Program-made: the position numbers and the translations under genes | Notes under the pieces: model-generated | Databases searched by the model: none | What the model saw: the letters and a program-made list of their open reading frames with translations, nothing else | What the model was told of the DNA's origin: nothing | In this document: one piece after another, positions 1-64,000 of the stretch | Numbering within the stretch: the stretch's first letter is position 1 | Layout: each line of letters opens with the position of its first letter | Sequence record: NC_042307.1 | Length of the DNA stretch: 64,000 nucleotides | Direction: 5' to 3' (one strand) | Source: a phage

Positions 1-466
1 GTCGCAAGGTATTTGCTTTTAATACGGCGTTCTCTAAATCTAGATATTCGAATATTCCACCATAAATATTCTTACCCTCACTATTTATTATCTGTACTTG
101 CCACTTTTGTAGCTGCTTATTCCAATGTACTCCTAAGTACCCTGATTTGCTAGAGGCAGTGCAGTTTCTATTATTAATTTGACTAGTAGATTCTCTTAAA
201 TTTTTCCATCTATTATCTGACCGTATACGATTTATATGATCTACTAAGTCAGGAATACTTCCTGTCATATACAGAAATGCCAGTCTATGGGCTAGATAAT
301 CTACCTTATCTATTTTTATAGTTATATAACCATCTTTTCTTAAATAGCCAGCAACTGCTCCGGCTTTACCTCCCCTACCTCTACTTATTTTATTAGTAAA
401 TATTCCAGTATCGGGATCATAATTTAGAAGTTCTTTTAATCTCTCTAGTGTCGGTTGTTTACTCAT
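1..466 (-). CDS. HNH homing endonuclease (MITQ/HNH_3-type), partial: C-terminus lies beyond window start
   Basis: ATG at 466..464; frame checked codon by codon and open to position 2; N-terminus MSKQPTLERLKELLNYDPDTGIF..GYIIIGID..AHRLAFLYM matches the other HNH copies in the window. Confidence 0.7.
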   Translation of the reverse strand, partial: MSKQPTLERLKELLNYDPDTGIFTNKISRGRGGKAGAVAGYLRKDGYITIKIDKVDYLAHRLAFLYMTGSIPDLVDHINRIRSDNRWKNLRESTSQINNRNCTASSKSGYLGVHWNKQLQKWQVQIINSEGKNIYGGIFEYLDLENAVLKANTLR

Positions 467-842
467 CCAACCACCCTAAATCCATACTAAGAAGCGCTTT
501 TAATCCAGTTATTCCACTTCCATAAGTATCATAACGAATAGCTGTTCTACTTTTCACTTCTAGAATATCTTCATGTTCTGTGTTTTCTAGGATTTCGGTA
601 GAAATCCCCAAGTACCCTACTTGGTCCTCCTCATCCCACCCCATATCCTCTAGAAGATTTAGAGATAGTTCTACTCTTTCATCTCCATTACCTACGGAGT
701 AGTATTCCTCTAGTTTTTTAAACTTTAAAACTAGAGAATCTAGAATTAGTAGGATTTGTTCCTTAGTAATAGTTTCTTTATCACCCTGCAAGTAATTGGA
801 GTAATTCAGAAGGGCTTGTTCTAATTCAATTTCTTTACTCAT
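459..842 (-). CDS. hypothetical acidic protein (127 aa)
   Basis: ORF track; ATG at 842 preceded by AAGGA; own promoter upstream. Confidence 0.5.
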   Translation of the reverse strand: MSKEIELEQALLNYSNYLQGDKETITKEQILLILDSLVLKFKKLEEYYSVGNGDERVELSLNLLEDMGWDEEDQVGYLGISTEILENTEHEDILEVKSRTAIRYDTYGSGITGLKALLSMDLGWLDE

Positions 843-871
843 TTTATTATCCTTTTGTACTTATTGAGTAT

Positions 872-901
872 ATTATATTTAAAATTATACCTAATAAGCA
901 A
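872..901 (-). promoter_or_regulatory. sigma70-like promoter on minus strand (TTGCTT -35 at 896-901, 18-nt spacer, TATAAT -10 at 872-877)
   Basis: read from reverse complement of 843-901. Confidence 0.4.
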
Positions 902-917
902 GTACAATTTCAAATAT

Positions 918-939
918 AATAGCCCCCGAAAGGGCTATT
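918..939 (-). terminator. hairpin (8-bp stem AATAGCCC/GGGCTATT) downstream of thyA, followed on minus strand by a modest U-rich run
   Basis: inverted repeat seen in sequence. Confidence 0.35.
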
Positions 940-943
940 TAAG

Positions 944-1783
944 TTAAGAGGACATTTTAGCTTTAAGAGCTGGATGAGGATCGTACCCCTCTAAATGGAA
1001 TGACCAAGCTGCTGTATTATTTTCTAATAAATCGTAAAGATCTATAAACTCTGGCATTACTAGAGTTGGCAGAGGGCGTGGCTTGCGTTTTACCTGTTCT
1101 TCTACCTGTTCCATGTGGTCATTATAGATATGAGTATCACCGCCACTAAAGATAAGGTAACGAGGTTTTAATCCTGTCAGTTTTGCTAATATATGCGTTA
1201 ATAAAGCATAACTAGCAATATTGAAAGGTAAACCGAGGAAACAATCCACAGAGCGTTGTGCCCATTTAAGATCTAGGTATCCATCGTTACTTACATAGCA
1301 CTGGAAGCCGTAGTGACAAGGTGGTAATGCCATTTTATCAAGTTCAGCTACGTTCCACGCAGAAACTAGATGTCTGCGGCCATGAGGATTATTCTTGAGT
1401 CCTTCAATAAGCTCTAGAATCTGATCTCGCCCACCAAAGTTACGCCACTGTTTACCATATACTGGTCCTAGATTACCCTTATCATACCCCATACTTATAG
1501 CTTGGTCTTCATAATTTGGAGTCCAGATGGTCCACTGTCCTTCGTCACGCCCAAATGTGAATACACGTAGATCATGAAGATTTGTGGAACCAGACAAGAA
1601 CCATAATAGTTCTCCTACTACGGATTTCCAAGCTAGACGTTTGGTAGTGACGGCAGGAAACCCATCACGTAGGTCGAACTTAGCATAGGAATCAAAAATT
1701 GAAACTGTGCCTGTTCCTGTACGGTCATTACGGGGTTCACCCAGTAAAATTACATCTGTCAAAATTTTTAAGTATTGTTGCAT
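944..1783 (-). CDS. thyA: thymidylate synthase
   Basis: 279 aa; ThyA motifs LPPCH, DCFLGLPFNIASYALL, GDTHIY. Confidence 0.9.
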   Translation of the reverse strand: MQQYLKILTDVILLGEPRNDRTGTGTVSIFDSYAKFDLRDGFPAVTTKRLAWKSVVGELLWFLSGSTNLHDLRVFTFGRDEGQWTIWTPNYEDQAISMGYDKGNLGPVYGKQWRNFGGRDQILELIEGLKNNPHGRRHLVSAWNVAELDKMALPPCHYGFQCYVSNDGYLDLKWAQRSVDCFLGLPFNIASYALLTHILAKLTGLKPRYLIFSGGDTHIYNDHMEQVEEQVKRKPRPLPTLVMPEFIDLYDLLENNTAAWSFHLEGYDPHPALKAKMSS

Positions 1784-2316
1784 TAATAAGTAACCAATTC
1801 CTGTACAAATCGCAGGCTGTTATCACTGTTTGCGCCAACTGCATAGACTAATCGAGTGGATTCATAGTTATAATCCAGTATCATACTATCTAGGTGTATA
1901 TCTGCCTCTAGCTTCTGTTCACTAAAGATTGTAGATACAAAAGCACTTTCAATATGCCCATGTTGATACATTTCTAGAAGAAGATTAGCTCCACCTAGAA
2001 CTACTGTTTGCTGATCTTTTAGAAAAGTAGGTAATGTATCACCTATCATTGATATGGGAGTGTAAATATCATGTGTAATATCGTCTGGCAGTGGACGATC
2101 AGCACGAATAAATAGGTCAGAAGCTCCAATCATACGTTCCCTAACGGCATATGGAAGAGCTAAATAAGTACCTGCCCCAATAATAATATTATCAGGATTT
2201 AGTACATCTAATTGTGAATAAAAAGCATCTAGTTCTTCTTTAAAAGAACCCCAGGGGAGCTTACCTCGGAGGCCGAACTCCCCATTCGGCCCAACTGCAT
2301 ACATTGCTGTAATCAT
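1783..2316 (-). CDS. dihydrofolate reductase
   Basis: 177 aa; position between thyA and nrdB; start/stop overlaps (ATGA) with both neighbours. Confidence 0.75.
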   Translation of the reverse strand: MITAMYAVGPNGEFGLRGKLPWGSFKEELDAFYSQLDVLNPDNIIIGAGTYLALPYAVRERMIGASDLFIRADRPLPDDITHDIYTPISMIGDTLPTFLKDQQTVVLGGANLLLEMYQHGHIESAFVSTIFSEQKLEADIHLDSMILDYNYESTRLVYAVGANSDNSLRFVQELVTY

Positions 2317-3459
2317 AGGAAGTCTCCAAATTCATTACCCAAATCTTTCAAGGTATCAGTAGAGGTCTCAGTTACCTGACCTACACGGTAGGCTGCACCA
2401 ATCTGGATTTCTTGTGGGGCAGGCTGTAGAGAAGTAGTATCCAACCAGTTCATGATCCACGGAATAGGGTTTTTAGTGATTACTGGTAAGTGACTAGGCC
2501 ATTCTACACCAATGTGCATAAATGCGTTACGCCCCACAAAGTACAAGTATTCTTCTAGAAGTTCTGCATTCAAACCAATCAGACTACGACCTTTGAAGAT
2601 GAAATGACCCCATTCAATTTCAGTTTTAAGAGTTTTCAGGAGTTGTGCTGGTGCTTTAGCCACTGCTTCATCTACCAGATCTTTGTCAAACTGCTGGAAC
2701 ATAATCTGGATGATTGTTTTAGACATCTGAGTATGTAGGGCTTCATCTTTAGCAATCAATTGCAGATTTTTAGCAATACCTTGCAGAATATCGTTCTCTG
2801 CTAACGCAAAGGTACATGCAAAGGATGCGTAGAACTGCATTGCTTCCAGACCGTAGATTGCAAAATAAGCATCTAACAGTTTAGCCTGAGTTTCACGCTT
2901 AACCTCAGGGAACTCAGTTTCTGGATATGTATTGTCACCACGATGATCACGTACTGCGATGAAATACTGACCTAACTGGTACAGTTCATCGAACAGCTCA
3001 ACAGAATCAGCGATACGTGCGAATGCTTCTTGGTTTTTGGTTACAGAATCAATAAATTCTGCCGGATCAGTCAGCACATTACGAATAATATTACTATAAG
3101 CACGACTATGCAGGTCTTCAAAGTAGCTCCACTGCTTGAGCATACCTTCTAGTTCTGGACGACTTACAAGCGGCATAATAGCTGCTTCAGGCGCTCGACT
3201 GATAAAGGAATCAGTTTGGGTCTGCCATGCTAAGTTCAGGAGTGTGATTTCCTGAATTTCACGTGGGAGATTGGGCCATTGTTTCTTATCTGCTTCCAGA
3301 CTGATTTCAGTTTCAGTCCAAAATTGAGAGCGTTGCAGAAGTGCCAGACGTTCTAGTTCTGGATGTGCTACACGTACATAATCTGCGATACCTAGAGAAT
3401 CGCCCCAGGAAAAGATCAGCGTTAGTATGATCCCAATTCAGGTTTAGTAAAGTAGTCAT
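2313..3459 (-). CDS. nrdB: ribonucleotide reductase small subunit NrdB; reading frame interrupted near the 5' end (see findings)
   Basis: frame 0 is open 3437..2313 and aligns with class Ia NrdB (FSWGDSLGIADY.., SQFW.., RAPEAAIMPLVSRPELE.., HSRAYSNIIRN); only plausible ATG (3459..3457) is in another frame. Confidence 0.85.
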
Positions 3460-3594
3460 TGATTTTCCTCTTTCTCACTATTTCAGGAATATTATAGCAA
3501 ATCAGGTAGCGATTAGCAGGTAAAATTATAAACTATCAAGCTCCAATAGTTTCATATCGCGCCACTCTATAGCATCCTCAAGTTCTTGGAATGT

Positions 3595-4017
3595 TTAAGT
3601 ATATTTTACACCTTTACGGGCTATCTGTACCTGGTAAGATCCGCTAGCTTTTGGATGAATATTTTTAATACCTAACTTATTATCTTTATGCGCCCCGACA
3701 TTCTTTCCGTTACTGAATCTATCAGAAGCTACTAGGTTAATAGCTCTATTATCATGTCGTATTCTATTGTCGTGGTCTACTTCAGGTGGCAGATACCCAT
3801 GAATTTTAGCAAAGATTACCCTATGTGCTAAGTAGGGGTATCCTTTAATATTTAATACTATATATCCTGTAGATTTATCTAAGGAGCCTGCTGGTTTTCC
3901 GGCATATTTGGTATTAAATGTTTTATTATCTCTAGGTCTATGAGTTAATATTCCAGTATATGGATCATAATCAAATAATTTAGCTACCTCTAGATGATCT
4001 TCTAATGTTTTTGACAT
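3595..4017 (-). CDS. HNH homing endonuclease inserted between nrdA and nrdB
   Basis: MSKTLEDHLEVAKLFDYDPYTGIL..GYPYLAHRVIFAKIHGYLPPEVDHDNRIRHDNR; start taken as internal ATG 4017. Confidence 0.7.
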   Translation of the reverse strand: MSKTLEDHLEVAKLFDYDPYTGILTHRPRDNKTFNTKYAGKPAGSLDKSTGYIVLNIKGYPYLAHRVIFAKIHGYLPPEVDHDNRIRHDNRAINLVASDRFSNGKNVGAHKDNKLGIKNIHPKASGSYQVQIARKGVKYT

Positions 4018-4082
4018 AATTATAATTTCCAACCAATTAGTATAAAAAATAAGAGGGTTATAATTAACCCTCTTTACTAGTT

Positions 4083-6410
4083 TTATAAGGTACAGCCACC
4101 TGAAGAACATCCTGTAGTTTCTCCAGCTCCTCCACCATTCGCAGTGTTAAAGTTAGCATAATACCAGGTTTTTATACCATACTTAACCGCAGTCATAAAG
4201 TCACGAACTACTACTGGGCCAGGGATGATTTCATTCTCGAATTTAGAGTAATCATAATACATCTGGAAACTTGATGACTGACTCAAGAATTTTTGGTAAA
4301 CGGCGTTCCATTTGATCCACTCAGTGCGATCAATATCATAAGCTAGTTTATAGCTCATTAACGTTTCCCAGTCGGTTGCACCTGGAGCAATTGCAATTAC
4401 TTTATTTACTGCACTACCTTTGATAGATACAATCTTACGAGGTGGTTCGATAGAGTTAGTAACACCTAACAGAACAGAAGAACTTTCTCCCGGCATCTGA
4501 GCAGTCAGAACAGAGTTACGCATACCATATTTCAGAATATCTGCACGCAGAGACTCCCAATCCATTTCTAGACCTACGGATACCAGTTCATCAACAGTTT
4601 TCTTGTACGTGTCGATTACCAGAGTTCCTTTAGATGGTTTAGTACGATCGAACCATTCACATGCACCTTGCTCTTTGGCTAGACGTACAGAGGCTTTATG
4701 CAGGAAGTAGGACAATTTTTCAGCTTCACGATGAATCCAGTTACGAGCCTCAATACCTTCATAAGCCAGACCTTCTGCTGCCATTGCACCTGCTGCGTTC
4801 ATCAGACCAATACCAACGTTACGACGTTTCTTAGCCGTATATTCCATAGTTGGGAACGGGTAATCCTGAATTTCAATGATGGTATCAACAAATTTCAGAA
4901 GAATATAGCAAGTCTTTTCCCACTCAGCCAGAGATTCCATGCGTCCTAATACAACACCACCTAAGTTACACAGAGATACTTCCCCAATATCCTCCGGCTT
5001 CATTTGATCGAGTTGTTCTTTTGTTTTATACAGTTCCGTGATATGATGGAACGGGCGTGTAGGCTGAGTAATTTCAACACAAAGGTTGGTCATACGAATC
5101 GGGTCAAGGAAGTTACCATGACGGTTAGATTCACCAATGTGATGAGCATACATACGCCCTGTTTCCATACGGATACGTAACCAAGTATCTAGGATTTCTT
5201 TTGCAGAGATTCTAGGAGCTGCTGGAATTGTTTTTCCTTCGTGGTCGGTCTTTGTAAGAGATGCCACACGTTTCTCCGCTGCCACGTAGATTTCTTCAAA
5301 CTTAGCCTCATCTTCACCATAAAACGCTTCATGAACTTCTGGTGCGTAGAAGTAGGACATTAGCGTAATATCTTCGTTTTTCAGGTAACGTTTTAACAGA
5401 AGGTTGTTAAAGCTCAGAGAATAATCCATCTTATCGATTTTATTCTCGTCTGTAGCACGTTGCTGCTTAACCTGCATCAACTGAATGATTTCAGGATCGA
5501 AGTATGGATAAGACACAGTAGCAGAACCGCCACGGGTTTGCTGAGTGTTAGCTTTTACTGAACGGTCAATGTGTCGATAATATGGCAGTTTTCCGGAATG
5601 CGGGAATGCCCCATTTCGCACCGGATCAGCAATTGATCGGCTTTCAAGATGATACCCGATTCCCGCTCTGGCTGCGACCATTTTGAAGACGATGTGCTCG
5701 GCTGTGTCGATTGAATCCAACGTGTCAGTGGAATCCACGAGGCAGCAACTAGCAAATCCACGGTCACTAGAACGCAAACCAACCAGTGGCGGCGTAGGAA
5801 CGTTGATTTTGTGGAGCGACATTGCATTGTAGAGATCGATTGCATCTAGAATTGTCCAGTTGGGTTGAGATAACATCGCCATTGCCATGCCCATATAGGC
5901 AAATTGCGGGGTTTCGTAAATTTCACCAGTGGCTATATTACGACGGGAATATTTATCAAAGAACTGTTTCAGTCCACCACTAGTAAAAAGACGGTCACGA
6001 TCGTGGTCTATAACCTGATTCAGAGCTTCAAATTGCTCATCGGTAATCCATGCACTCATGTCTTCCCATGCACCTACACTAACCATATGATCGTGGAAGA
6101 AGCGTAGAGAAGGTGGTTCGAAGGAATCATAAAGGCGTTTACGCATCTGCGCAAGACGTAATTCCTTTGCTGGCACGTCGTATGCTGGATTATCTTTAAT
6201 AAGACTTTCGGCAGCTTTAATTAACGCATCCATCAGAGTATCGGAATCTACAACCCCTTTAGGCAGAGTTTTTTGAGCAGCCATAGTAATGGCAGACCAA
6301 CTTACATCAACTGTTTTGCAACCATACTCTGCCCAACCATTGAGTTTTTCAGGAGCAAAGTCTTCTACAGTACCGTCACGTTTAATTACTTTTTCAATGC
6401 GATGGCTCAT
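4083..6410 (-). CDS. nrdA: ribonucleotide reductase large subunit NrdA
   Basis: ATP-cone start MSHRIEKVIKRDG aligns with E. coli NrdA; AAGGA upstream of ATG 6410; an in-frame upstream ATG at 6515 with AGGAGG is an alternative start. Confidence 0.9.
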   Translation of the reverse strand: MSHRIEKVIKRDGTVEDFAPEKLNGWAEYGCKTVDVSWSAITMAAQKTLPKGVVDSDTLMDALIKAAESLIKDNPAYDVPAKELRLAQMRKRLYDSFEPPSLRFFHDHMVSVGAWEDMSAWITDEQFEALNQVIDHDRDRLFTSGGLKQFFDKYSRRNIATGEIYETPQFAYMGMAMAMLSQPNWTILDAIDLYNAMSLHKINVPTPPLVGLRSSDRGFASCCLVDSTDTLDSIDTAEHIVFKMVAARAGIGYHLESRSIADPVRNGAFPHSGKLPYYRHIDRSVKANTQQTRGGSATVSYPYFDPEIIQLMQVKQQRATDENKIDKMDYSLSFNNLLLKRYLKNEDITLMSYFYAPEVHEAFYGEDEAKFEEIYVAAEKRVASLTKTDHEGKTIPAAPRISAKEILDTWLRIRMETGRMYAHHIGESNRHGNFLDPIRMTNLCVEITQPTRPFHHITELYKTKEQLDQMKPEDIGEVSLCNLGGVVLGRMESLAEWEKTCYILLKFVDTIIEIQDYPFPTMEYTAKKRRNVGIGLMNAAGAMAAEGLAYEGIEARNWIHREAEKLSYFLHKASVRLAKEQGACEWFDRTKPSKGTLVIDTYKKTVDELVSVGLEMDWESLRADILKYGMRNSVLTAQMPGESSSVLLGVTNSIEPPRKIVSIKGSAVNKVIAIAPGATDWETLMSYKLAYDIDRTEWIKWNAVYQKFLSQSSSFQMYYDYSKFENEIIPGPVVVRDFMTAVKYGIKTWYYANFNTANGGGAGETTGCSSGGCTL

Positions 6411-6554
6411 TTGGTTTTCCTTTTTATAGTTATCAGGATTTAGGAAATAGTTTACTTTATTCTCAGTCATTTGGCAAATAAAATTTTCTGATAGAAAAGG
6501 CCCGAGTATTTTCATACCCAGGCCTCCTGTGTTGTCAGTCTAGTTTTTGGCCAC

Positions 6555-6752
6555 TTAAGTTCTCAGCAGAATATCTATTGAGGTACTTAGTTCATTATAA
6601 TTGAAGGGCCGATTTGGATTTGAGGTTACAATTGTCCACGCTAGGGTAGTCTTAGGACTTTCTTCCCCTTCCTTACGTGTAATCATATTAGCAGCACTCA
6701 GTGAAGTACGATGTATTTTAGTTTGTCGGTGTAAATGTACAACGTCTCCCAT
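6555..6752 (-). CDS. hypothetical small protein (65 aa) immediately downstream of phoH
   Basis: ATG 6752 with GGAAGGTG 5 nt upstream; no recognisable motif. Confidence 0.35.
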   Translation of the reverse strand: MGDVVHLHRQTKIHRTSLSAANMITRKEGEESPKTTLAWTIVTSNPNRPFNYNELSTSIDILLRT

Positions 6753-6753
6753 A

Positions 6754-7506
6754 TTACACCTTCCCCATGTCTTTAAAAATATCGTAGAATGCTTTAGACT
6801 CAGCAGAACGAACGTTATCAATCAATTCGATCATTGAGAATGGAGCATTTTCATATTTCTCATAAACTTCCATAAGAAGTGCTAGACCTGAGTCACCTTT
6901 AATGTCTTTCTGAGCTATATCTCCGCAGATAATTAAACGGCAGTCTTGTCCTACACGAGTTAGGAGACAAACCATTGCCTCAACGGAAATATTCTGAGCT
7001 TCATCGACAATTACATAGGAGTTGTTGAAAGTTCTGCCACGAGCATGTTCTATAGCCAAAAATTTAATTTTCTGACGTTCGACATATCCCTTATAGGCAT
7101 GATCACCGATGGCCCATTTCATACCATCAGCTATTGGCTCCAACCAAGGCTCTAGCTTTTCTGCTAGATCACCAGGAAGCATACCAAGAGACTTACCTAG
7201 AGGTTCATTAGGACGTACGAGGATCACTTGCTCAATATCTGAGTGAATGTCTACGAGTTCCTGAGCTGCAAGAACAGACGGGATAAAGGTTTTACCTGTA
7301 CCTGGCTCACCGATACCCACAGTCACTGTGTTGTTCTTGATCATATTAATATATGATTTTTGCTCTCGGTTTTTACCTACTAGGGATTTAGCAACTGGGT
7401 TAGCGTAATCATTAGAAAAATCAGCCTGAATTACGTTATTCTCATATTTGTTGCCACGCTTTCTTGAACCATTGCGGTTCTCTCTTTTTTGACGTGCTTT
7501 TCCCAT
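6754..7506 (-). CDS. phoH: PhoH-like ATPase
   Basis: Walker A GIGEPGTGKTF, Walker B VIVDEAQN; start taken at ATG 7506 with AGGAG upstream (track start 7515 is GTG). Confidence 0.8.
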   Translation of the reverse strand: MGKARQKRENRNGSRKRGNKYENNVIQADFSNDYANPVAKSLVGKNREQKSYINMIKNNTVTVGIGEPGTGKTFIPSVLAAQELVDIHSDIEQVILVRPNEPLGKSLGMLPGDLAEKLEPWLEPIADGMKWAIGDHAYKGYVERQKIKFLAIEHARGRTFNNSYVIVDEAQNISVEAMVCLLTRVGQDCRLIICGDIAQKDIKGDSGLALLMEVYEKYENAPFSMIELIDNVRSAESKAFYDIFKDMGKV

Positions 7507-7748
7507 AAATAACACTCCTATAGTGTACTTCGCTTCTAACAGAGGATCAACAAAGAGATCTTGTTTATCAACTTACAAATATATTATAACAAGGTTTACA
7601 GCAAAAAGCAAGTATAATTTTAAATAAACCTATGATATTGCTTTTAAATAAAAAATTTACTTGCTTATAAAGGTAGAAATATGATACTAGATAATCATTT
7701 ATTTATATGCGAAATATTACAGTATTAGATGGCGAAAGAAAATTTTAA

Positions 7749-7777
7749 TTGACATAGTGGATAATGTTTAGTATAAT
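7749..7777 (+). promoter_or_regulatory. consensus sigma70 promoter TTGACA-17-TATAAT
   Basis: exact consensus hexamers at 7749-7754 and 7772-7777. Confidence 0.7.
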
Positions 7778-7800
7778 AGGTGTAAAAATTCTGTGGAGAA

Positions 7801-8670
7801 GTGGAATGCCCGAAAAAATTAACTCAAGAAGAAGTAGATAAATGCCTAGCCGAGCGTGGTTTTACTATGGTGGATAAGCCATATCAAAATTCTAGGTATA
7901 GGCATACGTATCAGTGTGAATACGGTCACCAATGGACAGCTAAATTTGACGCTATTAGGAATGGAAAGACCAATTGTCCTACTTGCTCTATTAGTAGCCG
8001 TAAACTAGATATTGATAAAATTAATACTATATTACAGGACAGAGGTATTACATTGTTGAACGGCTATAAAAATAGTGCCGATATAAATACTAAATTTAGG
8101 TGTGTTTGTGGTCATGAGTGGGCTACTACACTTAATAGTATAATTAATAGAGGTAGTGGCTGCCCATCTTGTGCTGCTAATAAACAGAAACTTAGTGTTA
8201 ATACTATAAATGATCGTCTTGCTGCCAGAAATATCAGAATAGTGGGTGAGTATAGTAATGCGAATACTAAGACCGCCTTTCTTTGTGGTGCAGGGCATAG
8301 GTGGGAAGCTACTCCAGGGTCTGTATTAAGGGGGAACGGTTGTCCTTACTGTAGTTATAGAGATTTAGAAAGTACTAGGATATATGTTATGTATAGCCCC
8401 TCACATGGGGTTAAAATAGGTAGGTCTAACAATCCAGAGCGTAGACTTCTACATATTAGATCTAGTAGCCACCTTATTGATTTGGAAATAATTAAAGTAT
8501 TTGAAATTGGGGAATATAGTAGTGCAGTTCGAATAGAAAAATTAGCCCATAACTACTTTAAAGAGCAGAATTGCCAGTACAAAGATTTTGACGGCGCTAC
8601 GGAATTCTTCAATATTGAACCAAAAGTAGCTATAAAGTTTATCGAGGAAATAATCAATGACAGAGAATGA
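7801..8670 (+). CDS. putative homing endonuclease: three tandem zinc-ribbon repeats plus C-terminal GIY-YIG-like/T5orf172-like domain
   Basis: repeats ..GEYSNANTKTAFLCGAGHRWEATPGSVLRGNGCPYCS; C-terminal IYVMYSPSHGVKIGRSNNPERRL; GTG start; paralogous to 60056..60730. Confidence 0.5.
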   Translation: MECPKKLTQEEVDKCLAERGFTMVDKPYQNSRYRHTYQCEYGHQWTAKFDAIRNGKTNCPTCSISSRKLDIDKINTILQDRGITLLNGYKNSADINTKFRCVCGHEWATTLNSIINRGSGCPSCAANKQKLSVNTINDRLAARNIRIVGEYSNANTKTAFLCGAGHRWEATPGSVLRGNGCPYCSYRDLESTRIYVMYSPSHGVKIGRSNNPERRLLHIRSSSHLIDLEIIKVFEIGEYSSAVRIEKLAHNYFKEQNCQYKDFDGATEFFNIEPKVAIKFIEEIINDRE

Positions 8671-10483
8671 ATTAATTGAGAATTGCAAAGGTCTGCTCAC
8701 TCTAACTGCGGATAAGGACTTACAGCATAATAATGCTAATAAGCCTAGTGAGATGTTCCATACTCAAAGAGACTTATTGGCCGGAGAAATCAACAAATAT
8801 TTAGTATCGCAGGAATTACCCAAACATCTATTAGACGCCCATAATCTAGGTAAGATACACATTCATGATATGGATTACAGGGCGCAGGGGTACACTAACT
8901 GTTGCTTAGTAGACCTTGGTGGCATGCTGAAGAATGGTACTAAAATTGGTAATGCAAATATTGAAACTCCTAAATCCATAACTACTGCATGTGCAATCAC
9001 TGCTCAGATTATTGCCCAAGTATCTGGTGCTCAGTATGGTGGCACCTCTATTGATCGTATCGACGAGGTTCTAGCCCCGTATGTCAGAAAGTCTTACAAT
9101 AAACATCTGGGTCGTGGGCTACGTTGGCTCAAGGATGAAAGAAAAGCTGCTGTGTATGCTACTGAGCTTACTGAAAAAGAGTGTTATGATGCATTCCAAG
9201 CTCTAGAGTATGAAACTAATTCATTATTTAACTCTAATGGGCAGACCCCTTTTGTTACGCTTGGCTTTGGATTAGGTCAGGAGTGGGAGGAAAGGATGAT
9301 TCAGAAAGCCATCCTCCAAAATCGTATTAAAGGTTTAGGTGCTGCTGAGTCAACCCCTATCTTCCCTAAACTAGTATTCTCAGTTAAAGAAGGGTTAAAT
9401 AAAAATCCAGGCGATCCTAACTACGATATAAAACAGCTAGCACTTGAGTGTTCTGCTACCCGTATGTACCCAGACTATTTAAGCTATGAGAAAGTTGTAG
9501 CTGTTACTGGTGATTTTAAAGCCCCTATGGGTTGTCGTAGCTTTTTATCTGCTATCCCCTCCGGAGAAATTGCAGGGCGCAATAATTTAGGTGTAGTGTC
9601 TATTAATCTACCTATGGTTGCTGCTGAGGCAGATGGGGTTTTTGAAGATTTCTGGGATATTCTGGACAAATATGTGGATGAGGCTTTTGAAGCTCATGAT
9701 TTTTTCTTGGATAGACTTAAGAAAGTGAAGGCTAAACAAGCCCCTATTCTTTATATGCACGGTGGTTTTGGTGTGCGTTTAGATGGGGAAGAGTATGTAT
9801 GGCCTATTTTTGAGGGTAGATCTTCTGTATCTCTTGGATACATTGGGGTCTATGAGATGTGCCAAATAATGTTTAGTCTACCACAAACCCATAGGGATTG
9901 TATTGAATTTACAGAAGAAGTTCTTACTCACCTAAAAAATCGTTGCGAAGTTAAAGCTAATGAGACTAATCTTGGATTTAGCTTATACGCTACCCCTAGT
10001 GAGTCTCTATGTAATCGTTTTAATAAATTACTAGAACGTAGATTCCCAGAGTATTCTTGGTTAACAGACAAAGGCTATCTTACTAATAGTCACCATTTGG
10101 ACGTAAGAGAGAAGGTAGCCCCAGATACTAAATTTGAGTACGAAGCTCATTTTACCAAAATAGCTAATGGTGGTAATATATCGTTTGTGGAATTACCACA
10201 AATGAAAAAATTCCATAAAGCTCTTGAATACGTAGTAGATAAGGGACTAGAGTGTAGCCATTATATCGGTGTTAATATACCGATTGACGAGTGTTTCAAC
10301 TGTGGATATATGGGTGAATCTATTGCCTCTGAGCGTGGGTTTGTATGTCCAAGTTGTGGGTCTGAAGAAATAGAGGTTACACGTAGGGTTTGCGGGTACC
10401 TGGGATCCCCGGGCAGTAGGCCTTTCAATTCTGGGAAACAAAAAGAAGTGCTTGGTAGAGTAAAACACTTAAATCTTAAGTAA
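8657..10483 (+). CDS. nrdD: anaerobic ribonucleoside-triphosphate reductase
   Basis: 608 aa; C-terminal glycyl-radical motif RRVCGYLG and zinc site CPSCGS. Confidence 0.9.
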   Translation: MTENELIENCKGLLTLTADKDLQHNNANKPSEMFHTQRDLLAGEINKYLVSQELPKHLLDAHNLGKIHIHDMDYRAQGYTNCCLVDLGGMLKNGTKIGNANIETPKSITTACAITAQIIAQVSGAQYGGTSIDRIDEVLAPYVRKSYNKHLGRGLRWLKDERKAAVYATELTEKECYDAFQALEYETNSLFNSNGQTPFVTLGFGLGQEWEERMIQKAILQNRIKGLGAAESTPIFPKLVFSVKEGLNKNPGDPNYDIKQLALECSATRMYPDYLSYEKVVAVTGDFKAPMGCRSFLSAIPSGEIAGRNNLGVVSINLPMVAAEADGVFEDFWDILDKYVDEAFEAHDFFLDRLKKVKAKQAPILYMHGGFGVRLDGEEYVWPIFEGRSSVSLGYIGVYEMCQIMFSLPQTHRDCIEFTEEVLTHLKNRCEVKANETNLGFSLYATPSESLCNRFNKLLERRFPEYSWLTDKGYLTNSHHLDVREKVAPDTKFEYEAHFTKIANGGNISFVELPQMKKFHKALEYVVDKGLECSHYIGVNIPIDECFNCGYMGESIASERGFVCPSCGSEEIEVTRRVCGYLGSPGSRPFNSGKQKEVLGRVKHLNLK

Positions 10484-10490
10484 GCTAATC

Positions 10491-10529
10491 AGCCAGGTTG
10501 CTAGTCGACCTGGCTTTTATTTTATTTGC
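10491..10529 (+). terminator. rho-independent terminator after nrdD
   Basis: stem AGCCAGGT/ACCTGGCT then TTTTATTTTATTT. Confidence 0.7.
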
Positions 10530-10554
10530 TTTCAGCTAAAAATTTATGTATAAT
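10526..10554 (+). promoter_or_regulatory. T5-type early promoter TTGCTT-17-TATAAT
   Basis: followed by conserved ATAAATTTGAGAGG leader and ATG at 10583. Confidence 0.65.
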
Positions 10555-10582
10555 AGATTTATAAATTTGAGAGGAAAAGACT

Positions 10583-10960
10583 ATGAAAGTAAAACCCTAT
10601 ATCATTGTTTCAACCTGTGGGAGCTACCAATTAGCGGTAGAAACCATAGAAGAAGCTATTTTTGCTGCTACTGGTGATTATTCTCATCTTGAGGGGGTTG
10701 GTTATCCTACCATTATTGGTAATTGGGTGGAAACTAATTTAGATGTTAATCCATATAATTCTGATTATGAAGATGAAGAAGAGGTACAGGATAACATTGA
10801 ATTTGTATATAAAAGAATCTTAAGTATCTATGAGCATCAGGGCAGCCCTATTGAGTATGTGGATATTACTGAAGTAGCTAAGAAGCGCCTTAAATACGTT
10901 TATGCCAATTTTTCAAATGAAGACCTGGAAACAGTTGCAGTGGAGTTTAATAATGACTAA
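10583..10960 (+). CDS. hypothetical acidic protein (125 aa)
   Basis: ORF track; first gene after promoter. Confidence 0.5.
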   Translation: MKVKPYIIVSTCGSYQLAVETIEEAIFAATGDYSHLEGVGYPTIIGNWVETNLDVNPYNSDYEDEEEVQDNIEFVYKRILSIYEHQGSPIEYVDITEVAKKRLKYVYANFSNEDLETVAVEFNND

Positions 10961-11159
10961 GAATGTAAAACACCTTAAATATCGCTTAATTTACAACGGA
11001 CGTATGGAAACAGAAGACCTAGCTCAATTAGCTATTAATTCTAATGAGGTCACGGTACGTGCGTTAGCTATTGAAAAGTTGCGGGCTTCTTATGAAAGTC
11101 GTATTATGGAACTAGAGGAGAAACTTTATGGCATTCTCGAAGCCGATGCTACCCGATAA
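10953..11159 (+). CDS. hypothetical protein (68 aa)
   Basis: internal ATG of track ORF 10902..11159 chosen so that it overlaps the upstream stop (ATGACTAA). Confidence 0.4.
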   Translation: MTKNVKHLKYRLIYNGRMETEDLAQLAINSNEVTVRALAIEKLRASYESRIMELEEKLYGILEADATR

Positions 11160-11349
11160 TGGCTTAAATGCTGCGCTGGAAAATGCATTGATGCAGCAGT
11201 GGGAGGCTGGATATAAGGATGGGGTTGAATCTTGTGCAAAAATAATGGATATTATGGCTAATTCTGTAGTTGGGAAAGCCCATCCAGAAGTATCTGATAT
11301 ACTCCATAACCTTAGTAAAAACTTCAGAGAGCAGGTGAAAAATGCGTAG
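11128..11349 (+). CDS. hypothetical protein (73 aa)
   Basis: GAGGAG 7 nt upstream of ATG. Confidence 0.5.
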   Translation: MAFSKPMLPDNGLNAALENALMQQWEAGYKDGVESCAKIMDIMANSVVGKAHPEVSDILHNLSKNFREQVKNA

Positions 11350-12166
11350 ATTAATTATTATTAGTGGTGCAGGTTTGAGCGTTGAAAGTGGTGTACGAGC
11401 CTTCCGTACTGATACTGCTAGTGGTAAAGCATTGTGGGATGATTATGACTTAGAAGAGGTATGTAATATTCATGCCTTTCGTGGTAGCTTTTACCACAAA
11501 ACTCACGAGTTCTACAACAAACGTCGTGAAGAGTTAGAAACTGTTGAACCCAATCTTGCACACTTGCGTATTGGTGAGTGGTATAAACAATACCCAGGTC
11601 AAGTAGTAAACTTGACTACCAACGTTGATGACCTTATTGAGCGTGCTGGTGTTCCGCATAGTGACATTCTACATATTCATGGGTATTTAAAAGAGGTTGT
11701 TGTAGCTGACAGCTACAATAGCAGTAATAAACGAGTTATTGATGTTGGGTATAGCTCTATTGACCCGGATGATTATAAATGGGTTAAACCTAATGTAATC
11801 TTCTTTGGGGAGCATGCTCCAGCGTACGCAGAAATGTACAATATTTTTGATGGTATTACTAGTCAAGATATGATAGTTGTAGTTGGTTGCTCTAACCAAG
11901 TAATTAATTTCTACTGGGAATTATTTCCTATTCTTAACCGTACTGCTGCGAAACTTATGGTAGTTAACTACTATGATAGTGCCCTAGCGGCAGAACCAGG
12001 CTATCAAGGTATGACTCGTAGTGATATGTACCAACTGGAAGATCGTGGTATTCCTTACTGGAGTAAAGGTGCGGTAGATGCTTTCAGTGACCCTGGTTTT
12101 ATCGCTCGTGTAGAAGCTCATCTAGAGGGTAGACCTTATATGCCGGGGAAACAGACATGTCCATAG
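11342..12166 (+). CDS. SIR2-family (sirtuin-like) protein
   Basis: sirtuin motifs ISGAGLSVESGV..FR, LTTNVDDLIERAG, HIHGYL, KPNVIFFGE, VVVGCS; no Zn-ribbon cysteines. Confidence 0.6.
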   Translation: MRRLIIISGAGLSVESGVRAFRTDTASGKALWDDYDLEEVCNIHAFRGSFYHKTHEFYNKRREELETVEPNLAHLRIGEWYKQYPGQVVNLTTNVDDLIERAGVPHSDILHIHGYLKEVVVADSYNSSNKRVIDVGYSSIDPDDYKWVKPNVIFFGEHAPAYAEMYNIFDGITSQDMIVVVGCSNQVINFYWELFPILNRTAAKLMVVNYYDSALAAEPGYQGMTRSDMYQLEDRGIPYWSKGAVDAFSDPGFIARVEAHLEGRPYMPGKQTCP

Positions 12167-12339
12167 TTAAATCTGTGTATACACATCCTGATGATATATT
12201 TGTATGGGCGGATGGTAGTTGGTGTTATCGATGTGAGCTATGGGAAATGGACTATAAATCTGATGACTATGGTGTCATATATGTTGATACGGTTGAGTAT
12301 GATACGTTCTTAGCAAGGGACAAAAATGGAAATAAGTAA
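12157..12339 (+). CDS. hypothetical small protein (60 aa)
   Basis: ORF track. Confidence 0.4.
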   Translation: MSIVKSVYTHPDDIFVWADGSWCYRCELWEMDYKSDDYGVIYVDTVEYDTFLARDKNGNK

Positions 12340-12832
12340 TACTCCAATTATTTTTCTAGATATTGATGGGGTGCTCAACTCGAGCATCTCTCATCACCAT
12401 GCACCTAATGATGAAAAGATTTTCTTTGGAAGTGACTGGGTTTTTAAACCGCTTCTCAAGGCTTTTCAGGACTTTATTCGTCCTTCTCCAATAATGATTG
12501 TTGGGGTATCTTCATGGTTCTCTGTCAGGAATGAGATGGAGAACGTTCAGATTATGACCGGATTAGATCTTATCGATCGTTTTCTTGGTACAACGGATTT
12601 TACTGGTGGTGGGCTATCTAGGGGTAATTCTGTTCTTCGCTTCGTTGAAAAGTATAAGCTCAAACATTGGTGTGTGCTGGATGACGCTGGTGCTATGATG
12701 TATCAGTATCCAACGGTTATAGTCAATGGTAGAACTGGAATAAATCTTCAAGATTTAAGAGCTGTTAGCTATATGTTAGAATTTAGTCCAGATCTTGAAA
12801 TGTGTAAAGCCCTACAACAATTTAAGGTGTAA
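12326..12832 (+). CDS. HAD-superfamily phosphatase-like protein (possible nucleotidase)
   Basis: N-terminal HAD motif I IIFLDIDGVLN; AAGGGA upstream. Confidence 0.45.
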   Translation: MEISNTPIIFLDIDGVLNSSISHHHAPNDEKIFFGSDWVFKPLLKAFQDFIRPSPIMIVGVSSWFSVRNEMENVQIMTGLDLIDRFLGTTDFTGGGLSRGNSVLRFVEKYKLKHWCVLDDAGAMMYQYPTVIVNGRTGINLQDLRAVSYMLEFSPDLEMCKALQQFKV

Positions 12833-12834
12833 AT

Positions 12835-13263
12835 ATGTTTAATAATGTATTCTCTAAAGAAGCTAACCCAATATTGGTTAATTTTTGGCGTACTCTTCCA
12901 GACAACCTGTACAATGAGGCTATTAATGCCCTGAAAATATGGTGTGATAATAATGAAATCTCCTTTGCTTTTAGAGGTGAGGTTGAAGAATCTCCCTGTA
13001 TTGGTTTAATTGTGCAGGTAGAGGATGGTTTTGAAGAGATTGTCGGCTGGAAAGAGTTAGATGAAATGGGCTTGGTTTTTGCATTAAACTATAAGCTATT
13101 TATGCCCAATAAACACCGTATTGTTGTTAACTATAAAACCGGTGAATCTCCTGGTTTTCAAGTTAACGAACATTACGGTTGGTCTTACTCACCGGAAGAG
13201 GTAAATGATGGTATCCAGAAACTTCGTCGTTTTGGTTATCAAATTCCGGGTTTAACTGCCTAA
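12835..13263 (+). CDS. hypothetical protein, paralog A of a tandem pair
   Basis: 142 aa; shares a colinear motif series with 13273..13665, both ending ..PGL. Confidence 0.55.
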   Translation: MFNNVFSKEANPILVNFWRTLPDNLYNEAINALKIWCDNNEISFAFRGEVEESPCIGLIVQVEDGFEEIVGWKELDEMGLVFALNYKLFMPNKHRIVVNYKTGESPGFQVNEHYGWSYSPEEVNDGIQKLRRFGYQIPGLTA

Positions 13264-13272
13264 GGAGGCACA

Positions 13273-13665
13273 ATGGAACAAGTATACTGGCGTCAGATAG
13301 ACCCTAGTTTGGTGAAGCGTGCGGAGAAGCTGCTACAACGTTGGTTGGGGGTAAGACAAGCCTCCTTCACTTTTCCGGAGCAGCAAATAGACGATCCCTG
13401 TGTTGGTGTTTTTCTATCAGGCTACGCTGGGGAATGGGAATTGGATTGGAATGAATTGTCTGCTATAGGTCTAATTGTTGCCCTAAATTTCTCTTTGTTC
13501 CATCCACGTGGTTTGGCCATATGTCGTGTGCCTGAGGACGGTTGTTCGCCCCATCTTTTACAGGTGGAAGATGATATTTGGGAGTACACTCCAGATATTC
13601 TCAAAGAAGCCAAAGAACAATTAAACCGTGTTGGGATTTATGTTCCAGGCCTGAATGATGAATGA
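13273..13665 (+). CDS. hypothetical protein, paralog B of a tandem pair
   Basis: 130 aa; AAGGAGG upstream. Confidence 0.55.
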   Translation: MEQVYWRQIDPSLVKRAEKLLQRWLGVRQASFTFPEQQIDDPCVGVFLSGYAGEWELDWNELSAIGLIVALNFSLFHPRGLAICRVPEDGCSPHLLQVEDDIWEYTPDILKEAKEQLNRVGIYVPGLNDE

Positions 13666-13756
13666 TTTTTATTAGCTGAACTTTGTAATCCGGGCTATTA
13701 GTGCTCGGATTATTACATAATCTTTTCAGTCGATTGATAGTCAAAATAAATTGTCG

Positions 13757-13787
13757 TTGACAATTTGGATGGATTATGTAATAATAT
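13757..13787 (+). promoter_or_regulatory. sigma70-like promoter (TTGACA -35; -10 TAATAT-like) for the HNH gene
   Basis: TTGACA at 13757-13762; exact -10 placement ambiguous. Confidence 0.4.
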
Positions 13788-13804
13788 ATGTATTGGAGGT
13801 GAGG

Positions 13805-14257
13805 ATGTCATTCACACAGCAAGAACTTTTAGATAACTTCCGGTATGAAGAGGGTAAGTTATTTAGAACTACAGGAAGAAATGCAGGGAAAGAATGTTGT
13901 GTTTCTACGGGTAACGGATATTATCGTATATCTCTAGGGAATAGGACTATGCTTCGGCATAGAGCAATATTTTTAATGCATCATGGATACTTACCTGATT
14001 TAGTAGACCATGTGAATACTATAAAAGGTGATGATCGTATTGAAAATCTTAGAGAGCAGACAGTATCCGGTAATCTAAGAAATATCAAATATAAGAAAGG
14101 AATGCATGTTTACCCTTCTGGTAGTAAGAACTGGCAAGTGGTATTTACTATTAACCGTAAACGTATAGTTAAAGGAACATATGACAACTATGAGGTTGCA
14201 TGTTCTATGGCCAAGATGTTTAGAGGTCAATTATACGGTAGGGAATCAATCCAGTAA
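13805..14257 (+). CDS. HNH homing endonuclease
   Basis: MSFTQQELLDNFRYEEGKLF..GYYRISLGNRTMLRHRAIFLMHHGYLPDLVDHVN; GGAGGTGAGG upstream of ATG 13805. Confidence 0.7.
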   Translation: MSFTQQELLDNFRYEEGKLFRTTGRNAGKECCVSTGNGYYRISLGNRTMLRHRAIFLMHHGYLPDLVDHVNTIKGDDRIENLREQTVSGNLRNIKYKKGMHVYPSGSKNWQVVFTINRKRIVKGTYDNYEVACSMAKMFRGQLYGRESIQ

Positions 14258-14265
14258 AATTTCAT

Positions 14266-14295
14266 TTGCAAGGGAGTATTATTTTATAGTATAAT
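14266..14295 (+). promoter_or_regulatory. T5-type promoter (TTGCAA-18-TATAAT) with conserved CATAAATGAGAGA leader but no downstream ORF
   Basis: see findings. Confidence 0.45.
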
Positions 14296-14790
14296 ATTCC
14301 CATAAATGAGAGACATTAGTAAAAATTGATTTTGCTAATTTTTCTTGTTTACAATCCGCGATACGGAACAGTTAGGCTGCCCCATTAAGGGTTGTTTTAA
14401 CTATTACTAGTGTTTATATTGCATTAGTTAATCTTCAATTAAGTGATCTGTGTACCCTGAATTCGGAAAGGTAAATCCAAACCGTGCATATTTAGCTCGT
14501 TATATAGGCAGAGTTTTATATGGGGGTGCGAACGAAAAGAGCAGCGAATGGCGGCACGTACAGTAGTCACCTACCAATAGGATAGTGAGGACAAATAGAA
14601 TCGGCTTAGCGGCCAATGACCTAGGTTCTATTCTGTATATGAGCGAAGAGAGCACAGCACTGAGATATGATAACTTATTCATATTGTTTGATGATAATTG
14701 ATGTTTACGTAAATAGTAGTAATAGTTGTTCTATTCTTTCTGAATAGTCCTAAAGAAAAGATTTCGATTAACCAACACAGGAGTATTGTT

Positions 14791-17580
14791 GTGTTTTCTA
14801 TCCTCCAAGGTCACGCCGGATTTTCTCGTGATTTAGCAACAGGTATTTGGCGAGAAATCAAAGCGGAAGATTATACCTTTGCCAAGCGATTCTCGAAAGA
14901 GCATCCAGAAGGTAAACCAGCTTCTATGCCCTTCAAATTTGATGTAATAGAAGAGCACGACCCACAAAGCCTTGCCGAAATGTTACCCCTTATGAGACGT
15001 TTAACGTCTGATCCTCATATCGTTGCGGTACGAGGTCGATGTCTTGCACCAAAAAATAATGTGCGACGTAAGAAAGGTAACTTTAATGTATCTAATCCTA
15101 GTAATATTATTGCTATGGACGTGGATGGTATCCTAGATACCGGTGGGTACGACAAATTTAATCTTGTTGGTATGGCCCGCCACATTATTAAGATGTTGAA
15201 TAGTATTAGTGAGGATATGTTTCCTCTTGATGCAGGCTTTATAGCTCATGCATCGTCTTCGGCTGGGCTAAAACCAGGTATCCGAATGCACTTAATGCTA
15301 GAATCTAACGTCAAGGTAACTCAGGGTCAGCTAAAGTTCTTATTTACATCTATCAACGATAGCAGTAAGCAAAAATTTGGTTTTGATATTGCCGACCTAG
15401 CTTATTATTCATCTGTCCAGCTCCACTATTTTGCCGACCCCTTATTTAGCGATGGTATTGTTGATCCGTTTAAAGCGGAGAGTAAGCCACGTCTGGTGTA
15501 TGTTAAAGGTTCGAAAGTAAATTTGCCCAATAATCTGGTTGACTATGAAACAACTAGAGGGGAGTTTAAGGAAGAGTTTTATTCCTTACTTGATCAAATT
15601 AAAGGCAAAAAGATTGCTTCTGATAAAGTAGAAGAAACCATCAGCGAGTTAGAAGAGGCTGATGATGGAGTGTATTTGCGTATTATCCCCAAACTATATC
15701 ATAGAGCATTAGAGGATGGGGTTGATTTTGCATGGCTAGAACGTGAGATTAAACCAGCTTTATCTGAATATATTGCAACTAAAGATAACAGTCGTAATAT
15801 TCAAGATTACTTTAATAACGGTCGTAAGCAGGCTCTCAAAGCGTTTGTGAATAACTCCAAACGTGAGATTCCATTAAATCTGAAAGGTGTTCCACTTAAG
15901 AAATTAGAAGTGGATTCTCCACCAGAAGTTCCATACCTGAAGATTAACATTGTGCCCCCAAAAGGCCATATAACATTTGTTAAGGCAAGTCTTGGTACTG
16001 GTAAAACTACGGCAGTAACTAAATGGCTGGACGCAGGTGTTCTTCCTGGCAACTTTTTAGCAGTTACAAATACTAGAGCACTAGTGTCTTCAAATGCTAA
16101 GAAATTTAGTGCAGGACAATATGATAAGTCTGTAGATATGCTTAATTTCAAGCGTGGTGCTATTGACCGTATGTCCACAACTATTCACTCTTTGCACAAG
16201 TTTAAGAGTTTTATTGGTCAAATTGATGCAATCTTTATCGATGAATGTGATGCAGTAATGAATGACTTATTATTCGCCCCCGTTGTTAAACAACGTCGTG
16301 AATGTATTCAGGTTCTTCGGGATATTCTTGCAACTGCAAAAATAATTATATTATCTGATGGTGATATTAGTGCAGAAACAATTGAAGCCTATGGTTCTTT
16401 GATTGATTTTGATAAACCAGTAGCATTTTATAATCATCATCGTAAGATGCTGTCAAAAGCTCACGCTTATGAGTTTCCTGATGAATCCAGTATTTGGGTT
16501 GCACTTCAGACTTCTCTAGAAATGGGTGAGAAGTCCATTCTAGTATCTGATTGTGGGCCTGATGAGCTGAATGAGAAGGGTATGGCACTACGTCGTAATA
16601 CTGGTGCGTTAGTTAAGGAAATCCATTCAAACTCTACCTCAGATGTGGATATTCGACGTATTCTGGATTATACAACTAATGAGCTAATTGATCAACAAAT
16701 TGATTGCTTATTATGTAGTCCATCCGTAACGAGTGGCGTTGACTTCAACTATTTCGATAATGTATTTGTTATTACTAGAACCAGTAATCAGGCGCCGAAC
16801 ATGCGTTTCCAAGCAATCAGGCGCGACCGTGGTGCTCAGAACATCTATTATTTTATTGATAAATCCACTAGTGGGTTCTCCGCAGGTTCTGAACAATATA
16901 ATATTGATGAAGGTTGGCTGGAGTTAGCACAGCAATTATACGCACGTCGTAGAGAGCTGGAATCTAGAAACTATACTAGTACCTTACGTTATTATTTGCT
17001 TGATCAGGGCGCAACTATTGATATTTTCAGCGAAAGCTGGGGAACTATTGAAGGTGCTGGTAAAGAATATACAGAAGAGCGAATCAAAGCTATTCTGCAT
17101 TCAACTCCAGATTATTGTGCCCCACGTCATGCAGATGCATATGAAGCTAAACTACTTCTTGTTCGCTATTATCATCTTGAGTCTATTAAAGATGTAACAG
17201 TTGAGCATGTTGAACAATATATCAAAGATAAACCGAATGATCGAGCTGCATTCTTCCATAAGATGCACGAGATGTTCTGGGAAGATATTAAGAAGTGTTC
17301 AAATGTAACCATTAAACCATTCATAGAAGCTCTGAAAGGTAAGAAGAAAGACTTCTTCCTTAAAACAGGTCAGAGTGCTAACCCAAAATATGCTAGAATG
17401 TATCTTGGTATGATGGGTATTGGTAAGGATATGAACACTGAAAATATCGTAGACTGGTACAGAACCTATTGTAAAATCGAGTGTATGCCGATTCCTTTCA
17501 AATTCATGACTGACGAGGAAAAACATATGCATGATGAAGCAATGTCAGAGCTAGGTGCTAGAAATGACAGTGAAGAATAA
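14791..17580 (+). CDS. putative replication initiation / origin-binding protein with P-loop helicase-like domain (929 aa)
   Basis: Walker A SLGTGKTT, Walker B IFIDECD; GTG start with AGGAG upstream; size and position reminiscent of the T5 origin-binding protein gene. Confidence 0.5.
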   Translation: MFSILQGHAGFSRDLATGIWREIKAEDYTFAKRFSKEHPEGKPASMPFKFDVIEEHDPQSLAEMLPLMRRLTSDPHIVAVRGRCLAPKNNVRRKKGNFNVSNPSNIIAMDVDGILDTGGYDKFNLVGMARHIIKMLNSISEDMFPLDAGFIAHASSSAGLKPGIRMHLMLESNVKVTQGQLKFLFTSINDSSKQKFGFDIADLAYYSSVQLHYFADPLFSDGIVDPFKAESKPRLVYVKGSKVNLPNNLVDYETTRGEFKEEFYSLLDQIKGKKIASDKVEETISELEEADDGVYLRIIPKLYHRALEDGVDFAWLEREIKPALSEYIATKDNSRNIQDYFNNGRKQALKAFVNNSKREIPLNLKGVPLKKLEVDSPPEVPYLKINIVPPKGHITFVKASLGTGKTTAVTKWLDAGVLPGNFLAVTNTRALVSSNAKKFSAGQYDKSVDMLNFKRGAIDRMSTTIHSLHKFKSFIGQIDAIFIDECDAVMNDLLFAPVVKQRRECIQVLRDILATAKIIILSDGDISAETIEAYGSLIDFDKPVAFYNHHRKMLSKAHAYEFPDESSIWVALQTSLEMGEKSILVSDCGPDELNEKGMALRRNTGALVKEIHSNSTSDVDIRRILDYTTNELIDQQIDCLLCSPSVTSGVDFNYFDNVFVITRTSNQAPNMRFQAIRRDRGAQNIYYFIDKSTSGFSAGSEQYNIDEGWLELAQQLYARRRELESRNYTSTLRYYLLDQGATIDIFSESWGTIEGAGKEYTEERIKAILHSTPDYCAPRHADAYEAKLLLVRYYHLESIKDVTVEHVEQYIKDKPNDRAAFFHKMHEMFWEDIKKCSNVTIKPFIEALKGKKKDFFLKTGQSANPKYARMYLGMMGIGKDMNTENIVDWYRTYCKIECMPIPFKFMTDEEKHMHDEAMSELGARNDSEE

Positions 17581-17815
17581 AAAATGGGAAACAAGGAAGT
17601 TTCCAGTAAAAGAACGTAAAGTTCCTGTTTATGATACTTCGGAGAAGCTATGTAGGGTGGTTCCTGCTAGACTAGCATCCATAAATGGCATAGGCGCATG
17701 GTTGCTAAAGCAGAGAAAGCAAAGCATATCATTACGTATATCTTTTGAGTTAGACCAAATCTATAGAGAATTGGGAGAATTGATTAAAGAAAATGATAAC
17801 ACAGGAAGAGGTTAG
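17564..17815 (+). CDS. hypothetical small basic protein (83 aa)
   Basis: ATG overlaps the stop of the upstream gene. Confidence 0.35.
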   Translation: MTVKNKKWETRKFPVKERKVPVYDTSEKLCRVVPARLASINGIGAWLLKQRKQSISLRISFELDQIYRELGELIKENDNTGRG

Positions 17816-18251
17816 AGAGGCTTTTGAGTATGATCCTGAAACAGGCCATCTTAAATGGAAGAAAACAAGACAGAAGAGTCTAGTAGGTAAGTTTGCCGGT
17901 GGTAAACATAAAGGGTATATAAGAATAGGGTTTAAGCGTAGGCACTGGGGAGAACATCAGCTGGTATTCTTATATCATAAGGGGTACATACCAGAAGAGA
18001 TAGACCACAAAAACAGGATTAAAGATTGCAACTTTATAGAGAATTTAGAAGACTCCAATAGATCTAAGCAAATGCACAATATTAATGTACGTAAAGACAA
18101 TAAGTTGGGTGAGCCTAATATCTACATGAGGGGCGATAAATATTGTGTGCTAATGCAGAAAGGATCTATTCGTAAGTACCAGCAGTGCAATACTATAGAA
18201 GAGGCTAAAAAAGTTAGGGCTAATTTTAAGTCCGAACTCTATCCAAATTAA
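17793..18251 (+). CDS. HNH homing endonuclease
   Basis: MITQEEVREAFEYDPETGHL..GYIRIGFKRRHWGEHQLVFLYHKGYIPEEIDHKNRIKD. Confidence 0.7.
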   Translation: MITQEEVREAFEYDPETGHLKWKKTRQKSLVGKFAGGKHKGYIRIGFKRRHWGEHQLVFLYHKGYIPEEIDHKNRIKDCNFIENLEDSNRSKQMHNINVRKDNKLGEPNIYMRGDKYCVLMQKGSIRKYQQCNTIEEAKKVRANFKSELYPN

Positions 18252-18259
18252 AAATTTAT

Positions 18260-18288
18260 TTGCTTTCAGGAAAAATTTTCTGTATAAT
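18260..18288 (+). promoter_or_regulatory. T5 PN25-like early promoter (TTGCTT-17-TATAAT)
   Basis: AAAATTTATTTGCTTTCAGGAAAAATTTTCTGTATAATAGATTCATAAATTTGAGAGAGGAGTT matches the PN25 sequence as I recall it. Confidence 0.75.
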
Positions 18289-18319
18289 AGATTCATAAAT
18301 TTGAGAGAGGAGTTTAAAT

Positions 18320-19024
18320 ATGGCTGGTTCTCGCAGAAAGAAACATATCCATGAAATCCCGGATGAAGTCTTTAAAAAAGTTATAGAGCATCTGGAAAAC
18401 GGTGGTACTAAGAAAGCAGCATGCGAAATGCTCGGCGTATCATCCAACCCAACTATGGAAAGGATGATAGAAGAGTGGCAAGACCGTCAGATCCAAGTTG
18501 CCGAGATGAAGAAAAAGAAACGTGGTACACTCATTGAAGGTATTGAGTTGGCCAACGTTATTGAACAGTATCTATCTGGTGATTCTTTTGAAGAGATTGC
18601 CGATCGTAATTACCGCTCCGTAGCAATGGTTAAATCTGTTCTGGAACGCTATGGTGCTCTGCTTCGTTTGAATGATATTGTAGATCCATTGAATCCACCA
18701 ATTATTCCTGATGATGCTGTGGCAGAAGAATTTGAGGTTGGAGAACTAGTTTGGGTTCCTGGATACCAGTGTATCGGTGAAATCAAAAAAGCAATGGATA
18801 ATCCTGTTGGTTGTTACCGTGTCTGGCTTCTATCAGAAGGCAAACAACAGAACGTTCATTATATGAATTACGAGCTGGCTTCTGTTAAACATCTGGAAAA
18901 GTTAGGGGTTGACGTAAAATCCCTGGGGTACAAGTGGACTCGTGAAGAAGTTATTACGTTGATTAACGAAGCTGTTAAGGCTGCCTTGAAACTTGATAAA
19001 GAAAAAGGAAAACGCCGTGAGTAG
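18320..19024 (+). CDS. putative DNA-binding early protein with helix-turn-helix-like segments (234 aa)
   Basis: driven by the PN25-like promoter; HTH-like GGTKKAACEMLGVS. Confidence 0.45.
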   Translation: MAGSRRKKHIHEIPDEVFKKVIEHLENGGTKKAACEMLGVSSNPTMERMIEEWQDRQIQVAEMKKKKRGTLIEGIELANVIEQYLSGDSFEEIADRNYRSVAMVKSVLERYGALLRLNDIVDPLNPPIIPDDAVAEEFEVGELVWVPGYQCIGEIKKAMDNPVGCYRVWLLSEGKQQNVHYMNYELASVKHLEKLGVDVKSLGYKWTREEVITLINEAVKAALKLDKEKGKRRE

Positions 19025-19268
19025 ACTAACTGATTTACTTAAAGATGGGGAAGTAAAAACACTATATCGTAGAAGCTGGGATAACGATAATAACGGCTTA
19101 GTGTTACTAACTTTAGATGCTGACTCGGATGTAGCTACTCAGCATACCTGGGTAGCCGGTAACTATCCATATAGCGAGGTTGTTTCATTAACAGTATGCG
19201 AAGCTATTGCAGATGATTGGGAGGTTGCCAGCATCGAGGATATGCTCGCTGTTGGCCTGGTGGAGTAA
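19017..19268 (+). CDS. hypothetical protein
   Basis: GTG 19017 with AAAGGA upstream overlaps the upstream stop; track start is TTG 18993. Confidence 0.35.
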   Translation: MSRLTDLLKDGEVKTLYRRSWDNDNNGLVLLTLDADSDVATQHTWVAGNYPYSEVVSLTVCEAIADDWEVASIEDMLAVGLVE

Positions 19269-19285
19269 CTACTTAAAAATTTCAG

Positions 19286-19314
19286 TTGCTTAATCCTACA
19301 ATTCTTGATATAAT
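19286..19314 (+). promoter_or_regulatory. T5-type early promoter TTGCTT-17-TATAAT
   Basis: exact hexamers. Confidence 0.65.
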
Positions 19315-19371
19315 ATTCTCATAGTTTGAAAGAACTATTCTGTTTAATTCTTAATTAAGGAAATATAAAAT

Positions 19372-19782
19372 ATGACTACTCCAACTCAGTGGACTGATGA
19401 ACTGTTCGAAAAAATGTCTTCCGAATACGTTGCTCGTATGGAGCAATTCCCAGAGGATGAACGTCCGGGTGTTAGCATGGAAATTGTTAGCGAAATTGCC
19501 CAGGAAAATGGTGTAACTCCGAACGGTTTTCGTATGAAGCTGACTAAAGCAGGTTTGTATATTAAGAAAGCTGCTGGTTCTACTTCTAAATCTAGCGCAT
19601 CTACTGGAGAAAAAGCTTCCGGTGGTTCTCGTACCTCCAAAGCTCAAGCCCATGCCGACCTTCGCGCAGCATTCTCTGACGCTGGCTTAGCACCAGATTT
19701 TATGGATGATGCAATTATCGACAAACTGACTGGTAAAGCGGCCGCTCATCTGGCAGAAGCAATTCGAGCTATCACTAAGTAA
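19372..19782 (+). CDS. hypothetical early protein (136 aa), host-optimal codon usage
   Basis: TAAGGAAA upstream; CTG/CGT/GGT codon preference. Confidence 0.55.
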   Translation: MTTPTQWTDELFEKMSSEYVARMEQFPEDERPGVSMEIVSEIAQENGVTPNGFRMKLTKAGLYIKKAAGSTSKSSASTGEKASGGSRTSKAQAHADLRAAFSDAGLAPDFMDDAIIDKLTGKAAAHLAEAIRAITK

Positions 19783-19818
19783 TTTTAGATAAATCCACCA
19801 ACAAAAGGAACTACAGTT

Positions 19819-20116
19819 ATGACCAAAGCTGAAATTATCGCACAATGTGAAAAATTTGGTGAGTTTTATCTTCATTACGAGAAACTTCGTCAGAAAGGAA
19901 CCACGTACCTTCAGGGTACGATGGAATTTGATCCAGCTCAGGATAAATACCTGGCTGAGCGTATTAAACAGTGAACGTATTCGTAAAGCGAAAGATGATG
20001 AAATCCTTGTCTTCTCTCGTACTAATGATAGCTTCCGTTTTATTCCTGTCGAGAAAGTTCGTCGTGTGACTAGCCTCCAATCAGAGTTAGATCGTGCTTC
20101 TCCAGTAGGCCGATAA
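19819..20116 (+). CDS. hypothetical protein encoded in two frames: ORF-A 19819..19974 ends at TGA, coding signal continues in +1 frame to 20116 (see findings)
   Basis: AAAAGGAA upstream of ATG 19819; CGT-rich coding frame downstream of the TGA. Confidence 0.45.
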
Positions 20117-20126
20117 GAAAACAATT

Positions 20127-20150
20127 AGCCCCTATATGGGGCTTTTTGTG
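20127..20150 (+). terminator. rho-independent terminator
   Basis: AGCCCC-TATAT-GGGGCT then TTTTT. Confidence 0.7.
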
Positions 20151-20166
20151 TATTTGGGATGTGTAA

Positions 20167-20475
20167 ATGAGCGAACAGGTAAATCAAAACTATGAAGGAC
20201 ACGTTGATGACCAGTCCATCATACTTTGGGAGAAGGAGGGGGAACAAGTAAGATTAACAGTATCTGAATTTCGTGGGAATCTATACATGGGTATTCGTTA
20301 CTGGCTTCTTGATATTAATGATGAATGGTTTCCAACGAAATCTGGCTTCTCTTTTCCTTACACCCTAGAAACAACATCACAGCTTTTCTATGCGTTTACA
20401 CAGATTCTTAGCGAATCTGAGGTTTTACATGAAGTACAGAAACGAGCTGAAGAACTAAAAGCCAAGAATGCCTAG
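20167..20475 (+). CDS. hypothetical protein (102 aa)
   Basis: ORF track. Confidence 0.45.
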   Translation: MSEQVNQNYEGHVDDQSIILWEKEGEQVRLTVSEFRGNLYMGIRYWLLDINDEWFPTKSGFSFPYTLETTSQLFYAFTQILSESEVLHEVQKRAEELKAKNA

Positions 20476-20494
20476 TTCTTGGCTTTTTCTTTAT
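20461..20494 (+). terminator. rho-independent terminator overlapping the stop codon of the upstream gene
   Basis: GCCAAGAA-TGCCTAG-TTCTTGGC then TTTTTCTTTAT. Confidence 0.7.
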
Positions 20495-20502
20495 AAATGT
20501 AT

Positions 20503-20531
20503 TTGCTTTCAACTCAGTTTTGTTATATAAT
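20503..20531 (+). promoter_or_regulatory. T5-type early promoter TTGCTT-17-TATAAT
   Basis: exact hexamers; ATAAATTAATGAGAGA leader. Confidence 0.65.
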
Positions 20532-20562
20532 ATTTATATAAATTAATGAGAGATATAAATAA

Positions 20563-21534
20563 ATGACTAATGTAAAAGAATTTATTAAACGCTGTCAAGA
20601 AGCATATTATCAAGGCATGTCTTTAATCTCAGATGAAGAATATGATCGCCTGGTAAAACGCTTCCCGTTAGAGGAAGAGATCGGGCCTAAGGGTGATATT
20701 CCACATCTATATCGTATGTATTCTTTACAGAAAGTTTACTATAACCGCGGTGATAAACCACCATTCAATCCGTTAGGTCAAGTAGAAACTGATAAGTTAG
20801 ATGGTTGTGCAATTTCTCTGCTATATATTAATGGCGAATTTGTTCAAGCACTAACTCGTGGTAATGGTATTCTGGGGAATGATGTCACAAGCAACGTAAG
20901 ATTGCTGAACATTCCTAAAAAGATTTCCCAAAAAGTACCTACTCAAATCACTGGTGAAGTTCTAATTACAAAAGAAGTAGAAAATAAACGTAACTTTGCC
21001 TCTGGTGCTATTAACCTCAAAGATAGCGATGATTTCGTACAACGTATCGGGGAAGGTGGTTTAATCTTCGTTGCATATGGTATCCAGTGTTCTGCTGAAT
21101 CTGTAGGTATTACAGAAGCATATTTAAAAGATATGCTTTGGCTAGAGAATGAGAACTTCTTAACAGTTGTTAATGTGCGTTCCTTCTTTAAATGGATTCC
21201 GACGGACGGTAAAGTTGTTCGTATTAATGACAACAACAAATTCTTCCGCGAAGGCTGGACTAATAAATTTCCTCGTGGAGCATTCGCTGTTAAAGAGGAT
21301 GAAGAAGGCGAGATTACAACTCTTACTAAAGTTGAATGGCAGGTAGGGGCTTCTGGTAAAGTAACTCCAGTTGGTTATTTCGAACCGGTAATTATTGATG
21401 ATGCTACAATTGTTAAGGCGACTCTTAATAACGTTGATTATATTAACTCTCTCGATCTAGAGATCGGTTGCCAGATTCGAGTGATTCGTGCTGGTGGTGT
21501 AATCCCATGCATAGTAGAGCGAGTATACGATTAA
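20563..21534 (+). CDS. NAD-dependent DNA ligase, N-terminal polypeptide (adenylation and OB domains)
   Basis: catalytic lysine motif KLDGCAIS; ends ..GGVIPCIVERVYD where bacterial LigA continues into the zinc finger. Confidence 0.85.
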   Translation: MTNVKEFIKRCQEAYYQGMSLISDEEYDRLVKRFPLEEEIGPKGDIPHLYRMYSLQKVYYNRGDKPPFNPLGQVETDKLDGCAISLLYINGEFVQALTRGNGILGNDVTSNVRLLNIPKKISQKVPTQITGEVLITKEVENKRNFASGAINLKDSDDFVQRIGEGGLIFVAYGIQCSAESVGITEAYLKDMLWLENENFLTVVNVRSFFKWIPTDGKVVRINDNNKFFREGWTNKFPRGAFAVKEDEEGEITTLTKVEWQVGASGKVTPVGYFEPVIIDDATIVKATLNNVDYINSLDLEIGCQIRVIRAGGVIPCIVERVYD

Positions 21535-21584
21535 TACATAACCCTTTGCTACCCATCTACCATATCGGAATTATAAAGTGGTTA

Positions 21585-21613
21585 TTGACATTTTCGCCGC
21601 TTAGGTATATACT
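21585..21613 (+). promoter_or_regulatory. sigma70-like promoter TTGACA-17-TATACT inside the ligase gap
   Basis: hexamers at 21585-21590 and 21608-21613. Confidence 0.5.
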
Positions 21614-21677
21614 ATTATCATTCAGTTGAGGGATAGAAAGTTATGGCGAGGGTAAGCAAAGTTAGTTAAAATTGTAG

Positions 21678-21706
21678 TTGCTAAATGCTTAAATACTTGC
21701 TATAAT
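21678..21706 (+). promoter_or_regulatory. T5-type promoter TTGCTA-17-TATAAT inside the ligase gap
   Basis: hexamers at 21678-21683 and 21701-21706; ATAAATTGATAAGGAAG leader. Confidence 0.6.
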
Positions 21707-21736
21707 ATTTATATAAATTGATAAGGAAGAAATTTG

Positions 21737-22516
21737 ATGAAAATCGAAATTCCAACACAATGTCCCTCTTGTGGTTCTAAGCTAGATCTTGTCAACGGAC
21801 AATTATTCTGTCGTAATAAGTCCAACTGTCCAGCGCAATCAAGTAAGTTAATTGAGAACTTCTGTACAAAAATGAAGTTAAAGGGCTTTGGCCCAAAAAC
21901 TATTGAGAAGCTGGAGCTGACGAAGATTTCAGAACTATTTTACCTAACCGAAGAAGATTTGGTTAGAGCCGTGGGTAGCAAGGTTGCCGCTAAGTTAATT
22001 AGCGAATTAAATACTAAAGTTCGCGGAGACATTGACTTTGGTTCAGTTCTCGGTTCTTTAGGAATCACTCTAATTGGAGAGGTTGCAGCAAAGAAATTAT
22101 CCCAAAATTGCACTAGCTTCCATGATGTGAAGGCTGACGGCAAGGCTGGAGAAAATTACAAAGCCTGGCTAAATTCCCCACAAGGCAAGGATGTTATTGA
22201 ACTACCGTGGAAATTTTCAACTGGTATTAAGGGCACTAAAGCTGACGTCATCATTACAGATGAATTAGTTGCCCAGCCAAATGGAATCGCGGTATGTATT
22301 ACCGGATCTTTGCAAGATTTTGCAAATAGAACGGATGCAACAAACTATTTAGAAAGTCTAGGGTATACGGTTAAGAAATCCGTTACCAAAGACGTCAAAT
22401 ACCTAATCTGTGAGGATGAATCGAAGCGTTCCTCCTCATCTTATAAGAAAGCCGAAACGAATGGGATAGAAATCCTGTCGATTAAAGAACTATTGGAGAA
22501 AAATAATAATGTCTAA
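21737..22516 (+). CDS. NAD-dependent DNA ligase, C-terminal polypeptide (zinc finger, HhH, BRCT)
   Basis: CPSCGSKLDLVNGQLFCRNKSNCPAQ zinc finger; ATG 21737 (track start is TTG 21734). Confidence 0.85.
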   Translation: MKIEIPTQCPSCGSKLDLVNGQLFCRNKSNCPAQSSKLIENFCTKMKLKGFGPKTIEKLELTKISELFYLTEEDLVRAVGSKVAAKLISELNTKVRGDIDFGSVLGSLGITLIGEVAAKKLSQNCTSFHDVKADGKAGENYKAWLNSPQGKDVIELPWKFSTGIKGTKADVIITDELVAQPNGIAVCITGSLQDFANRTDATNYLESLGYTVKKSVTKDVKYLICEDESKRSSSSYKKAETNGIEILSIKELLEKNNNV

Positions 22517-23276
22517 ACTGAACTGGAACGTAGAAGGTGTAACCGAGTCTCTGAAAGCAAAAGCCACTGCTCTGGGTGTTGCTGTAATCTCTCAAGAACA
22601 AGTAGCTGCTATCGCTGCTGAACTGGCTGCTGAAACTGGCAAAGATGTTACTGCTCGCTCTGTTGGCTCTAAGCTGCGTAAAGAAGGTTTTGAAGTACAA
22701 AAAGCTAACGAAGTACAGAAATCCCCGTGGACTCCTGAGCAGGAAGCTGAACTGGTTGATTTCCTGAACGCTCATGCTGGTCAGTATACCTATGCTGAAA
22801 TCGCTGCTGCTGTAGCTGGTGGTCAGTTCGGTGCTAAACAGGTACAGGGTAAGATCCTGAGTCTGGAAATGACCGCTTCTGTTAAACCAACTGAAAAAGC
22901 TGCTGCTGTTCGTTCCTTCACTCCGGATGAAGAAACTGATTTTGTTAATCAGGTTGTTGCTGGAGCTACTATTGAAGCTATCGCTGCTCACTTCGGTCGC
23001 AATATTAAGCAGATCCGTGGTAAAGCTCTGAGCCTGCTTCGTGAAGGTCGTATCGCCGCTATGCCGGTACAGGAAACTTCAAGTGCTAAAACTCGTGAAG
23101 ATCTGTTAGAAGGTCTGGATCTGGCTAACATGACTGTTGCTGAGATCGCTGAGAAAACTGGTAAGTCTGAGCGCGGTGTTAAATCTATGCTGTCTCGTCG
23201 TGGTCTGGTTGCTAAGGACTATGATGGTGCCGCTAAGCGTGCTAAACTGGATGCAAAAGCTGCGGCTGCTGAATAA
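22509..23276 (+). CDS. hypothetical abundant protein with four internal HTH-like repeats, possibly a DNA-binding protein
   Basis: repeats EIAAAVAGGQFGAKQVQGKILSLE / AIAAHFGRNIKQIRGKALSLLREG / EIAEKTGKSERGVKSMLSRRGL; strongly host-optimal codons. Confidence 0.45.
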   Translation: MSKLNWNVEGVTESLKAKATALGVAVISQEQVAAIAAELAAETGKDVTARSVGSKLRKEGFEVQKANEVQKSPWTPEQEAELVDFLNAHAGQYTYAEIAAAVAGGQFGAKQVQGKILSLEMTASVKPTEKAAAVRSFTPDEETDFVNQVVAGATIEAIAAHFGRNIKQIRGKALSLLREGRIAAMPVQETSSAKTREDLLEGLDLANMTVAEIAEKTGKSERGVKSMLSRRGLVAKDYDGAAKRAKLDAKAAAAE

Positions 23277-23293
23277 TCTGGTAAATTAAACCT

Positions 23294-23325
23294 AAGGGGA
23301 GGGGGCTATGCTCCTTCCCCTTTTT
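23294..23325 (+). terminator. rho-independent terminator
   Basis: AAGGGGA..TCCCCTT then TTTTG. Confidence 0.65.
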
Positions 23326-23358
23326 GCATTTAGAAGGCACGAAAGCGTGCAAAGGAGA

Positions 23359-24831
23359 ATGACCTTGTTTAACGTGCAAGCTGTAGTGTTGAAGATGCTT
23401 CTAGCTTCCGAACAGAAGCAAATAGCATTGGAAACATTCTCAAAACTGCATAAAGATCATTTTAATGACGCTTTCTCCTCAATTTACCAAGCCGTCCAGA
23501 ATTATTATAAAAAATATAACACAATGCCGTCCATTGACGCACTGATGCTTGAGGCTAATAGGAACGCCCGCCTTTCTCAAGCTCTAGTCGTTTTAGCTAA
23601 CACTCAAATTCCAGAAGTTAGCATGGAACAGGCACTTGAAGTCCTAGAGGCCGAGTATACGCAGGATTTATTCCTGAAGCTTCTAGAAACAGACGTGCTT
23701 CAAGATTTAACAATGCTGGATCAGGGAGAAATTCTTAACCGAGTTGCCTCCCTTCACTTAAAATTAGAAGAGAAAGTAACGAATACTGGAAAAGTATTCA
23801 ACGCAGATAACATGCGTATTTTCCAGAGAGAAGAAGATACCAAACTGAACTTAATCGCTCTTGGTATTTGTAATGAGTTCGACGCTCAAATTGGTTTAGC
23901 TCGCACAGAAACGTTACTGCTTGGTGGTTGGCGTGGTACTGGTAAATCCATTATCTGTTCAAACATACAGGTTCAGCAATATTTGAATGGAGATATTGCT
24001 CCATACTTCTCAATTGAGATGAAAGAACATGAAGTATTTAGACGTAATCTAGCCATGTTAGCTGGTGTATCAGCACTAGCAATGCGTAATAATACTCTAG
24101 AAGGTGCAGCTCTGTTGAGATTAGCCAGAACTAGAGCTAGAATGTTTAACGGTGGTGAAGAGCTTTTCGATAACTTCGTTAAACAATACACAATGGCTAA
24201 GATGAGTGATTTCTACGATATGGAAAGTAAGCTAATAGAAGGATATGAGCTACATACTCCTATGATTATTGTTTATGATCCTGAGCTGTCTATTACAACA
24301 GTTGACGTAGAATTAAATAAATTAGTTGCTAGATATGGGGATAAAGTTACAGTAGCTTTACTTGACTATATTAACCAAACCCGACTTCCAGATTCTAAAA
24401 CCATTGATATGTATGACTGGAAAGAACAGATGGTTGTTAGCTCGTCTTTCAAATCCCTCTGCCAGAAACATAACGTGGCTGGTGTAGCTCCTTACCAGAT
24501 TGATCAAGATGGTAGAACACGTATGTCAAAAGGGATTCTTGATTCCGCAGACATGGCTGCTAATCTTAATGCTGCAAAAGCTGATAATGGTCAAGGTGCT
24601 ATTATGTTTGACTTCGTTAAGACCCGTTCTTCTGATAGCGTGAAGTTTATGCCTAAAATGAACTGGGAAACCCTGCGGATGGATAACACTACCAACCTAG
24701 CAATGGAAGATATATCTCAAATGGAAGCTGAGTTCGTTATCCCTATTGAGAAGGATAAGCCAGCTCAATCTAAACGTGCTAAGAAAGACAAAGCTGAAAA
24801 TTCAACAGGTGAACAGGCCAGCGATATATGA
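23359..24831 (+). CDS. replicative DNA helicase (DnaB-like)
   Basis: Walker A GGWRGTGKS, DnaB-like LDYINQ motif; AAAGGAGA upstream of ATG 23359. Confidence 0.6.
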   Translation: MTLFNVQAVVLKMLLASEQKQIALETFSKLHKDHFNDAFSSIYQAVQNYYKKYNTMPSIDALMLEANRNARLSQALVVLANTQIPEVSMEQALEVLEAEYTQDLFLKLLETDVLQDLTMLDQGEILNRVASLHLKLEEKVTNTGKVFNADNMRIFQREEDTKLNLIALGICNEFDAQIGLARTETLLLGGWRGTGKSIICSNIQVQQYLNGDIAPYFSIEMKEHEVFRRNLAMLAGVSALAMRNNTLEGAALLRLARTRARMFNGGEELFDNFVKQYTMAKMSDFYDMESKLIEGYELHTPMIIVYDPELSITTVDVELNKLVARYGDKVTVALLDYINQTRLPDSKTIDMYDWKEQMVVSSSFKSLCQKHNVAGVAPYQIDQDGRTRMSKGILDSADMAANLNAAKADNGQGAIMFDFVKTRSSDSVKFMPKMNWETLRMDNTTNLAMEDISQMEAEFVIPIEKDKPAQSKRAKKDKAENSTGEQASDI

Positions 24832-25361
24832 TAACACAGGAACGACTAAAAGAACTGTTTGACTACTCCCCAGAGACTGGGGAGTTTATTAGAAAAGTAT
24901 CTAGAGGCAACCAGAAAGCCGGGAGTATAGTAACTAGAAAGGATTCAAACGGTTATATAATTATCGGTATAGATGGTAGGGATTATAAAGCCCATCGTAT
25001 GGCCTTCCTATTTATGGAAAACACGTTACCTGAAAAAGTAGACCATATAAACCGTATACGAAGTGATAATCGATGGTGTAATCTAAGAGACGCCACAGCC
25101 CAGGAAAATAGTAGAAATAAAACCGCATGTAGTAAGTCTGGATATTTGGGAGTTGCTTGGGATATAGAAAAACAAAGATGGAGAGTTCAAGTAAGAGACT
25201 CTAATAGCACTCTTAAAAATGGTGGCAGATTTAAGTATGAAGAGCTAGAGCTAGCTGTAAATTCAGCAAATATATTAAGGACTAAGTTACATGGAGAACG
25301 TGCTGTTATAGAATTTTTTGATACATCTAATTATCCTTCACTGGAGGAGTTAAATTCATGA
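24828..25361 (+). CDS. HNH homing endonuclease
   Basis: MITQERLKELFDYSPETGEF..GYIIIGIDGRDYKAHRMAFLFMENTLPEKVDHINRIRSDNR; ATGA overlap with helicase stop. Confidence 0.75.
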   Translation: MITQERLKELFDYSPETGEFIRKVSRGNQKAGSIVTRKDSNGYIIIGIDGRDYKAHRMAFLFMENTLPEKVDHINRIRSDNRWCNLRDATAQENSRNKTACSKSGYLGVAWDIEKQRWRVQVRDSNSTLKNGGRFKYEELELAVNSANILRTKLHGERAVIEFFDTSNYPSLEELNS

Positions 25362-26248
25362 GTAGAATAACAGAGTTACTTGATCTAAAAGGAATTGAGT
25401 ACAAGGATACAGGCGGGGATATTCTTATATGCTGCCTGAATCCTGAACACGAGGATAAACACCCAAGTTTGCGTATTGATCCTGAAACCGGGATTATGCA
25501 CTGCTTGAGTTGCGGTTTTGGCAAAGGTATACCTAGTATTTATCATTATTTTAATGAGACTCAATATAGACAATCTCCAAGACTATCCCAAGTACGTAAA
25601 AAAATTTCTGAGATTAGAAATGGATCTACGAATCTTGCAATCCCAGAATCTGCTTTTCTTTTTGAAGGTGATTTCCGAGGTATCAGTTCTAAGACCTTAA
25701 AGAAATATTTTGCTTTCCAACACCAAGAGGACTGGGAAGGCAGAATTGTATTCCCAATCACAGATGCTGTTGGACGCAATATCCTATTTTTGGGTCGTTC
25801 TATAAACAGTTCTGCCCCTCCTAAATACTTAGTAAAACCAAAACAAGTTTCACCGCCAATTTTTCCTGTACGATATAATACTCCAGTTCTTATTCTAGTT
25901 GAAGGCATCTTTGATATGCTGAACCTAGAGGATAATGGTATAGACTATGCTTCTTGCTGCTTTGGTACACATCAGTTTACATCTGATAACATTGCTGATA
26001 AGTTCAGTCCTTACATTATTGCTGGAGTAAGAGTAGTTGTTATCTTGCTAGATAATGATGCCTCTGGTAATAAAGCTGCTCAAGCACTAGCGAAGCTAAT
26101 TCGTACAAAAACACGTTTAACACCTGTAGTTGGTAACTTCCTTCTTCCAGAAGGTAAAGACCCAGGTGATTTAAATAAAGAAGAGATCGATATGTTGGCT
26201 CAACGTATTGAAATTTTAGTTGCCGAATCGCTCAAAGATTTGGTATAA
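25358..26248 (+). CDS. DNA primase (DnaG-like)
   Basis: CHC2 zinc finger CCLNPEHEDKHPSLRIDPETGIMHCLSCGFGKG; TOPRIM motifs LVEGIFDMLNL and LDNDASG. Confidence 0.75.
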   Translation: MSRITELLDLKGIEYKDTGGDILICCLNPEHEDKHPSLRIDPETGIMHCLSCGFGKGIPSIYHYFNETQYRQSPRLSQVRKKISEIRNGSTNLAIPESAFLFEGDFRGISSKTLKKYFAFQHQEDWEGRIVFPITDAVGRNILFLGRSINSSAPPKYLVKPKQVSPPIFPVRYNTPVLILVEGIFDMLNLEDNGIDYASCCFGTHQFTSDNIADKFSPYIIAGVRVVVILLDNDASGNKAAQALAKLIRTKTRLTPVVGNFLLPEGKDPGDLNKEEIDMLAQRIEILVAESLKDLV

Positions 26249-26310
26249 TATATTGGTAAGTTAGAGAAGAAACACTGAAGTTATACTTACTTACCAAAAG
26301 GAGACTAAAT

Positions 26311-28878
26311 TTGAAAATTGCAGTAGTTGATAAAGCTCTAAATAACACTCGTTATGATAAACACTTCCAGCTTTATGGTGAGGAAGTTGATGTATTCCAT
26401 ATGTGTAACGAGAAGTTATCTGGTCGTTTGCTGAAAAAGCATATTACAATCGGAACTCCAGATAACCCGTTCGATCCGAACGATTACGATTTTGTTGTGC
26501 TAGTCGGTGCTGAACCTTTCCTGTATTTCGCAGGTAAGAAAGGTATCGGTGATTATACTGGTAAACGTGTAGAGCATGGTGGCTATGCCAACTGGATTGC
26601 AAGTATTAGTCCAGCTCAGCTACACTTTAAACCTGAAATGAAACCAGTTTTCGATGCTACTGTTGAAAGTATTCACGACATTATTAATGGTCGTGAGAAG
26701 ATTGCAAAAGCTGGTGATTATCGTCCTATTACTGATCCAGACGAAGCTGAAGAATACATCAAGATGGTGTATAACATGGTTATCGGACCTATCGCATTCG
26801 ACTCCGAAACCTCAGCTCTGTATGCTCGTGATGGTTATCTTCTTGGTGTTTCTATGTCTCACCAAGAGTATCAGGGTGTCTATATTGACTCTGACAGCAT
26901 CACCGAAGTAGCTGTACATTATCTCCAGAAAATTCTGGATAGTGAAAACCACACTATTGTTTTTCACAACTTGAAGTTTGATATGCACTTTTATAAGTAC
27001 CATCTGGGACTTTCCTTTGAGAAAGCGCATAAAGAGCGTAGACTTCACGATACCATGTTACAACACTATGTTCTCGATGAACGTCGTGGTACTCACGGCT
27101 TGAAATCTCTAGCAATGAAGTATACCGATATGGGTGACTATGACTTCGAACTAGATAAGTTCAAGGATGATTATTGCAAGGCACATAAGATCAAAAAAGA
27201 GGATTTCAGCTATGATCTGATTCCTTTTGATATTATGTGGCCATATGCTGCAAAAGATACCGATGCTACTCTGCGTCTGCATAACTTCTTCTTACCAAAA
27301 ATTGAGAAGAACGAAAAGCTTTGCAGTCTATACTACGAAGTTCTGATGCCTGGTTGTGTATTCCTGCAACGTGTTGAAGATCGTGGTGTACCGATTTCCG
27401 TTGATCGCTTGAAAGAAGCTCAGTATCAGTTGACTCATAATTTGAATAAAGCCCGGGAGAAACTGTACACTTATCCAGAAGTCGTTCAGCTGGAGAAGGA
27501 TCAGAACGAAGCGTTTAACCCGAACTCTGTTAAGCAACTCCGTGTTCTTCTGTTTGATTATGTTGGTTTGACTCCAACTGGTAAACTGACGGATACAGGT
27601 GCAGATTCTACAAATGCAGAAGCTCTGAATGAACTGGCTACTCAGCACCCGATTGCTAAAACTCTGCTAGAGATTCGTAAGCTGACTAAGCTGATTTCTA
27701 CTTATGTTGAGAAGATTCTTCTGAGCATCGATGCAGATGGTTGCATTCGTACAGGTTTCCACGAACACATGACTACTTCTGGTCGTCTGAGTTCTTCTGG
27801 TAAGCTGAACCTGCAACAGTTACCACGTGATGAATCTATTATCAAGGGTTGTGTAGTAGCTCCTCCTGGATATCGTGTAATCGCATGGGACTTAACAACT
27901 GCGGAAGTTTACTATGCTGCTGTTCTATCTGGTGACAGAAATATGCAACAAGTATTTATCAACATGAAGAATGAGCCTGATAAATACCCTGACTTCCACT
28001 CAAACATCGCACACATGGTATTTAAACTGACTTGTGAACCACGTGATGTTAAGAAGCTGTTCCCAGCTCTGCGTCAGGCTGCTAAGGCAATTACCTTCGG
28101 TATTCTGTATGGTTCTGGCCCAGCGAAAGTAGCTCATTCTGTTAACGAAGCTCTTCTGGAACAGGCTGCTAAGACAGGCGAACCGTTTGTTGAATGTACC
28201 GTTGCAGATGCGAAGGACTATATCGAAACTTACTTCGGTCAGTTCCCTCAGCTTAAGCGTTGGATTGATAAGTGCCACGATCAGATCAAGAATCATGGAT
28301 TTATCTATAGTCACTTTGGTCGTAAACGTCGTCTGCATAATATCCATTCCGAAGACCGTGGCGTTCAGGGTGAAGAAATTCGTTCTGGATTTAATGCAAT
28401 CATTCAGTCTGCTTCTTCTGATAGTCTCCTTTTAGGTGCTGTAGATGCAGATAATGAGATCATTTCTCTTGGCTTAGAACAAGAGATGAAGATTGTTATG
28501 TTGGTTCATGACTCCGTAGTTGCTATTGTTCGTGAAGACTTGATTGATCAATACAATGAAATTCTGATTCGTAATATTCAGAAAGACCGTGGTATCAGTA
28601 TTCCTGGCTGTCCGATTGGTATTGATTCAGATTCTGAAGCTGGAGGTTCTCGTGACTATTCTTGTGGTAAGATGAAGAAACAGCACCCATCAATCGCTTG
28701 TATTGATGATGATGAATATACTCGTTACGTTAAAGAAATGTTACTTGACGCAGATTTCGAGTATAAGAAATTAGCTGCAATGGATAAAGAGCATCCAGAC
28801 CACAGCAAGTACAAGGATGATAAGTTTATTGCTGTATGTAAAGATTTGGATAATGTAAGAAGGATTCTCGGTGCTTAA
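26311..28878 (+). CDS. DNA polymerase, family A
   Basis: 855 aa; TTG start with AAAGGAGA upstream; 3'-5' exo and Pol A motifs (RRxhKxxxFGxxYG-like KAITFGILYGSG, MLVHDS). Confidence 0.9.
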   Translation: MKIAVVDKALNNTRYDKHFQLYGEEVDVFHMCNEKLSGRLLKKHITIGTPDNPFDPNDYDFVVLVGAEPFLYFAGKKGIGDYTGKRVEHGGYANWIASISPAQLHFKPEMKPVFDATVESIHDIINGREKIAKAGDYRPITDPDEAEEYIKMVYNMVIGPIAFDSETSALYARDGYLLGVSMSHQEYQGVYIDSDSITEVAVHYLQKILDSENHTIVFHNLKFDMHFYKYHLGLSFEKAHKERRLHDTMLQHYVLDERRGTHGLKSLAMKYTDMGDYDFELDKFKDDYCKAHKIKKEDFSYDLIPFDIMWPYAAKDTDATLRLHNFFLPKIEKNEKLCSLYYEVLMPGCVFLQRVEDRGVPISVDRLKEAQYQLTHNLNKAREKLYTYPEVVQLEKDQNEAFNPNSVKQLRVLLFDYVGLTPTGKLTDTGADSTNAEALNELATQHPIAKTLLEIRKLTKLISTYVEKILLSIDADGCIRTGFHEHMTTSGRLSSSGKLNLQQLPRDESIIKGCVVAPPGYRVIAWDLTTAEVYYAAVLSGDRNMQQVFINMKNEPDKYPDFHSNIAHMVFKLTCEPRDVKKLFPALRQAAKAITFGILYGSGPAKVAHSVNEALLEQAAKTGEPFVECTVADAKDYIETYFGQFPQLKRWIDKCHDQIKNHGFIYSHFGRKRRLHNIHSEDRGVQGEEIRSGFNAIIQSASSDSLLLGAVDADNEIISLGLEQEMKIVMLVHDSVVAIVREDLIDQYNEILIRNIQKDRGISIPGCPIGIDSDSEAGGSRDYSCGKMKKQHPSIACIDDDEYTRYVKEMLLDADFEYKKLAAMDKEHPDHSKYKDDKFIAVCKDLDNVRRILGA

Positions 28879-29368
28879 TTTCAAATTGCCCGTCTATGCG
28901 TTACGGGCGTTTGTATCAATTGAGCAGGAAGGTGATTATTCCATAATTACAACAAGATATAATAAATATGTGTTAGATAACAGGGAGTTGCCTGGCACAT
29001 TCTCTCAACGTAGGTTAGCCTTATTTGAGAAGCGGAAAGAATTACCGTACAAGCTCTATCCTATTAGAGGTAGAATATCAATGTTGTCTCAATTAGTTGG
29101 GTCAAAGCGTAGCCAATTTATAGATTCTGATGGAAATCTTATTAACTGGAAGAAAACTACGTTCTATGATGTTGTCACCGCTAAAGTTTTGCATTCAGCT
29201 AGAATTTATAACGGAAAATACCAATGCTATGTAGCTAAAGTTCCATATCCATTTGTATTATCCTATGTTCCAGCTTATATAAGCTATATTCTGGTAAATA
29301 ATAGCCCTGTTATTTATCAAGTCCATCAAGAGGAGCCTGAAATTCCTAGACTTAGAATAAAATTATGA
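28871..29368 (+). CDS. hypothetical protein (165 aa)
   Basis: GTG start overlapping polymerase stop. Confidence 0.45.
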   Translation: MLNFKLPVYALRAFVSIEQEGDYSIITTRYNKYVLDNRELPGTFSQRRLALFEKRKELPYKLYPIRGRISMLSQLVGSKRSQFIDSDGNLINWKKTTFYDVVTAKVLHSARIYNGKYQCYVAKVPYPFVLSYVPAYISYILVNNSPVIYQVHQEEPEIPRLRIKL

Positions 29369-30711
29369 AGGTTGTTATATCTAATAAAGCCTATTTCAAG
29401 CCCGATGATGAACTTTGGGATTATTGTAGTAAGCAAACCACTTATCACATAGAGACAATGACTAGTAAATACCCTATTATGTATAAGAATAGTGGTGTTG
29501 TTGCCAAAGAGATTAAGTGGATTCCTATTACGCGTCTGGACTTATTAGATGCTAAAGGAATAAAATACGAATTAGTCGATAAACGCACATTAGCTCCGGT
29601 AGATATACCAGAACCGTCGTTTAAACTGCGTGAAGAAGATCAGCTTCCAATATACGAAGAATGCGATGATACCTGTATTATTAATGGTAAGCCTGGGTTT
29701 GGTAAAACTATCCTAGCACTTGCACTTGCGTATAAATTTGGCCAGAAAACTTTGGTAATCTGTACGAATACATCCATTCGTGAAATGTGGGCGGCAGAAG
29801 TTCGTAAATGGTTTGGGTTTGAACCAGGCATCATAGGTTCTGGAAAGTACAATATTGATCCACCCATTGTGGTCAGTAATATTCAAACAGTGAATAAACA
29901 TGCGAATAATCTTTCTAAAGTATTCGGTACTGTTATAGTTGATGAAGTTCACCATTGTGTGGCTACAACTTTCACTAACTTCCTAGAAATATCATGTGCT
30001 CGCTATAAAATTGGACTATCCGGTACACTAAAACGAAAAGATGGTCTACAAGTTATGTTCAAAGATTTCTTTGGATATAAGATATTTAGCCCACCGGTTA
30101 ATAATACTGTTGCACCTACAATCCATAGGTACTCCGTGCCTGTTGAGCTATCAGGAAACCAAAACGTACCGTGGGCATTACGTGCTAACGATGTGTATAA
30201 CCATCCTGAATACCGAGAGACTATTATAAACCTAGCACATCTATATGTGAATATGGGGCATAAAGTACTCATTCTAAGTGATAGAACAGAGTTAATCCAA
30301 ACAGTACTAGAAGCTCTTGCACAGCGTGGTGTTACAACCTATGAGATTATAGGTGCAACCCACTTAGATGACAGATTAAAAATTCAGGAAGATATAGCAA
30401 AAGGTGGGCCGTGTGTGCTTGCAGCAGCTCAAAGCATCTTCTCCGAAGGTATTTCACTTAACGAGCTGTCTTGTTTAATAATGGGGAGCCTCATTAATAA
30501 TGAATCTCTCATTGAACAGCTTGCAGGCCGTGTTCAACGTATTGTCGAGGGTAAACTCGACCCAATCGTTGTAGATCTAATTATGAAAGGTGGCACTGGG
30601 TTAAGGCAGGCTTCTGGACGTATGGCCGTGTATCGCAATAACGCGTGGAAAGTAATCACAATGACCCCTGAGAAAGCTGTGAGATTAGCACAAGAAATAT
30701 TTAAAACTTGA
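29365..30711 (+). CDS. SF2 DNA helicase (DEXH-box)
   Basis: Walker A GKPGFGKT, motif II DEVHH. Confidence 0.7.
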   Translation: MKVVISNKAYFKPDDELWDYCSKQTTYHIETMTSKYPIMYKNSGVVAKEIKWIPITRLDLLDAKGIKYELVDKRTLAPVDIPEPSFKLREEDQLPIYEECDDTCIINGKPGFGKTILALALAYKFGQKTLVICTNTSIREMWAAEVRKWFGFEPGIIGSGKYNIDPPIVVSNIQTVNKHANNLSKVFGTVIVDEVHHCVATTFTNFLEISCARYKIGLSGTLKRKDGLQVMFKDFFGYKIFSPPVNNTVAPTIHRYSVPVELSGNQNVPWALRANDVYNHPEYRETIINLAHLYVNMGHKVLILSDRTELIQTVLEALAQRGVTTYEIIGATHLDDRLKIQEDIAKGGPCVLAAAQSIFSEGISLNELSCLIMGSLINNESLIEQLAGRVQRIVEGKLDPIVVDLIMKGGTGLRQASGRMAVYRNNAWKVITMTPEKAVRLAQEIFKT

Positions 30712-30712
30712 C

Positions 30713-31246
30713 ATGATAACTCAACAAAGATTAAAAGAATTACTAATATATGATCCAGATTCTGGCCACTTTATTAACAAGGTGTCCAGGGGCAGAGGAG
30801 GTAAAATTGGGGCTATTGCTGGAAGTCCTGATAAAGATGGATATATAATCATAGGTATAGATAGGAAATCTTATAAAGCCCATCGCTTAGCCTTCTTGTA
30901 CATGGAAGGCTATATGCCTACTGAAGTAGACCACGATAATAGAATACCTTATGATAATAAATGGAGTAACTTAAAAGATTCTTCTCATTCGGAAAATATG
31001 AAAAACCGTAACCCTTATAGTAAATCTGGTTATAAAGGAGTTACGTGGAATAAGGTTAAGAAGAAATGGCAAGTACAAGTGTGTAGGTCAGATGGTTCTA
31101 CAGTTTATGGTGGGTTATTCCCTTATGAAGAATTAGAGTTAGCTATAAATAAAGCTAATGAACTTAGAGTACAGCATCTAGGTATGGATTCCAGGCAAGA
31201 ACTATTTAAAGGATATATTTGCCGACGTGAGGACTTAGATAAGTAA
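30713..31246 (+). CDS. HNH homing endonuclease
   Basis: MITQQRLKELLIYDPDSGHF..GYIIIGIDRKSYKAHRLAFLYMEGYMPTEVDHDNRIPYDNK. Confidence 0.75.
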   Translation: MITQQRLKELLIYDPDSGHFINKVSRGRGGKIGAIAGSPDKDGYIIIGIDRKSYKAHRLAFLYMEGYMPTEVDHDNRIPYDNKWSNLKDSSHSENMKNRNPYSKSGYKGVTWNKVKKKWQVQVCRSDGSTVYGGLFPYEELELAINKANELRVQHLGMDSRQELFKGYICRREDLDK

Positions 31247-31254
31247 AATTGCAT

Positions 31255-31283
31255 TTGGCAACTGCTCATAATTATTGTATAAT
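31255..31283 (+). promoter_or_regulatory. T5-type promoter TTGGCA-17-TATAAT (first of a tandem pair)
   Basis: followed by ACATAAATTTGAGAGAGAA leader without an ORF. Confidence 0.55.
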
Positions 31284-31354
31284 ATACACATAAATTTGAG
31301 AGAGAAAGTTTCGGATTGATAAGAAAGTCCGAAGCAGAAAAATAAAAATTGTAC

Positions 31355-31384
31355 TTGTCAAATCCTCCCGATTTAATGTATAAT
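31355..31384 (+). promoter_or_regulatory. T5-type promoter TTGTCA-18-TATAAT (second of a tandem pair)
   Basis: followed by ACATAAATTGATGAGAGA leader and ATG 31412. Confidence 0.55.
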
Positions 31385-31411
31385 ATATACATAAATTGAT
31401 GAGAGACAAAA

Positions 31412-31774
31412 ATGAAATTCTTTGATTACGAGAGAATTTACCTCTTAGCTAGAGGAAACTCCGACCTGATTGTCAAGCTATTTAATAGAATGCTTGCAGA
31501 GCCTGATGCTCACCAACTACTGGTCGGTTATTCATTCATCTTGAATGAATCAACTATTGTTGATAACCCTTACAAATTGTCTAATAGACAACTGGCAGAA
31601 TATCTAGGAATTCTAAGTCTACGAAATTATGCCGAATATAAGTTTACAAACGATCCGAGTTTGGACATGCAATATGTTCCCATATGGATACCACGTTCTG
31701 TAATCGACACTAACCCACTAATTGCAATCAATAAATCGAAGATAATCTTTAAAGAGGAAATAAAATATGGCTAA
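31412..31774 (+). CDS. hypothetical protein (120 aa)
   Basis: ORF track. Confidence 0.5.
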   Translation: MKFFDYERIYLLARGNSDLIVKLFNRMLAEPDAHQLLVGYSFILNESTIVDNPYKLSNRQLAEYLGILSLRNYAEYKFTNDPSLDMQYVPIWIPRSVIDTNPLIAINKSKIIFKEEIKYG

Positions 31775-32540
31775 GTCTTGGGGCGAAACTACTGGCGGTT
31801 CTAACGATAAAATCGACTTCCTGAAATTCAACAACGGTGTAACTCGCGTTCGTATCGTTTCTGGTGTTCTTCCACGTTATGTCTACTGGCTGACTAACAA
31901 AGATGGTAATGCAGCTCCATTTGAGTGCCTGCGTTTCAACCGTACTAAAGAGAGCTTCGTTCGCGGTAAAGCTGACCCGATTCACGAAATGGGCTTCTTC
32001 GAAAAAGAGCTGGACAAAGATGGTAATCGTGTTCCGCTGAAACCGAAGAAAAACTACATTGCTTTCGTTATCGACCGTTCCGATAACAAACTGAAAGTTA
32101 TGGAAGTTAAAGCTACTATCCTGAAAGGCATCCAGTCTATCATGAAGCAGCTTGAACTGGCAGATCCATTCGATATCGATATTTCTATCGAGAAGAAAGG
32201 TAAAGGCTTCGATACTGAGTACGATGTACAGCAGATCGCAGCAATGCAGTTCCAGATGAAACTAAAAGATCCTACCAGTGCTGAGTCTAAACTGCACGCC
32301 GCTGATGTTGATATCCTCGGTGAAGCTATGTGTGATGATACTGGTGAGTTCATCAAGTTCGAAAAGGTTCCTTCTCTGGAAGAAACCTACCCGGTTCCGT
32401 CCTACGAAGAGCAGAAAGAAGCTATTCTCGCCTTCATGGAAGGTCGTGAGAAGCAAGACGGCGGTGACGCTAAGTCTGGTGGAGATGCTGGTTCTCAGAA
32501 AGGCATCGACGCTGAAGCTGCTAGCGATCTGGACGACTAA
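31767..32540 (+). CDS. putative single-stranded DNA-binding protein with acidic C-terminal tail
   Basis: acidic tail ..DAEAASDLDD; host-optimal codons; AGAGGAAA upstream; position within replication block. Confidence 0.4.
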   Translation: MAKSWGETTGGSNDKIDFLKFNNGVTRVRIVSGVLPRYVYWLTNKDGNAAPFECLRFNRTKESFVRGKADPIHEMGFFEKELDKDGNRVPLKPKKNYIAFVIDRSDNKLKVMEVKATILKGIQSIMKQLELADPFDIDISIEKKGKGFDTEYDVQQIAAMQFQMKLKDPTSAESKLHAADVDILGEAMCDDTGEFIKFEKVPSLEETYPVPSYEEQKEAILAFMEGREKQDGGDAKSGGDAGSQKGIDAEAASDLDD

Positions 32541-32546
32541 TAAACC

Positions 32547-32574
32547 AAGGGGAGCTACGGCTCCCTTTCTTTTT
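32547..32574 (+). terminator. rho-independent terminator
   Basis: GGGAGC-TACG-GCTCCC then TTTCTTTTT. Confidence 0.7.
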
Positions 32575-32579
32575 AACTT

Positions 32580-33110
32580 ATGAGAAATAAGCTATATTCC
32601 TTATTTTTGGAAGACCCTAAAAAATTCATTTTATTAGTAAATAAATTCAGAGAAAGATTTTCCTATGATCCTGAGTCCGGGCTACTCTCTAGGAAAATAG
32701 GAACGGGTGGTCAGTTACCAGGATCTATAGTAGGCACGGATAATGGAAAAGGATATTTAAGAACCTCATTTAATAAGGAGCAGTATCTTGTACATTTAAT
32801 TATTTATGCCATGCAGACTAATGAAATGGCAGAAGTAGTAGATCACAAAGACTTAGATAAGAAGAATAATAGATGGAGTAATCTAAGACCAACTAATAAA
32901 TCAGGTAATGAAAGAAACACAAGCGTAAGATCTAATAGTACCACAGGTGTTAAAAATGTATATTGGATACCTGGGAGACATAAGTATAGGGTTCAGTTTA
33001 AAATCCACGGAGAAACAAAATACTTTGGATATTATGATACTATTCAAGAAGCAGAAGTAGTAGCTGATAGGGAACGTAGGCGACTACACGGAGAATTTGC
33101 CAGATCATGA
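32580..33110 (+). CDS. HNH homing endonuclease
   Basis: ..FRERFSYDPESGLLSRK..GYLRTSFNKEQYLVHLIIYAM..VDHKDLDKKNNRWSNLR. Confidence 0.7.
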   Translation: MRNKLYSLFLEDPKKFILLVNKFRERFSYDPESGLLSRKIGTGGQLPGSIVGTDNGKGYLRTSFNKEQYLVHLIIYAMQTNEMAEVVDHKDLDKKNNRWSNLRPTNKSGNERNTSVRSNSTTGVKNVYWIPGRHKYRVQFKIHGETKYFGYYDTIQEAEVVADRERRRLHGEFARS

Positions 33111-34084
33111 AAATACTATTTAGTGCTGATCACCATATAAAACTTGGGCAAGATAAAATTCCCAAAGAATGGCAGAAGAAAAGATTCTTAATGCTGGGAG
33201 ACCGTCTAAATGATATATTCCATAATCATAACTGTGATTTGCATATTATTGGTGGTGATTTATTTGATCATTCCGACCCGTCGTCGGAAGAAGTAGAACT
33301 TCTAGAAAAATTTATGTCTAGGCTAGATCATATAGGAATGGTATTTACAGGTAATCATGAATTAATAACTAAAACCATTTCATGTCTATACCATTATGCG
33401 GGAGTTATTAATAAAGTAACTAGTGGGAAGTGGGAAGTAATTACCAAACCATATCGTTCCCCTGAATTTGATATTGTTCCGTATGATGAGATTCATAAAC
33501 CCAAGTGGAAACCTGCTGAATCAAAACTATGTTTCACGCATGTTCGTGGTGAAATCCCTCCACATGTAAAACCAGAAATTGATCTAACTAAGTACAACTG
33601 TTATGATACTGTAATTGCTGGCGATTTACATTCTTATACTAATAGCCAGACTATCGGATCTACTAGACTCCTCTATCCAGGGTCTCCATTAACTACATCG
33701 TTCCATAGAGAACGCACAAAAGGTACAAATGGTTGCTTTATCATTGATACCGACACATTAAAAGTAGAATGGATTGAACTAGGTGATTTACCACAACTGA
33801 TTCGTAAAACAATCGGAGCAGGTGAAGAGATGGAACCTAGTGATTATGATCGTGTAGTCTACGAAGTTACTGGTGACGTTGTTCAATTAAAGTCTATCAA
33901 AGACTCTGATTTATTAGATAAGAAGATTAACCATCGAGTTACTAAAGACGCTAAGTTAAATCTTGTTGATCTTGATATGTTAGGTGAACTTGAACTTTAC
34001 TTCCGTGAAGTCGAGAAGTTATCTCAAGGCGACATTGATAGAATCTTGGCTAGAGCTGCGAAATATGTCAAAGATTACAATTAA
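33107..34084 (+). CDS. SbcD/Mre11-like nuclease
   Basis: phosphoesterase motifs ILFSADHH, HIIGGDLFD, FTGNHE. Confidence 0.75.
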   Translation: MKILFSADHHIKLGQDKIPKEWQKKRFLMLGDRLNDIFHNHNCDLHIIGGDLFDHSDPSSEEVELLEKFMSRLDHIGMVFTGNHELITKTISCLYHYAGVINKVTSGKWEVITKPYRSPEFDIVPYDEIHKPKWKPAESKLCFTHVRGEIPPHVKPEIDLTKYNCYDTVIAGDLHSYTNSQTIGSTRLLYPGSPLTTSFHRERTKGTNGCFIIDTDTLKVEWIELGDLPQLIRKTIGAGEEMEPSDYDRVVYEVTGDVVQLKSIKDSDLLDKKINHRVTKDAKLNLVDLDMLGELELYFREVEKLSQGDIDRILARAAKYVKDYN

Positions 34085-35903
34085 GACACTAAAATTTAGT
34101 AACGTTATGTCTTACGGTAAGGACATCGTAATTCATTTCGATAAGAATCCAGTTACTCAACTAATTGGGGGCAATGGGCTAGGGAAGTCCACTATTGCTA
34201 CGGTTATCGAGGAGTTGTTTTATAACAAGAACTCTCGAGGTATCAAGAAGGATGCATTGTTCTCTTGGAATGCCCCTAAGAAAGAATACGATATGCACGC
34301 TTACTTCTCAAAAGATGAAGATGAGTATGAACTGCATAAAGTAGTTAAATCAACTGCTAAAGTTACACTCATTAAGAATGGAGAAGATATTAGTGGGCAT
34401 ACGGCAACCCAAACATATAAGATGATTGAAGAGATTATGGGTGGTGACTTTCAAACATTCACCAAACTAATTTATCAATCAGTGGGTTCCAACCTAGATT
34501 TTCTAAAAGCAACGGATGCAACACGTAAGGCTTTTCTTGTTAACTTGTTCAATCAAGAGCAATACAAAGAAATGTCGGAAACTATTAAGGCTGACCGTAA
34601 AGAAATAGCAAATACCCTAAATAATTTGCAGGGTCAGATGGCTGTAATTACGAAAATCCTTAATGGGAAAAATAATCTAGGAACTTTGCAGGAACCTGTA
34701 GAAGTACCGGAGTTTGATGAAGAGCCATTAGCACAAGAACTTACTGAATCGAAAATTAAGGCGGCATTAGCCAAGTCACAAGAGGCTAATATTACTAAAC
34801 TCCGTAATTTGGACAAAGCTGTACAAGTTGCCGAACAATCTTTCGAGCCTTTCAAAAATTTCCCTGCGCCCACTGACCAATCTGAAGAGATCTCAAGTGT
34901 TACGCGTGACTTAACGATTGTTACCTCACGTGCGGGAGAAGTCAAGAAACGTTATCAGAAGTTTAAGCAAGAGGCTTCAAATACTGAATGTCCTACTTGT
35001 GGTACGCATCTTGATACAACTGCTGCTCAAAAAGCAATGGATATGGCTAGAACAGAATATGATCCTCTGTTTAAAGAGAAACAATCTCTCGAAGCTACAT
35101 TGGAGCAGTTAAAGAAAGAACAACTCGAGTACGCTGCGTATACTAGAGCTAAGGATGCTTTAGATAAGGCAGTAGCAGCTAGAGACGAGTTCAAAAATTC
35201 AATGAGTGATGCTTCTTTTGAAGAACTCAATGTGCAAATCCTACAGGTGCAAATACGACAATTAGAACAGGAAATCGCTGATGGACGTTCTAAAGTTGCA
35301 ATTGCCAAAGAGCATAATGCAAATGTCGAATTAGCCAATGCAAAATATAAAGCAAAGCTAGAACAGATTGAGAAAGCAGAAGCAGAAATGACTGAGATTA
35401 CTTCCAAACTTGATGGAGTAGCCGAAGCTGTAGCTGATCTTGATATTCTGATCGCTGCATTGAAAAATCTGGTAGGATATAAACTAGAGCATAGTGTGAA
35501 AGTATTTGAGGAATTGATTAATAAATATCTTTCTATTATGACTGGTGGTAAGTTCGCACTTGGATTTGAACTTGATGAAACTAAATTACAAGTAGTAATC
35601 TTCAATGATGGAAACCGTACCAGTATGGAGAACTGCTCTACTGGTCAGCAAAGTAGAATTAACCTAGCAACTCTGTTAGCAATTCGAATGCTGTTAACAT
35701 CTATTAGTAAAGTTAATATTAATCTTCTGTTCCTTGACGAAGTTATTAGCTTTATTGATACGAAAGGACTTGATACTCTCGTTGAATTATTAAATGAGGA
35801 AGATAGTCTGAATTCTATCATTGTTTCTCATGGGCACTCCCATCCGCTGGCACATAAGATTACTGTCAAAAAAGATGCAGAAGGATTTTCCTATTTAGAA
35901 TAA
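34065..35903 (+). CDS. SbcC/Rad50-like ATPase
   Basis: Walker A GGNGLGKST, CxxC zinc hook CPTCG, long coiled-coil region, C-terminal LLFLDEV; start taken at ATG 34065. Confidence 0.75.
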   Translation: MSKITIKTLKFSNVMSYGKDIVIHFDKNPVTQLIGGNGLGKSTIATVIEELFYNKNSRGIKKDALFSWNAPKKEYDMHAYFSKDEDEYELHKVVKSTAKVTLIKNGEDISGHTATQTYKMIEEIMGGDFQTFTKLIYQSVGSNLDFLKATDATRKAFLVNLFNQEQYKEMSETIKADRKEIANTLNNLQGQMAVITKILNGKNNLGTLQEPVEVPEFDEEPLAQELTESKIKAALAKSQEANITKLRNLDKAVQVAEQSFEPFKNFPAPTDQSEEISSVTRDLTIVTSRAGEVKKRYQKFKQEASNTECPTCGTHLDTTAAQKAMDMARTEYDPLFKEKQSLEATLEQLKKEQLEYAAYTRAKDALDKAVAARDEFKNSMSDASFEELNVQILQVQIRQLEQEIADGRSKVAIAKEHNANVELANAKYKAKLEQIEKAEAEMTEITSKLDGVAEAVADLDILIAALKNLVGYKLEHSVKVFEELINKYLSIMTGGKFALGFELDETKLQVVIFNDGNRTSMENCSTGQQSRINLATLLAIRMLLTSISKVNINLLFLDEVISFIDTKGLDTLVELLNEEDSLNSIIVSHGHSHPLAHKITVKKDAEGFSYLE

Positions 35904-35906
35904 AAC

Positions 35907-36389
35907 ATGGCCGTAGATAGTAGAGAGAAAGGTAAACGTGGTGAATATCAGGTAAGAGATATACTACGTGAACGTACAGGTCTTGAGTGGGAACGTGTTC
36001 CAGGTTCTGGTGCTTTTGGCCAGAGCCATGGACTGAAGGGTGACATCTACCTTCCACCACAAAGCGGACACATTAGTAAATACTGCTTCGAAGTTAAGTG
36101 GTATAAAGATGATAACATATCAAGTAATTTATTTAACGTTGGTGAATCCACTCTAGAGAAGTGGTGGCAGCAGTGTTCCCGTGAAGGTGAACAGATGAAC
36201 TCCAAACCAGCCTTAATATTCAAGAAAGACAGAGGACAGTGGTTAATTGCTTTGGATAGCTCAGACCCTATGGTCGACAACTTAATGAGTCGTACCCATA
36301 TGGTGTTAAATAAGAAAGACATGGAAATCGTAATCGGGTTATTCGAACCGTGGTTACATCACGCATCTGTTGAGGACTTAATTAAATAA
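35907..36389 (+). CDS. putative PD-(D/E)xK nuclease (possible junction-resolving enzyme)
   Basis: D..EVK arrangement GDIYLPP...CFEVKWYK. Confidence 0.4.
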   Translation: MAVDSREKGKRGEYQVRDILRERTGLEWERVPGSGAFGQSHGLKGDIYLPPQSGHISKYCFEVKWYKDDNISSNLFNVGESTLEKWWQQCSREGEQMNSKPALIFKKDRGQWLIALDSSDPMVDNLMSRTHMVLNKKDMEIVIGLFEPWLHHASVEDLIK

Positions 36390-37264
36390 TGAGTAAATCC
36401 TGGGGAAAATTTATTGAAGAGGAAGAAGCTGAGCTGGCTTCTCGTCGCAACCTAATGATTGTTGATGGAACTAACTTAGGCTTCCGCTTCAAACATAATA
36501 ATAGTAAGAAACCCTTCGCTTCAAGTTATGTTTCTACAATTCAATCTCTCGCAAAATCCTACTCAGCTAGAACTACAATCGTTCTTGGTGATAAAGGAAA
36601 GTCTGTATTCCGTTTAGAGCACCTTCCTGATTATAAGGGCAACCGTGATGAAAAGTATGCTCAACGTACAGAAGAAGAGAAAGCACTAGATGAACAGTTC
36701 TTTGAGTATCTTCGTGATGCTTTCGAGTTGTGTGAAACCACATTCCCAACTTTCACTATTCGTGGTGTAGAAGCAGACGATATGGCAGCTTATATTGTTA
36801 AGCTCATAGGGCATTTATATGATCATGTTTGGTTGATTTCTACCGATGGTGACTGGGATACTCTATTAACTGATCGAGTTTCTCGCTTCTCCTTCACCAC
36901 ACGTCGTGAGTACCATCTTCGTGATATGTATGAACATCATAACGTTGACGATGTAGATCAGTTTATCTCTCTGAAAGCAATTATGGGAGATCTTGGTGAT
37001 AACATCCGTGGTGTTGAAGGCATCGGTGCAAAACGTGGTTATAATATTATCCGTGAATTTGGTAATGTTCTGGATATTATTGATCAGCTCCCTCTGCCTG
37101 GGAAACAGAAATATATGCAGAATCTAAATGCATCGGAGGAGTTGCTTTTCCGAAATCTGATTCTGGTTGATTTACCGACCTATTGTGTAGATGCTATTGC
37201 TGCTGTGGGTCAAGACGTATTAAATAAGTTTACGAAAGATATTTTGGAGATCGCGGGACAATGA
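36389..37264 (+). CDS. 5'-3' exonuclease / flap endonuclease
   Basis: 291 aa; FEN-like acidic clusters MIVDGTNLGFR, GVEADDMAAY, ISTDGDWDTL. Confidence 0.85.
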   Translation: MSKSWGKFIEEEEAELASRRNLMIVDGTNLGFRFKHNNSKKPFASSYVSTIQSLAKSYSARTTIVLGDKGKSVFRLEHLPDYKGNRDEKYAQRTEEEKALDEQFFEYLRDAFELCETTFPTFTIRGVEADDMAAYIVKLIGHLYDHVWLISTDGDWDTLLTDRVSRFSFTTRREYHLRDMYEHHNVDDVDQFISLKAIMGDLGDNIRGVEGIGAKRGYNIIREFGNVLDIIDQLPLPGKQKYMQNLNASEELLFRNLILVDLPTYCVDAIAAVGQDVLNKFTKDILEIAGQ

Positions 37265-37707
37265 TTAAAATTAAACTAACTCATCCAGATTGCATGCCAA
37301 AGATTGGTTCTAATGATGCCGCAGGTATGGATCTGCGTGCATTCTTTGGTACTAACCTTGCAGCAGATTTACGTGCTATTGCACCAGGCAAATCCCTTAT
37401 GATTGACACCGGTGTCGCGGTGGAAATTCCGCGAGGTTGGTTTGGTTTGGTAGTTCCTCGCAGCTCTTTAGGTAAGCGTAAACTGATGATCGCAAATACC
37501 GCAGGAGTGATCGACTCAGACTACCGTGGTACTATTAAGATGAACCTGTTTAACTACGGTTCTGAAATGCAAACTCTGGAGAATTTCGAGAGACTTTGTC
37601 AGCTAGTGATACTACCATACTACTCAACACATCATTTTGAAATCGTTGACGAACTAGAGGAGACTGATCGTGGAGAAGGCGGCTTTGGAAGCTCAGGAAG
37701 TAAGTAA
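37261..37707 (+). CDS. dut: dUTPase
   Basis: 148 aa; dUTPase motifs AAGMDLRA, RSSLGKRKL, GVIDSDYRG, RGEGGFGSSG. Confidence 0.85.
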   Translation: MIKIKLTHPDCMPKIGSNDAAGMDLRAFFGTNLAADLRAIAPGKSLMIDTGVAVEIPRGWFGLVVPRSSLGKRKLMIANTAGVIDSDYRGTIKMNLFNYGSEMQTLENFERLCQLVILPYYSTHHFEIVDELEETDRGEGGFGSSGSK

Positions 37708-37957
37708 TTTTGTTGATCCTAATCAAATAGAGATTGATGCTAATCAACACCCTAATTTCTATGGTGTGATTGTAGCACCCCCCTACCCTTGATAAGGTAG
37801 TACTAAAAGTGGATATGTTTGGCAATATGGAGCAATGGAAAGAAGAAGGGTTTATTAAACTGTGTTCTTAGTCTCAAGATCCTACCCTTAGGGCTATGCT
37901 TGCCGTGTATAACTTAGGTATTATCGCAGGTAGTAAAGAGTAATAAAACCCCCCCCC

Positions 37958-37993
37958 CTCCAGTGGACAATCCACTGGGGTTTTCTCTTATTT
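37958..37993. terminator. terminator hairpin between the convergent early (plus) and late (minus) regions
   Basis: CCAGTGGA-CAA-TCCACTGG then TTTTCTCTTATTT on plus; preceded by a C10 tract at 37949-37958. Confidence 0.65.
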
Positions 37994-38155
37994 AGTAAGG
38001 AGTTGTTTTACTAATTCCTTTAGTTTAGTAATCTTTTGTACTGAGAGGGTGCAAAACGAACCTCTTGCATTTTGTGTTTTCATATGTACATAAGAACAGC
38101 CTAAGAATCAGCGAACTGTTAATACAGTAGAACATGCATTGCGTTGCTAGGATAA

Positions 38156-38665
38156 TCAAAATTCAGGCTTGTTTCGCAGCAATATTTTTTCAGTGGCAAG
38201 TTGCTCCTGGAATGCTGTACGCTGTTGATCAAACGACTGAGCAGAGATCGCGCCAGCGATGGTACTAGTGCTAGAGGTGATCGCAGTGTTCAGCTCTGCA
38301 AAACCCTGGACAGACGCCAATAGGTTTTGAGTATTCTATTGGGTAATAGCGTTCAGGTTCATTGCGCCTGTGTTAGCGATTGCCAGATTGGTTGCACCCT
38401 GACCCTGTACAACAGTTAGGCCCAGATTGTTCAGTCCGCTCTGAATGGATTCGATATCGCTTACCAGTGAAGTAGTCAGCATGTTTGCAGCAGTACCAGC
38501 AACGGAAACCGCGCCATCCACACCACCAACGCCAACACCACGACCACCCACACCATTACCTAACCAGGAATCAATCAGCGCACCACTAAAAGCAGCGATA
38601 CCAGGCATAGCACCGTCACCACCGAGACCGCCCATGTTGGTCGGTAAAAGAGTCCTGTCAGACAT
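38156..38665 (-). CDS. glycine/alanine-rich small protein; 109-codon ORF ends at in-frame TAG 38336-38338, frame stays open for 59 more codons to TGA 38156-38158
   Basis: ATG 38665 with AGGAG 8 nt upstream; downstream frame verified codon by codon. Confidence 0.5.
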
Positions 38666-38788
38666 AGTAAACACTCCTGAGAGTTGATTGTTAAACACAT
38701 GTAACACGCACATTACGAGTTAAGCATAGTGCATAACAAAAAGTTTACCTGGCATCTGATGTAAAGTTTTGTAAAGTTAAAAGTGATA

Positions 38789-38816
38789 AAAATACGCAGC
38801 CGAAGCCGCGTATTTT
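38789..38816 (-). terminator. hairpin terminator downstream of the tail-fibre gene
   Basis: 9-bp stem AAAATACGC/GCGTATTTT with GC-rich inner stem; U-rich 3' arm on minus strand. Confidence 0.5.
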
Positions 38817-38820
38817 AGGA

Positions 38821-41088
38821 TTAAGGAAGGTCTTGATTTGGAGCGGGGTCTTCAGGTAGAGTGGTTGGTTTATCTTCTAACAAAGACTCTAACTTACTGA
38901 CACGGGCGCTTAGCACCTGGATAGCAGCAAGCGCATCCAGTAACAGCACGTTAGTATCAAGCGAAAGAATTGTATTTCCCTCCTTGTCCTCGCTTGAGTG
39001 TGTGTATTCAGGGTCTATGGTTGCCGCTTGCTGTGCAATGATTCCACGACGTACCCGACGCTTTATATCATCTTTGAAGATAAACGTCACGAGCTCTAAC
39101 TGATTGATGTTGTTTAACGCACTCTTACCGTCCCATGGCTCAACCTGTTCTTTATAATCAATGTCGCTTGTAGGATCCAGCGTTACTCGCCCAATACGAG
39201 TACTATCAATCCATACATCGACTCCCGGATTTTCCCACGAGAAAGAATAGCTATTTGCTTGGAAATTACCACCAATACCTCTACGGCAAATGACACCTGC
39301 CGAGGGTAAGAGAGTTGTTAAGCGAGTAGCATCGTAGGTATCTAAAACAGATCGTGCAGTTCCATCGTAAAAATCTACACGAGCGGCGTACTGTGTCACC
39401 TGCCCCGCCCCATAACTCAACTCCATGTTACCGGACGCCTCTCCTGGCGCACCTGTGTTACGACTAATAATCAGGCTTCTAATATTAGACATTTCGCCAA
39501 AGTCGCTAAAAAGATACTCCCAGCTTTCACCGGACACTCGAGTAGGCTTAATGCAGGCATATGTGACGCTTCCTACTGTGTGGTTTACGTAAAAATCAGC
39601 AGTCGCCGTTCCGATACCATAGCCTTCTACAATTGATCGCCACGACCAACCCAAAATTTGACCTGTTGAGCCAGCAGGATAATAATGTTTAGTAGCAATC
39701 ATGGCGGTCGCAGTGTCACCACCTTTGGACAGCGCCCCGATGTTGTTGCGAGCACCCTCTGCGTCCCAAGCTCCAGTGCCGCCCTGTCCTACTCCTAAAG
39801 GTTTAAATACATTACTAGTATCGTCATAGACACCCCAAGACCCTGTATCCATTACAACTAAGTTGTAGCGGTTTGTCGGGTCATAAATGCGGGAACTATC
39901 AGCGCTCTGTTTAAGACGATCCACACTTAGGTTTATACGAGCCTGTACCTTGTCACTTAAGTCTGCAAGGTTCTGATCCTTTAACAAAGATATGCTCAAA
40001 GTTTGTTCAGCTTTGTTTGCTGCGGTCTCAGCTCGAGTTGCGGAACTGGATGCTGCTACGGCTTGTTCTCCTGCGGTTGTAGCGCTTCCAGCCGCGGCTG
40101 TAGCCTGTTCTGTAGCCGTTACTGCCTTTTGTCCAGCTAAGGTGGCAGCGTCTTCCGCAGCTTGTTTTAACGGGGTGATTTCAGCAATTGCGTTTGCCTT
40201 AGCTGTGTCAATTGCTCCTACTGCGTCCGTCTTAGCTGCTCCAATCTCTGTCGCCGCACCTTCTTTAATGGTCTGAGTGTCCGCTTTAAGCTGTTCAACA
40301 TCGGACTTAAGACCCTGTATTGTGGTCATAGCTTGCGTAGCTATGTTCGCGCTATCTGATGCACCTTGCTGAGCTAGCTTAGCAGCGTCTTCACTAGCTT
40401 TTGAGTTAATTTCGCTAGTCTTTGTATTAGTTTCTGAGTTTTTTGCTGCTAATGCTGATGTGGAGGCTTGTGCAGCGAATGCTTCTGCTTCATCCCTGAA
40501 TCCTTTGGAGTCAGAAGCAGAGGCAGCGGAATCAGCAGCATTAGTCTCGCTAGTTTTTGCTGCTGCTGCATATGCTGCTGCATTAGTCTCGCTAGTTTTT
40601 GCGTTAGTCTCACTAGTTTTTGCATTAGTCTCACTAGTTTTTGCTGCAGCTGATGATTCTAGAGCGTTAGTTTCACTAGTTTTTGCTGCAGCTGATGATT
40701 CTGCAGCTTTAGTAGCGGACGCAGCAGATTGAGAAGCAGAAATAGCAGAGGCATCGGCACTATCTTTAGATAAACCAGCTTGTCTCTCCGCTTCAGTAGC
40801 AGAAGTAGCAGATTGAGTTGCAGAAGCTTCTGAAGAGTTAGCATAATTTGCAGATAGGTTCTCAGAGTCCTTAGCATTTATTTCAGATTCTTTTGCTGCA
40901 ATTTCAGAATCTTTTGCAGCCGCAGCAGACTTAGCTGCTGCCTCAATAGAAGATACTAACTCACTTGCAGTAATAGAGCTAATAGAATTACCTAGAGTTA
41001 CTGTATATCTAGGAAACTTACTAGCAGTAGCTTTAGTATCGTCAATATTTAATATCTGTTGTACAATAATTTTAGTAGTTACTGACAT
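38821..41088 (-). CDS. ltf: L-shaped/side tail fibre protein with C-terminal intramolecular chaperone (S74-like) domain
   Basis: 755 aa; AKTSETN heptad repeats; C-terminal ..SDIDYKEQVEPWDGKSALNNINQLELV.. resembles autoproteolytic chaperone domains. Confidence 0.65.
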   Translation of the reverse strand: MSVTTKIIVQQILNIDDTKATASKFPRYTVTLGNSISSITASELVSSIEAAAKSAAAAKDSEIAAKESEINAKDSENLSANYANSSEASATQSATSATEAERQAGLSKDSADASAISASQSAASATKAAESSAAAKTSETNALESSAAAKTSETNAKTSETNAKTSETNAAAYAAAAKTSETNAADSAASASDSKGFRDEAEAFAAQASTSALAAKNSETNTKTSEINSKASEDAAKLAQQGASDSANIATQAMTTIQGLKSDVEQLKADTQTIKEGAATEIGAAKTDAVGAIDTAKANAIAEITPLKQAAEDAATLAGQKAVTATEQATAAAGSATTAGEQAVAASSSATRAETAANKAEQTLSISLLKDQNLADLSDKVQARINLSVDRLKQSADSSRIYDPTNRYNLVVMDTGSWGVYDDTSNVFKPLGVGQGGTGAWDAEGARNNIGALSKGGDTATAMIATKHYYPAGSTGQILGWSWRSIVEGYGIGTATADFYVNHTVGSVTYACIKPTRVSGESWEYLFSDFGEMSNIRSLIISRNTGAPGEASGNMELSYGAGQVTQYAARVDFYDGTARSVLDTYDATRLTTLLPSAGVICRRGIGGNFQANSYSFSWENPGVDVWIDSTRIGRVTLDPTSDIDYKEQVEPWDGKSALNNINQLELVTFIFKDDIKRRVRRGIIAQQAATIDPEYTHSSEDKEGNTILSLDTNVLLLDALAAIQVLSARVSKLESLLEDKPTTLPEDPAPNQDLP
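40538..40702. repeat. tandem 21-bp repeats (~5 copies, unit TTAGTCTC[G/A]CTAGTTTTTGC) plus a duplicated 40-bp unit inside the tail-fibre gene
   Basis: repeats read directly; encode AKTSETN repeats. Confidence 0.8.
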
Positions 41089-41510
41089 TATTTAGTTACC
41101 CCATCACTGATAAATACTTTACCCTCCATTATACGAAAAGAGCTAATTGCAGATCCTATAACATCTCGTGTCATAATTATATCATAGTATCCTGCAAAAC
41201 GTTGGCGAGGATTATATTTATCTCTTTCTTTGGTGGCTTTTTCACCAATATTCTCTACCGCCTCTACGGGTAAACTTATAGCTATAGCACCTTGAGCAGC
41301 ATCAATAATTTTAGTAGTAAAAGATGCCAAAGTTTCCGCATTCTCGTCAAGCCCGGCCTTTATAGTACCCCTTAGGGAATACCCTGTTAAGTTAACAGGG
41401 GTATTTGTAGGTGGATAAGTACTATCATCAACATCTAAGAATTGCATCATTAGACCATAAGGTACTTTCTCAGCTATTACTAAGTCTATAACTCTATTTT
41501 CAGTACTCAT
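41088..41510 (-). CDS. putative tail collar protein (140 aa)
   Basis: size and position between tail fibre and baseplate genes, as in T5. Confidence 0.4.
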
Positions 41511-41516
41511 TATTTA

Positions 41517-43589
41517 TTACCTTATATGGATATACCCACTATTTAGGTCTATCTTCATCTTGTAGTATGCCTCAGGGTTTCCTGATAATGCAGCATTCCT
41601 ATCATAAATGATGTTAACACCGATCTGAGATAAGAAAGCATTTCCTGCTACAATTTTATCTGCCGTCACCGTTCCATTAACAATCATGTTTCCGTGGAGA
41701 ACCATTGCTGGACTAACCCAACCGGAACCATTCCACTGACGAGTAAATGCGGATTGCGGAGCATTACTATTAAACTCAGTCAATACATCATATCTAACAG
41801 GAGGACTACCAAAGTTATTCTGGAAGAAGGCGTTAGCTTGTCCATCATCCCAGCCTCCAAGACCAGGAATACCTAAGGAGTACATTCCAGGACCACGTTG
41901 TCCATCATGTCCTATAGTACCTTCAGTACCACTCCACTGAACTACATCTGACCAGCTAGTACCCTCTAATAATCTATTAGTAACTGGATCAAGTGTACCA
42001 GTAGTCGCATAGATATTTTGAGTCATATCTGTACGATTAGGTGGAGTTTTTGACCAACCAGGAGGTGGATAATCTTGTTCTAGTGGTTTAGCTGGTAGAG
42101 ATGTTGCTAACTTATAAACAAATACTGTCTGTTTACCTTGTAATCCAGTTCCAATATCTACGTCACCATTTGGTGTTCCAATGACTACACCACTAGAGAT
42201 ACGCAAAGTAGTACCATCATAACGTATCCATTGTGTAGCATTACCAATGTCTAATTTAGCTTTGGCAGAGGTATTATCCATACCCATCCAAATACCAGAG
42301 TTATTATCCCCCCAAGATTTACCTTGAGTGTAGATTGCTGGATTATCCTTACCAGATAAATTAGTCATGATAAAATTCGCAGCATTAATATCTCTAGTAA
42401 TTACTTTACCATCAACGTTAACAACACGGTTTATAGGGTCAAAAGAAATAGGTGCTTTTCCTTCTTCATCTAGCAGACCAATGTTAATAGCACCAGTAGC
42501 TGCGTCGATTAAGAATGTCTGTCTCCAGATTTCTCCATCTTTCATGCTGCCCTTAATAAAGGCATAATTAACATCAATACCCGTCTCATTGACAAAGCTG
42601 TTGTCTAGAGGAGTATCTTCATTCAATATAAATGTTACAGGAGCTGATTCTGTTATATCTTGCTTATTTGGTCCCCAGGCAATTGATGATACCTTAAAAG
42701 TATGCTCAACTTTCCATGGGAATGATATAATCGTTGCAGCTCTAGCAGCACCAACGTTTATCTTTTGAGCTTTAGCCCAGCCAGTCTTAGCGTATTCTTC
42801 AGAGTTTATATAAGTAACCAGAAATTCACGGACATTAGCACCAGCACCACGTTCCCAGTCCCACTCTATTCTAACATCATATCGTTCCTTACCATCTGCG
42901 ATTCGTGCAGCTTTAAAGGCAATGTTAGTAGGTGCAGTAGGTGGTACGAAATTATAAGCTACAGTGAAAACGCTAGGATATTCATAATAGCCAGATGAGT
43001 CAACTGTAACACCATCTGGCATCGTAACTTGACCAGATATTCTGATCTTATAGTCGCCAACAGGAACACCACCAAATTTGATAGTAGGTCCCAGCGCGCC
43101 TATATAATACTTAACCCATTCACTATCTTCTGATGCAGTACTTTTTAATTCAATAGTGCAGTAACTAGCTTCACCAGTAGTATCTACAACAACTATTGGA
43201 GCACCAACACCTACGTCGACGGGCTCTGATTCAGATCTTGCTGCAACAATTGTTGGCTTTTCTTTTGTCTTAAAGTTAGTTTCATTAGAGAGGTTGATAC
43301 CAATTTTTGCATTTAAAAGCTCTGAGTCAATAATTGAGTCATAGAAAGCCCCCTGAATCTCATAGGAAGTAGAGGGGGTTAGATTATTAATCATTACGAA
43401 GAAAGTATCTATACCGGTGTAATCACGTCTATCTATACTTTCTCCTATTTTTAACCAAAAAGATCTACCAATAACATCATAATCAGTATAAATGGAGTGC
43501 TGGACATAAGCCAAAGTATATCCAGTCATTATACTATTTAAGACCATTTTGGCTGGTGCATTATTTGAAATCATTAAATGGATGCCCAC
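41517..43589 (-). CDS. baseplate/tail tip protein (pb4-like)
   Basis: 690 aa; position and size as in T5 late module. Confidence 0.5.
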   Translation of the reverse strand: MGIHLMISNNAPAKMVLNSIMTGYTLAYVQHSIYTDYDVIGRSFWLKIGESIDRRDYTGIDTFFVMINNLTPSTSYEIQGAFYDSIIDSELLNAKIGINLSNETNFKTKEKPTIVAARSESEPVDVGVGAPIVVVDTTGEASYCTIELKSTASEDSEWVKYYIGALGPTIKFGGVPVGDYKIRISGQVTMPDGVTVDSSGYYEYPSVFTVAYNFVPPTAPTNIAFKAARIADGKERYDVRIEWDWERGAGANVREFLVTYINSEEYAKTGWAKAQKINVGAARAATIISFPWKVEHTFKVSSIAWGPNKQDITESAPVTFILNEDTPLDNSFVNETGIDVNYAFIKGSMKDGEIWRQTFLIDAATGAINIGLLDEEGKAPISFDPINRVVNVDGKVITRDINAANFIMTNLSGKDNPAIYTQGKSWGDNNSGIWMGMDNTSAKAKLDIGNATQWIRYDGTTLRISSGVVIGTPNGDVDIGTGLQGKQTVFVYKLATSLPAKPLEQDYPPPGWSKTPPNRTDMTQNIYATTGTLDPVTNRLLEGTSWSDVVQWSGTEGTIGHDGQRGPGMYSLGIPGLGGWDDGQANAFFQNNFGSPPVRYDVLTEFNSNAPQSAFTRQWNGSGWVSPAMVLHGNMIVNGTVTADKIVAGNAFLSQIGVNIIYDRNAALSGNPEAYYKMKIDLNSGYIHIR

Positions 43590-46423
43590 TCCACAGACTG
43601 TTCTCCATCATCCCCTTCAGCTCTAATACGAAAATACAATTTTCTATTTATACCTAGAGCACCGCTGTTCTGGAGAGCAAAATCTGCCTTATTATATGTT
43701 AATAAATAGTCATAAGTATACTGATTTTCAATACGTACACTTCTTAACATCCTATTTTGCGAATCGTGTATTTCAAGGGTATAAAATATACTCTCTATTA
43801 TATCTTCTTCAGGTATTCTATCCCAGGCTAGTTTCACATCTGGGCCAACAAACTCAGTTACATCTCCAGAGGCAGTATTAGTTACTCTAAAATTAGATAC
43901 TACGCTTAGGTTTTTAGCAGAGTTAAGTTCTATAGATAATGTTACTGGAGAACTTCTTCTACCATTAATATCTACTGCCCTTATTTCAAATATTGCTAAA
44001 CCTGCAGGCTCTCCAATTATCTCTTGGATCATGCGTTCATTGGGATTTGTTTCTAGTTGCTGCACAATATAAGGTTCAGCATGACCGGAATGCACGATAG
44101 AGTAATAAACTACGTTATTAGTTAAGCTTGGAAGCCAAGATAACTCACCATTTTTTCCTATAGAACCTACTAAACCGCCAGGAGTAGGGGTATACTTAAA
44201 GTCTCTAGGAGGAAGGACATTGTTACTAATATCAGGAATATCATTACCGCTATTATCAACCTGCTCAGAGTTGATGAACACATCCTCTCCATACTCTTGT
44301 AGGGTAACATTTATCTTTCCTTCCCTAGAGTTTTCCACTTCGTCTACTAGGAAGTACTTCTTATCCCATCCGTAACGGTCGTATGTAAATGCAATAGCAT
44401 CATTAGGCTCAATACCGATGAATTGATATGGCAATGAGAAAGAAAGTGTTCTTGAGTATCTAGATTTCTTAAGTTCCCTATCAGCAAAACTTCTTGCAGT
44501 ATAATAATTAGTAATATTAGCAAAAGATAGTTGTAGTTTTTTATCCAGGTTCTTGTCTTGTTCCTTATACTTGGAGTTATAGAATGTAATGGCATTAGTT
44601 TTCCAACTAAGGGCAGGATCCACAATAGATGCTTGAACTGAGTTGAATTTATTTCTACCAGTAGTATCAGATAGCTCCAAATCACCGTAAGTATCTAGAA
44701 AATTAATCTCTAATGGAGTATTAGAGTATTTTTCTACAGTAACCCTATACTGGCCAGATAAATTGTTAATAGCCCCACCATAGGACTCTAACAAACCTTG
44801 CACATTTTTAAATACTGATTCAGATGTATCCAGAATAGTATTCATTTGTACTATTTGTCTATTTTCTGCTAGTGGATCAGTCCACCCAACGTATCTCCAA
44901 TATGGCTGCCAAGATACCTGATAGGATTCATCTATAATATCTAAAATAGCTGCTTCCTGTATTAGTTGCTGAAGGGGGAACTGATCAATGGTAATATTAG
45001 CGCCGTATCTATCAGAGGTTAAGTAATCAAGTGTTTGCCAAATACCATTTAAACTAGTACTATTAGCAGTTACTCTACCATCAGAATGATAGACTTTTAC
45101 TTTTTTACCTTGAATTTCAGCACTAACTTCAGGAATCTCAGTCCTATTTTCATTAATAGTGAAGCGCACCACTGCGTATGCAGTATCTAGTAGTTTATAC
45201 CTAGCATCCCAGTACTCCGGTCCATTGCCATTCATATTCTGGAGGTAGAACCCACGTTCTTTAGCTATATCTACTAGTACTTCAGAAGCCGTTTGATCAG
45301 ATTTTCCATGATACGTCCAAATTCTTATGTCCCCGTTACCATCATTATACTTATATTCCTGACCGTGCATGGAAGGGCTACTAGAGGGTGTCCCTGATGC
45401 TATTCTTTGCATGGTGTCCCCAGCCACTTTTTTAACACCAAAGCAGGTTCTGGAAGAACTATCATTATCATTCATACAAATCATAGGGTTATCGCCAAAG
45501 GAAAAATCAAGAAAACCGTCTATCTCCCCTTCAGCAAAAGCATATACTACATAAACTATATTAGGATTATGTAGTTCTGTATCCGCAAAAATAGGTATTC
45601 CTGGTATTTTCTGCACGCCATAAACTACTGGTATATATTTAGCAGCAAGATTAAAATCTATATCTACTTCCTTAGTAACAGTTTCATAGTACTTTTTAAG
45701 GCTGTAGCTTCTAGATAAGCCAAATAGTTTTTTCTTTGATTTTAGCTTATACCTTTCTTCCTGTACTTGGTACTTTGCTAGTATAGATATACTTTTATTA
45801 GCATGAAAGAACCCATAATCTTCTTGGTACTCAGGTCTTTTAGCCCCATTAGATGGAACTAATTGTCCTGCTACAACTTCAAGTCCCCTATGGGAAGCGT
45901 CATCAGTATATCTACCATTAACTCTATCAAAGTCATAGAATTGGTTAGAACAATTCCAGGTAATTGTAGAGGTTCCTACTCCAGAGGTACTAATGTTATC
46001 TTTAATACCACCACCAGTAATCCTCCCCCTAAAATATAGTAAAGGACCATTTGTATCTGGGTCTACTGGTAGAATAGAACCATCTTCAGTAATAATAGCT
46101 TGATGGATTGATACTGTCCTGTCTAAAAAGGATACACCATTTTGTACTAGTTTTAGTACTTCATCCTGTGCTGTACCAGTAATAGTAAAAGATAGACTAC
46201 CAATAGATAAATCTCTATTTTGTTTGTGTGAGCTAATAGACTTAACTTTACCTGCCTGGTATAGGATGCCATTATATAGTACATCCCTAAAATAATCAGT
46301 TAAATAAATAAAAGCAGTACTAGTACCAGTAGAGCCAGGTAACTCTAGGGAAATTAGACTAGCAGTTTTTATTCTGCTATTATTTTTTAAGTAGTTTCTA
46401 GCACTATCTAGTATTTTTTTCAT
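43574..46423 (-). CDS. baseplate hub protein (pb3-like)
   Basis: 949 aa; position and size. Confidence 0.5.
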   Translation of the reverse strand: MKKILDSARNYLKNNSRIKTASLISLELPGSTGTSTAFIYLTDYFRDVLYNGILYQAGKVKSISSHKQNRDLSIGSLSFTITGTAQDEVLKLVQNGVSFLDRTVSIHQAIITEDGSILPVDPDTNGPLLYFRGRITGGGIKDNISTSGVGTSTITWNCSNQFYDFDRVNGRYTDDASHRGLEVVAGQLVPSNGAKRPEYQEDYGFFHANKSISILAKYQVQEERYKLKSKKKLFGLSRSYSLKKYYETVTKEVDIDFNLAAKYIPVVYGVQKIPGIPIFADTELHNPNIVYVVYAFAEGEIDGFLDFSFGDNPMICMNDNDSSSRTCFGVKKVAGDTMQRIASGTPSSSPSMHGQEYKYNDGNGDIRIWTYHGKSDQTASEVLVDIAKERGFYLQNMNGNGPEYWDARYKLLDTAYAVVRFTINENRTEIPEVSAEIQGKKVKVYHSDGRVTANSTSLNGIWQTLDYLTSDRYGANITIDQFPLQQLIQEAAILDIIDESYQVSWQPYWRYVGWTDPLAENRQIVQMNTILDTSESVFKNVQGLLESYGGAINNLSGQYRVTVEKYSNTPLEINFLDTYGDLELSDTTGRNKFNSVQASIVDPALSWKTNAITFYNSKYKEQDKNLDKKLQLSFANITNYYTARSFADRELKKSRYSRTLSFSLPYQFIGIEPNDAIAFTYDRYGWDKKYFLVDEVENSREGKINVTLQEYGEDVFINSEQVDNSGNDIPDISNNVLPPRDFKYTPTPGGLVGSIGKNGELSWLPSLTNNVVYYSIVHSGHAEPYIVQQLETNPNERMIQEIIGEPAGLAIFEIRAVDINGRRSSPVTLSIELNSAKNLSVVSNFRVTNTASGDVTEFVGPDVKLAWDRIPEEDIIESIFYTLEIHDSQNRMLRSVRIENQYTYDYLLTYNKADFALQNSGALGINRKLYFRIRAEGDDGEQSVEWASI

Positions 46424-47034
46424 AAACTTTCCCGTAAATTTAATGAGATGCCGGAATATGTTCCGTTATTATTTAATGTAGATCCGAAAGCATCACCATT
46501 CATGAGTTTTGTTCTAAATAGTATCCCATTAAATACTGGTTTTTCAGCTCCAGTAGTAGTTACAAATAAATCAGGGTATAAATTTATAGACCATATATTG
46601 CCTGATTTGTTAAATGATGTTATTTTATATACTTTTGGGTGGTTAGACAGCTTAAATAGATCCCCCGGTTTTGGAGTACCCGTTAGGAGCCCTTTTGTAT
46701 CCATAGTAATATTGGAACCTTTTTGTCCTGCTGGTATATTTACTGAGTTAGTATTACCCCTAACCCTAAAAGCCTCATACTGAGGTAATATAACATCAAT
46801 GTAGCCTCCTGTCCTCTTATACTCTAGAATAAAGGAATCTAGAACACTATATTCATCTGGAAACAATTCTGGGTAAGAAATGTTTATACCCCAGTACTGA
46901 GCAGATACCTTAACTTCGTTAACTTTACCATTAGGTAACTCATCACGAATTACTGGGTCATTATCAATCAGGTTAACACTTTCGAATCCTAATCCTGAAA
47001 GTTCTGGATTCGTGTATGGGTCTGGTAATCTCAT
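46420..47034 (-). CDS. distal tail protein (Dit, pb9-like)
   Basis: 204 aa; immediately downstream of tape measure gene; GAGGAG upstream. Confidence 0.5.
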   Translation of the reverse strand: MRLPDPYTNPELSGLGFESVNLIDNDPVIRDELPNGKVNEVKVSAQYWGINISYPELFPDEYSVLDSFILEYKRTGGYIDVILPQYEAFRVRGNTNSVNIPAGQKGSNITMDTKGLLTGTPKPGDLFKLSNHPKVYKITSFNKSGNIWSINLYPDLFVTTTGAEKPVFNGILFRTKLMNGDAFGSTLNNNGTYSGISLNLRESL

Positions 47035-47061
47035 AGTTAATTTCTCCTCTTAGATACAATT

Positions 47062-47090
47062 ATTATAATAGTATTAGAAAATTTTATCAA
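47062..47090 (-). promoter_or_regulatory. sigma70-like promoter on minus strand (TTGATA -35 at 47085-47090, 17-nt spacer, TATAAT -10 at 47062-47067) upstream of dit
   Basis: read from reverse complement. Confidence 0.45.
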
Positions 47091-47116
47091 GAAATTTTTA
47101 TTTTTCCATAAAGAAA

Positions 47117-47137
47117 AGGAGGACTCAAAGTCCTCCT
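47117..47137 (-). terminator. terminator hairpin just downstream of the tape measure gene
   Basis: AGGAGGAC-TCAAA-GTCCTCCT; U-rich tract follows on minus strand. Confidence 0.6.
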
Positions 47138-47143
47138 CCAGTT

Positions 47144-50100
47144 TTAAGAATTTCCTAGTGTTTTTAGGCTAGCACCATTCTCATTCAGAGCTAATTCTAC
47201 TGCATCCCTCAGAGCACCGCTATTACTAGAGGCGAACTCTCTAAAACTAGCGGCATCCATAGCACTAATATTCAGGATGATAGGTCTTCCTGAGGTTGAA
47301 TTAGAGGAATTTTTTAACTCATCATTAGGCGTAGCTTTCATAGGAATCATAGGTGTAATTACTTCTGTACCATGTTCTCCCATCTGGTAGCTAACCCCTG
47401 GGTACATATTACCACCTTCGGCACGCGGCACAAATGAATTAGCATTACCAATACCTTGATCACCACGTACATAAGATAGTTCTCCAGCATTAGCAGACAT
47501 AGATACATCAATGTTCTTCTGACGCTCTCCAAGAGTTAAATAACTAGTAGTATCCGCTCCAGAATCTGCAATACTTGACATACTAGAGGCAGAGGATGCC
47601 TGCGCTAATGCCAGAGCACCTGCTAATCCTGCCGCTACCATCAGAGGGATAGAGAACGGGTATGGTACAGCTGTTGCTGCCTGCATAACTGCTACTGCAG
47701 TTTGGATGATAATCTGCTTCTTAGCTGCATCTTGTTGAATCTTCAGCTTTTCAGCTTCTAGCTTCTTCAATTTAGCTTTAGATGCTTCTGATTTACCATC
47801 ACGTTTCTGCTCCGCTGCGATAGCTGCATCAATAGCACTAACCTGTTGACTAGTACTATACTGAATCATAGAAGATACAGTTTGCATGCCAGAAGCAATC
47901 AAGGAGGTAGTATCTAGGGATCCCTGAGAGAACTGAATCATAGCGTTAGTTAAGTTACCCATACTTTGAGCCACAGCGGTTGCTTCAGAATTTAATTCAG
48001 ATAGCTTAGAGATTGCCTGATCATAAGAAGCCATTCTATTTTGCATATCTGCAAAATCTTTGTCTTCCCCAGATAGTCCAGTTGTAGGAGTGTACACAGC
48101 ACCCACAGAAGATCCTACCTGTTGCTGCATTTGGCCTTCTCTTTGCTTTCTAAGTTGCTCTAGAGCAGCAGCAGTTTTATAGATCTCATTACGATACTTG
48201 ATCTCTTCTTCGGTATTGCCCTTAGATAGTTCTAGCTGTTCTTGCAAAACAGATAATCTTTCCGTAAGAATCTGAGCTTGGCCAGTAACATTTCTTTGTG
48301 TTTGGCTGACTTCTAGTGCATCCATGAGAGCTGATACATGTGAGGCAGTTGCCTGCTTCTCCGCCTCCCATAACTCCCGGCTTATTTGTGCTTGCGCACG
48401 TCTAGACTGTTCCGCCTCTTTCTGTTTGTCCGCTTGTTTTGTATACCATTCGTACTTCTCTTTCTCTACAGTTAGTTCTAGTTTTAGCTGAGCTAATCTA
48501 TATTGAGTAGTAGTCATAGTACGGTCATTCAGAAGAGCTATCTCACGATCTACACCAAGAATTTTATCTGTGTAATCCTTGACCTTCTTCTGGGCTTCCA
48601 TACCCTGATTGGTAAGTTTAAGTTTCTCCAGCTGAATTTTTTCAATTTCTTTCTCAACAGCTTTATTTCCCTGGTTTGTTTGAAGAACACGGCGTAAAGC
48701 AGCTTCTTGCTCTTCTAACTGTTGCAACTCTAAACGTCTACCAGCTTCCTGAGCCTTTTCCTTATCCTTAGTTTGATTATACACATCTGCTATCTTCTGA
48801 TGAACAGCCAACTGATTCTTAGTCTCATTACCAGTTAGCTTAACGTATTCAGACAAGGCTTGAGAAGCAGTTTTCATCTCAGATAGTGTGTTATAACCTA
48901 GGTTAAGGTTTTTAACATACTCATCTGCGCTTTTACCGGTACCTTGAGATAGAGATTCTATGTTTTTTATAGCATCTGCTAAAGTAGCACTAGTTTTAGC
49001 TGCAGTATCTGTATTCTGAGCAACGTTTTGTATATCATTAGCTAAGTCACTAGCAGTTTTCTTAGTTTGATTATATGCTTTCTGTTGTTCAGTTAGTCCT
49101 TTTAATACTGTGGAGTTAAAGTCATATACAGCACCAGGATCAGTAGTATCCCTCTGTAGATTAATCTGTTTTTGGAATTCTGGATTAGCTTTTGCAGCAG
49201 CAGCACCCGCAGCTTGATAGGCTGACTTCCAAGCATTAAGGTTTTCAGTAGAATCTTCTACCTCCTTACCTAGTCTGGTTACTTGTAGACCCATAGCCGC
49301 AGTTTCTTCTACGAATTTTTTATTAGCTTCGGAAGCACCGGCAGCAGCAAGACCAACAGGAATACCTTCACCAACTTGACGTATGGCTAATCTTGTATAG
49401 AAATCCGCTTGCTCCATTCGTTTATCGAATTCGGATTTTAGCTTATTACGCTTATCAAGAGATTCCTTATACATATCTAGAGCTTTATTATAGCCTTCTT
49501 CAGAAGCGGCCAAACTTAAAGCAACAGCACCAACGTTGGTAGGATCTATCTGTCTATTAGTTTTTTCTTGAGCTCTAGCTGCTTCAGCAGATACAGAAGC
49601 CTGAGAAGTATAAAATACTGTGTTGATAGCATCAATTACTGGCCCTAAGTACTTAGCAGCAGCCTGCTGAATCTTTCTCAGTGCGGCATCAGCATTAGCG
49701 GCAAACTGCTCCCACGGGGTAGCACGTAAAACTTCATCTAAGTAACCAAAACGTTTAGTAGACTCTGCTATAACAGCATTAGCATACGCTTGCTGTTTCT
49801 GGAAGGTAGTAAGGCTATTAATATTATATGTTATACCTGTGTTTGCAGCATTTAACTGTTTAACGTAATCAGCATAAGCATCGTTAAGACGAATAGTAAC
49901 ACCAAGCTCATCCAGAAGTTCGATTTCCTGTTTAGATACACCCTTAATTACACGGTTAAGTGCATCAGTCATATCAACGCCAAGAACAGCAGCAGCACGA
50001 CGAGCTACTAGACCAAATTTATTAAGTTGTTCAGCATCAAAACCGTATGCAGAAGCAGAGGATGCTTGTCTCATAGCTTCTTCAAAGGAAATAGCGTACC

Positions 50101-50824
50101 CGGCTGCTTCTTGTAGGGATCTAGCAAGGGACTGAACAGGAGTACCTGTCTGAGTACCCACTATAACACCAAATTTTTCTAGACGATTTAGCTGATCACC
50201 TAGTTTAAGTTGTTCGAATGCAGATTGCAAAACGAAGATGTTGGAAGCAAGAGCTGCATACATAATAGGTAAACTACCACCGATCTTAGCCATTGCTGCA
50301 AAGTCACGGGTAGCCCCACGTGCCGAACCAGAAGTATTACCAATAGCTCTAGAAGCTCTACCAGCAGCACCAGTAGTATCATTAAAGCCTTTAGCCGTAC
50401 CTCCTAAAGCCCTATTAGTGTCGTATAACCTATCTTGAACTTTCTCTGTTGCAGCTGCAACATCATTGCCCATTGTTTTAACAGATCTAGAAACTCCATC
50501 GAATCCAACTTCTAGCTTATCAGCTACCTCGATCATTGTAATAGCAAGGTCGTCCAGCTTAGCTCCTATATCATTAATAGATTTAGTAACACTAAGCATA
50601 CCCCTACTAGCCTGCATTTTAGTAAGACTTTTTGCTGCTCTATCTGCTGCCCTCTCAATGGAGTATAGAGTTTTGGGCATTTTACCTAACTGTTCATTCG
50701 TTAGCTCAGAAGCCGCAGCAGCATTCTCTAATGCATCAGATACGTTTTCAATAGACTTTGCAGTACGAGTTGCCCCCTTCTGTTTAACGTCTATTAGTAA
50801 TTCTCGTATTAGCTTATCAGTCAT
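47144..50824 (-). CDS. tail tape measure protein (pb2-like)
   Basis: 1226 aa; long alpha-helical/coiled-coil character; position. Confidence 0.75.
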   Translation of the reverse strand: MTDKLIRELLIDVKQKGATRTAKSIENVSDALENAAAASELTNEQLGKMPKTLYSIERAADRAAKSLTKMQASRGMLSVTKSINDIGAKLDDLAITMIEVADKLEVGFDGVSRSVKTMGNDVAAATEKVQDRLYDTNRALGGTAKGFNDTTGAAGRASRAIGNTSGSARGATRDFAAMAKIGGSLPIMYAALASNIFVLQSAFEQLKLGDQLNRLEKFGVIVGTQTGTPVQSLARSLQEAAGYAISFEEAMRQASSASAYGFDAEQLNKFGLVARRAAAVLGVDMTDALNRVIKGVSKQEIELLDELGVTIRLNDAYADYVKQLNAANTGITYNINSLTTFQKQQAYANAVIAESTKRFGYLDEVLRATPWEQFAANADAALRKIQQAAAKYLGPVIDAINTVFYTSQASVSAEAARAQEKTNRQIDPTNVGAVALSLAASEEGYNKALDMYKESLDKRNKLKSEFDKRMEQADFYTRLAIRQVGEGIPVGLAAAGASEANKKFVEETAAMGLQVTRLGKEVEDSTENLNAWKSAYQAAGAAAAKANPEFQKQINLQRDTTDPGAVYDFNSTVLKGLTEQQKAYNQTKKTASDLANDIQNVAQNTDTAAKTSATLADAIKNIESLSQGTGKSADEYVKNLNLGYNTLSEMKTASQALSEYVKLTGNETKNQLAVHQKIADVYNQTKDKEKAQEAGRRLELQQLEEQEAALRRVLQTNQGNKAVEKEIEKIQLEKLKLTNQGMEAQKKVKDYTDKILGVDREIALLNDRTMTTTQYRLAQLKLELTVEKEKYEWYTKQADKQKEAEQSRRAQAQISRELWEAEKQATASHVSALMDALEVSQTQRNVTGQAQILTERLSVLQEQLELSKGNTEEEIKYRNEIYKTAAALEQLRKQREGQMQQQVGSSVGAVYTPTTGLSGEDKDFADMQNRMASYDQAISKLSELNSEATAVAQSMGNLTNAMIQFSQGSLDTTSLIASGMQTVSSMIQYSTSQQVSAIDAAIAAEQKRDGKSEASKAKLKKLEAEKLKIQQDAAKKQIIIQTAVAVMQAATAVPYPFSIPLMVAAGLAGALALAQASSASSMSSIADSGADTTSYLTLGERQKNIDVSMSANAGELSYVRGDQGIGNANSFVPRAEGGNMYPGVSYQMGEHGTEVITPMIPMKATPNDELKNSSNSTSGRPIILNISAMDAASFREFASSNSGALRDAVELALNENGASLKTLGNS

Positions 50825-50846
50825 ATTTTATTTTTCCCAATAAAAA

Positions 50847-50871
50847 GGCTCTGGGCATATCACCCAGAGCC
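50847..50871 (-). terminator. hairpin upstream of tape measure start, followed on minus strand by UUUUUAUUGGGAAAAAUAAAAU-AUG
   Basis: 9-bp stem GGCTCTGGG/CCCAGAGCC. Confidence 0.55.
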
Positions 50872-50907
50872 AAGCCTCATCGTGGAACGCCCCATTGGAG
50901 GAAACTT

Positions 50908-51363
50908 TTACCGTGCACGAGATCTAGCATGTGGCTTAACGTTAGGTATTCTACCGTTTTGCGGCTTATGCTTCTCAGCACGTTTACGTGCAGCGTCTAC
51001 AGCTTTAGCATCAAATATATTGATGATGTGTAGAACAAATTCTTTTTCTATAGGATCGGTAATCCCATAAATATCGAATAAAACACCTAGGGCAGCCTTG
51101 TCTTTACCTATAAAGATAGGGAAGTCACCAGGTATGAAACAGTCAACTAGACTATTATAAATATTCATACTAATAGCTACAATAGGTGGAAAATCTTCAA
51201 GTTCAACAGGCATAGCCTTAGGATCAGGTTCTATACCCATTGACTCACAAAGTATTAAATATTGTTGTTTAGTCATTTTAGATGCTGAGCTTTTAATACA
51301 CTTATCTGCAAAATCAGCAACAGCATCTAGTAGTTCTTTACGCTTTTGAGCTACGAAAAGTGT
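50908..51363 (-). CDS. tail assembly chaperone, T-frame ORF; frame open upstream of its ATG (51276) back to 51363 and no SD, probably a frameshift extension of 51338..51757
   Basis: frame verified codon by codon; overlaps upstream gene by 24 nt. Confidence 0.45.
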   Translation of the reverse strand, partial: TLFVAQKRKELLDAVADFADKCIKSSASKMTKQQYLILCESMGIEPDPKAMPVELEDFPPIVAISMNIYNSLVDCFIPGDFPIFIGKDKAALGVLFDIYGITDPIEKEFVLHIINIFDAKAVDAARKRAEKHKPQNGRIPNVKPHARSRAR

Positions 51364-51757
51364 CTAAGTGGAACACTGTCTGGTTGATCCAAGAATCAAA
51401 CGCAGCAGAGTTCTGCATAAGCATTACAGCATTATCACGACTAAATGAAACTTCAGTAGCAGGATCAGCATCTGTTTCAATCAGCATCAGTTTTTCAACA
51501 TCGCCTACAGTCAAACCAGTCCAACCTTTAATCGCAGCATCAACGAAAGCCTCAATAAACTTATCGTCATCCTGTACTTGAATTAGAGTACCATTAACCC
51601 ATTCATCGCGTTTGGCAGAAGAGACAACACGCTTAGAAGTAGCACGAGACATGTAGTTAAGCTCTAGCTTAAAGTTTGGCATACCTGGGTATGAAAGAGT
51701 AATAGTACGGGTATCAAGAGTAATATCTTTTAAGTTAATCATTTTTAATTTCTCCAA
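51338..51757 (-). CDS. tail assembly chaperone (G-like)
   Basis: 139 aa; position upstream of tape measure. Confidence 0.45.
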   Translation of the reverse strand: MEKLKMINLKDITLDTRTITLSYPGMPNFKLELNYMSRATSKRVVSSAKRDEWVNGTLIQVQDDDKFIEAFVDAAIKGWTGLTVGDVEKLMLIETDADPATEVSFSRDNAVMLMQNSAAFDSWINQTVFHLDTFRSSKA

Positions 51758-52637
51758 AGAAATCTATTCTCACAGGGTCTGAAGAAGCAGTAGGTATAAT
51801 ATCCCACTCAACTTTATACACATCTGAGAAATTTAGGCGTTTTGTAATACGTGCTAAAGGAAAATCTATAGAAATATTATTATTTCTTATATTTAAAGGT
51901 ACATCGGTTTCTGGTTCAATATTGTAAACCATATCTCCAGCAAAACGTTTTAAGTAATATAGAGAAATGGTTGCTGAAGCATTCATTTCATTTACATAGG
52001 CTCTTTTATTATTATAGACTTTATTTATATCAAAAACACTCTTATCTTCTCTCCAAGAGCATTGCTGTTGAAAAGATAAAGAAGCGGAAATAAGACCAGG
52101 TAAGATGCTACCGTTAGTAGAAACTATTACCGGGCTATAAGACATTGCTTCACCCTGTATAATAGAAGCTGCTTCTCTATATGTAGATACTTCGGAGAAT
52201 TTCCCTGATTCGATACCAACGTTAAGAATTGGTATATTCTTATCCAAAGAAAAATCTACAGTAGATACATAGCAGTTCTCAAAATATACACAGTTATTAT
52301 CTTTATTTACTATATAGATATTAAACATAATAGGTTCAATATTGTTACTATATAGTGGTAGTAAGAAAGTATTACCTTTTCTATCAAAACCTAGCCATTC
52401 AAAAAAGTTAGCTTCAGTAAGTGTATTACTAAAATTTATTGCTAATGATATGGAAGAAGGAGTTTGAGCATTTATAATAGAGTCTGCATAGTTAGTTCTA
52501 CGATGAATAGTCCTACGAAGAGTCTTAAATTCTTCGTAGGAGGTTTGTACATCATAGTTTGTTAGGGCATCAAAATGAAATGCCCTACCATCATACTCAA
52601 CTAAAACTTTTGACTCTCGCATTAGAGAGTAGTACAT
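51735..52637 (-). CDS. putative tail protein (300 aa)
   Basis: ORF track; position in tail module. Confidence 0.4.
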   Translation of the reverse strand: MYYSLMRESKVLVEYDGRAFHFDALTNYDVQTSYEEFKTLRRTIHRRTNYADSIINAQTPSSISLAINFSNTLTEANFFEWLGFDRKGNTFLLPLYSNNIEPIMFNIYIVNKDNNCVYFENCYVSTVDFSLDKNIPILNVGIESGKFSEVSTYREAASIIQGEAMSYSPVIVSTNGSILPGLISASLSFQQQCSWREDKSVFDINKVYNNKRAYVNEMNASATISLYYLKRFAGDMVYNIEPETDVPLNIRNNNISIDFPLARITKRLNFSDVYKVEWDIIPTASSDPVRIDFFGEIKND

Positions 52638-52641
52638 TTAT

Positions 52642-54048
52642 TTAACCACCAGCACTAACTGTGATAGTTTTAGTACCTTCTACACCAGAACCGTCTTTAG
52701 CTACAGCCTTCACAGTAACTTCACCAGTTCTAGAAGCATCGGCTGTTAATAGTCCAGATTCGGCATCAATCGTAGCGGCGTCACCACTAGAGATAGACCA
52801 AGTCACAGCCTTATTAGTAGCTTCTGGAGGTGTTACCTCAACAGACATCTGTAAAGTATTACTATTTGTTACAGAAGTAGCATCAGCAGCAGATTTAACT
52901 GTGATTGATTCGACTAGTTTTGGTGGAGTTTTAGCACCATCCCCCGTAGCAATCAGATTAGCCACAGTAGTTTTTGTATACTTGTTAGAAAATCCAAGAT
53001 AACCTTCGTCACCAGTATCCAAATCTGTAGGAATAGCCTTAAACTCTACTGAAGTACCAAGTACATCATCAGTCTCAATAGTAGGAATGTTAACGTGTGC
53101 CTGTTTAGCAACTAACACAGCTGCCGGACGTTCATCATCATATTCACCACCGAGGATAAGTGCGATTTCAAAACGGTTAACTACCTTAAGGGTTTTAATT
53201 AGATCTTTATATAATTCCATAGATCCTAGAGCTTTATCGTTAAGGTATGCCGTTAGAGAACCCGTTAACTCAAATGCACCTGTAAATGAGCCAATTGAAA
53301 TATTTACACGTGACATAATATCCGGGGTTAGGTACGTGATGTTGTTATTAATGGTAAAAGTACCACCAGTAATAGGAATATCATATGCCTTATCAGAATC
53401 CATATCCTTAATTTTCAGGATAGTTAACTTGTTCTTAATGTAAGAACTCTGAATAGTCATATAGGTTTCATCATCAATACCTAATGCATCCGGATCAAAT
53501 GGTTGCGCATCCAGAGGAATAAGCTGATTACCATTACCAGACCAAGTTACACGACCAATATCCTCAATATCAACGTTAACTTCTGCCTGATTAATCTGAC
53601 AGGAATCGATATAACTCCATGCTTTATCAGTCAGAATATAAATATGTAACATTGCTAACTCATGATAAGAGTTATCTTTAAAGTTAACCATGAAGTTAGC
53701 TTCATTATTATGCGCACCTGTGTCTCCCTCAAGGTTTAATGCTTTACCACTAGAAAGAGCGTGCCATAACATATAGTCAGGAACAATCTGTTTGTTAGTA
53801 GTTTTATCTTTATATGGCAGGATATAAGTAGAGAAACTCCACTCAGCCGCGTTTAAAGAGTCATTAAAACGTTTAGAACCACGAGTTGGACGCGGACCAG
53901 CTTCATTAACAGTAATATCTGTTGAGTTACTGTCCTGACCCCAAGAAATATCATCCTGAACTAGAATCTCTTGCGTGTTGGTCTTATCATGACCAGTCTT
54001 AACCGTAGACACGAAGATTCGAGTATTACGTAATAGTTGTAAAGACAT
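52642..54048 (-). CDS. tail tube protein (pb6-like) with C-terminal Ig-like domain
   Basis: 468 aa; C-terminal ..VTWSISSGDAATID..GEVTVKAVAKDGSGVEGTKTITVSAGG is Ig-like. Confidence 0.6.
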   Translation of the reverse strand: MSLQLLRNTRIFVSTVKTGHDKTNTQEILVQDDISWGQDSNSTDITVNEAGPRPTRGSKRFNDSLNAAEWSFSTYILPYKDKTTNKQIVPDYMLWHALSSGKALNLEGDTGAHNNEANFMVNFKDNSYHELAMLHIYILTDKAWSYIDSCQINQAEVNVDIEDIGRVTWSGNGNQLIPLDAQPFDPDALGIDDETYMTIQSSYIKNKLTILKIKDMDSDKAYDIPITGGTFTINNNITYLTPDIMSRVNISIGSFTGAFELTGSLTAYLNDKALGSMELYKDLIKTLKVVNRFEIALILGGEYDDERPAAVLVAKQAHVNIPTIETDDVLGTSVEFKAIPTDLDTGDEGYLGFSNKYTKTTVANLIATGDGAKTPPKLVESITVKSAADATSVTNSNTLQMSVEVTPPEATNKAVTWSISSGDAATIDAESGLLTADASRTGEVTVKAVAKDGSGVEGTKTITVSAGG

Positions 54049-54074
54049 TTAATTATTTTCTCCTAATCTGTAAC

Positions 54075-54560
54075 TTATCTGCGAAGTGACCTACGTGGAG
54101 GCTGATACCTCACTGTTACATTTATTTCTGCTAAACCATATGGGGCCAGTAGACCCTCATCTGTACTAACTGATGTAATGCTCATATCAGTCGCCTCACA
54201 TGGGAAGGTCGATCCATTAGGTTTACTAACAGTATATTCTAAATTTCCACCTGTGTCAATAACGGTTTTTATATCCGCTACGAGTTTTTCAAGTTGCTCT
54301 TGAATGTCTGTTTTCTCTTTATCGTACACCAGGATTGGAAGTTCTAAAAACATCCACTGTTGACCTGAAGGAAGATACTGCCCAGTTTCAGTTCCGATAT
54401 GAACTGCAACATAAGGAAACTCTCGTATCTCCTCAAACTTATAAGTTTGACGTGAGACGTTTCCATACAAGTTATTAAAATATTCATCTGGTCGGGAGCC
54501 ATCCATTTGTTTGGCTATTCGATCAACCAGAGCTTGTGCTATACTTGTTCTGTGATCCAT
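54075..54560 (-). CDS. putative tail completion / head-tail joining protein
   Basis: 161 aa; position. Confidence 0.35.
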   Translation of the reverse strand: MDHRTSIAQALVDRIAKQMDGSRPDEYFNNLYGNVSRQTYKFEEIREFPYVAVHIGTETGQYLPSGQQWMFLELPILVYDKEKTDIQEQLEKLVADIKTVIDTGGNLEYTVSKPNGSTFPCEATDMSITSVSTDEGLLAPYGLAEINVTVRYQPPRRSLRR

Positions 54561-54563
54561 TTA

Positions 54564-55331
54564 TTAGGTTCCTTGATTAACCTTAATTTTGTATCTGGAG
54601 TGAATTAAGTCTCTTGCAGCTTTAGCTATAGCCTCTCCAATTAGTCTTTGAGGGTTTCTAGCACCTGGGTAGGGTCGTAATGACAATCTTCGATATGTAG
54701 ATACTGCAGGATTAAATACTGAATATGGACGTACCATATAATTATATGTAACATTTAATTCAGGAGCACCTTTGCTAGTTCCAGCATCTCTAAGCATAAC
54801 ATCTTTAACTTTTAGAGAATTTGCAAAACGACCTGTTCTAAATTTAAGTGGAGCTCCTGCTTTTTTCATATCCTTTATTAAGTATTCTTTAGCAACCAAC
54901 TCCAGAATAACCTTCATATTACTGTTTGATACAAAACGACCAGAAGCACCTGTTACTGCGCCGGAATACCCACCCTCAACATCACTAGGATCACCAAAGT
55001 TTACCTGTACCCTACCAGTAGAACGTTTTTTACCTACAGAGGATTTTTTACCAGCGGTTGCTTGAATAAGGCTTTCTAAAGCCCCTAAGTCTCCTGTTAG
55101 ATCTAAGCTAGAAGATACAGCTTTTAGAATAGAAGCGGTCCTAACATTAAGGAGATCTTGGGATACAGGTTTTGAGAACTTAAAAGATACCTGAGCAACA
55201 GTACCATCCCTAGTAGGATCTTTTAGTCCTGTTTCAATAGAATATACAACAGTATTCTTATTGTTCTCGGAACGCCCAACATTATCTAGCTGCTCCTTAA
55301 TAATTTGTGTAGCTAAGTCAGAAAGAGACAT
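54564..55331 (-). CDS. putative head-tail joining protein
   Basis: 255 aa; position. Confidence 0.35.
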   Translation of the reverse strand: MSLSDLATQIIKEQLDNVGRSENNKNTVVYSIETGLKDPTRDGTVAQVSFKFSKPVSQDLLNVRTASILKAVSSSLDLTGDLGALESLIQATAGKKSSVGKKRSTGRVQVNFGDPSDVEGGYSGAVTGASGRFVSNSNMKVILELVAKEYLIKDMKKAGAPLKFRTGRFANSLKVKDVMLRDAGTSKGAPELNVTYNYMVRPYSVFNPAVSTYRRLSLRPYPGARNPQRLIGEAIAKAARDLIHSRYKIKVNQGT

Positions 55332-55843
55332 TATACTCTCCTGTAAACTTCAATAATAGTACGAATATGCTCTGGAATACCAGACTTAGTATTATTAAAA
55401 GTAACTGTTTCTCCGCCAATTGTTTTAGCTTGACGGTAATCCTGTTTATGCCAATGATCTACTAGCATACATGCTGCAAGTTTGAGATCCTCAGGTATTG
55501 GATTAAATCCACCTTGTGTGTATTCTACATCCATATAACCTTCCGGAGGATTAAATTTAAGAAGTATAACCCCATCAGAGTACAACTTATACTGTTCGGG
55601 ATCTATCTCCTTATCATTAATAGTCATTTTGGTTACTGAAGTAGCTGAGGGAGAACTTAAAAAGTATTTTTTACGAGTAGGTTTTGTATTGATTAACTGG
55701 TCTACCGCATCAGCATCATCCATACCTAAAAGGCTAGTAATCAGCGCATTGGCAGCAGTAATCATCATCTCTATTCCAGATTCTAGTTCAGGTCGTTTTA
55801 AACCACCGTATAATCTATAGTCTTCAGCTGTGATTATTTGCAT
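55331..55843 (-). CDS. putative head completion protein
   Basis: 170 aa; first gene after capsid-gene terminator. Confidence 0.35.
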   Translation of the reverse strand: MQIITAEDYRLYGGLKRPELESGIEMMITAANALITSLLGMDDADAVDQLINTKPTRKKYFLSSPSATSVTKMTINDKEIDPEQYKLYSDGVILLKFNPPEGYMDVEYTQGGFNPIPEDLKLAACMLVDHWHKQDYRQAKTIGGETVTFNNTKSGIPEHIRTIIEVYRRV

Positions 55844-55861
55844 TTATTTTTCCCAATAAAA

Positions 55862-55883
55862 AAGGAGAGCCGAAGCTCTCCTT
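55862..55883 (-). terminator. strong terminator after the major capsid gene
   Basis: 9-bp stem AAGGAGAGC/GCTCTCCTT with UUCG tetraloop on mRNA, then UUUUUAUUGGG. Confidence 0.7.
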
Positions 55884-55902
55884 ATCGGCTGAAAAGCCTG
55901 TA

Positions 55903-57279
55903 TTAAGCGGTAGCGTAAGCACCGGATACAACACCATTACTAAAGTAACGTTGCAGGTTAACACGCTGAGTAACGTAGTATGCATCACGCTGTTTACCAG
56001 CTTGGCGCTCACGTTCAACAGTAACAGCACGCTGACGTGGCATTACGAAGTTATCTTTATAAACAATAACTGCGAACTCTTTCTCAGCTGCTTTAGCTGG
56101 GAAGTACTCAGAAACCACAACCGGCAGACCATAAATACGACCAACCTGACCTTGCAGTTTAACAGCATCGTTACCAACCTGTGCAACATCCTGCCATTCT
56201 TCATCTTCCAGAAGATCATAGTAAGCATCCATAGATACGATAAGTACCAGTTTGCTCAGTTTCAGACCATGACGGCCCAGTTTACGACGCAGTTTAGAGA
56301 TAGTTTTAGCAGTTACCAGAACAGAACCATCAGCTTTAGCTTCAGTAGTAACTTTAGCACCATCATCTTCAGCCAGTTTCAACAGACCTTTCGGCTTACC
56401 AGTACCATCACCAGTCATAAAAGCTTCTTCGATAGAAACAGCGTGTGCTTCAATCAGACGCTTACGCAGCAGCGGCAGCAGGGAGAAGATTGCATCTTCT
56501 TCAGTTTCATCAGTAATGAAGGACTTAGCAGCCAGTTTGTAAGTACTGAAGTGAATTTCTTTAAGAGCACCTTTAACTTCATCACCGGTAGTAGTATCAG
56601 TACCATAAGTAGAAGCAGCAACCCAAGTAGCTTTACCAGCATCCGGTTCAACCAGCATAGTAAGAATCTTACTGGACATCGGCAGTTCTTCAAACAGTGC
56701 GCCAACTACCAGCTCTTTCTGCAGGTCACGGATAATACGCTGAGAGAAAATAGTTTCATAGCTTTCACTAGAAACTTCTACAGAAGAAGACTGATTCACT
56801 GCTTTCAGGTGTTTTTGACCGTGTTCGGTTTCGAATACACCTTTTTCCATTACGTAAGACAACAGAACCAGTTTTTCTACTTCGTCTTCAAAGTTTTCCT
56901 GAGTACCATACAGTGCTTTAGCAACACTATCACCAACGAAGGAACGACCTTCACGAGCTGTTAGCAGAGATTTAATTTCGTCCTGAAGACCAACAATAGT
57001 TTCCTGTTGTTTTTCTACAGTTTGTGCAAACAGTTCTGCGCTCTTCTTAGATTTCTCATCCAGAGACTTAACCAAATCCAGAGCCTCTTCCAGACGCTTA
57101 CGGTCTTCACCAACAGCTTTAGAAACTAGGTCATTCATACGAGCCAGTTCTTTTTCTTCCTGCTCTTTACGCATACGTTCAGCTTCCTGAGCTTTCTGAG
57201 CAGCGGTCAGACCTTCCAGAGATTTAGCCAGATCACCCAGACCAAGTTCTTCTTTCAGCTTATTAATATCAATAGTCAT
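55903..57279 (-). CDS. major capsid protein precursor with N-terminal scaffold-like domain (pb8-like)
   Basis: 458 aa; charged coiled-coil N-terminal third then HK97-like fold region; strong terminator downstream. Confidence 0.7.
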   Translation of the reverse strand: MTIDINKLKEELGLGDLAKSLEGLTAAQKAQEAERMRKEQEEKELARMNDLVSKAVGEDRKRLEEALDLVKSLDEKSKKSAELFAQTVEKQQETIVGLQDEIKSLLTAREGRSFVGDSVAKALYGTQENFEDEVEKLVLLSYVMEKGVFETEHGQKHLKAVNQSSSVEVSSESYETIFSQRIIRDLQKELVVGALFEELPMSSKILTMLVEPDAGKATWVAASTYGTDTTTGDEVKGALKEIHFSTYKLAAKSFITDETEEDAIFSLLPLLRKRLIEAHAVSIEEAFMTGDGTGKPKGLLKLAEDDGAKVTTEAKADGSVLVTAKTISKLRRKLGRHGLKLSKLVLIVSMDAYYDLLEDEEWQDVAQVGNDAVKLQGQVGRIYGLPVVVSEYFPAKAAEKEFAVIVYKDNFVMPRQRAVTVERERQAGKQRDAYYVTQRVNLQRYFSNGVVSGAYATA

Positions 57280-57296
57280 TTTTAAATAATTCTCCG

Positions 57297-57929
57297 TTAT
57301 TCTTTAACGTAGCCTAAAGCTATCGCAAGTTTTTCTAGTTCAGAAAGATTACGTTCTTGAGCTGGGACAGCTTTAGAACTTATTGCAGTAAAAGATTTAC
57401 GCCATTCAGTATAATCATGACCATTCATGCTCTTAGCGAGATTGAATGTTGAGTCCTGATTACAAGGTACAGAAACTACCGAGACTTCGTATAGTTCTAA
57501 ATCTTTAATAATAAATATATCAGTAGCTTCATCCCACTCTGCATCTAGGCAGCGGAATCCGATACTAAAAGTTTTCAGTACACCGTTTTTAATTAGTGAA
57601 AAGATAGCCGGATCAGAACTTTCATAGATCTCGCATTCGATTTCGAGACCCATTTCAGTAGGGTTAAGATCAATACACTTACCGATTGGACGACGATGAT
57701 CGTGTCCGAAAAGAATAATCGGGTTTTTCATGTAGTTAGTAAGTGCATTAGACGTTTTCCACGCAGAAGCAGGAATTACATCACCAGCGCGATCTTTACT
57801 AATTGTATTAGCGAATCCACGGATTTTTACAACACCTTCTTTGGATTCGCTATCAATAGATTTAATATAAGCATCTAAATGAACGGGTGCTGATTTTAAC
57901 TTGTTATAGTCAATAGCAGCTTGTGTCAT
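57297..57929 (-). CDS. prohead protease
   Basis: 210 aa; position between capsid and decoration/portal genes. Confidence 0.55.
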   Translation of the reverse strand: MTQAAIDYNKLKSAPVHLDAYIKSIDSESKEGVVKIRGFANTISKDRAGDVIPASAWKTSNALTNYMKNPIILFGHDHRRPIGKCIDLNPTEMGLEIECEIYESSDPAIFSLIKNGVLKTFSIGFRCLDAEWDEATDIFIIKDLELYEVSVVSVPCNQDSTFNLAKSMNGHDYTEWRKSFTAISSKAVPAQERNLSELEKLAIALGYVKE

Positions 57930-57932
57930 TTA

Positions 57933-58415
57933 TTAGCCTCCAACACCAAGGTTAACTGTCACAGTACACGCAGTAGAATCCTTACTTACTCGCTTACTAT
58001 CTGTTACAGTTACTTTATAAGAGCCTGCATCCTCAGCTGCTGCTGTAGGCTTAGTATAGGTAGCTCCTGAAGCACCAGGAATAGGAGAACCATTTTTAGT
58101 CCATGCATAGGTATATGGACCAGTACCACCAGTTGCAGTAACAGAAAGTGTTAAAGCTGCTCCAGTATCAACGGACATGCTAGCAGTTAAATCTTTAGAA
58201 AGAGTTAATGGTGGAGCTGGAGGAATTGCTTTACCATAAGCCTCTACAAATTTCTTCCATACTTTACGGTTAGTATGCGCAGATGAAAGTCCTAGTTCTC
58301 TACGCAGAAAAGCATAGCTAGGAACATATTTATGCGCAGCAACCGTAGCAAAGAAGATATGAGATTCTGGTAGTTTTTCACCAAAAATGGTCCTTAGACC
58401 ACTATAATCAATCAT
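57933..58415 (-). CDS. capsid decoration protein with Ig-like domain
   Basis: 160 aa; C-terminal ..TATGGTGPYTYAWTKNGSPIPGASGATYT.. is Ig-like. Confidence 0.5.
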   Translation of the reverse strand: MIDYSGLRTIFGEKLPESHIFFATVAAHKYVPSYAFLRRELGLSSAHTNRKVWKKFVEAYGKAIPPAPPLTLSKDLTASMSVDTGAALTLSVTATGGTGPYTYAWTKNGSPIPGASGATYTKPTAAAEDAGSYKVTVTDSKRVSKDSTACTVTVNLGVGG

Positions 58416-58417
58416 TC

Positions 58418-59629
58418 TTAATCTCCCTCGGTGGAACCTTTAGGTCTACCACCTTCTTGACCAGATACACCTGTTGCAGAACCAGCGACGTTAGCAGGAA
58501 TACGGATCTTATTCATCTGCTCATCATCTAAAGGCTCAAGGTTCAGCTCTGAACGAGCTTCGTTACCGGTTATAATACCATTATTAACCAATGAGGTTAA
58601 ATGTTTAGCCTCTGCTTCTTTATCTGGTGTTAATGCTGCGACTTCCTTAGTATTAGGAGTGATCTTATAACCAAAAAAGAAAGTAAGAGAACTAGTCAGT
58701 TTGTTCAGCATAGGAATGATAGTCATATAATAGAACAATTCGATGTTTGGTCGAATGTTCGCATTATTACCACCATCAAGCAGTACTTGCGGAACTCCAA
58801 AGGCTAGACAAATAGATTTATTAAATCCTTCGATGTCTTCCTTAAAGTCTAGATCTTTAAAAGAGGATATTTGGGAGTACGGTTTAGCTTTCATACCACC
58901 ATCTAGAATCAGGACAGAAGACTGACCCGTACTAGGATTATAATCGAGTTGTAATTCTTCTTGTTTACGCTCACGCAATTTCTTGTTCAGGATTTCATCC
59001 GTCTCAAGAATAAGACCAATCACGGTTCCGTTATCGAGGAATTTCTCTTTAAAGTTAAGCATCTTAGAACGCTTCTCAAGAGAATCAATAACAGTAGCAA
59101 CACGAGATTGTCCAGAAATTTGAGAGTTTGTGCCACACACGTAACTGTTATCCTTTATAAAGATAATCTCATCTACGCGATAGTCTATCTGATTATTAAA
59201 TGTAAATTTTTTGATAAACTTATTGGCATCTGCCTCGACCTGCATAAGAGCAGCCGGGACGTGGTAAAGCGATGTGCCATCCCAATAGATGTATGCACAA
59301 CCTTCAAAAAGTAGGTCAGTGACTACAAGTCTACGGAATGTGCTTATATCCATGAATGGATTAGGTCGTACATTTAAGAGAGTGTCTAGAGTCTTTGTTT
59401 TGACGCCATTAGCGTACGTAACAATATTATATTTATCTCCGACAGTATAAGAACACTCCGCCGCACTATCTATAACCATATTAGCAGTTCGATTGAGAAT
59501 CTCAATCTTGCTATAGGCTTGTCCAGTGGTAAAAGGCTTACGGTTAGTGCGATGACTAACTGGTTCCATGTCTCTTATAATACGTTGACCCGGATTTAGC
59601 TTTTCAGTAATCCAGCTTTTAAAACCCAT
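58418..59629 (-). CDS. portal protein
   Basis: 403 aa; position next to terminase. Confidence 0.65.
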   Translation of the reverse strand: MGFKSWITEKLNPGQRIIRDMEPVSHRTNRKPFTTGQAYSKIEILNRTANMVIDSAAECSYTVGDKYNIVTYANGVKTKTLDTLLNVRPNPFMDISTFRRLVVTDLLFEGCAYIYWDGTSLYHVPAALMQVEADANKFIKKFTFNNQIDYRVDEIIFIKDNSYVCGTNSQISGQSRVATVIDSLEKRSKMLNFKEKFLDNGTVIGLILETDEILNKKLRERKQEELQLDYNPSTGQSSVLILDGGMKAKPYSQISSFKDLDFKEDIEGFNKSICLAFGVPQVLLDGGNNANIRPNIELFYYMTIIPMLNKLTSSLTFFFGYKITPNTKEVAALTPDKEAEAKHLTSLVNNGIITGNEARSELNLEPLDDEQMNKIRIPANVAGSATGVSGQEGGRPKGSTEGD

Positions 59630-60066
59630 TATAAGAACCTTGCGAATCCTGATTTTGTTTCAGTCTTGACTTGTGTCTTTTCTTGAGGATTCTGTATTTT
59701 GTCTTTCTGCTTTTGAACCCACACTTTTTGCTTATTAGCAGAAAATAAAGGAGGTTCTTTTGTGTAAACCTTATGTAATAGTTGGTGATGGTGCTGGCAC
59801 AATGTTACCACGTCCCTAACTAACTCATGCTCATATTTCTTGTAGAATGCTTCCCTATTTGAAAGGACGATATTCTCATCAGTGAAATCCAGCTGGAGTT
59901 CTTTAGCAAATTTTTTTATTAGCTGAGATATAGTATGATAGTGATGAAGTTCTAGGTCTTCACTACTACCACATATAGCACAGCAACCATCCTTACTATA
60001 CCTAGATTTTATACCATCCCTCATTATGGAAATGGCATCACGTTTGTACTTAGTATTAGTGGCCAT
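59629..60066 (-). CDS. HNH endonuclease (classical HNH with Zn-binding cysteines), terminase-associated
   Basis: CCAICGSSEDLELHHYHTIS...LCQHHHQLLH; ATG 60066 with GGAGGA upstream. Confidence 0.7.
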   Translation of the reverse strand: MATNTKYKRDAISIMRDGIKSRYSKDGCCAICGSSEDLELHHYHTISQLIKKFAKELQLDFTDENIVLSNREAFYKKYEHELVRDVVTLCQHHHQLLHKVYTKEPPLFSANKQKVWVQKQKDKIQNPQEKTQVKTETKSGFARFL

Positions 60067-60730
60067 ACTCCTCCAATCCAAAGCTATTTAGAAAGATTAC
60101 TATATCCTCAGGAGCAACATTAAAAAATTCCGTGCTTCCTGTAAAATTAGAAAACCCACAGTTTTTATTATAATATTCTCTGTGAACTTCCTTTTCTAAA
60201 TCTAAAGCAGTCTCTCTATCTGGCAGATGATACATGGTGAACAAGTACAGGTCAGAAAATCCAGATTCTCTTTTAACTTCATTCAACCGTTTCTCGGGAT
60301 ATAAGCTTATGCCTACTTTAGTACCGCTAGAGAAGGACATGATATAGAGGAATCCACCATTCTCCCACTTAAGAGAACAATAAGGACATCTCTTACCTTG
60401 AGTCAATCCATCTAAGGTAATGAAACAGTCATGCCCATTATTGCAGCGTAGATGTAGTTTTGTTTTAGCATTAGTATAGCTGCTTAACAGAGTATACCCT
60501 ATATTAGATATTCTGTTACTAACTTCATCTAACGATATTGTATTATTGGAGCAGTGTGGACAACCTCTCCTCATATGGAGTATAGAATGTGGTGTTGCTT
60601 CCCAAACGTGTGCTCTCTGGCATTTAAATACTGTTTTTGTACGTTGGTTTACATATTCACCGACAATTTGGATTCCACGATCAGCTAATCTAATATTTAT
60701 ATCTTTTATTGTTAGCTTTTGTCGACCCAT
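60056..60730 (-). CDS. putative homing endonuclease: zinc-ribbon repeats plus GIY-YIG-like/T5orf172-like domain; paralog of 7801..8670
   Basis: ..GEYVNQRTKTVFKCQRAHVWEATPHSILHMRRGCPHCS.., FLYIMSFSSGTKVGIS; ATG 60730 with AGGAGA upstream. Confidence 0.5.
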   Translation of the reverse strand: MGRQKLTIKDINIRLADRGIQIVGEYVNQRTKTVFKCQRAHVWEATPHSILHMRRGCPHCSNNTISLDEVSNRISNIGYTLLSSYTNAKTKLHLRCNNGHDCFITLDGLTQGKRCPYCSLKWENGGFLYIMSFSSGTKVGISLYPEKRLNEVKRESGFSDLYLFTMYHLPDRETALDLEKEVHREYYNKNCGFSNFTGSTEFFNVAPEDIVIFLNSFGLEEYGH

Positions 60731-60900
60731 AGAATCTCCTACACCCATGTAGAGCATTAATTTTTCTTGTTTACGTTCTATTATGGGAGAAGTTCTCCCG
60801 ATCAATGAATATAGTATACATAATCGTATCGAATTTGTAAAGGGGATTTTAAAATACAGGAATGGGATACCAACTGAGTAGTATCCCATCCTATACTTAT

Positions 60901-62217
60901 TTATTTACCACGGGAAATAGAGTAAATTCCATAGCGGAGCGCGTCACAAAGGTGAGAGTTTGCATCATGACGTGGTTTTTCACGTGATAATTTCTCTTCG
61001 CCTTCCTGGAAGTCCCACTTATAGTTCTGCAATGCATGAATTAAGGAGGAACATGAGGCATCCACAATAATTTTCCCTTGCTGGAATAACGCTTGCAAAC
61101 ATGCTAGGCCATCTAGAACAGATTTTTTAGCTGGAGCTGATGCAATTTCGTGCTCGTAAGCTAAGTCCTGGCGGAATTGGGCTGCTGCGGAGTCCACAAA
61201 GATACGATCAACGTTGTAACGATCTATACAGTGCTGAATATATGCTGCATGTTGAGCCGTGGTCTTCTCAGCTTGCTGGTATTCCTCCAATACATAGTAG
61301 ATATCGGTATCGTAATGATATTTAATAGTAAGAACTGCGGTAGGATCTCGATAACCAACGTCAATACCAAGTAAGGTTTCGAATGCTTCATCATCTTTAA
61401 AGAAGTGACGCATACCTTTAAGGTCTTTAACATGCTCAATGGCGTTGAAGGTATCAAAGATCTGTCCTTCGAACACAGAGAAGTCAGCCTCATATTCTTG
61501 TCGGAAGTAGTTTTTACTAACAGTACGACGAGCTTCCTCGATATCGTTAAGGTCAGCACGTGGGTTGTCACGATACGTCCCATGGATAGATACCCAGTTA
61601 GGTAGTGTCTCGTTAAATCCTTTCTCATAAAACTCTTTGAACCAGTTACCACCACGAGGGGTAGAAATGAAAAGAGCCTTAGAGTTTGGTTTATCTAGGG
61701 TTGGACGAAGCTGAATATCGAATGCAGCACCACCAACGTCAGAGATTGCGGCTTCATCAAAGATGATGAAATCATAGGAACGACCAACTGCGGAGTCAGC
61801 CTGAGCAGCAGAAGCTAATTTGAACAGAGAACCGTTGGCCAGCTCAATTTCTTTATCTTTGGCATTCTCACGCTCAGTCTGCAATCCATATTTTTTAATT
61901 AGACCACGAATCTGTGACCAACCGATGTTTGCTAGTGAGTAGTTAGGTGCAACTACCAGCACTTTTACATTAGGTTCTAGCAGTTTTAGGAACCCAAGTG
62001 TATATGCGATAAATGACTTACCTACACGACGTGATACACAAGCAGTTACGAAACGATGTCTAGGATCTTCCAGTGCGTTAATAATAGCTACCTGAGGGGC
62101 ATTAGGCGTAATCCCCTCTTGAGCTAGAATACTGGAAACTGGTAAACGAAAGAAACGTTTATCAATCCCAAAGTCTATGACGTCTGTTGTGTTAATATAG
62201 GGTCTTGAGACCTCCAT
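60901..62217 (-). CDS. terminase large subunit
   Basis: Walker A SRRVGKSF, Walker B DFIIFDEAA, C-terminal nuclease acidic residues. Confidence 0.85.
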   Translation of the reverse strand: MEVSRPYINTTDVIDFGIDKRFFRLPVSSILAQEGITPNAPQVAIINALEDPRHRFVTACVSRRVGKSFIAYTLGFLKLLEPNVKVLVVAPNYSLANIGWSQIRGLIKKYGLQTERENAKDKEIELANGSLFKLASAAQADSAVGRSYDFIIFDEAAISDVGGAAFDIQLRPTLDKPNSKALFISTPRGGNWFKEFYEKGFNETLPNWVSIHGTYRDNPRADLNDIEEARRTVSKNYFRQEYEADFSVFEGQIFDTFNAIEHVKDLKGMRHFFKDDEAFETLLGIDVGYRDPTAVLTIKYHYDTDIYYVLEEYQQAEKTTAQHAAYIQHCIDRYNVDRIFVDSAAAQFRQDLAYEHEIASAPAKKSVLDGLACLQALFQQGKIIVDASCSSLIHALQNYKWDFQEGEEKLSREKPRHDANSHLCDALRYGIYSISRGK

Positions 62218-62699
62218 TACCTTTTACCTCCCGTTGCTAGCGAGGTAATTAAGTCCATGTAGTTCTGATCACCGGAGCCAGCAATAATATTGTTCTGAAT
62301 ATTAGTCTGATTAGTAGGAGCACGAGTGGCAGCTCTTGCCTTCTCCAGCTCTACCATCATCTTCATTTCTTCCATCTTCATTTTATGGGCTTTCCACAGA
62401 ATATCCATGATATCCTGGTCAGATCCCATACCCGTTTCTTCAAGTTCTTCCAGCTTACGCTTGATAACCTCATCAAGAACTCCAAACAACTTGTCACGGT
62501 TGCGGAACCCACTTTCCATAAAGATATCATTGAGGTAGTTCTTAACTTCCCCACGATTCATAATATCCCTGAATGCAATTTCCGACATACCAAGACTACG
62601 GGCAGCCATGCGTACATCGCTACCGCACTGTAAATAAGCCTCGATTACATCCATGCCTTCAGGGGACATAAGATCCGGTACTAAAACATCATTTGCCAT
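62217..62699 (-). CDS. putative terminase small subunit
   Basis: 160 aa; ATGA overlap with terminase large subunit. Confidence 0.45.
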
Positions 62700-63994
62700 T
62701 ATGTTAACCTCTGAATATTAAGTCTTAGTTTGTGGTATTGAACCCACGGAGTATATGAAACAGGCAGACCGCTCATTGGCAATGCCCTAGAAGTTACCCA
62801 GAATTCTAGGATATTGGAGGCGTTCTTTCTGATATAGTATTGGAATTTGTTTCGAGGAGCACCAGCAGCACCTCCAGCATACGAGATAGTATTAGTAGTT
62901 AGAATAGGTACAAAAGTATTTGTATGTAATACTACAATTTGGTGAGAAACACCATCACCAGCGTCATAGTCATACTTAGTCAAACGTCTGGCAGCCCCCA
63001 CATATGGACCACTACCTGCACCGCTACCAGCATTGTTACCAATACGCTGCATGTTTACGTCACCATCAGTATCACATAGAGAGTTACCCATCCATTCAAT
63101 ACTTAGGAGAATCGTGGAAGGTTCTGGACTACCACCTAAACCAACATCAACTGTGTTTATTAATCTGGTTTCACCATATGCCATAGGATACAGCCTACCA
63201 TTATCTCCAAGAATAATATTGTTGGCTTTATTCTGCGTAAATAAATGTAGAGGTCTTACATTGGGACTCCAGATATCCACACCGTTAATAGCTATCTTAT
63301 TCTGTGGGGAGTTAATCTCGATATTACTATTTTGTGGAAGTCTGTACAATCCGATATTCCATGGTGTTGAGTTACCCACTGTACTACCTGTGTTACTTCC
63401 AGTAAATCCTTTCAAACCGCCCCAGGCATTAGCACCAAAGAATCTGAAAGCACCACCATCATCCATCTCTGTAGAGGACCAAGCAAACACGTTACTAGAG
63501 AAGTAAGTATTACTAATGCTAGGAGTACCGGTACTCACAGCTGCTAACATTTCGTAGTTGGTATTTCTTAGATCAACTCCTTTAATTATGAAGGAATCTT
63601 TTGCAATCTTAATGTCATTACCAGTAAACAGGTTTTCAGCTGAGTAACCCCAGTAGTTATCAAACGTAACGTTTAACCATAGGTACTCCATACGAACTGG
63701 GGTGAATGGGTAGTAAACCTCACTGAATCCAGACATACGCGCATTAGCCACATGACGTTCAGCACCAGCAGTTAGATAAGCGGAACTAGAGTTAGCCATT
63801 GGAATCTGATAGGGGAAATCCAGGTTACGAACCTTAGTATAAGCTGTATTACCATAGGCATTAGGATCACCCATACCAGTAGCACATCTAGCACCACCTG
63901 CTCTAACATACACAGCATCGTAAACACTGCTAGAAGGTCCAAGTGGATGCATGTAATCAGGATTTACCAGGTTCTGACTGTCTTCATAGTTCAT
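62699..63994 (-). CDS. putative tail/receptor-binding structural protein; N-terminus may extend beyond the window
   Basis: Gly/Asn/Ser/Thr/Tyr-rich beta-type composition; frame still open at the window edge upstream of ATG 63994. Confidence 0.35.
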
Positions 63995-64000
63995 GATAGG

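Follow-up and report, generated by a model that had tools for sequence, protein, structure and literature searches.

Seven HNH open reading frames (ORFs; H1 to H7, Table 1) in the first 33 kb of a phage genome segment are most plausibly free-standing homing endonuclease genes of a single family, which would occupy gene boundaries of the early replication and nucleotide-metabolism region and spread by intronless homing. We assign this interpretation, which relies on sequence comparison and on analogy with characterized systems, a probability of roughly 80%. The 64,000-nucleotide stretch that was analyzed (NC_042307.1; hereafter, the window) belongs to a T5-like phage (Tequintavirus) whose nearest relatives are Shivani and SHSML-45. 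Nothing new in kind is present, as counterparts of H1 to H7 in relatives have already received homing endonuclease annotations.

Table 1. Positions and annotations of the features discussed in the text.
Feature	Position	Strand	Annotation
H1	2..466	-	3' end beyond window edge; Pfam HNH_3, 54 bits; PHROG 99
ORF 459..842	459..842	-	127 aa, function unknown; no Pfam match; PHROG 26840
nrdB	2313..3459	-	+1 frameshift; extra G in G run near 3400
H2	3595..4017	-	Pfam HNH_3; nrdA-nrdB intergenic site; frame runs on to about 3529
T5orf172 gene (GIY-YIG-like)	7801..8670	+	Pfam T5orf172, MUG113, CapR, DUF4379; upstream of nrdD
H3	13805..14257	+	Pfam HNH_3 and PHROG 99 matches
H4	17793..18251	+	HNH_3; overlaps 3' end of small ORF 17555..17815
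H5	24828..25361	+	HNH_3/AP2; between DnaB-like helicase and primase
Predicted H5 recognition region	25362..25435	+	primase gene 5' end; inferred from diversity pattern
H6	30713..31246	+	HNH_3/AP2; behind D10 helicase; Pfam HNH_3 and weak AP2
H7	32580..33110	+	HNH_3; between D11 SSB and D12 nuclease subunit
sciA-like ORF	59629..60066	-	Cys/His-rich; PHROG 3497; no Pfam match
Second T5orf172 gene	60056..60889	-	Pfam T5orf172, CapR, DUF4379; between sciA-like and large terminase genes

Seven ORFs share an HNH core and a predicted AP2-type domain

An earlier note on this DNA had listed seven HNH ORFs, and each was found where that note had placed it. All seven match the Pfam family HNH_3 (PF13392) with scores of 31 to 54 bits, relative to a gathering score of 24.8 bits, and all match PHROG 99 'HNH endonuclease' (E = 1e-39 to 1e-59). 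When an HMM built from the seven was searched against the six-frame translation of the window, exactly H1 to H7 were recovered (E = 1e-46 to 1e-72), with no further match below E = 1 and none at all between 33 and 64 kb.

Five residues (H56, D72, H73, N85, and N97 in H5 numbering) are invariant in the alignment of all seven ORFs, and these align with the I-HmuI core HR...DHKDGNKDNNLSTNL. A profile of the seven ORFs also matches I-HmuI (PDB 1U3E) over the catalytic core, with E = 2.4e-5. The longer motif that had been quoted for this group is an approximate fit, and its 'AHR' element is present in four of the seven. The label 'MITQ-type' is likewise too broad, because an MITQ start is found only in H4, H5, and H6.

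The AlphaFold model of H5 (pLDDT 87.7) predicts a beta-hairpin and then a helix at residues 44 to 64. A Foldseek search of the PDB with the whole model retrieved no HNH structure, and the AP2 half alone was matched. In the model, the C-terminal domain superposes on the AP2 domain of AtERF1 (1gcc) with a TM score of 0.75 and an rmsd of 2.1 Å over 61 columns (Foldseek probability 1.00), with further matches to 7wq5, 5wx9, and 3igm. This predicted domain has the three-stranded sheet packed on one helix that characterizes AP2/ERF-type domains. The corresponding signal is weak at the sequence level, where Pfam AP2 is matched by H6 only and below the cut-off (E = 0.002), and where the seven-ORF profile matches the AP2 domain of TEM1 with E = 0.23. 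As judged from alignment and modeling, each of H1 to H7 combines an I-HmuI-like HNH (His-Me finger) core with a C-terminal AP2-type DNA-binding domain, and the proteins are putative nucleases.

The ORFs are inserted precisely at gene boundaries

The neighboring genes that had been proposed for H2, H5, H6, and H7 were borne out (Table 1), as were the ATGA overlaps, which bound H5 on either side and H7 on its 3' side. H6 begins 1 nt past the helicase stop codon. Junction alignments reveal that the insertions are ORF-precise and that the empty alleles are uniform and seamless. The H5 insert, for example, is 530 bp, is bounded by an ATGA repeat, and lies exactly between the helicase and primase genes. 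H6 replaces the final ~8 helicase codons and is directly followed by an early-type promoter, and H3 is located upstream of the gene for the replication-origin-binding helicase, just ahead of another promoter of this type. H7 occupies the former start codon of D12, which acquires a new, ATGA-overlapped start.

H5 and H7 hold the ribosome-binding context and the ATG of primase and D12, respectively, with restart at the ATGA overlap. Such start-codon capture might render translation of primase and D12 dependent on coupling to the endonuclease ORF, although we regard this as unlikely. If true, selection would disfavor genomes in which the endonuclease gene is lost or truncated, which could help explain the intact ORFs, and the capture of start codons would be a stabilization strategy distinct from the promoter-in-gene arrangement of T4 mobE.

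Near the left edge of the window, H1 and the adjacent ORF 459..842 constitute one two-gene cassette of ~950 bp whose members are always co-present or co-absent. The cassette stands in place of 65 bp in T5, where both genes are missing. Compared with S124, FFH_1, and SP01, H2 carries a nonsense mutation at codon 141 (AAA to TAA), and this premature stop deletes the last helix of the predicted DNA-binding domain. Thus, it is not likely that all seven genes are active. Of 27 reconstructed genomes, 14 have no insert at the nrdA-nrdB site that holds H2, and elsewhere this site is occupied by at least four different HNH types. The H6 site also holds a different HNH gene in other records.

Presence among relatives is sporadic

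Comparison of orthologous positions, a check that the earlier note had proposed, established that all seven genes are sporadic and that none is fixed in relatives. Over about 145 to 464 related records, depending on the gene, each is present in 2 to 23%: H1 in 33 of 145, the H2 HNH type in 47 of 442, H3 in 19 of 440, H4 in 35 of 464, H5 in 70 of 438 (T5 itself included), H6 in 8 of 440, and H7 in 28 of 441. Among 28 reconstructed genomes, H5 occurs in nine, H3 in four, H7 in three, and H4 and H6 in two each. This sporadic presence indicates that H1 to H7 are not relics that every relative retains at the same place.

Across the same 28 genomes, at least 11 HNH sites are found within 37 kb, and each is either clearly filled or clearly empty, the empty alleles having discrete lengths. 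Cassettes vary at 10 or more sites, and every one of them encodes nucleases of one family. The high endonuclease density that had been claimed for this DNA is real, as the window carries seven HNH_3 genes where the same region of the 28 relatives has a median of one (range 0 to 7). On the backbone tree, the minimum number of gains and losses (34 events at 10 sites) is near the values obtained with random labels. Rampant recombination alone could scatter any accessory gene over such a 'backbone' tree.

Several of the genes diverge less between genomes than the backbone does: H4 is 99% identical to its S124 counterpart (backbone 90%), H3 is 98.8% identical in AKFV33 (backbone 91%), and H7 is 97.6% identical in NR01 (backbone 90%). 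Orthologues are full length, with dN/dS values of about 0.01 to 0.12 for diverged pairs (0.06 for H3, 0.0 to 0.01 for H4, and 0.05 for H5 relative to T5). By this measure, the HNH ORFs are under purifying selection.

Flanking haplotypes are co-inherited with H4, H5, and H7

The flanks of H4, H5, and H7 exhibit haplotypes that are seen only in genomes carrying the respective gene. H4 travels with a private upstream haplotype of ~90 bp (about 17665-17760) that is distinguished in the alignment by 18 diagnostic positions and a 4-bp indel; relative to S124, the H4 flanks are 83 to 90% identical. The first ~250 nt of D12, beside H7, include 19 diagnostic positions, and the 200 nt immediately to the right of H7 are 98.5% identical to NR01.

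Next to H5, the opening ~80 nt of the primase gene vary by only 0.5 to 0.8% among 19 genomes that lack H5, whereas diversity reaches 8 to 17% among the 10 that carry it. The substitutions in carriers form several haplotypes and exhibit a three-base spacing, like changes at third codon positions, and positions +47 and +62 are diagnostic for H5 carriage. The existence of this private, H5-linked haplotype suggests that the H5 target is located within these ~80 nt of primase sequence.

H2, H3, and H6, all of which have few carriers, exhibit little or no co-inherited flank signature; for H3 and H6, few or no diagnostic flank positions were found among the few carriers compared. When all sites were tested together, divergence was not significantly elevated within 200 bp of the insertions (90.6% versus 92.3% identity, p about 0.10).

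A possible homing mechanism and its precedents

The earlier note described a genome under active homing. Sporadic distribution, near-random placement on the tree, higher identity of the genes than of the backbone, and linked flank haplotypes all argue for homing, whereas that it is 'active' is something we infer from sequence. By analogy with T4 SegF, T4 MobE, and SPO1 I-HmuI, the enzyme would nick or cut, upon co-infection with an endonuclease-less relative, a conserved sequence in the relative's neighboring essential gene. Recombinational repair off the carrier genome would then copy the endonuclease gene and some of its flank into the empty site, and the carrier allele would be shielded by silent substitutions in the target. 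H1 to H7 have no obvious promoter of their own and presumably rely on expression of host genes, for which three routes can be envisioned. H5 and H7 would capture the downstream start codon and return an ATGA-coupled start, H4 would use its overlap with the upstream ORF, and H3, H4, and H6 would each close a transcription unit, with the next early promoter just beyond.

I-HmuI is a site-specific nicking enzyme, and the markers that flank it are favored in mixed infection. By profile, I-HmuI/I-HmuII of SPO1 and SP82 (PDB 1U3E) represent the closest solved structure and share the HNH_3-type core HR...DH.....N...NL. The I-HmuI gene, however, is carried by a group I intron in the DNA polymerase gene, and the enzyme has another C-terminal DNA-binding region, whereas H1 to H7 are free-standing and are predicted to carry an AP2-type domain.

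T4 SegF is free-standing, and its cleavage site is located in the neighboring conserved gene, distant from the insertion point. Polymorphisms in the target protect carriers, and localized marker exclusion results. This pattern resembles that suggested for H5 and the primase gene, although SegF belongs to the GIY-YIG enzymes and crosses and cleavage mapping have demonstrated how it acts. Such 'intronless homing' by SegF has been reviewed (PMC2988022).

The gene for T4 MobE, a free-standing HNH gene, occupies the same nrdA-nrdB intergenic position as H2, lacks its own promoter, and is transcribed together with the host gene that precedes it (PMC2790892). In T2, which lacks the endonuclease, MobE nicks nrdB near its 5' end, flanking markers are co-converted, and the nrd region has been described as a hotspot for endonuclease insertion (PMC2790892). 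The two differ in that MobE belongs to another phage family and its activity is experimentally established, whereas H2 is truncated by a nonsense codon and H1 to H7 are known from sequence.

HNH-AP2 homing endonucleases were noted as a family by Magnani et al. (2004), as cited in PMC10448857. The 'IPA-HNH' proteins of ICP1-like phages have the same arrangement of an N-terminal HNH and a C-terminal AP2 domain. Their genes are free-standing, occur preferentially close to genes for the replisome and ribonucleotide reductase, and mark boundaries of genetic exchange (PMC10448857). The ICP1 domains are too divergent for Pfam HNH_3, whereas H1 to H7 match this family directly. T5 itself encodes H-N-H site-specific endonucleases, according to 2004 work as cited in PMC10644984 and PMC2330249, and the BF23 genome paper places such genes behind most differences among T5-like genomes. 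Unlike H1 to H7, the T5 genes belong to the tRNA gene cluster, which the window does not include. In the literature, such endonuclease genes are treated as the main source of T5-like mosaicism.

Alternative explanations

The HNH-AP2 proteins might instead be kept because they benefit the phage, by excluding co-infecting relatives, by AP2-type regulation, or by translational coupling. Marker exclusion or competition against co-infecting relatives has been demonstrated for I-HmuI and I-HmuII. The strong purifying selection on amino acids described above, the AP2/ERF DNA-binding fold predicted for the C-terminal domain, and the fact that H5 and H7 own the translation start regions of primase and D12 would all suit such a role. 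We nonetheless consider it unlikely, as each gene is missing from 77 to 98% of close relatives, which replicate without it, and as empty alleles give the essential genes their own start codons. Moreover, cleavage of a rival genome is mechanistically the same as homing activity, and exclusion would therefore be an added benefit and not a distinct mechanism.

A second alternative is that these are ordinary accessory genes subject only to general recombination and deletion, such that patchiness reflects ancestral presence and repeated loss. T5-like phages are indeed highly mosaic, non-nuclease segments vary too (e.g., 10589-10959 and the Sir2 region), and the nonsignificant divergence test is in keeping with this view. 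It is rendered very improbable by the different HNH types found at a single intergenic site, by HNH genes that are more alike between genomes than are the flanking essential genes, by the uniform and seamless empty sites, and by the restriction of varying cassettes at 10 or more sites to same-family nucleases. In addition, a target that is frozen when H5 is absent and diversified at silent sites in carriers would be unexpected under passive loss.

That the ORFs are decaying, inactive remnants of old invasions is hardly credible, for although H2 has lost its last DNA-binding helix to a premature stop and the H7 motif has diverged (VHL for AHR, and DHKDLDKKNNR), six of the seven are full length (for H1, over the part that lies inside the window), all invariant catalytic residues are retained, intact orthologues with dN/dS well below 1 exist elsewhere, and none of the seven is fixed. 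The homing interpretation is the one that we favor.

The nrdB frameshift and other endonuclease-like genes

Homing had also been offered as an explanation for the disrupted 5' end of nrdB. By tblastn, residues 19 to 382 are 98% identical to Shivani NrdB in one frame, whereas residues 1 to 18 are encoded in another, and the nucleotide alignment locates the cause in a run of GGGG where nine relatives have GGG. The start region and the promoter-like intergenic sequence are intact. The disruption is a single extra G at about codon 19, ~190 bp from the H2 ORF, and from these alignments the frameshift is unrelated to any HNH gene. The extra G could be a sequencing error.

The window also carries two T5orf172 genes, both of which match PF10544 with 34 to 43 bits (cut-off 20). 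The protein encoded at 7801..8670 has CapR and treble-clef zinc-finger domains, and its gene is present in six of the 28 genomes, all of which have the window-type nrdD allele. The gene at 60056..60889 is found in 73 of 442 records.

An estimate of about ten endonuclease-like genes holds as a count, comprising seven HNH_3 genes, the two T5orf172 genes, and the Cys/His-rich ORF at 59629..60066, but the last of these is not a homing gene. It had been proposed as a 'classical HNH' and was rejected as a homing candidate. Relatives without the neighboring T5orf172 gene still carry this ORF, and its counterparts are annotated as sciA (DT571/2) or as a nicking site-specific endonuclease; both observations indicate that it is not mobile. 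Its conservation and its position as a late-region gene between portal and terminase fit sciA. In T5, sciA and sciB have been placed in the late region (PMC3517423), and it is this genetic mapping, together with depositor annotation, that identifies the ORF as a candidate nicking gene.

Seven HNH-AP2 genes in a T5-like early region

All seven HNH ORFs that the earlier note had reported (H1 to H7; see the table) were found in the window. Each scores above the curated threshold of the Pfam HNH_3 family and matches PHROG 99, and an HMM of the seven finds only these genes in a six-frame translation of the window. The "MITQ" start ascribed to all of them is present in H4, H5, and H6 and lacking in the other four; H1 is truncated at the edge of the window. 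Identity to H5 ranges from 27 to 56%, indicating that the genes are old paralogues rather than recent duplicates, and H56, D72, H73, N85, and N97 are invariant.

The profile of the seven matches the intron endonuclease I-HmuI (1U3E), their closest structural relative, across the catalytic core (E = 2.4e-5). In addition, the C-terminal domain of an AlphaFold model of H5 (pLDDT 87.7) superposes on plant AP2/ERF DNA-binding domains, with 1gcc as the best match (TM 0.75, rmsd 2.1 Å). Thus, the architecture is an HNH nuclease linked to an AP2 domain, a combination known from a homing-endonuclease family (PMC10448857). When the whole H5 model was compared with the PDB by Foldseek, the AP2 half alone was matched and no HNH fold was found; the HNH core is assigned from the Pfam and I-HmuI profile matches. 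A single-sequence search of PDB sequences with H5 gave only a spurious lectin repeat match. The orthologues of H3, H5, H6, and H7 are labelled HNH homing endonucleases with AP2/ERF domains in the GenBank record of Salmonella phage Shivani.

By megablast, 470 to 560 phage records match the 1-20 kb and 20-40 kb portions of the window, nearly all of them T5-like phages with Salmonella, Escherichia, or Shigella hosts. The closest relatives are Shivani and Shigella phage SHSML-45 (Demerecviridae, Tequintavirus), which are 90 to 99% identical in blocks. The genes are arranged as in the early region of T5, and all seven HNH genes share the orientation of their neighbours.

Features of the window and the fraction of matching records that carry each gene
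Feature	Position	Strand	Neighbours or content	Records with gene
H1	2..466	-		33/145
H2	3595..4017	-	nrdA/nrdB	47/442
H3	13805..14257	+		19/440
H4	17793..18251	+		35/464
H5	24828..25361	+	DnaB-like helicase/primase	70/438 (T5 itself included)
H6	30713..31246	+	after D10 helicase	8/440
H7	32580..33110	+	D11 SSB/D12	28/441
ORF of PHROG 26840	459-842	-	127 aa
T5orf172 gene	7801..8670			6/28 (genomes)
Second T5orf172 gene				73/442
Sir2-family gene	11342..12166
HAD-domain ORF	12326-12832	+	adjoins Sir2 gene
Ligase ORFs	20563..21534, 21734..22516	+	NAD-dependent DNA ligase
sciA-like ORF	59629..60066
Early genes		-	thyA, dihydrofolate reductase, nrdB, nrdA, PhoH
Early genes		+	T5orf172 endonuclease, nrdD, Sir2, origin-binding helicase, two ligase ORFs, DnaB-like helicase, primase, DNA polymerase, D10 helicase, D11 SSB, D12/D13
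Late genes	from ~38 kb	-

The genes are variably present, with signs of mobility

Each gene, together with ~400 bp of flank, was used as a query against 50,697 phage records. The comparison of presence and absence that the earlier note had proposed shows that the genes are variably present, with each of H1 to H7 missing from most records. Every site was also scored in a 28-genome set, for which the homologous ~45 kb was rebuilt for 27 genomes from IMG/VR loci plus Shivani. In this set, sites are strictly binary, and empty alleles (the same sites without the gene) have discrete lengths, e.g., an anchor spacing of 14 bp between helicase and primase, 50-51 bp for H4, and 54-58 bp for H7. The region includes at least 11 HNH_3 insertion sites, of which four have no gene in the window (nrdA|6555, ~17560, 23277/23366, and ~35906). 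The window holds 7 HNH_3 genes; its relatives have between 0 and 7, with a median of 1. On a neighbour-joining tree of backbone genes, 34 gains and losses are needed over 10 sites, and the minimum is close to that for shuffled labels (e.g., 7 versus 8.3 for H5). This sporadic presence, the binary sites, and the near-random placement on the tree reveal that the genes are not fixed at identical positions in every relative. Gains and losses of the PHROG 26840 ORF always coincide with those of H1, the pair forming one ~950-bp cassette that adjoins thyA, and this ORF may be cargo of the endonuclease gene.

Several endonuclease genes are closer between genomes than are the surrounding essential genes. 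H4 is 99% identical to its copy in S124, whose flanks are 83-90% and backbone 89.7% identical; the corresponding values are 98.8% versus a 91.2% backbone for H3 and AKFV33, and 97.6% versus 90.4% for H7 and NR01. Identity to NR01 in D12 is 98.5% over the first 200 nt and then declines to 94%. The HNH orthologues in relatives are full length, and dN/dS is low: 0.05 for H5 versus T5 (dS 0.40, dN 0.022), 0.01 for H4 versus SP3, 0.06 for H3, and 0.11 for H7. Decay was considered for the Shivani orthologue of H6, which is shortened in the RefSeq annotation, and was rejected because its stop-to-stop frame is full length and 99.4% identical.

A mosaic boundary coincides with H7 (32140-33510). Here, one group of Salmonella phages is ~99% identical in the D11 flank and unmatched at the megablast level in the D12 flank, and other phages match only the D12 flank (84-92%). 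This arrangement fits a role of nuclease genes as markers of recombination boundaries. HNH-AP2 genes are described as tending to adjoin genes of the replisome and ribonucleotide reductase, at such boundaries (PMC10448857).

Insertions are fitted to the neighbouring genes. H5 is a 530-bp insert bounded on both sides by ATGA; it starts at the ATG used by the primase gene in empty alleles, which overlaps the helicase stop, and ends in a new ATGA at which primase restarts. Similarly, H7 starts at the former ATG of D12 (ATG AGA A..), which was given a new ATGA-overlapped start, with Lys in place of Arg at codon 2. The final ~8 D10 helicase codons are replaced by H6, and H4 overlaps the 3′ end of a small ORF (17555..17815). 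T5 early-type promoters (TTGCAA, TTGCTT, or TTGGCA, followed by TATAAT) lie directly after the ends of H3, H4, and H6.

Flanking haplotypes predict target sites

We defined diagnostic positions as bases common to all carriers of a gene and never found in empty alleles. There are two for H5, +47 and +62, both inside the primase gene. Nucleotides ~5-78 of this gene are almost invariant in 19 genomes from diverse clades that lack H5, and are substituted in all 10 carriers, in at least four haplotypes with the three-base spacing of third-codon-position changes. Across 25362-25435, nucleotide diversity is 0.5-0.8% among empty alleles versus 8-17% among carriers, and it is 3-7.5% elsewhere in the same H5-less genomes. 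This is the pattern expected if H5 recognizes the primase 5′ sequence of empty alleles and carriers escape self-cleavage. Carriers of H7 share a haplotype of their own at the D12 5′ end (19 diagnostic positions), and carriers of H4 have a private upstream haplotype of ~90 bp that includes a 4-bp indel. The flanks of H2, H3, and H6, for which carriers are few, yield little diagnostic signal.

The clearest predicted target is that of H5, in the first ~80 nt of the primase gene; in phages that lack H5, such as DT571/2 and SP3, it would lie within nt 5-78, around GAC ACA GGT GGG GAC ATC CTC ATC TGT TGT. Other predicted targets are the D12 5′ end (H7) and, for H4, the 3′ end of ORF 17555..17815. 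These predictions are testable and could seed work on intronless homing in T5-like phages. In a global test, 100-bp bins no more than 200 bp from an insertion site showed a trend toward higher divergence (90.6% identity versus 92.3% for the rest) that did not reach significance (p about 0.10 in both Mann-Whitney and circular-shift tests); the dimorphic nrdD gene dominates the far set. Near-site bins account for 12 of the 30 that are most diverged.

Homing is a plausible interpretation that the comparative evidence supports well, and the nuclease activity and homing of H1 to H7 are best described as putative. To our knowledge, the F-Tfl enzymes of the tRNA region are the only homing enzymes characterized in T5-like phages. 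The phenomenon itself is already known, the BF23 genome paper attributing more of the differences between T5-like genomes to homing endonuclease genes than to anything else (PMC10644984); what is added is only a site-by-site occupancy map and the target predictions. The findings are mostly of value for annotation of a T5-like phage unusually rich in such genes, in which true mobile genes can be set apart from a conserved putative nickase gene and a probable sequencing-type frameshift in nrdB. Such genes can bias marker inheritance in mixed infections, which is relevant to phage engineering and therapeutic cocktails.

The nrdA-nrdB region

The closest functional parallel is T4 mobE, a free-standing HNH gene in the same spacer as H2 that is co-transcribed with nrdA, nicks the nrdB 5′ region in T2, and co-converts flanks (PMC2790892). 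At least four HNH types are found in this spacer, which is filled in 13 of 27 genomes. Codon 141 of H2 is AAA in S124, FFH_1, and SP01 and TAA in the window, a stop that deletes the final AP2 helix and beyond which the same frame continues. The window copy is probably inactive, in keeping with the decay phase of a homing cycle. The T5-type HNH of this spacer (T5, DT571/2, NR01, and SHSML-45 loci) has PAQN where other types have AHR, so that the first conserved His is missing; DH...N is kept.

Homing had been offered as an explanation for the disrupted 5′ end of nrdB. The disruption proved unrelated to H2, and truncation by an HNH insertion was rejected, since the frameshift is due to a single additional G in a homopolymer (GGGG versus GGG in nine relatives; window ~3400, ~codon 19, ~60 nt inside the gene). 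The gene is otherwise intact, with 98% identity to Shivani NrdB over residues 19-382 and a conserved start region and promoter-like spacer. The extra G is either a true mutation that inactivates nrdB or a sequencing error in the homopolymer.

Other endonuclease-like genes and variable segments

Both T5orf172 genes that had been listed are confirmed, and both are patchily distributed. The first seems to travel as one block (7801-10483) with nrdD, which occurs in two allele classes only ~68% identical in nucleotides: the window-type class is present in all six genomes with this T5orf172 gene, and the other in 20 of the 22 without it (exceptions, DT571/2 and NR01). The ORF at 59629..60066, previously taken for a classical HNH gene, has no Pfam match and is not a homing gene. 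It is kept in relatives that lack the adjoining T5orf172 gene, where it is annotated as sciA or a nicking site-specific endonuclease; sciA and sciB are late-region genes linked to the T5 genome nicks (PMC3517423).

A 1.3-kb segment (11203-12514) is absent from Shivani and SHSML-45 and present, with a variable length of 1051-1646 bp, in all other relatives. We rejected a reading of 11202..12515 as a T5orf172 insertion that splits a Sir2 gene, because the segment encodes a full Sir2-family protein and Shivani and SHSML-45 carry a deletion. The ORF beside the Sir2 gene matches PF18143 (E = 4e-19), a HAD domain known from "Swiss Army Knife" proteins of RNA repair. The two ligase ORFs are separated by a ~200-bp gap, as they are in the Shivani annotation. 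Finally, the NrdA proteins of Shivani and SHSML-45 carry a 305-aa intein (start CYSEDTEV, end VCGN|S) with an LQADGS motif that looks LAGLIDADG-like, at a point corresponding to ~5535-5539 of the window, whose nrdA allele lacks the intein and has Thr at position +1.

Follow-up and report, generated by a model that had tools for sequence, protein, structure and literature searches.

The nrdB gene of the phage record NC_042307.1, which should encode the small subunit of the class Ia ribonucleotide reductase (RNR), is interrupted by one additional G at the codon for Gly-19, and this base appears from sequence comparison to be a non-programmed single-base insertion that is present only in this record. 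As to its origin, we prefer, though only at even chances, a homopolymer miscall during sequencing or assembly that would have added the G, and the phage itself would then, with the same balance of belief and doubt, carry an ordinary intact nrdB coding for a 381-aa class Ia small subunit. We infer that sequencing, and not the phage, gave rise to the additional G. Either way, as a base-calling error or as a fresh knockout, it is a familiar and ordinary kind of event.

The window analysed here, a 64-kb stretch of NC_042307.1, belongs to a T5-like phage (Tequintavirus) whose closest records are 92–97% identical to it, and none of the database records compared was near-identical. A block of genes on its minus strand comprises nrdA, an HNH endonuclease gene, nrdB, frd (DHFR), and thyA. 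In relatives, the annotated nrdB CDS is 1146 nt long and starts from the homologous ATG. In NC_042307.1, this start codon (3457–3459, minus strand, as for all nrdB coordinates below) has a position and context identical to those of the annotated start in relatives and is preceded, 7 nt to its 5' side, by a directly readable Shine-Dalgarno (SD) sequence (AAGAGGA, 3466–3472, with GAGG at 3470–3467) that is invariant among them. The zero frame that opens at the ATG begins with MTTLLNLNWDHTNADLFLGRFSRY and spans 48 codons (3313–3459): after 19 genuine NrdB residues, up to which it reads MTTLLNLNWDHTNADLFLG, it continues through 29 unrelated, out-of-frame residues to a stop codon at 3315–3313. The body of NrdB, i.e., residues 19–381 and the stop (2313–3404), lies in the +1 frame, contains ...SWGDSLGIADYVRVAHPELERL..., terminates at 2315–2313 and was 99.4–99.7% identical to the NrdB of SHSML-45 and FFH1 in tblastn searches.

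A first-pass annotation of this DNA had described the NrdB-homologous frame as open from 3437 to 2313, closed upstream by a TGA and devoid of start codons before 3176, and had placed the SD-preceded ATG in a different frame. Direct reading, translations and the ORF listing agree with this description, including the separate, 48-codon frame of the ATG. The TGA that closes the body frame on its upstream side is found at 3438–3440 (direct reading and translation), and the ORF listing shows no ATG, GTG or TTG among the 87 codons with which the open body frame begins. Because the listing takes the first of these codons after a stop as the start of an ORF, the body-frame ORF starts at 3176, with its first in-frame ATG (3174–3176); this is Met-95 of the intact protein, and a start there gives 287 aa. 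The string proposed as the site of the shift, CUUUUCCUGGGGCGA, exists too, at 3414–3400 of the minus strand rather than at 3416–3402. Within the GGGG run (3403–3406, CCCC on the plus strand), the deletion of one G yields a continuous 381-aa protein, just as the same annotation had predicted. Since the frame break is a deterministic feature of the sequence, chance is not at issue.

The sequence with one G deleted reached 125.4 bits against the PF00268 profile (curated cut-off of 33.6 bits) and E-values of 1e−62 to 2e−65 against solved class Ia R2 chains. Query residues 6–371 were aligned with E. coli NrdB entries and residues 12–372 with the best chain, 7mdi_E. This alignment includes the N-terminal F-x-G stretch, which is encoded upstream of the frameshift and through which, as described at first pass, the product of the ATG frame aligns with the NrdB N-terminus. 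The di-iron ligands and the radical tyrosine of E. coli R2 are D84, E115, H118, Y122, E204, E238, and H241, and the segments tDS, fEdlHSraY, lEamqFY, and DEalH of the repaired protein align with their counterparts in 7mdi_E. Once repaired, the gene thus encodes a standard class Ia ribonucleotide reductase small subunit (NrdB/R2), and it belongs to the conserved nrdB orthologues of T5-like phages. What the gene as written lacks in comparison with a class Ia R2 gene is only an uninterrupted frame, the ATG frame ending after 48 codons.

Alignment with related phages (FFH1, Kenya-K44, oldekolle, EPS7, phC17, and S124) attributes the frame change to a 1-nt insertion, G3 to G4, at Gly-19. Relatives read CCT-GGG-N-GAT at this site (Leu-Gly-Asp, with GGA, GGC or GGT as the codon for Gly-19 and GAT for Asp-20) vs. 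CCT-GGGG-C-GAT here, which agrees with the homopolymer indel in the GGGG run that had been suggested at first pass. The G3 run was present in 29 of the 29 loci fetched from nrdB-bearing relatives. A 66-nt probe with the site at its centre matched 379 phage records, the best of them at 65 of 66 positions with the extra base as the sole difference, and an identical match was found in none of the 379. These records, like the 29 relatives, all have GGG at this point and code for an intact NrdB of 381 aa. In IMG/VR, the GGGG version of the site had no exact match in any contig (13 contigs for the GGG control), and all contigs with a DHFR identical to that of NC_042307.1 (10 of 10) carried an intact 381-aa NrdB. 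The comparison of the 5' end of nrdB with other T5-like phages, which had been recommended as a check, detected the extra base in none of the relatives compared. A scan of metagenome and genome contigs with the 17-nt pattern CTTTTCCTGGGGNGAYTC was uninformative, as the pattern is too short: the matches listed were chance ones from organisms unrelated to the phage, and no resemblance to T5 nrdB was seen in any of the 240 loci fetched from among them.

The age of the change was approached through private substitutions, i.e., those absent from 18 non-redundant relatives. These occupy 14 sites over 2.6 kb and place NC_042307.1 on a real private branch. Eight of the substitutions fall within nrdB downstream of the shift and all eight are synonymous, while random expectation is 78% non-synonymous (P about 6e−6 for 8:0), and they give no sign of pseudogene decay in this part of the gene. 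Purifying selection has therefore acted on nrdB for essentially the whole branch and, as it did so until essentially now, the insertion must be of very recent date if it is biological at all.

The surroundings of nrdB carry private changes as well. Its promoter (3491–3519, minus strand) consists of a −35 hexamer CTGCTA (3519–3514), a 17-nt spacer, and an extended −10 element (TGcTATAAT, 3499–3491) that is kept in NC_042307.1. At 3519 (minus strand), the first base of the −35 hexamer shows a private T to C change (TTGCTA to CTGCTA; the aligned base is T in 17 relatives, and one shows a gap), and a promoter scan that found TTGCTA-17-TATAAT in phC17 left the NC_042307.1 copy under its threshold. 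Between nrdA and nrdB (3529–4017, minus strand), profile match and alignment identified a free-standing HNH_3 homing-endonuclease gene. Here, a private AAA to TAA nonsense change at 3597–3595 (minus strand) leaves 140 aa instead of 163; the codon is AAA in all five relatives with the gene, and 'TFQELEDAIEWRDMKLLELDSL' is still in frame after the premature stop. This HNH allele is about 95% identical at the DNA level to that of phC17 and about 79% to that of FFH1, and the gene is without a counterpart in oldekolle and in 10 of 10 contigs with the identical DHFR (nrdA end about 1752, nrdB start 1859). The HNH gene does not account for the frameshift in nrdB, which is intact in the relatives that bear an HNH gene.

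Over a stretch of about 135 nt, four private substitutions (3653, 3597, 3588, and 3519, minus strand) share a pattern in which the first base of a run becomes a copy of the preceding base (C-AAAAA to CC-AAAA, T-AAAA to TT-AAA, C-AAAG to CC-AAG, and C-TT to CC-T), and the nrdB insertion likewise copies its neighbouring base. Such run-boundary copies could stem from misalignment mutagenesis or from base-calling errors at run boundaries. The replication gene block contains at least six more HNH-type homing-endonuclease paralogues at scattered positions (2–457, 13805–14254, 17793–18227, 24828–25358, 30713–31243, and 32628–33107), and several of them match fragments that the SHSML-45 annotation lists as short 'homing endonuclease' CDSs. 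The nrdA of this latter phage (4867–8109) is annotated with 1080 aa and that of FFH1 with 777 aa; residues about 292–595 of the SHSML-45 protein have no counterpart in the nrdA of NC_042307.1, which suggests that the additional segment may be an intein or another in-frame mobile insertion.

Sequencing or assembly error in the form of a homopolymer miscall is the explanation that survives best, and we hold it to be as probable as all others together. It is favoured by the absence of the extra base from the 29 relatives fetched and the 379 phage records, by the lack of any IMG/VR match for the GGGG version (13 for the GGG control), by the intact 381-aa NrdB in 10 of 10 contigs with the identical DHFR, and by private substitutions that are 8 of 8 synonymous, without pseudogene decay. 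Also in line with a miscall, no damage is seen in the partner genes nrdA, nrdD, thyA, and frd. In addition, two more private 1-nt coding insertions were found in the same 64-kb window, which raises doubts about the sequence quality of the record, as a modest rate of indel errors would be expected to leave several unique frame-breaking insertions in otherwise conserved genes. The first is an extra C (ATG[C]CCG, 7806–7812, plus strand; C2 to C3 at 7809) directly after the ATG of a gene that extends to 8667, contains T5orf172/MUG113/CapR/DUF4379 domains and is annotated as a putative homing endonuclease; it occurred in 0 of 34 matching records, and the frame can still be entered at a GTG (7801), but with poor SD spacing. 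The second is an extra A (TTAAAC[A]GTG, 19970, plus strand) in the ORF at 19819–20113, a 98-aa hypothetical gene flanked by the D3 gene and ligase genes, where it creates a TGA that shortens the product to 51 aa and was seen in 0 of 411 matching phage records. When FFH1 and SHSML-45 were compared with each other, neither showed frame-change breaks, which is the only usable class of this reciprocal ORF-mapping control, made noisy by antisense and extended mechanical ORFs; isolated 1-nt indels assignable to either phage were located outside their annotated CDSs.

Outside coding sequences, homopolymer lengths differ from those of relatives at 4046–4051, after the nrdA terminator (a T6 run vs. T5), at 6484, upstream of nrdA (a T4 run vs. 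T3, common to FFH1), and at 50842 and 50890 (A5 vs. A6 and C4 vs. C3), all of these positions being intergenic. An in-frame stop in the portal gene (AAA to TAA, 58418–58420, minus strand) was considered as a further lesion and rejected, as only the C-terminal 'KE' is lost in comparison with FFH1; the portal gene is otherwise 98% identical to that of FFH1 and the early stop is probably harmless.

Several observations nevertheless speak against a miscall. The frame-breaking lesions all affect plausibly dispensable genes (nrdB, the T5orf172-type endonuclease gene, and the 98-aa ORF), and none was found in the ~50 kb of replication and structural genes, where random errors should mostly fall. A G4 run would rarely be miscalled if the record came from Illumina chemistry. 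Furthermore, the private nonsense substitution in the HNH gene and the private −35 change are not homopolymer-type errors, and they show that the nrdB region does contain genuine disruptive changes.

The second explanation is a genuine and very recent loss of function in which polymerase slippage added the G, leaving a 48-codon product and no functional R2; we consider it slightly less probable than a coin toss. Provided that the extra base is genuine, the frameshift that the sequence shows at codon 19/20 would abolish R2 and constitute a loss-of-function lesion. The phage would then rely on the class Ia RNR of its host together with its own anaerobic NrdD, and the loss could be neutral during laboratory propagation or could have been selected as an escape from an RNR-triggered defence, e.g., DRT9. 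In a study on this defence, nrdA frameshift mutants of T5 and of the T5-like Bas37, as well as nrdB frameshift mutants of Bas37, form plaques, and such nrdA/nrdB mutants were obtained by selection on E. coli that expresses the reverse-transcriptase defence DRT9 (PMC12483538). A knockout here would resemble these mutants, which are viable and escape DRT9. The confinement of all disruptive lesions in the window to plausibly dispensable genes, with ~50 kb of replication, recombination, tail, and head genes undamaged, points in the same direction, as do the private −35 T to C change, by which the nrdB promoter drops below the scan threshold, and the premature stop that the neighbouring HNH gene has acquired privately; the real private branch (14 sites in 2.6 kb) also leaves time for real indels.

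On the other hand, with synonymous and non-synonymous changes at 8:0, an inactivation could have occurred only in about the final tenth of the private branch, nrdA shows no lesion at all, and a single promoter change in 66 nt fits the neutral expectation for the branch. Nor was an independent assembly with the GGGG allele found in IMG/VR, the 379 phage records or exact-product look-ups. In these look-ups, none of four lineage-specific products (the 287-aa truncated NrdB, the 48-aa out-of-frame peptide, the truncated HNH protein, and the ThyA of this lineage) was on record, so that no independent assembly is at hand to confirm or refute the extra base. A natural loss of RNR as a defence escape is speculative in this case: if the base were real, NC_042307.1 would be a T5-like phage that has lost its RNR in nature, which one unverified private allele cannot establish. 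In annotation, nrdB calls for a frameshift flag or a check against the reads, and should not be entered as a 287-aa NrdB or as two ORFs.

Translational recoding, which the first-pass annotation had named as the alternative to an indel, is highly improbable. It would involve a +1 shift at CUG-GGG-G, before the uncommon CGA, that makes full-length NrdB, perhaps in reduced amounts, or alternatively a shift at CUU-U three codons upstream of GGG-G, and this low estimate covers both sites jointly. The GGG-G quadruplet is indeed followed by a zero-frame CGA, which accounts for 7% of the Arg codons (3.2 per 1000) in the long ORFs of the phage, a prfB-like CUU-U motif is present just upstream, and a shift at GGG-G would restore the wild-type protein sequence exactly. 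Programmed frameshift sites are, however, conserved among homologues, and the out-of-frame arrangement occurred in 0 of 29 relatives, 0 of 379 records and no IMG/VR contig (13 for the control). With the arrangement seen in none of >400 related sequences and the usual stimulatory elements absent, this part of the first-pass annotation is not supported. By direct reading, neither candidate P-site is preceded within 15 nt by a GGAGG-like SD stimulator; no zero-frame stop occurs at the site, and this frame continues for 29 codons; the local RNA fold is unremarkable (z = −0.74); the zero-frame codon in the A site would be CGA, which is uncommon without being extreme and is not a stop; and a shift at CUU-U would put S-W in place of the conserved F-L. 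The 64-kb window contains no tRNA genes. More improbable still is a real extra G combined with low-level NrdB synthesis through +1 slippage of tRNA-Gly on GGG-G before a slowly decoded CGA. If true, this lineage would have turned its RNR small subunit down instead of losing it, possibly to a level too low to trigger a defence that senses RNR or dATP, e.g., DRT9. With a real GGGG, the diagnostic NrdB peptide ...NADLFLGDSLGIADYVR would distinguish the outcomes, its presence indicating +1 recoding and its absence a null allele.

The least probable of the explanations weighed is an N-terminally truncated NrdB initiated at Met-95 (3176) or at the ATT/CTG codons at 3437–3417. The body frame is open from 3437, but these non-canonical codons have no Shine-Dalgarno sequence and are situated 20–40 nt downstream of the only one. 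In E. coli R2, the QT..DS stretch holds the iron ligand Asp84. The 287-aa product from Met-95 lacks this conserved stretch, which aligns with class Ia R2 and reads 'QTQTDSF' in the repaired protein; its aspartate presumably corresponds to Asp84, and the 287-aa ORF, having no such equivalent, is not plausible as a functional gene. Transcriptional slippage was rejected on first principles, as G4 is far shorter than known slippage tracts.

Returning to the insertion itself, its closest experimental parallel is found among the DRT9 escapers of T5 and Bas37, likewise frameshifts in an RNR gene of a T5-like phage that are compatible with plaque formation (PMC12483538). Those mutants were laboratory-selected and verified by read mapping (PMC12483538), whereas the allele in NC_042307.1 is a putative one. 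The +1 frameshifting of prfB (RF2) is similar in that a +1 shift is needed and a CUU-U motif is present, but the nrdB site lacks conservation, an in-frame stop, and an SD-like stimulator upstream, and does not qualify as a case of this kind. The neighbouring HNH gene can be compared with mobE of T4, a free-standing homing endonuclease between nrdA and nrdB. As with mobE, an endonuclease gene lies between the genes of the RNR subunits, and only part of the relatives have it; unlike mobE, the gene here presumably belongs to a different endonuclease family or lineage, and it bears a premature stop. The order nrdA, optional HNH, nrdB, frd, and thyA is common to NC_042307.1 and Tequintavirus/Epseptimavirus phages, and their intact nrdB genes (e.g., FFH1 AHN83526, oldekolle QIN99323, and phC17 WGG14653) share locus, promoter, SD sequence, and ATG with the gene described here, the difference being the one extra G at Gly-19 by which the annotated 381-aa frame is interrupted in NC_042307.1.

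Follow-up and report, generated by a model that had tools for sequence, protein, structure and literature searches.

Two probable homing endonuclease genes of the T5orf172 family beside nrdD and terL in a T5-like phage

The two genes, their starts and their promoters

The window, i.e., the whole stretch of 64,000 nucleotides of phage DNA that was analysed (record NC_042307.1), carries two homologous genes, hereafter copy 1 and copy 2, both found where the original prediction had placed them (Table 1). Copy 1 lies between phoH and nrdD, and copy 2 between terL and an HNH gene plus the portal gene. BLASTP aligns the two products with 33% identity over 219 aa (E=2e-41) and gives extra, out-of-register alignments, which points to internal repeats. 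No third copy was found among the six-frame ORFs of at least 50 aa of the window. Megablast with both regions, which matched around 440-450 records of T5-like phages, gave as closest records Salmonella phage vB_Sen_SG_WM_RUS_R2, Shigella phage SHSML-45, and Salmonella phage Shivani (Tequintavirus), and the best matches reach 99.7-99.8% identity around copy 1 and 96-97% around copy 2. In GenBank, the relatives of both genes bear the labels 'putative homing endonuclease', 'T5orf172 domain-containing protein', or 'GIY-YIG nuclease family protein'.

Table 1. Features of the two loci (positions in the window unless a phage locus is named; HEG, homing endonuclease gene)
Feature	Position	Strand	Remarks
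phoH	6754..7515	-	neighbor of copy 1
Sigma-70-type promoter TTGACA-17-TATAAT, upstream of copy 1	7749..7777	+	12/12 consensus
Copy 1, putative T5orf172 HEG	7801..8670	+	289 aa, GTG start; corresponds to Shivani gp141 'endonuclease'
Copy 1 zinc-finger array, 3 tandem units of ~62 aa	7810..8361	+	Pfam DUF4379 1.4e-15, CapR 1.2e-12; predicted DNA-binding module
Copy 1 zinc units, separately	7810-7995, 7996-8181, 8182-8361	+	C-x3-H...C-x2-C ligands in each
Copy 1 T5orf172 / GIY-YIG-fold nuclease domain (predicted)	8374..8667	+	invariant Y195, K205, G207, R215, E246, H250, E268
nrdD, anaerobic ribonucleotide reductase	8657..10483	+	start overlaps last 14 nt of copy 1
Copy 1 relic, HildyBeyeler	locus L003, 1235-1345
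Copy 1 relic, phC17	locus L005, 2398-2592
HNH-type gene, T5.153; sciA / nicking site-specific endonuclease in relatives	59629..60066	-	annotation in T5, DT57C
Copy 2, putative T5orf172 HEG	60056..60730	-	224 aa; identical to the 224-aa core of T5.154
Copy 2 zinc units (two)	60730-60545, 60544-60371	-	C-x3-H...C-x2-C ligand positions
Copy 2 T5orf172 domain	60361-60059	-
Copy 2 insertion cassette, ~737 bp	60068..60804	-	junctions vs FFH1, phC11, DT57C, phagemcphageface
Promoter-like TTTACA-17-TATACT	60813..60841	-	10/12 consensus
Terminator-like strong hairpin after terL	60860..60891	-	resident: HEG-less phages too
terL	60901..62217	-	identity to T5 falls from ~100% to ~85%

Residues 4-289 of copy 1 are 100% identical to the SHSML-45 gene, and the region shares 99.7% DNA identity with the Shivani gp141 locus. 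The difference lies at the start. In the four intact relatives that were aligned (4/4), the gene opens with GGAATGCCGAAAAAA, i.e., ATG CCG AAA AAA (MPKKL...) with GGAG 7 nt upstream, whereas the window reads GGAATGCCCGAAAAAA. The window has one additional C, with CCC at 7809-7811 vs CC in SHSML-45, S124, SP3, and SP01, so that 7806-7812 is ATGCCCG and not ATGCCG; compared with Shivani gp141 and the SelmaRatti 'putative homing endonuclease', the window alone carries this C after the ATG. Because of it, the ATG usual in the family (7806) is out of frame and runs into a stop after 11 codons, and the 289-aa frame is open only from GTG 7801, a poorly placed start 2 nt past GGAG. Either sequencing misread a short run of C at this point, or the gene has taken an early step towards decay, and, since the usual ATG is out of frame, the allele of the window may be poorly expressed or beginning to decay.

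The full ORF of copy 2 covers 60056..60889 (-), and the well-supported start is 60730, the one originally predicted: AGGAG (60740-60736) lies 5 nt before this ATG, and the 53 codons upstream overlie the terL terminator and the promoter. The NCBI product of a protein 98% identical to copy 2 also has 224 aa. The protein of copy 2 shows 100% identity to that of T5 gene T5.154 (YP_006982, 'endonuclease', similar to YomD), and the DNA at 60040-60905 is 100% identical to T5 st0. In the T5 annotation, T5.154 has 277 aa with a 'single transmembrane domain' and spans terminator and promoter; annotations of this type are 53 codons too long. The HNH-type gene homologous to T5.153, for which the Pfam search gave no match at E<=0.01, is the downstream neighbor of copy 2 and lies outside the HEG.

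The two promoter sequences that had been proposed exist, and each stands before its gene, but the idea that each gene has a promoter of its own holds only in part. The promoter of copy 2 is identical in FFH1, phC11, and DT57C, none of which has an intact HEG, and because HEG-less phages (FFH1) keep both this promoter and the terL terminator, it is resident and would drive the HNH(sciA)-portal operon with or without the HEG. The candidate explanation that the HEG of copy 2 brought its own promoter was rejected on this conservation. At the other locus, the segment with the promoter (~7701-7800) is missing in T5 and phiLLS and retained in the deletion derivatives of copy 1, and this promoter would also serve nrdD, which overlaps the HEG end. 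In every allele of the nrdD spacer, a near-consensus promoter is found directly before the first gene, which is nrdD in T5 and phiLLS, and the HEG in the window, AKFV33, and NR01; where an HEG is present, its stop and the start of nrdD overlap. Both HEGs are thus placed between a promoter and a conserved gene.

Occupancy, relics and mosaic borders of the two sites

Intact copy 1 is present in 26 of the ~440 T5-like records, a record being counted when it covers at least 80% of 7701-8700. T5 has a phoH-nrdD spacer of 361 nt without the gene, and its similarity to the window stops at ~7700. In HildyBeyeler, phC17, phC11, phA11, and three Kenya phages, an in-frame deletion of 663 bp brings 7822 next to 8485 and leaves an ORF of 64 codons, and the ATG of this relic is changed to ATA in phC17. 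DT57C, DT571/2, and Gostya9 have a larger deletion, ~7800 being joined to 8535. In other phages, the same spacer holds two further T5orf172 lineages (AKFV33/NBEco002 and NR01) or, in phiLLS and SE24, an HNH gene on the opposite strand. The phoH-nrdD spacer is a hotspot, with three T5orf172 lineages and an HNH gene across phages.

The 64-codon relic (MPKKL fused to KVFEIGEY...) is found in at least 7 phages and retains the overlap with the nrdD start. With the usual start, the C-terminus of the HEG, and this overlap all still in place, the relic might have been kept because translation of nrdD is coupled to it.

Compared with S124, the window shows as few as 0-3 mismatches per 200 nt only over ~7800-9400, i.e., the HEG and the first ~750 nt of nrdD; outside this tract, the sequences are ~6-25% different on the left and ~2-11% on the right up to the nrdD end. 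Such a pattern is expected when an HEG has been transferred recently and its flank has been co-converted, and the 5' ~750 nt of nrdD would be part of the tract that moves with copy 1. We also considered a target-site signature, in which the divergence of nrdD from T5 is concentrated beside the HEG, and rejected it, the whole gene being a different allele: over the first 390 alignment columns, the two nrdD products share ~60-70% aa identity, and the N-terminus is shorter in the window. T5-like phages have at least two nrdD allele types, and the type of the window occurs in every examined phage with copy 1 or its relic.

The whole segment of copy 2 is found in 73 of 441 T5-like records, and most records match only up to window 60805, just beyond the -10 box. 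The empty site of FFH1 has the same terL stop, terminator, and promoter, with the start of the HNH gene 18 nt on. The cassette stands in place of these 18 nt, which hold the RBS in FFH1, and its end, i.e., the 3' end of copy 2, carries a new RBS and the start of the HNH gene, whose ATG (60066) overlaps the HEG end. Copy 2 is decayed in DT57C (ATG changed to ACG, interior replaced), and its 5' untranslated part alone is left in phC11. Between the window and T5, identity is 99-100% over ~57200-60990, with zero mismatches over 59788-60887, and goes down to ~85% within terL, from ~100-200 bp upstream of the cassette. Copy 2 is thus located exactly at a mosaic boundary.

Further elements were observed elsewhere in the window. 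Positions 20049-20179 correspond to an empty site, occupied in NR01 and fp01 by a third lineage of T5orf172 HEG. An ORF of 152 aa at 17793-18251 (+) matches Pfam HNH_3 (2.3e-10) within a segment (17764-18249) that is missing in NR01 and fp01, and is probably another free-standing homing endonuclease gene. A 53-bp repeat is present at 10521-10573 and 18255-18307, both matched at 87-89% by the NR01, fp01, and NBEco002 loci, and might be a shared regulatory element. The Shivani nrdA (locus L002, 1-912) is annotated 'contains intein splice site', and the AKFV33 paper places an HNH gene in the interval from nrdA to nrdB. Selfish elements seem to be abundant throughout the cluster of nucleotide-metabolism genes in T5-like phages.

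Predicted proteins and their reading as homing endonucleases

Zinc-ribbon repeats followed by a GIY-YIG-like/T5orf172-like domain had been predicted, and the profile search proposed as a check recovers both parts: DUF4379 ('probable treble-clef zinc finger'), CapR, T5orf172, and MUG113 score over the Pfam cut-offs in copy 1 and copy 2. The repeat unit, put at ~50 aa, needs correction, the actual period being ~60-62 aa in both copies. Complete C-x3-H-x15/16-C-x2-C units number three in copy 1 (residues 39-62, 101-124, 162-184) and two in copy 2 (residues 37-60, 96-118), and in the AF2 model of copy 1 the array is built of a helix, a strand, and a beta-hairpin, three times over. At the C-terminus, T5orf172 (PF10544) and MUG113 (PF13455) reach 43.3 and 44.1 bits in copy 1, and 34.3 and 35.2 bits in copy 2, for gathering cut-offs of 20 and 22.3 bits, respectively. 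PHROG 681 (phrog_681), 'endonuclease', matches both proteins (2.9e-65 for copy 1, 1.8e-60 for copy 2). PHROG 559 (HNH endonuclease) matches the repeat region only (residues 3-185 and 60-176), and the Pfam search found no HNH catalytic domain in either copy; the HNH homing endonuclease class was rejected on these two grounds. The canonical GIY-YIG profile (PF01541) gives no match at E<=1 in either copy, and the second motif is K-I/V-G (KIG), with a Lys in place of the second GIY-YIG Tyr, as is typical of T5orf172. Because both the PF01541 match and a Y-I-G second motif are absent, we set aside the canonical GIY-YIG family (I-TevI/Seg type) and filed the genes under the T5orf172 branch.

Genes of this kind have been described as a class (Barth, Dunham & Seed 2023, PMC10448857): T5orf172 HEGs with at least one CapR/DUF723/DUF4379 zinc-finger domain, enriched in T5-like phages, neighboring terminase in 35% and ribonucleotide reductase in 33% of cases, variable in presence, with frameshifted and deleted alleles, and located at borders of genetic exchange. 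Both copies show the traits of this class, i.e., a T5orf172/MUG113 domain with a zinc-finger module at the opposite terminus; a variable presence with intact flanks (empty sites in T5 for copy 1 and in FFH1 for copy 2); unstable alleles (the 663-bp and DT57C-type deletions and the +1 C for copy 1, the DT57C decay for copy 2); and a position adjoining nrdD and terL/portal with abrupt identity borders. That the genes occur sporadically, leave clean sites where they are absent, and decay into relics also bears out the original view of a single mobile nuclease family. Both are very probably homing endonuclease genes of the free-standing type, in the T5orf172 branch of the GIY-YIG superfamily; we infer for them nuclease activity, the positions of the cleavage sites, and homing.

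Under this homing reading, an extended DNA target would be read by the tandem zinc fingers at the N-terminus, of which copy 1 has three and copy 2 has two, and the C-terminal T5orf172 domain would cut DNA. During mixed infection, the HEG-less allele of a related phage would be cut, near nrdD for copy 1 or near the terL/HNH junction for copy 2, and repair off the HEG-carrying genome would copy the gene and some flank into the cut genome. That both genes are active homing endonucleases, which now set the breakpoints of nrdD and terL-portal alleles among T5-like phages, seems to us evenly balanced between true and false; identity boundaries beside the HEGs could come from ordinary recombination. 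Because sequence appears to move with the HEGs, phylogenies of T5-like phages are better made without three regions: nrdD, the terL 3' end, and the stretch that runs from the head-maturation protease gene to the HNH gene (~57200-60990). As of Barth et al. 2023 (PMC10448857), homing had been experimentally verified for none of the T5orf172 genes. T5 (copy 2 only), the present phage (both copies), and FFH1 (copy-2 site empty) constitute a tractable system for T5orf172 homing, one that could show for the first time by experiment whether a nuclease of this family homes.

One or both proteins could instead have been co-opted for a phage function and have lost homing, acting as a DNA-binding repressor at the adjacent promoter in the manner of CapR or I-TevI, or as an Odn-like nuclease against satellites or competitors. 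Relatives have been recruited before, CapR for repression and Odn for nuclease attack on PLE, and copy 2 sits directly past a promoter, gives the HNH gene its RBS, and is 100% identical to its T5 counterpart. However, this identity spans a block of ~3.8 kb, which indicates recent exchange and not selection on copy 2; both genes are absent in most T5-like phages and have decayed repeatedly, which is unexpected for a useful function; and the nuclease motifs are intact, unlike in CapR, which is without nuclease domain. We consider co-option unlikely, and the class of CapR-type domesticated repressors was rejected, both proteins retaining the complete T5orf172 domain with its motifs intact.

The homing reading also stands against a reading in which the T5orf172 domain merely binds DNA and the proteins are not nucleases. 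The domain bore the older name 'Bacteriophage T5 Orf172 DNA-binding domain', which is still attached to UniRef relatives; the AKFV33 homologues ORF100 and ORF155 were named DNA-binding proteins in the 2012 paper; and, as said, the canonical Pfam model does not match. On the contrary, the model adopts the GIY-YIG alpha/beta fold and its top structural matches are active nucleases: At-HIGLE, an SLX1 homologue (score 7.6), and two SLX1 entries (6.9 and 6.6), followed by the I-TevI catalytic domain (5.0), the AtGRXS16 N-terminal domain (4.9), PD-T4-3 (4.8), UvrC (4.4), and Eco29kI (4.0). In an alignment of eight homologues, 32-61% identical to copy 1, the invariant columns include Y195, G203, K205, G207, R215, E246, H250, and E268-F269-F270 (copy 1 numbering), together with the zinc ligands, and they follow the order of the GIY...(Y/K)IG...R...E motif, its Tyr, Arg, and Glu positions included. 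By this order, Y195, R215, and E268 would be equivalent to Y6, R27, and E75 of I-TevI, and E268 to E180 of Odn. A profile of the eight homologues found nothing meaningful among PDB sequences (best E=0.25, TatD). Finally, purified Odn (ICP1 Gp88), which also belongs to T5orf172, cleaves DNA in vitro, whereas a mutant with E180A, at the residue aligned with the catalytic Glu of I-TevI, is inactive (Barth et al. 2021, PMC8263062). Because of the fold, the invariant motif residues, and the Odn precedent, the nuclease reading is well supported for both predicted proteins, and a purely DNA-binding role is very improbable.

Kinship of the two copies and comparison with known systems

A word-indexed protein search gave 48 and 8 matches, mostly proteins with zinc repeats only and few T5orf172 relatives; for this reason, the neighbor-joining tree was built from the genes of 30 IMG/VR loci together with the homologues from the protein search. 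In this tree, copy 1 and copy 2 belong to separate clades, and the clades follow the insertion site. Copy 1 is 61% and 58% identical to the metagenomic proteins P0002 and P0003, 48%, 47%, and 43% to the nrdD-site genes of NBEco002, AKFV33, and NR01, and 39-40% to the NR01/fp01 lineage. Copy 2 shares 52% identity with its counterpart at the terL site in Klebsiella phage Sugarland. Because each has closer relatives elsewhere and the clades are separate, the paralogy of the two amounts to no more than belonging to one family. The simplest reading is that of independent invasions by different lineages, which fits the repeated invasion proposed as one of two origins in the original prediction; the two copies are separate lineages of the family, each bound to its own insertion site. 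The other proposed origin, a recent duplication inside this phage genome, is hardly credible: the domain architecture is the same and the homology clear (E=2e-41), but the copies share only 33% identity, the same-site relatives in other phages are much closer to each of them, they fall in different clades of the tree, which already refutes it, and T5 has copy 2 without copy 1. Two outcomes had been named beforehand as jointly telling against the prediction, a non-nuclease fold of the C-terminal domains and genes that are not each other's closest relatives; the nuclease fold held, and the two copies are indeed not closest relatives.

The gene class is already known, T5-like phages included (Barth et al. 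2023), and the present case is an ordinary one. Since the class is published and relatives are already annotated, the observation is a correct reading of a known class, and its significance beyond annotation is little, both genes being already in GenBank. What is new here is the locus detail at two T5-like sites, i.e., the exact cassette borders, the relic alleles, the resident promoter, and the frameshift at the start codon.

Among known systems, the class described by Barth et al. 2023, with ICP1 gp165 and gp174 (PMC10448857), shares with both copies the two-part architecture, the variable number of repeats, the neighborhoods, and the genomic signatures, and there is no difference in kind. 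The catalytic domain of Odn is likewise of the T5orf172 type and has the conserved Arg and Glu, but Odn binds DNA through a RepA_N domain and targets a satellite replication origin, whereas the copies have zinc-finger repeats and the look of ordinary homing elements. In the T4 Seg proteins and I-TevI, the order of the domains is reversed, the nuclease being C-terminal in both copies, and the motif is YIG, whereas the copies have KIG and a tandem zinc-ribbon array and are not matched by the Pfam GIY-YIG model. The zinc-finger domain of CapR, the capsid repressor of PLE satellites (Netter et al. 2021, PMC8096241), is homologous to that of the copies (PF21817); by comparison with CapR, both copies retain an intact T5orf172 domain.

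Follow-up and report, generated by a model that had tools for sequence, protein, structure and literature searches.

What does a T5-like phage do with a sirtuin devoid of zinc ligands? The question is raised by sir2, a gene carried by a 64,000-nucleotide stretch of phage DNA (sequence record NC_042307.1), hereafter called the window (Table 1). The window is that of a T5-like phage. Its region 10500-13700 matches 444 phage records, mainly Salmonella and Escherichia T5-like phages (Demerecviridae), with at most 93.5% DNA identity; SP15 is 90.8% identical to the window over this region. Many of the matching T5-like records annotate a "Sir2-like protein", and the sir2 product shares 93-98% amino acid identity with many deposited T5-like phage proteins. 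Our best guess, a tentative one, is that this protein may catalyze a NAD-dependent, Tpt1/KptA-like step in RNA-end repair. It must be stressed that this proposal does not originate here: Iyer et al. 2022 made essentially this prediction, which is re-tested below.

Table 1. Features of the window around sir2 (residue numbers refer to the sir2 product).
Feature	Coordinates	Strand	Remarks
PhoH	6754-7515	-	
T5orf172-type homing endonuclease	7801-8670		
NrdD	8657-10483		
Intrinsic-terminator-like hairpin after nrdD, upstream unit boundary	10491..10515	+	10-bp stem, 6 GC pairs, then TTTTATTTT
First genes of the unit: three small ORFs of 125, 85 and 73 aa	10583..11349	+	PHROGs 11748, 5236, 5827, function unknown
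sir2, zinc-free, putatively class III-derived sirtuin, 274 aa	11342..12166	+	
NAD-binding loop GAGLSVESGVRAFR, residues 9-22	11366..11407	+	G9, A10, G11, S13, S16, G17, R19, F21, R22 unchanged across the clade (25 members)
Y58-N-K-R61-R62, class III Tyr-x-x-Arg pair (CobB Y92/R95)	11513..11527	+	CobB alignment; clade-invariant
TTNVD, residues 92-96, i.e., TQNxD with clade-fixed Gln->Thr; Asn94 and Asp96 kept	11615..11629	+	clade-invariant
Catalytic His113-Gly114	11678..11683	+	aligned to CobB H147; clade-invariant
Remnant of the zinc-ribbon small domain, residues 115-148, zero Cys	11684..11785	+	aligns with CobB Cys155...Cys174/176/177 region
FFGE substrate/NAD loop, residues 154-157	11801..11812	+	F154, F155, E157 invariant
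orf60, small conserved ORF, 60 aa	12157..12339	+	PHROG 5116 E=3e-29
HAD_SAK_2 phosphatase, minimal capless HAD, 168 aa	12326..12832	+	PF18143 E=3.7e-19
Last genes of the unit: two DUF7415 paralogues in tandem, of 142 and 130 aa	12835..13665	+	PF24187 E=1.8e-33, 3e-30
HNH endonuclease	13751-14257		
Origin-binding/D5-like helicase	14791-17580		

An earlier note on this DNA had described the ORF as a SIR2-family protein, and this assignment holds. The gene matches the Pfam SIR2 family PF02146 (E=5.5e-24; 85.5 bits, cutoff 24) over profile positions 1-178 of 180, i.e., the entire catalytic core; the product matches PHROG 2162 "Sir2" (E=6e-120) and the structures of E. coli CobB (E~3e-17). The family match is well past chance level. 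The ATG falls where the preceding ORF (73 aa) stops, with an overlap of 8 nt (ATGCGTAG), and an AGGTG Shine-Dalgarno-like site lies upstream of it. Every sirtuin motif quoted in the earlier note is found in the product: GAGLSVESGV (residues 9-18), TTNVDDL..AG (92-103), HG (113-114), VIFFGE (152-157) and VVVGCS (179-184). The NAD motifs of the SIR2 Rossmann fold (GAGxS...FR, xxNxD, His-Gly, FGE, G-S) are complete, the sole replacement being that of Gln by Thr in TQNxD. The alignment of the 25 clade members, whose identity to the query is 55-84%, adds K149-P150, G182-S184, V187-I188-F190 and N209 to the invariant residues of Table 1. Judged from its sequence, the sir2 product is a genuine SIR2-family enzyme with intact NAD and catalytic residues, and it is probably a catalytically active NAD-using enzyme.

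The zinc-ribbon cysteines, which had been reported as missing, are indeed missing. The product contains three Cys only (C41, C183 and C273) and none in residues 115-148, i.e., between HG and KPNV, the region that aligns with the zinc module of CobB. The four ligands of the ribbon are found together in none of the clade members (0/25). The former zinc module is predicted to form a three-stranded sheet (114-122, 131-134 and 147-152; pLDDT about 87-94). The acyl-lysine pocket, including the class III Tyr-x-x-Arg pair, is predicted to be kept: CobB Y92, R95, I131, H147, V187 and F190 correspond to Y58, R61, V95, H113, V152 and F155, respectively, and the small pocket residue A76 of CobB corresponds to C41. 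Of seven CobB positions given in the titles of PDB entries, six agreed with the CobB sequence used for this mapping. A Tyr-x-x-Arg pair and a small residue in the widened acyl pocket, as expected for class III, are thus present as Y58, R61 and C41.

Throughout the clade, Q129 is replaced by T93 (TQNxD->TTNVD), A76 by C41 and P221 by N/D189 (VYP->VI(N/D)); these three changes are fixed. In a set of 142 distant representatives, Thr in place of this Gln goes with the loss of the zinc cysteines (27/9 vs. 9/76; Fisher p = 5e-12 without correction for phylogeny, i.e., a clade signature and not independent events). Tyr-x-x-Arg is present in 35 of the 42 Thr-type proteins of this distant set. It must be noted that a few CobB-like distant relatives lack the zinc Cys and are otherwise canonical (TQN, WFGE, VYPA), so that a new activity cannot be concluded from the loss of zinc by itself.

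The AlphaFold2 model of the sir2 product, built on the 25 clade members, is confident (pLDDT 84.8, pTM 0.84). Foldseek ranks E. coli CobB first (TM 0.84), then Sir2Af1 and SIRT5. In the structure comparison the values are 21.2 for Sir2Af1, 19.1 for PfSir2A, 17-18 for Hst2, SIRT2, SIRT1 and SIRT4, 15.1 and 14.4 for SirTM, 13.9 for SIRT6, and 10-13 for the defence SIR2s (PsSIR2, KomC, HerA-Sir2, ThsA and Avs5). The comparison of SIR2 deacetylases with SIR2 NADases which the earlier note called for hence places the fold nearest to CobB. The only NCBIfam models that match sir2 are CobB-type deacylase models, all far under their curated cutoffs; the CobB equivalog cutoffs are missed (best 101.9 bits vs. 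243, and 91 vs. 320). A PADLOC scan for defence-type SIR2 gives nothing relevant for sir2, and the defence NADase reading is therefore set aside. From the NCBIfam and PADLOC results and the fold comparisons, the sir2 product is therefore assigned as a derived class III (CobB/SIRT5-type) sirtuin and not as a defence-type NADase.

A NADase or a protein ADP-ribosyltransferase acting in host takeover, as the earlier note had suggested, or in superinfection exclusion, appears very improbable. The defence SIR2 NADases (ThsA, DSR1/2, SIR2-HerA, KomC, Avs5) and SirTM share the superfamily fold with sir2. Defence SIR2s also lack the zinc ribbon. A defence profile match combined with a sensor or partner domain, as in the defence SIR2 NADases, is not found for sir2, and no Macro domain, adjacent or fused as for SirTM, is found at sir2. 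Going by sequence and fold (PADLOC, Foldseek), the sir2 product is not of the defence NADase type. The emphasis of the earlier note on NADase activity and counter-defence is not supported.

The main rival reading is that of a lysine deacylase of the CobB/SIRT5 type, NAD+-dependent, whose targets early in infection would be proteins of the host or of the phage; the HAD would be functionally unrelated to it. Its substrates would probably be acidic acyl groups (succinyl, malonyl) or acetyl. We consider it rather unlikely, though with several arguments in its favour: (i) E. coli CobB, Sir2Af1 and SIRT5 come nearest to the sir2 product, both by sequence and by structure; (ii) the acyl pocket is kept residue by residue (C41, Y58, R61, V95, V152, F155 and H113); (iii) the protein is acidic, as are CobB-type enzymes; (iv) canonical relatives without zinc exist. 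On the other hand, the CobB equivalog cutoffs are far from being reached, and the fixed changes hit the ribose-contacting Gln and the VYP motif that staples the peptide. Moreover, CobB is already present in the host. Host CobB is reported to restrict T4 and lambda (Koyuncu 2014), and a phage copy is for this reason counter-intuitive.

The same substitutions can be read in favour of RNA repair. The active site is intact (GAGxSxxSGxRxFR, N94, D96, H113, FFGE and G-S are invariant) in a confident model, the changes of the substrate site (Q->T93, A->C41, VYP->VI(N/D)) are clade-fixed and the zinc module, which makes half of the peptide cleft, is lost. Also invariant is the Tyr-x-x-Arg-Arg pocket, the site at which class III enzymes accommodate an anionic group. 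Two properties of the protein argue against this reading: the hydrophobic acyl-lysine tunnel (V95, V152, F155, V187/I188) is fully kept, and, in contrast to typical RNA-end enzymes, the representatives of all 25 sirtuin lineages are acidic, with a pI of 4.6-5.6.

The local gene order provides further indications. The three small ORFs, sir2, orf60, the HAD and the two DUF7415 genes appear to form a single compact unit (10583-13665), since a strong terminator-like hairpin lies upstream and the next good promoter match after it is found only at 13757. Within this unit, orf60 overlaps sir2 by 10 nt and the HAD by 14 nt; the HAD starts 160 bp downstream of sir2, within one translationally coupled operon. 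The HAD-type phosphatase that had been noticed beside sir2 is confirmed by its match to PF18143, the "Swiss Army Knife RNA repair" family of HAD phosphatases, and its DxD motif (D12/D14) and D119/D120 are invariant. No tRNA is detected by a tRNA scan of the 64-kb window, so that a local connection with the T5 tRNA cluster is lacking. A profile search of the window finds no rV5-type RNA ligase (Rnl1), kinase, phosphoesterase or MazG; likewise, a heal-and-seal partner set (ligase and 5'-kinase) is not found within it. This counts against RNA repair, and for a T5-type phage the 64-kb stretch would thus hold at most a partial healing pair.

The survey of neighbourhoods draws on 64 loci. Apart from the window, these are 58 viral contigs and five annotated phage regions, one of them from phiP4. 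Their sirtuins fall into 25 lineages at 75% identity, and the neighbours within 4 kb were clustered. In the T5-like group (5 lineages) the order is PhoH, NrdD, small ORFs, Sir2, sometimes orf60, HAD, two DUF7415 and helicase. The HAD is beside Sir2 in three of these five lineages and missing in two, the DUF7415 pair is found in 5/5, and orf60 adjoins Sir2 in three Sir2 lineages and is missing from phiP4. Two T5-like variants (L070 and L073) have the inverted order HAD-orf-SIR2; since both gene orders exist in T5-like phages, the Sir2-HAD pairing outlived a rearrangement. A HAD_SAK_2 is also near Sir2 in an unrelated 86-kb contig (L060). These pairings, in both T5-like orders and in L060, are in favour of RNA repair; the absence of the HAD in 2/5 T5-like lineages is not.

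In the rV5/Mydo group (5-7 lineages), Sir2 shares an operon with a calcineurin-like phosphoesterase, an AAA_33 P-loop kinase, a T4 Rnl1-type RNA ligase (PF09511) and a MazG-like enzyme; a small ORF and an ATP-dependent DNA ligase are neighbours as well. Going by these gene assignments, the rV5/Mydo sirtuin is enclosed by a full RNA heal-and-seal kit. A PF09511 RNA ligase is also three genes upstream of a 36% identical Sir2 in a 607-kb jumbo contig (L063). The surroundings of the latter Sir2 contain look-alikes of a DxDxT phosphatase and of a P-loop kinase, judged by eye. The association of RNA ligase, kinase and phosphoesterase with the sirtuin is thus recovered independently in two distant lineages (rV5/Mydo and L063), and it is a contextual argument for RNA repair; a deacylase leaves this operon linkage unexplained.

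Other neighbourhoods point elsewhere. In the phi92-like group (6 lineages), the neighbours of Sir2 are only unknowns and DNA-related genes, and no RNA-repair neighbour is seen in these six lineages or in KVP40, which counts against RNA repair; many lineages without a conserved partner are what would be expected of a self-sufficient enzyme such as a deacylase. A nucleoside 2-deoxyribosyltransferase-like gene (L061) and a DNA ligase (L059) are found by Sir2 in single loci. NAD-salvage genes are near the sirtuin in two other lineages: in phage BF Sir2 is with NMNAT/ADPR-pyrophosphatase, NAMPT and Nudix, and in L062 NAMPT is two genes upstream of Sir2. It must also be kept in mind that unrelated auxiliary genes are packed together in phage genomes, which weakens guilt by association.

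The RNA-end repair reading can be detailed as follows. The sirtuin would bind NAD+, expel nicotinamide and pass ADP-ribose to an anionic oxygen nucleophile. We infer that the likeliest nucleophile would be a phosphate monoester on damaged RNA, leading to a Tpt1/KptA-like removal of the RNA 2'-phosphate. The capless HAD might either trim phosphates at RNA ends or dephosphorylate the ADP-ribose-phosphate by-product. The chemistry has a parallel in Tpt1, where an oxygen nucleophile attacks C1'' of NAD+ and O2'' is the next to attack (PMC11417386). With respect to Tpt1/KptA the sir2 product is proposed as a functional analogue only: the former has the fold of the ART superfamily, the latter that of a Rossmann sirtuin, and there is no sequence relationship between them.

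The distribution of the clade is in line with a phage-specific task. A tblastn search with the sir2 product hits 999 of 50,697 phage records (about 2%), i.e., T5-like, rV5-like, phi92-like, Mydovirus, KVP40-like and jumbo phages, and the usual label of the matched proteins is Sir2 or NAD-dependent deacetylase. In 185,579 cellular species genomes, the signature peptides of the clade give five weak matches only, in a scan that relies on exact peptide patterns and that distant cellular relatives may escape. The zinc-free clade thus appears essentially restricted to phages and derived from class III (CobB/SIRT5-type) enzymes. Its near absence from cellular genomes is counted in favour of RNA repair.

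The HAD family is found in a second context. In three Vequintavirinae-type contigs, a HAD_SAK_2 homologue precedes prs-like and NAPRTase-family genes in one operon, of which it is the first enzyme. In one of them, Serratia phage ChuuTotoro, this operon is just upstream of a tRNA array, and no sirtuin is found in the 36 kb covered. NARP1 consists of Adps (annotated prs) and Namat (annotated NAMPT), e.g., genes 79-80 of Bas63; since this pair is the NARP1 signature, the three operons are of the NARP1 type. According to a January 2026 preprint, certain NARP1 operons also carry Adpp, a phosphatase of ADPR-1''-P with a Macro domain, which beats NAD+ phosphorolysis of the RES type; a HAD is not mentioned in the sections consulted. 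The HAD family has therefore two contexts, NAD+/ADP-ribose chemistry being common to both. The fold comparison of the HAD gives no specific assignment. Because the HAD also occurs without Sir2 in NARP1-type operons and its fold is unspecific, it is not a clean marker of RNA repair.

These contexts suggest a further reading, improbable in our opinion, in which Sir2 and HAD would form a NAD+/ADP-ribose small-molecule module in the NAD arms race. For instance, phosphorylated ADP-ribose might be made or cleared, the HAD being a non-Macro analogue of the ADPR-1''-P phosphatase Adpp. In favour of such a module, HAD_SAK_2 homologues head the three NARP1-type operons, Sir2 adjoins NAMPT/NMNAT/Nudix in phage BF and is near NAMPT in L062, and the NAD+-rebuilding NARP3 can be carried by T5-like phages. 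The addition of a phosphatase to NARP1 defeats a RES-type defence, but that phosphatase is a Macro domain. A "reverse" sirtuin rebuilding NAD+ from ADPR-1''-P and nicotinamide was also considered and ruled out by a rough, uncomputed thermodynamic estimate.

Comparison with published work shows that there is no new object here: the sir2 gene, the absence of its zinc site and the HAD next to it have all been described before. The annotation of rV5 already names the T5 "putative Sir2-like protein" (YP_006930). Skliros et al. 2016 described in silico the Sir2/CobB of the Vibrio phages phiSt2, phiGrn1 and KVP40 as lacking a zinc ligand, named T5 among the sirtuin carriers and proposed an activation of acetyl-CoA synthetase (PMC5107563). 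These Vibrio phage proteins are homologous to the sir2 product (39% identity) and the zinc ligands are absent there too; the KVP40-type context (td and topoisomerase region, no HAD) is unlike that of the window. Iyer, Burroughs, Anantharaman and Aravind 2022 placed most viral sirtuins in a distinct clade, predicted to be KptA-like and to remove RNA 2'-phosphates, their type 3 neighbourhood being that of the SP15 sirtuin with a Swiss-army-knife HAD (PMC9503650). The published prediction for such a locus supports RNA repair. A literature search on phage or T5 sirtuins gave annotations and predictions only, with no biochemical or genetic test, which weighs against it. The mentions of "deacetylase" in the BASEL paper relate to tail fibres, not to the sirtuin.

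The neighbourhood of the SP15-type locus is identical to that of the window. As in that type, the HAD is beside the sirtuin and orthologues in other phages are linked to RNA ligase, kinase and phosphoesterase; the type 2 (rV5) context was reproduced independently in our survey. Compared with Iyer et al. 2022, where function is predicted only, the survey adds that the HAD is not obligate in T5-like phages and that it occurs without Sir2 in NARP1-type operons. The T5-like Sir2 (PHROG 2162; SP15, chee24, phiP4 gp152) is the same gene, between nrdD and the origin-binding helicase; in comparison with phiP4, the window alone has orf60 between sir2 and the HAD, and two nearby homing-endonuclease insertions. 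With respect to CobB, SIRT5 and Sir2Af1, the sir2 product differs by the lack of zinc ligands, TTNVD, Cys41, VI(N/D) and a C-terminal extension of 60 residues.

RNA repair and deacylation stay close: context favours the former, sequence favours a CobB/SIRT5-like deacylase. In a more specific form of the RNA-repair reading, a phosphate monoester (RNA 2'-PO4 or a related phospho-substrate) would have taken the place of acyl-lysine as the nucleophile in this clade. The sirtuin would then be a convergent, sirtuin-fold counterpart of Tpt1, with HAD_SAK_2 as the phosphatase of its by-product, separately recruited into NARP1 as a non-Macro analogue of Adpp. We hold this form to be rather doubtful. 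The idea of a nucleophile switch was partly predicted in 2022, so that the novelty would lie in its demonstration and in the HAD-NARP1 link; what remains of value here is the biochemical question on the sirtuin and the side observation on HAD_SAK_2 and NARP1.

NAD+ is a central battleground between bacteria and phages, depleted by defences and rebuilt by phages via NARP1, NARP2 and NARP3, and about 2% of deposited phage genomes carry their own predicted NAD+-consuming sirtuin. If this sirtuin is a deacylase, phages would be shown to edit the host acylome. If it removes RNA 2'-phosphates, this catalytic activity would be new for the sirtuin fold, and phages would have a new means of repairing RNA in the face of tRNA-cleaving defences.

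The gene downstream of sir2, i.e., that of the HAD_SAK_2 phosphatase, is matched by PHROG 18062, a 92-residue profile labelled 'Sir2 (NAD-dependent deacetylase)'. What the profile matches is the HAD protein in its C-terminal half (residues 77-168, E=1e-57), not the sirtuin. The Sir2 label on this gene is an annotation error, and it is spreading: because PHROG 18062 names the HAD protein Sir2, many RefSeq records contain 'Sir2 (x2)' and the HAD protein of phiR2-01 is itself named Sir2.

Between the two genes lies orf60, which overlaps both of them and has no Pfam match. The close relative phiP4 is devoid of orf60, and sir2 and the HAD gene overlap each other directly there. In three of the Sir2 lineages (i.e., groups of phage sirtuins at 75% identity), a homologue of orf60 directly follows Sir2; one of these lineages (L038/L039) is outside the T5-like synteny group. 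Both DUF7415 paralogues are kept in the five T5-like lineages (5/5). It must be noticed that the label 'tail tube protein', given to DUF7415 genes in at least one record (phiP4), looks wrong since these genes sit in a DNA-metabolism region.

The sir2 cluster is flanked by two homing-endonuclease-type genes. Neither is present at the matching positions of phiP4; they therefore look like recent mobile insertions. The annotation of phiP4 places a YbiA-like protein (gp137) upstream of sir2, at a distance of about 11 kb, and downstream of it, at about 8 kb, an NAD-dependent DNA ligase that is split. YbiA belongs to the NADAR family, acting on ADP-ribose adducts.

The Sir2 of a jumbo-phage contig has diverged strongly (36% identity). 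It is flanked by a T4 Rnl1-type RNA ligase and an arginase-family protein, and also by two proteins judged by eye only and having no Pfam match, one DxDxT HAD-like and the other P-loop kinase-like.

Coordinates of the features (window unless stated)
Feature	Sequence	Coordinates	Remark
T5orf172/MUG113 homing-endonuclease-type gene		7801-8670	repeated treble-clef zinc fingers
orf60 (60 aa)		12157-12339	PHROG 5116
HAD gene		12326-12832	
DUF7415 (PF24187) tandem paralogues		12835-13263; 13273-13665	operon end
HNH_3 homing-endonuclease-type gene		13751-14257	
YbiA-like protein	phiP4 (L005)	1151-1600	
Split DNA ligase	phiP4 (L005)	20080-22024	
Sir2 neighbourhood	L063	3582-8029	607-kb contig IMGVR_UViG_3300046665_000548
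HAD_SAK_2 + prs-like + NAPRTase-family operon	L069	5001-8569	
Same	L071	6001-9217	Serratia phage ChuuTotoro, ON287369.1 35888-39104
Same	L072	6001-9519	

In three Vequintavirinae-type phage contigs, prs-like and NAPRTase-family genes share an operon in which a homologue of the window's HAD protein (36-43% identity) comes first among the enzymes. This gene pair is the signature of NARP1 (Adps+Namat), an NAD+-rebuilding pathway. A tRNA array lies directly downstream of these operons, and no sirtuin is found near those of L069, L071 and L072. The ADPR-1''-P phosphatase Adpp has been described recently (NARP1-AP preprint); in the portion of that preprint consulted, the phosphatase described is of the Macro-domain type only. 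The words 'HAD' and 'phosphatase' are absent from the NARP1 preprint. The HAD_SAK_2 protein of the NARP1-type operons could be a non-Macro analogue of Adpp.
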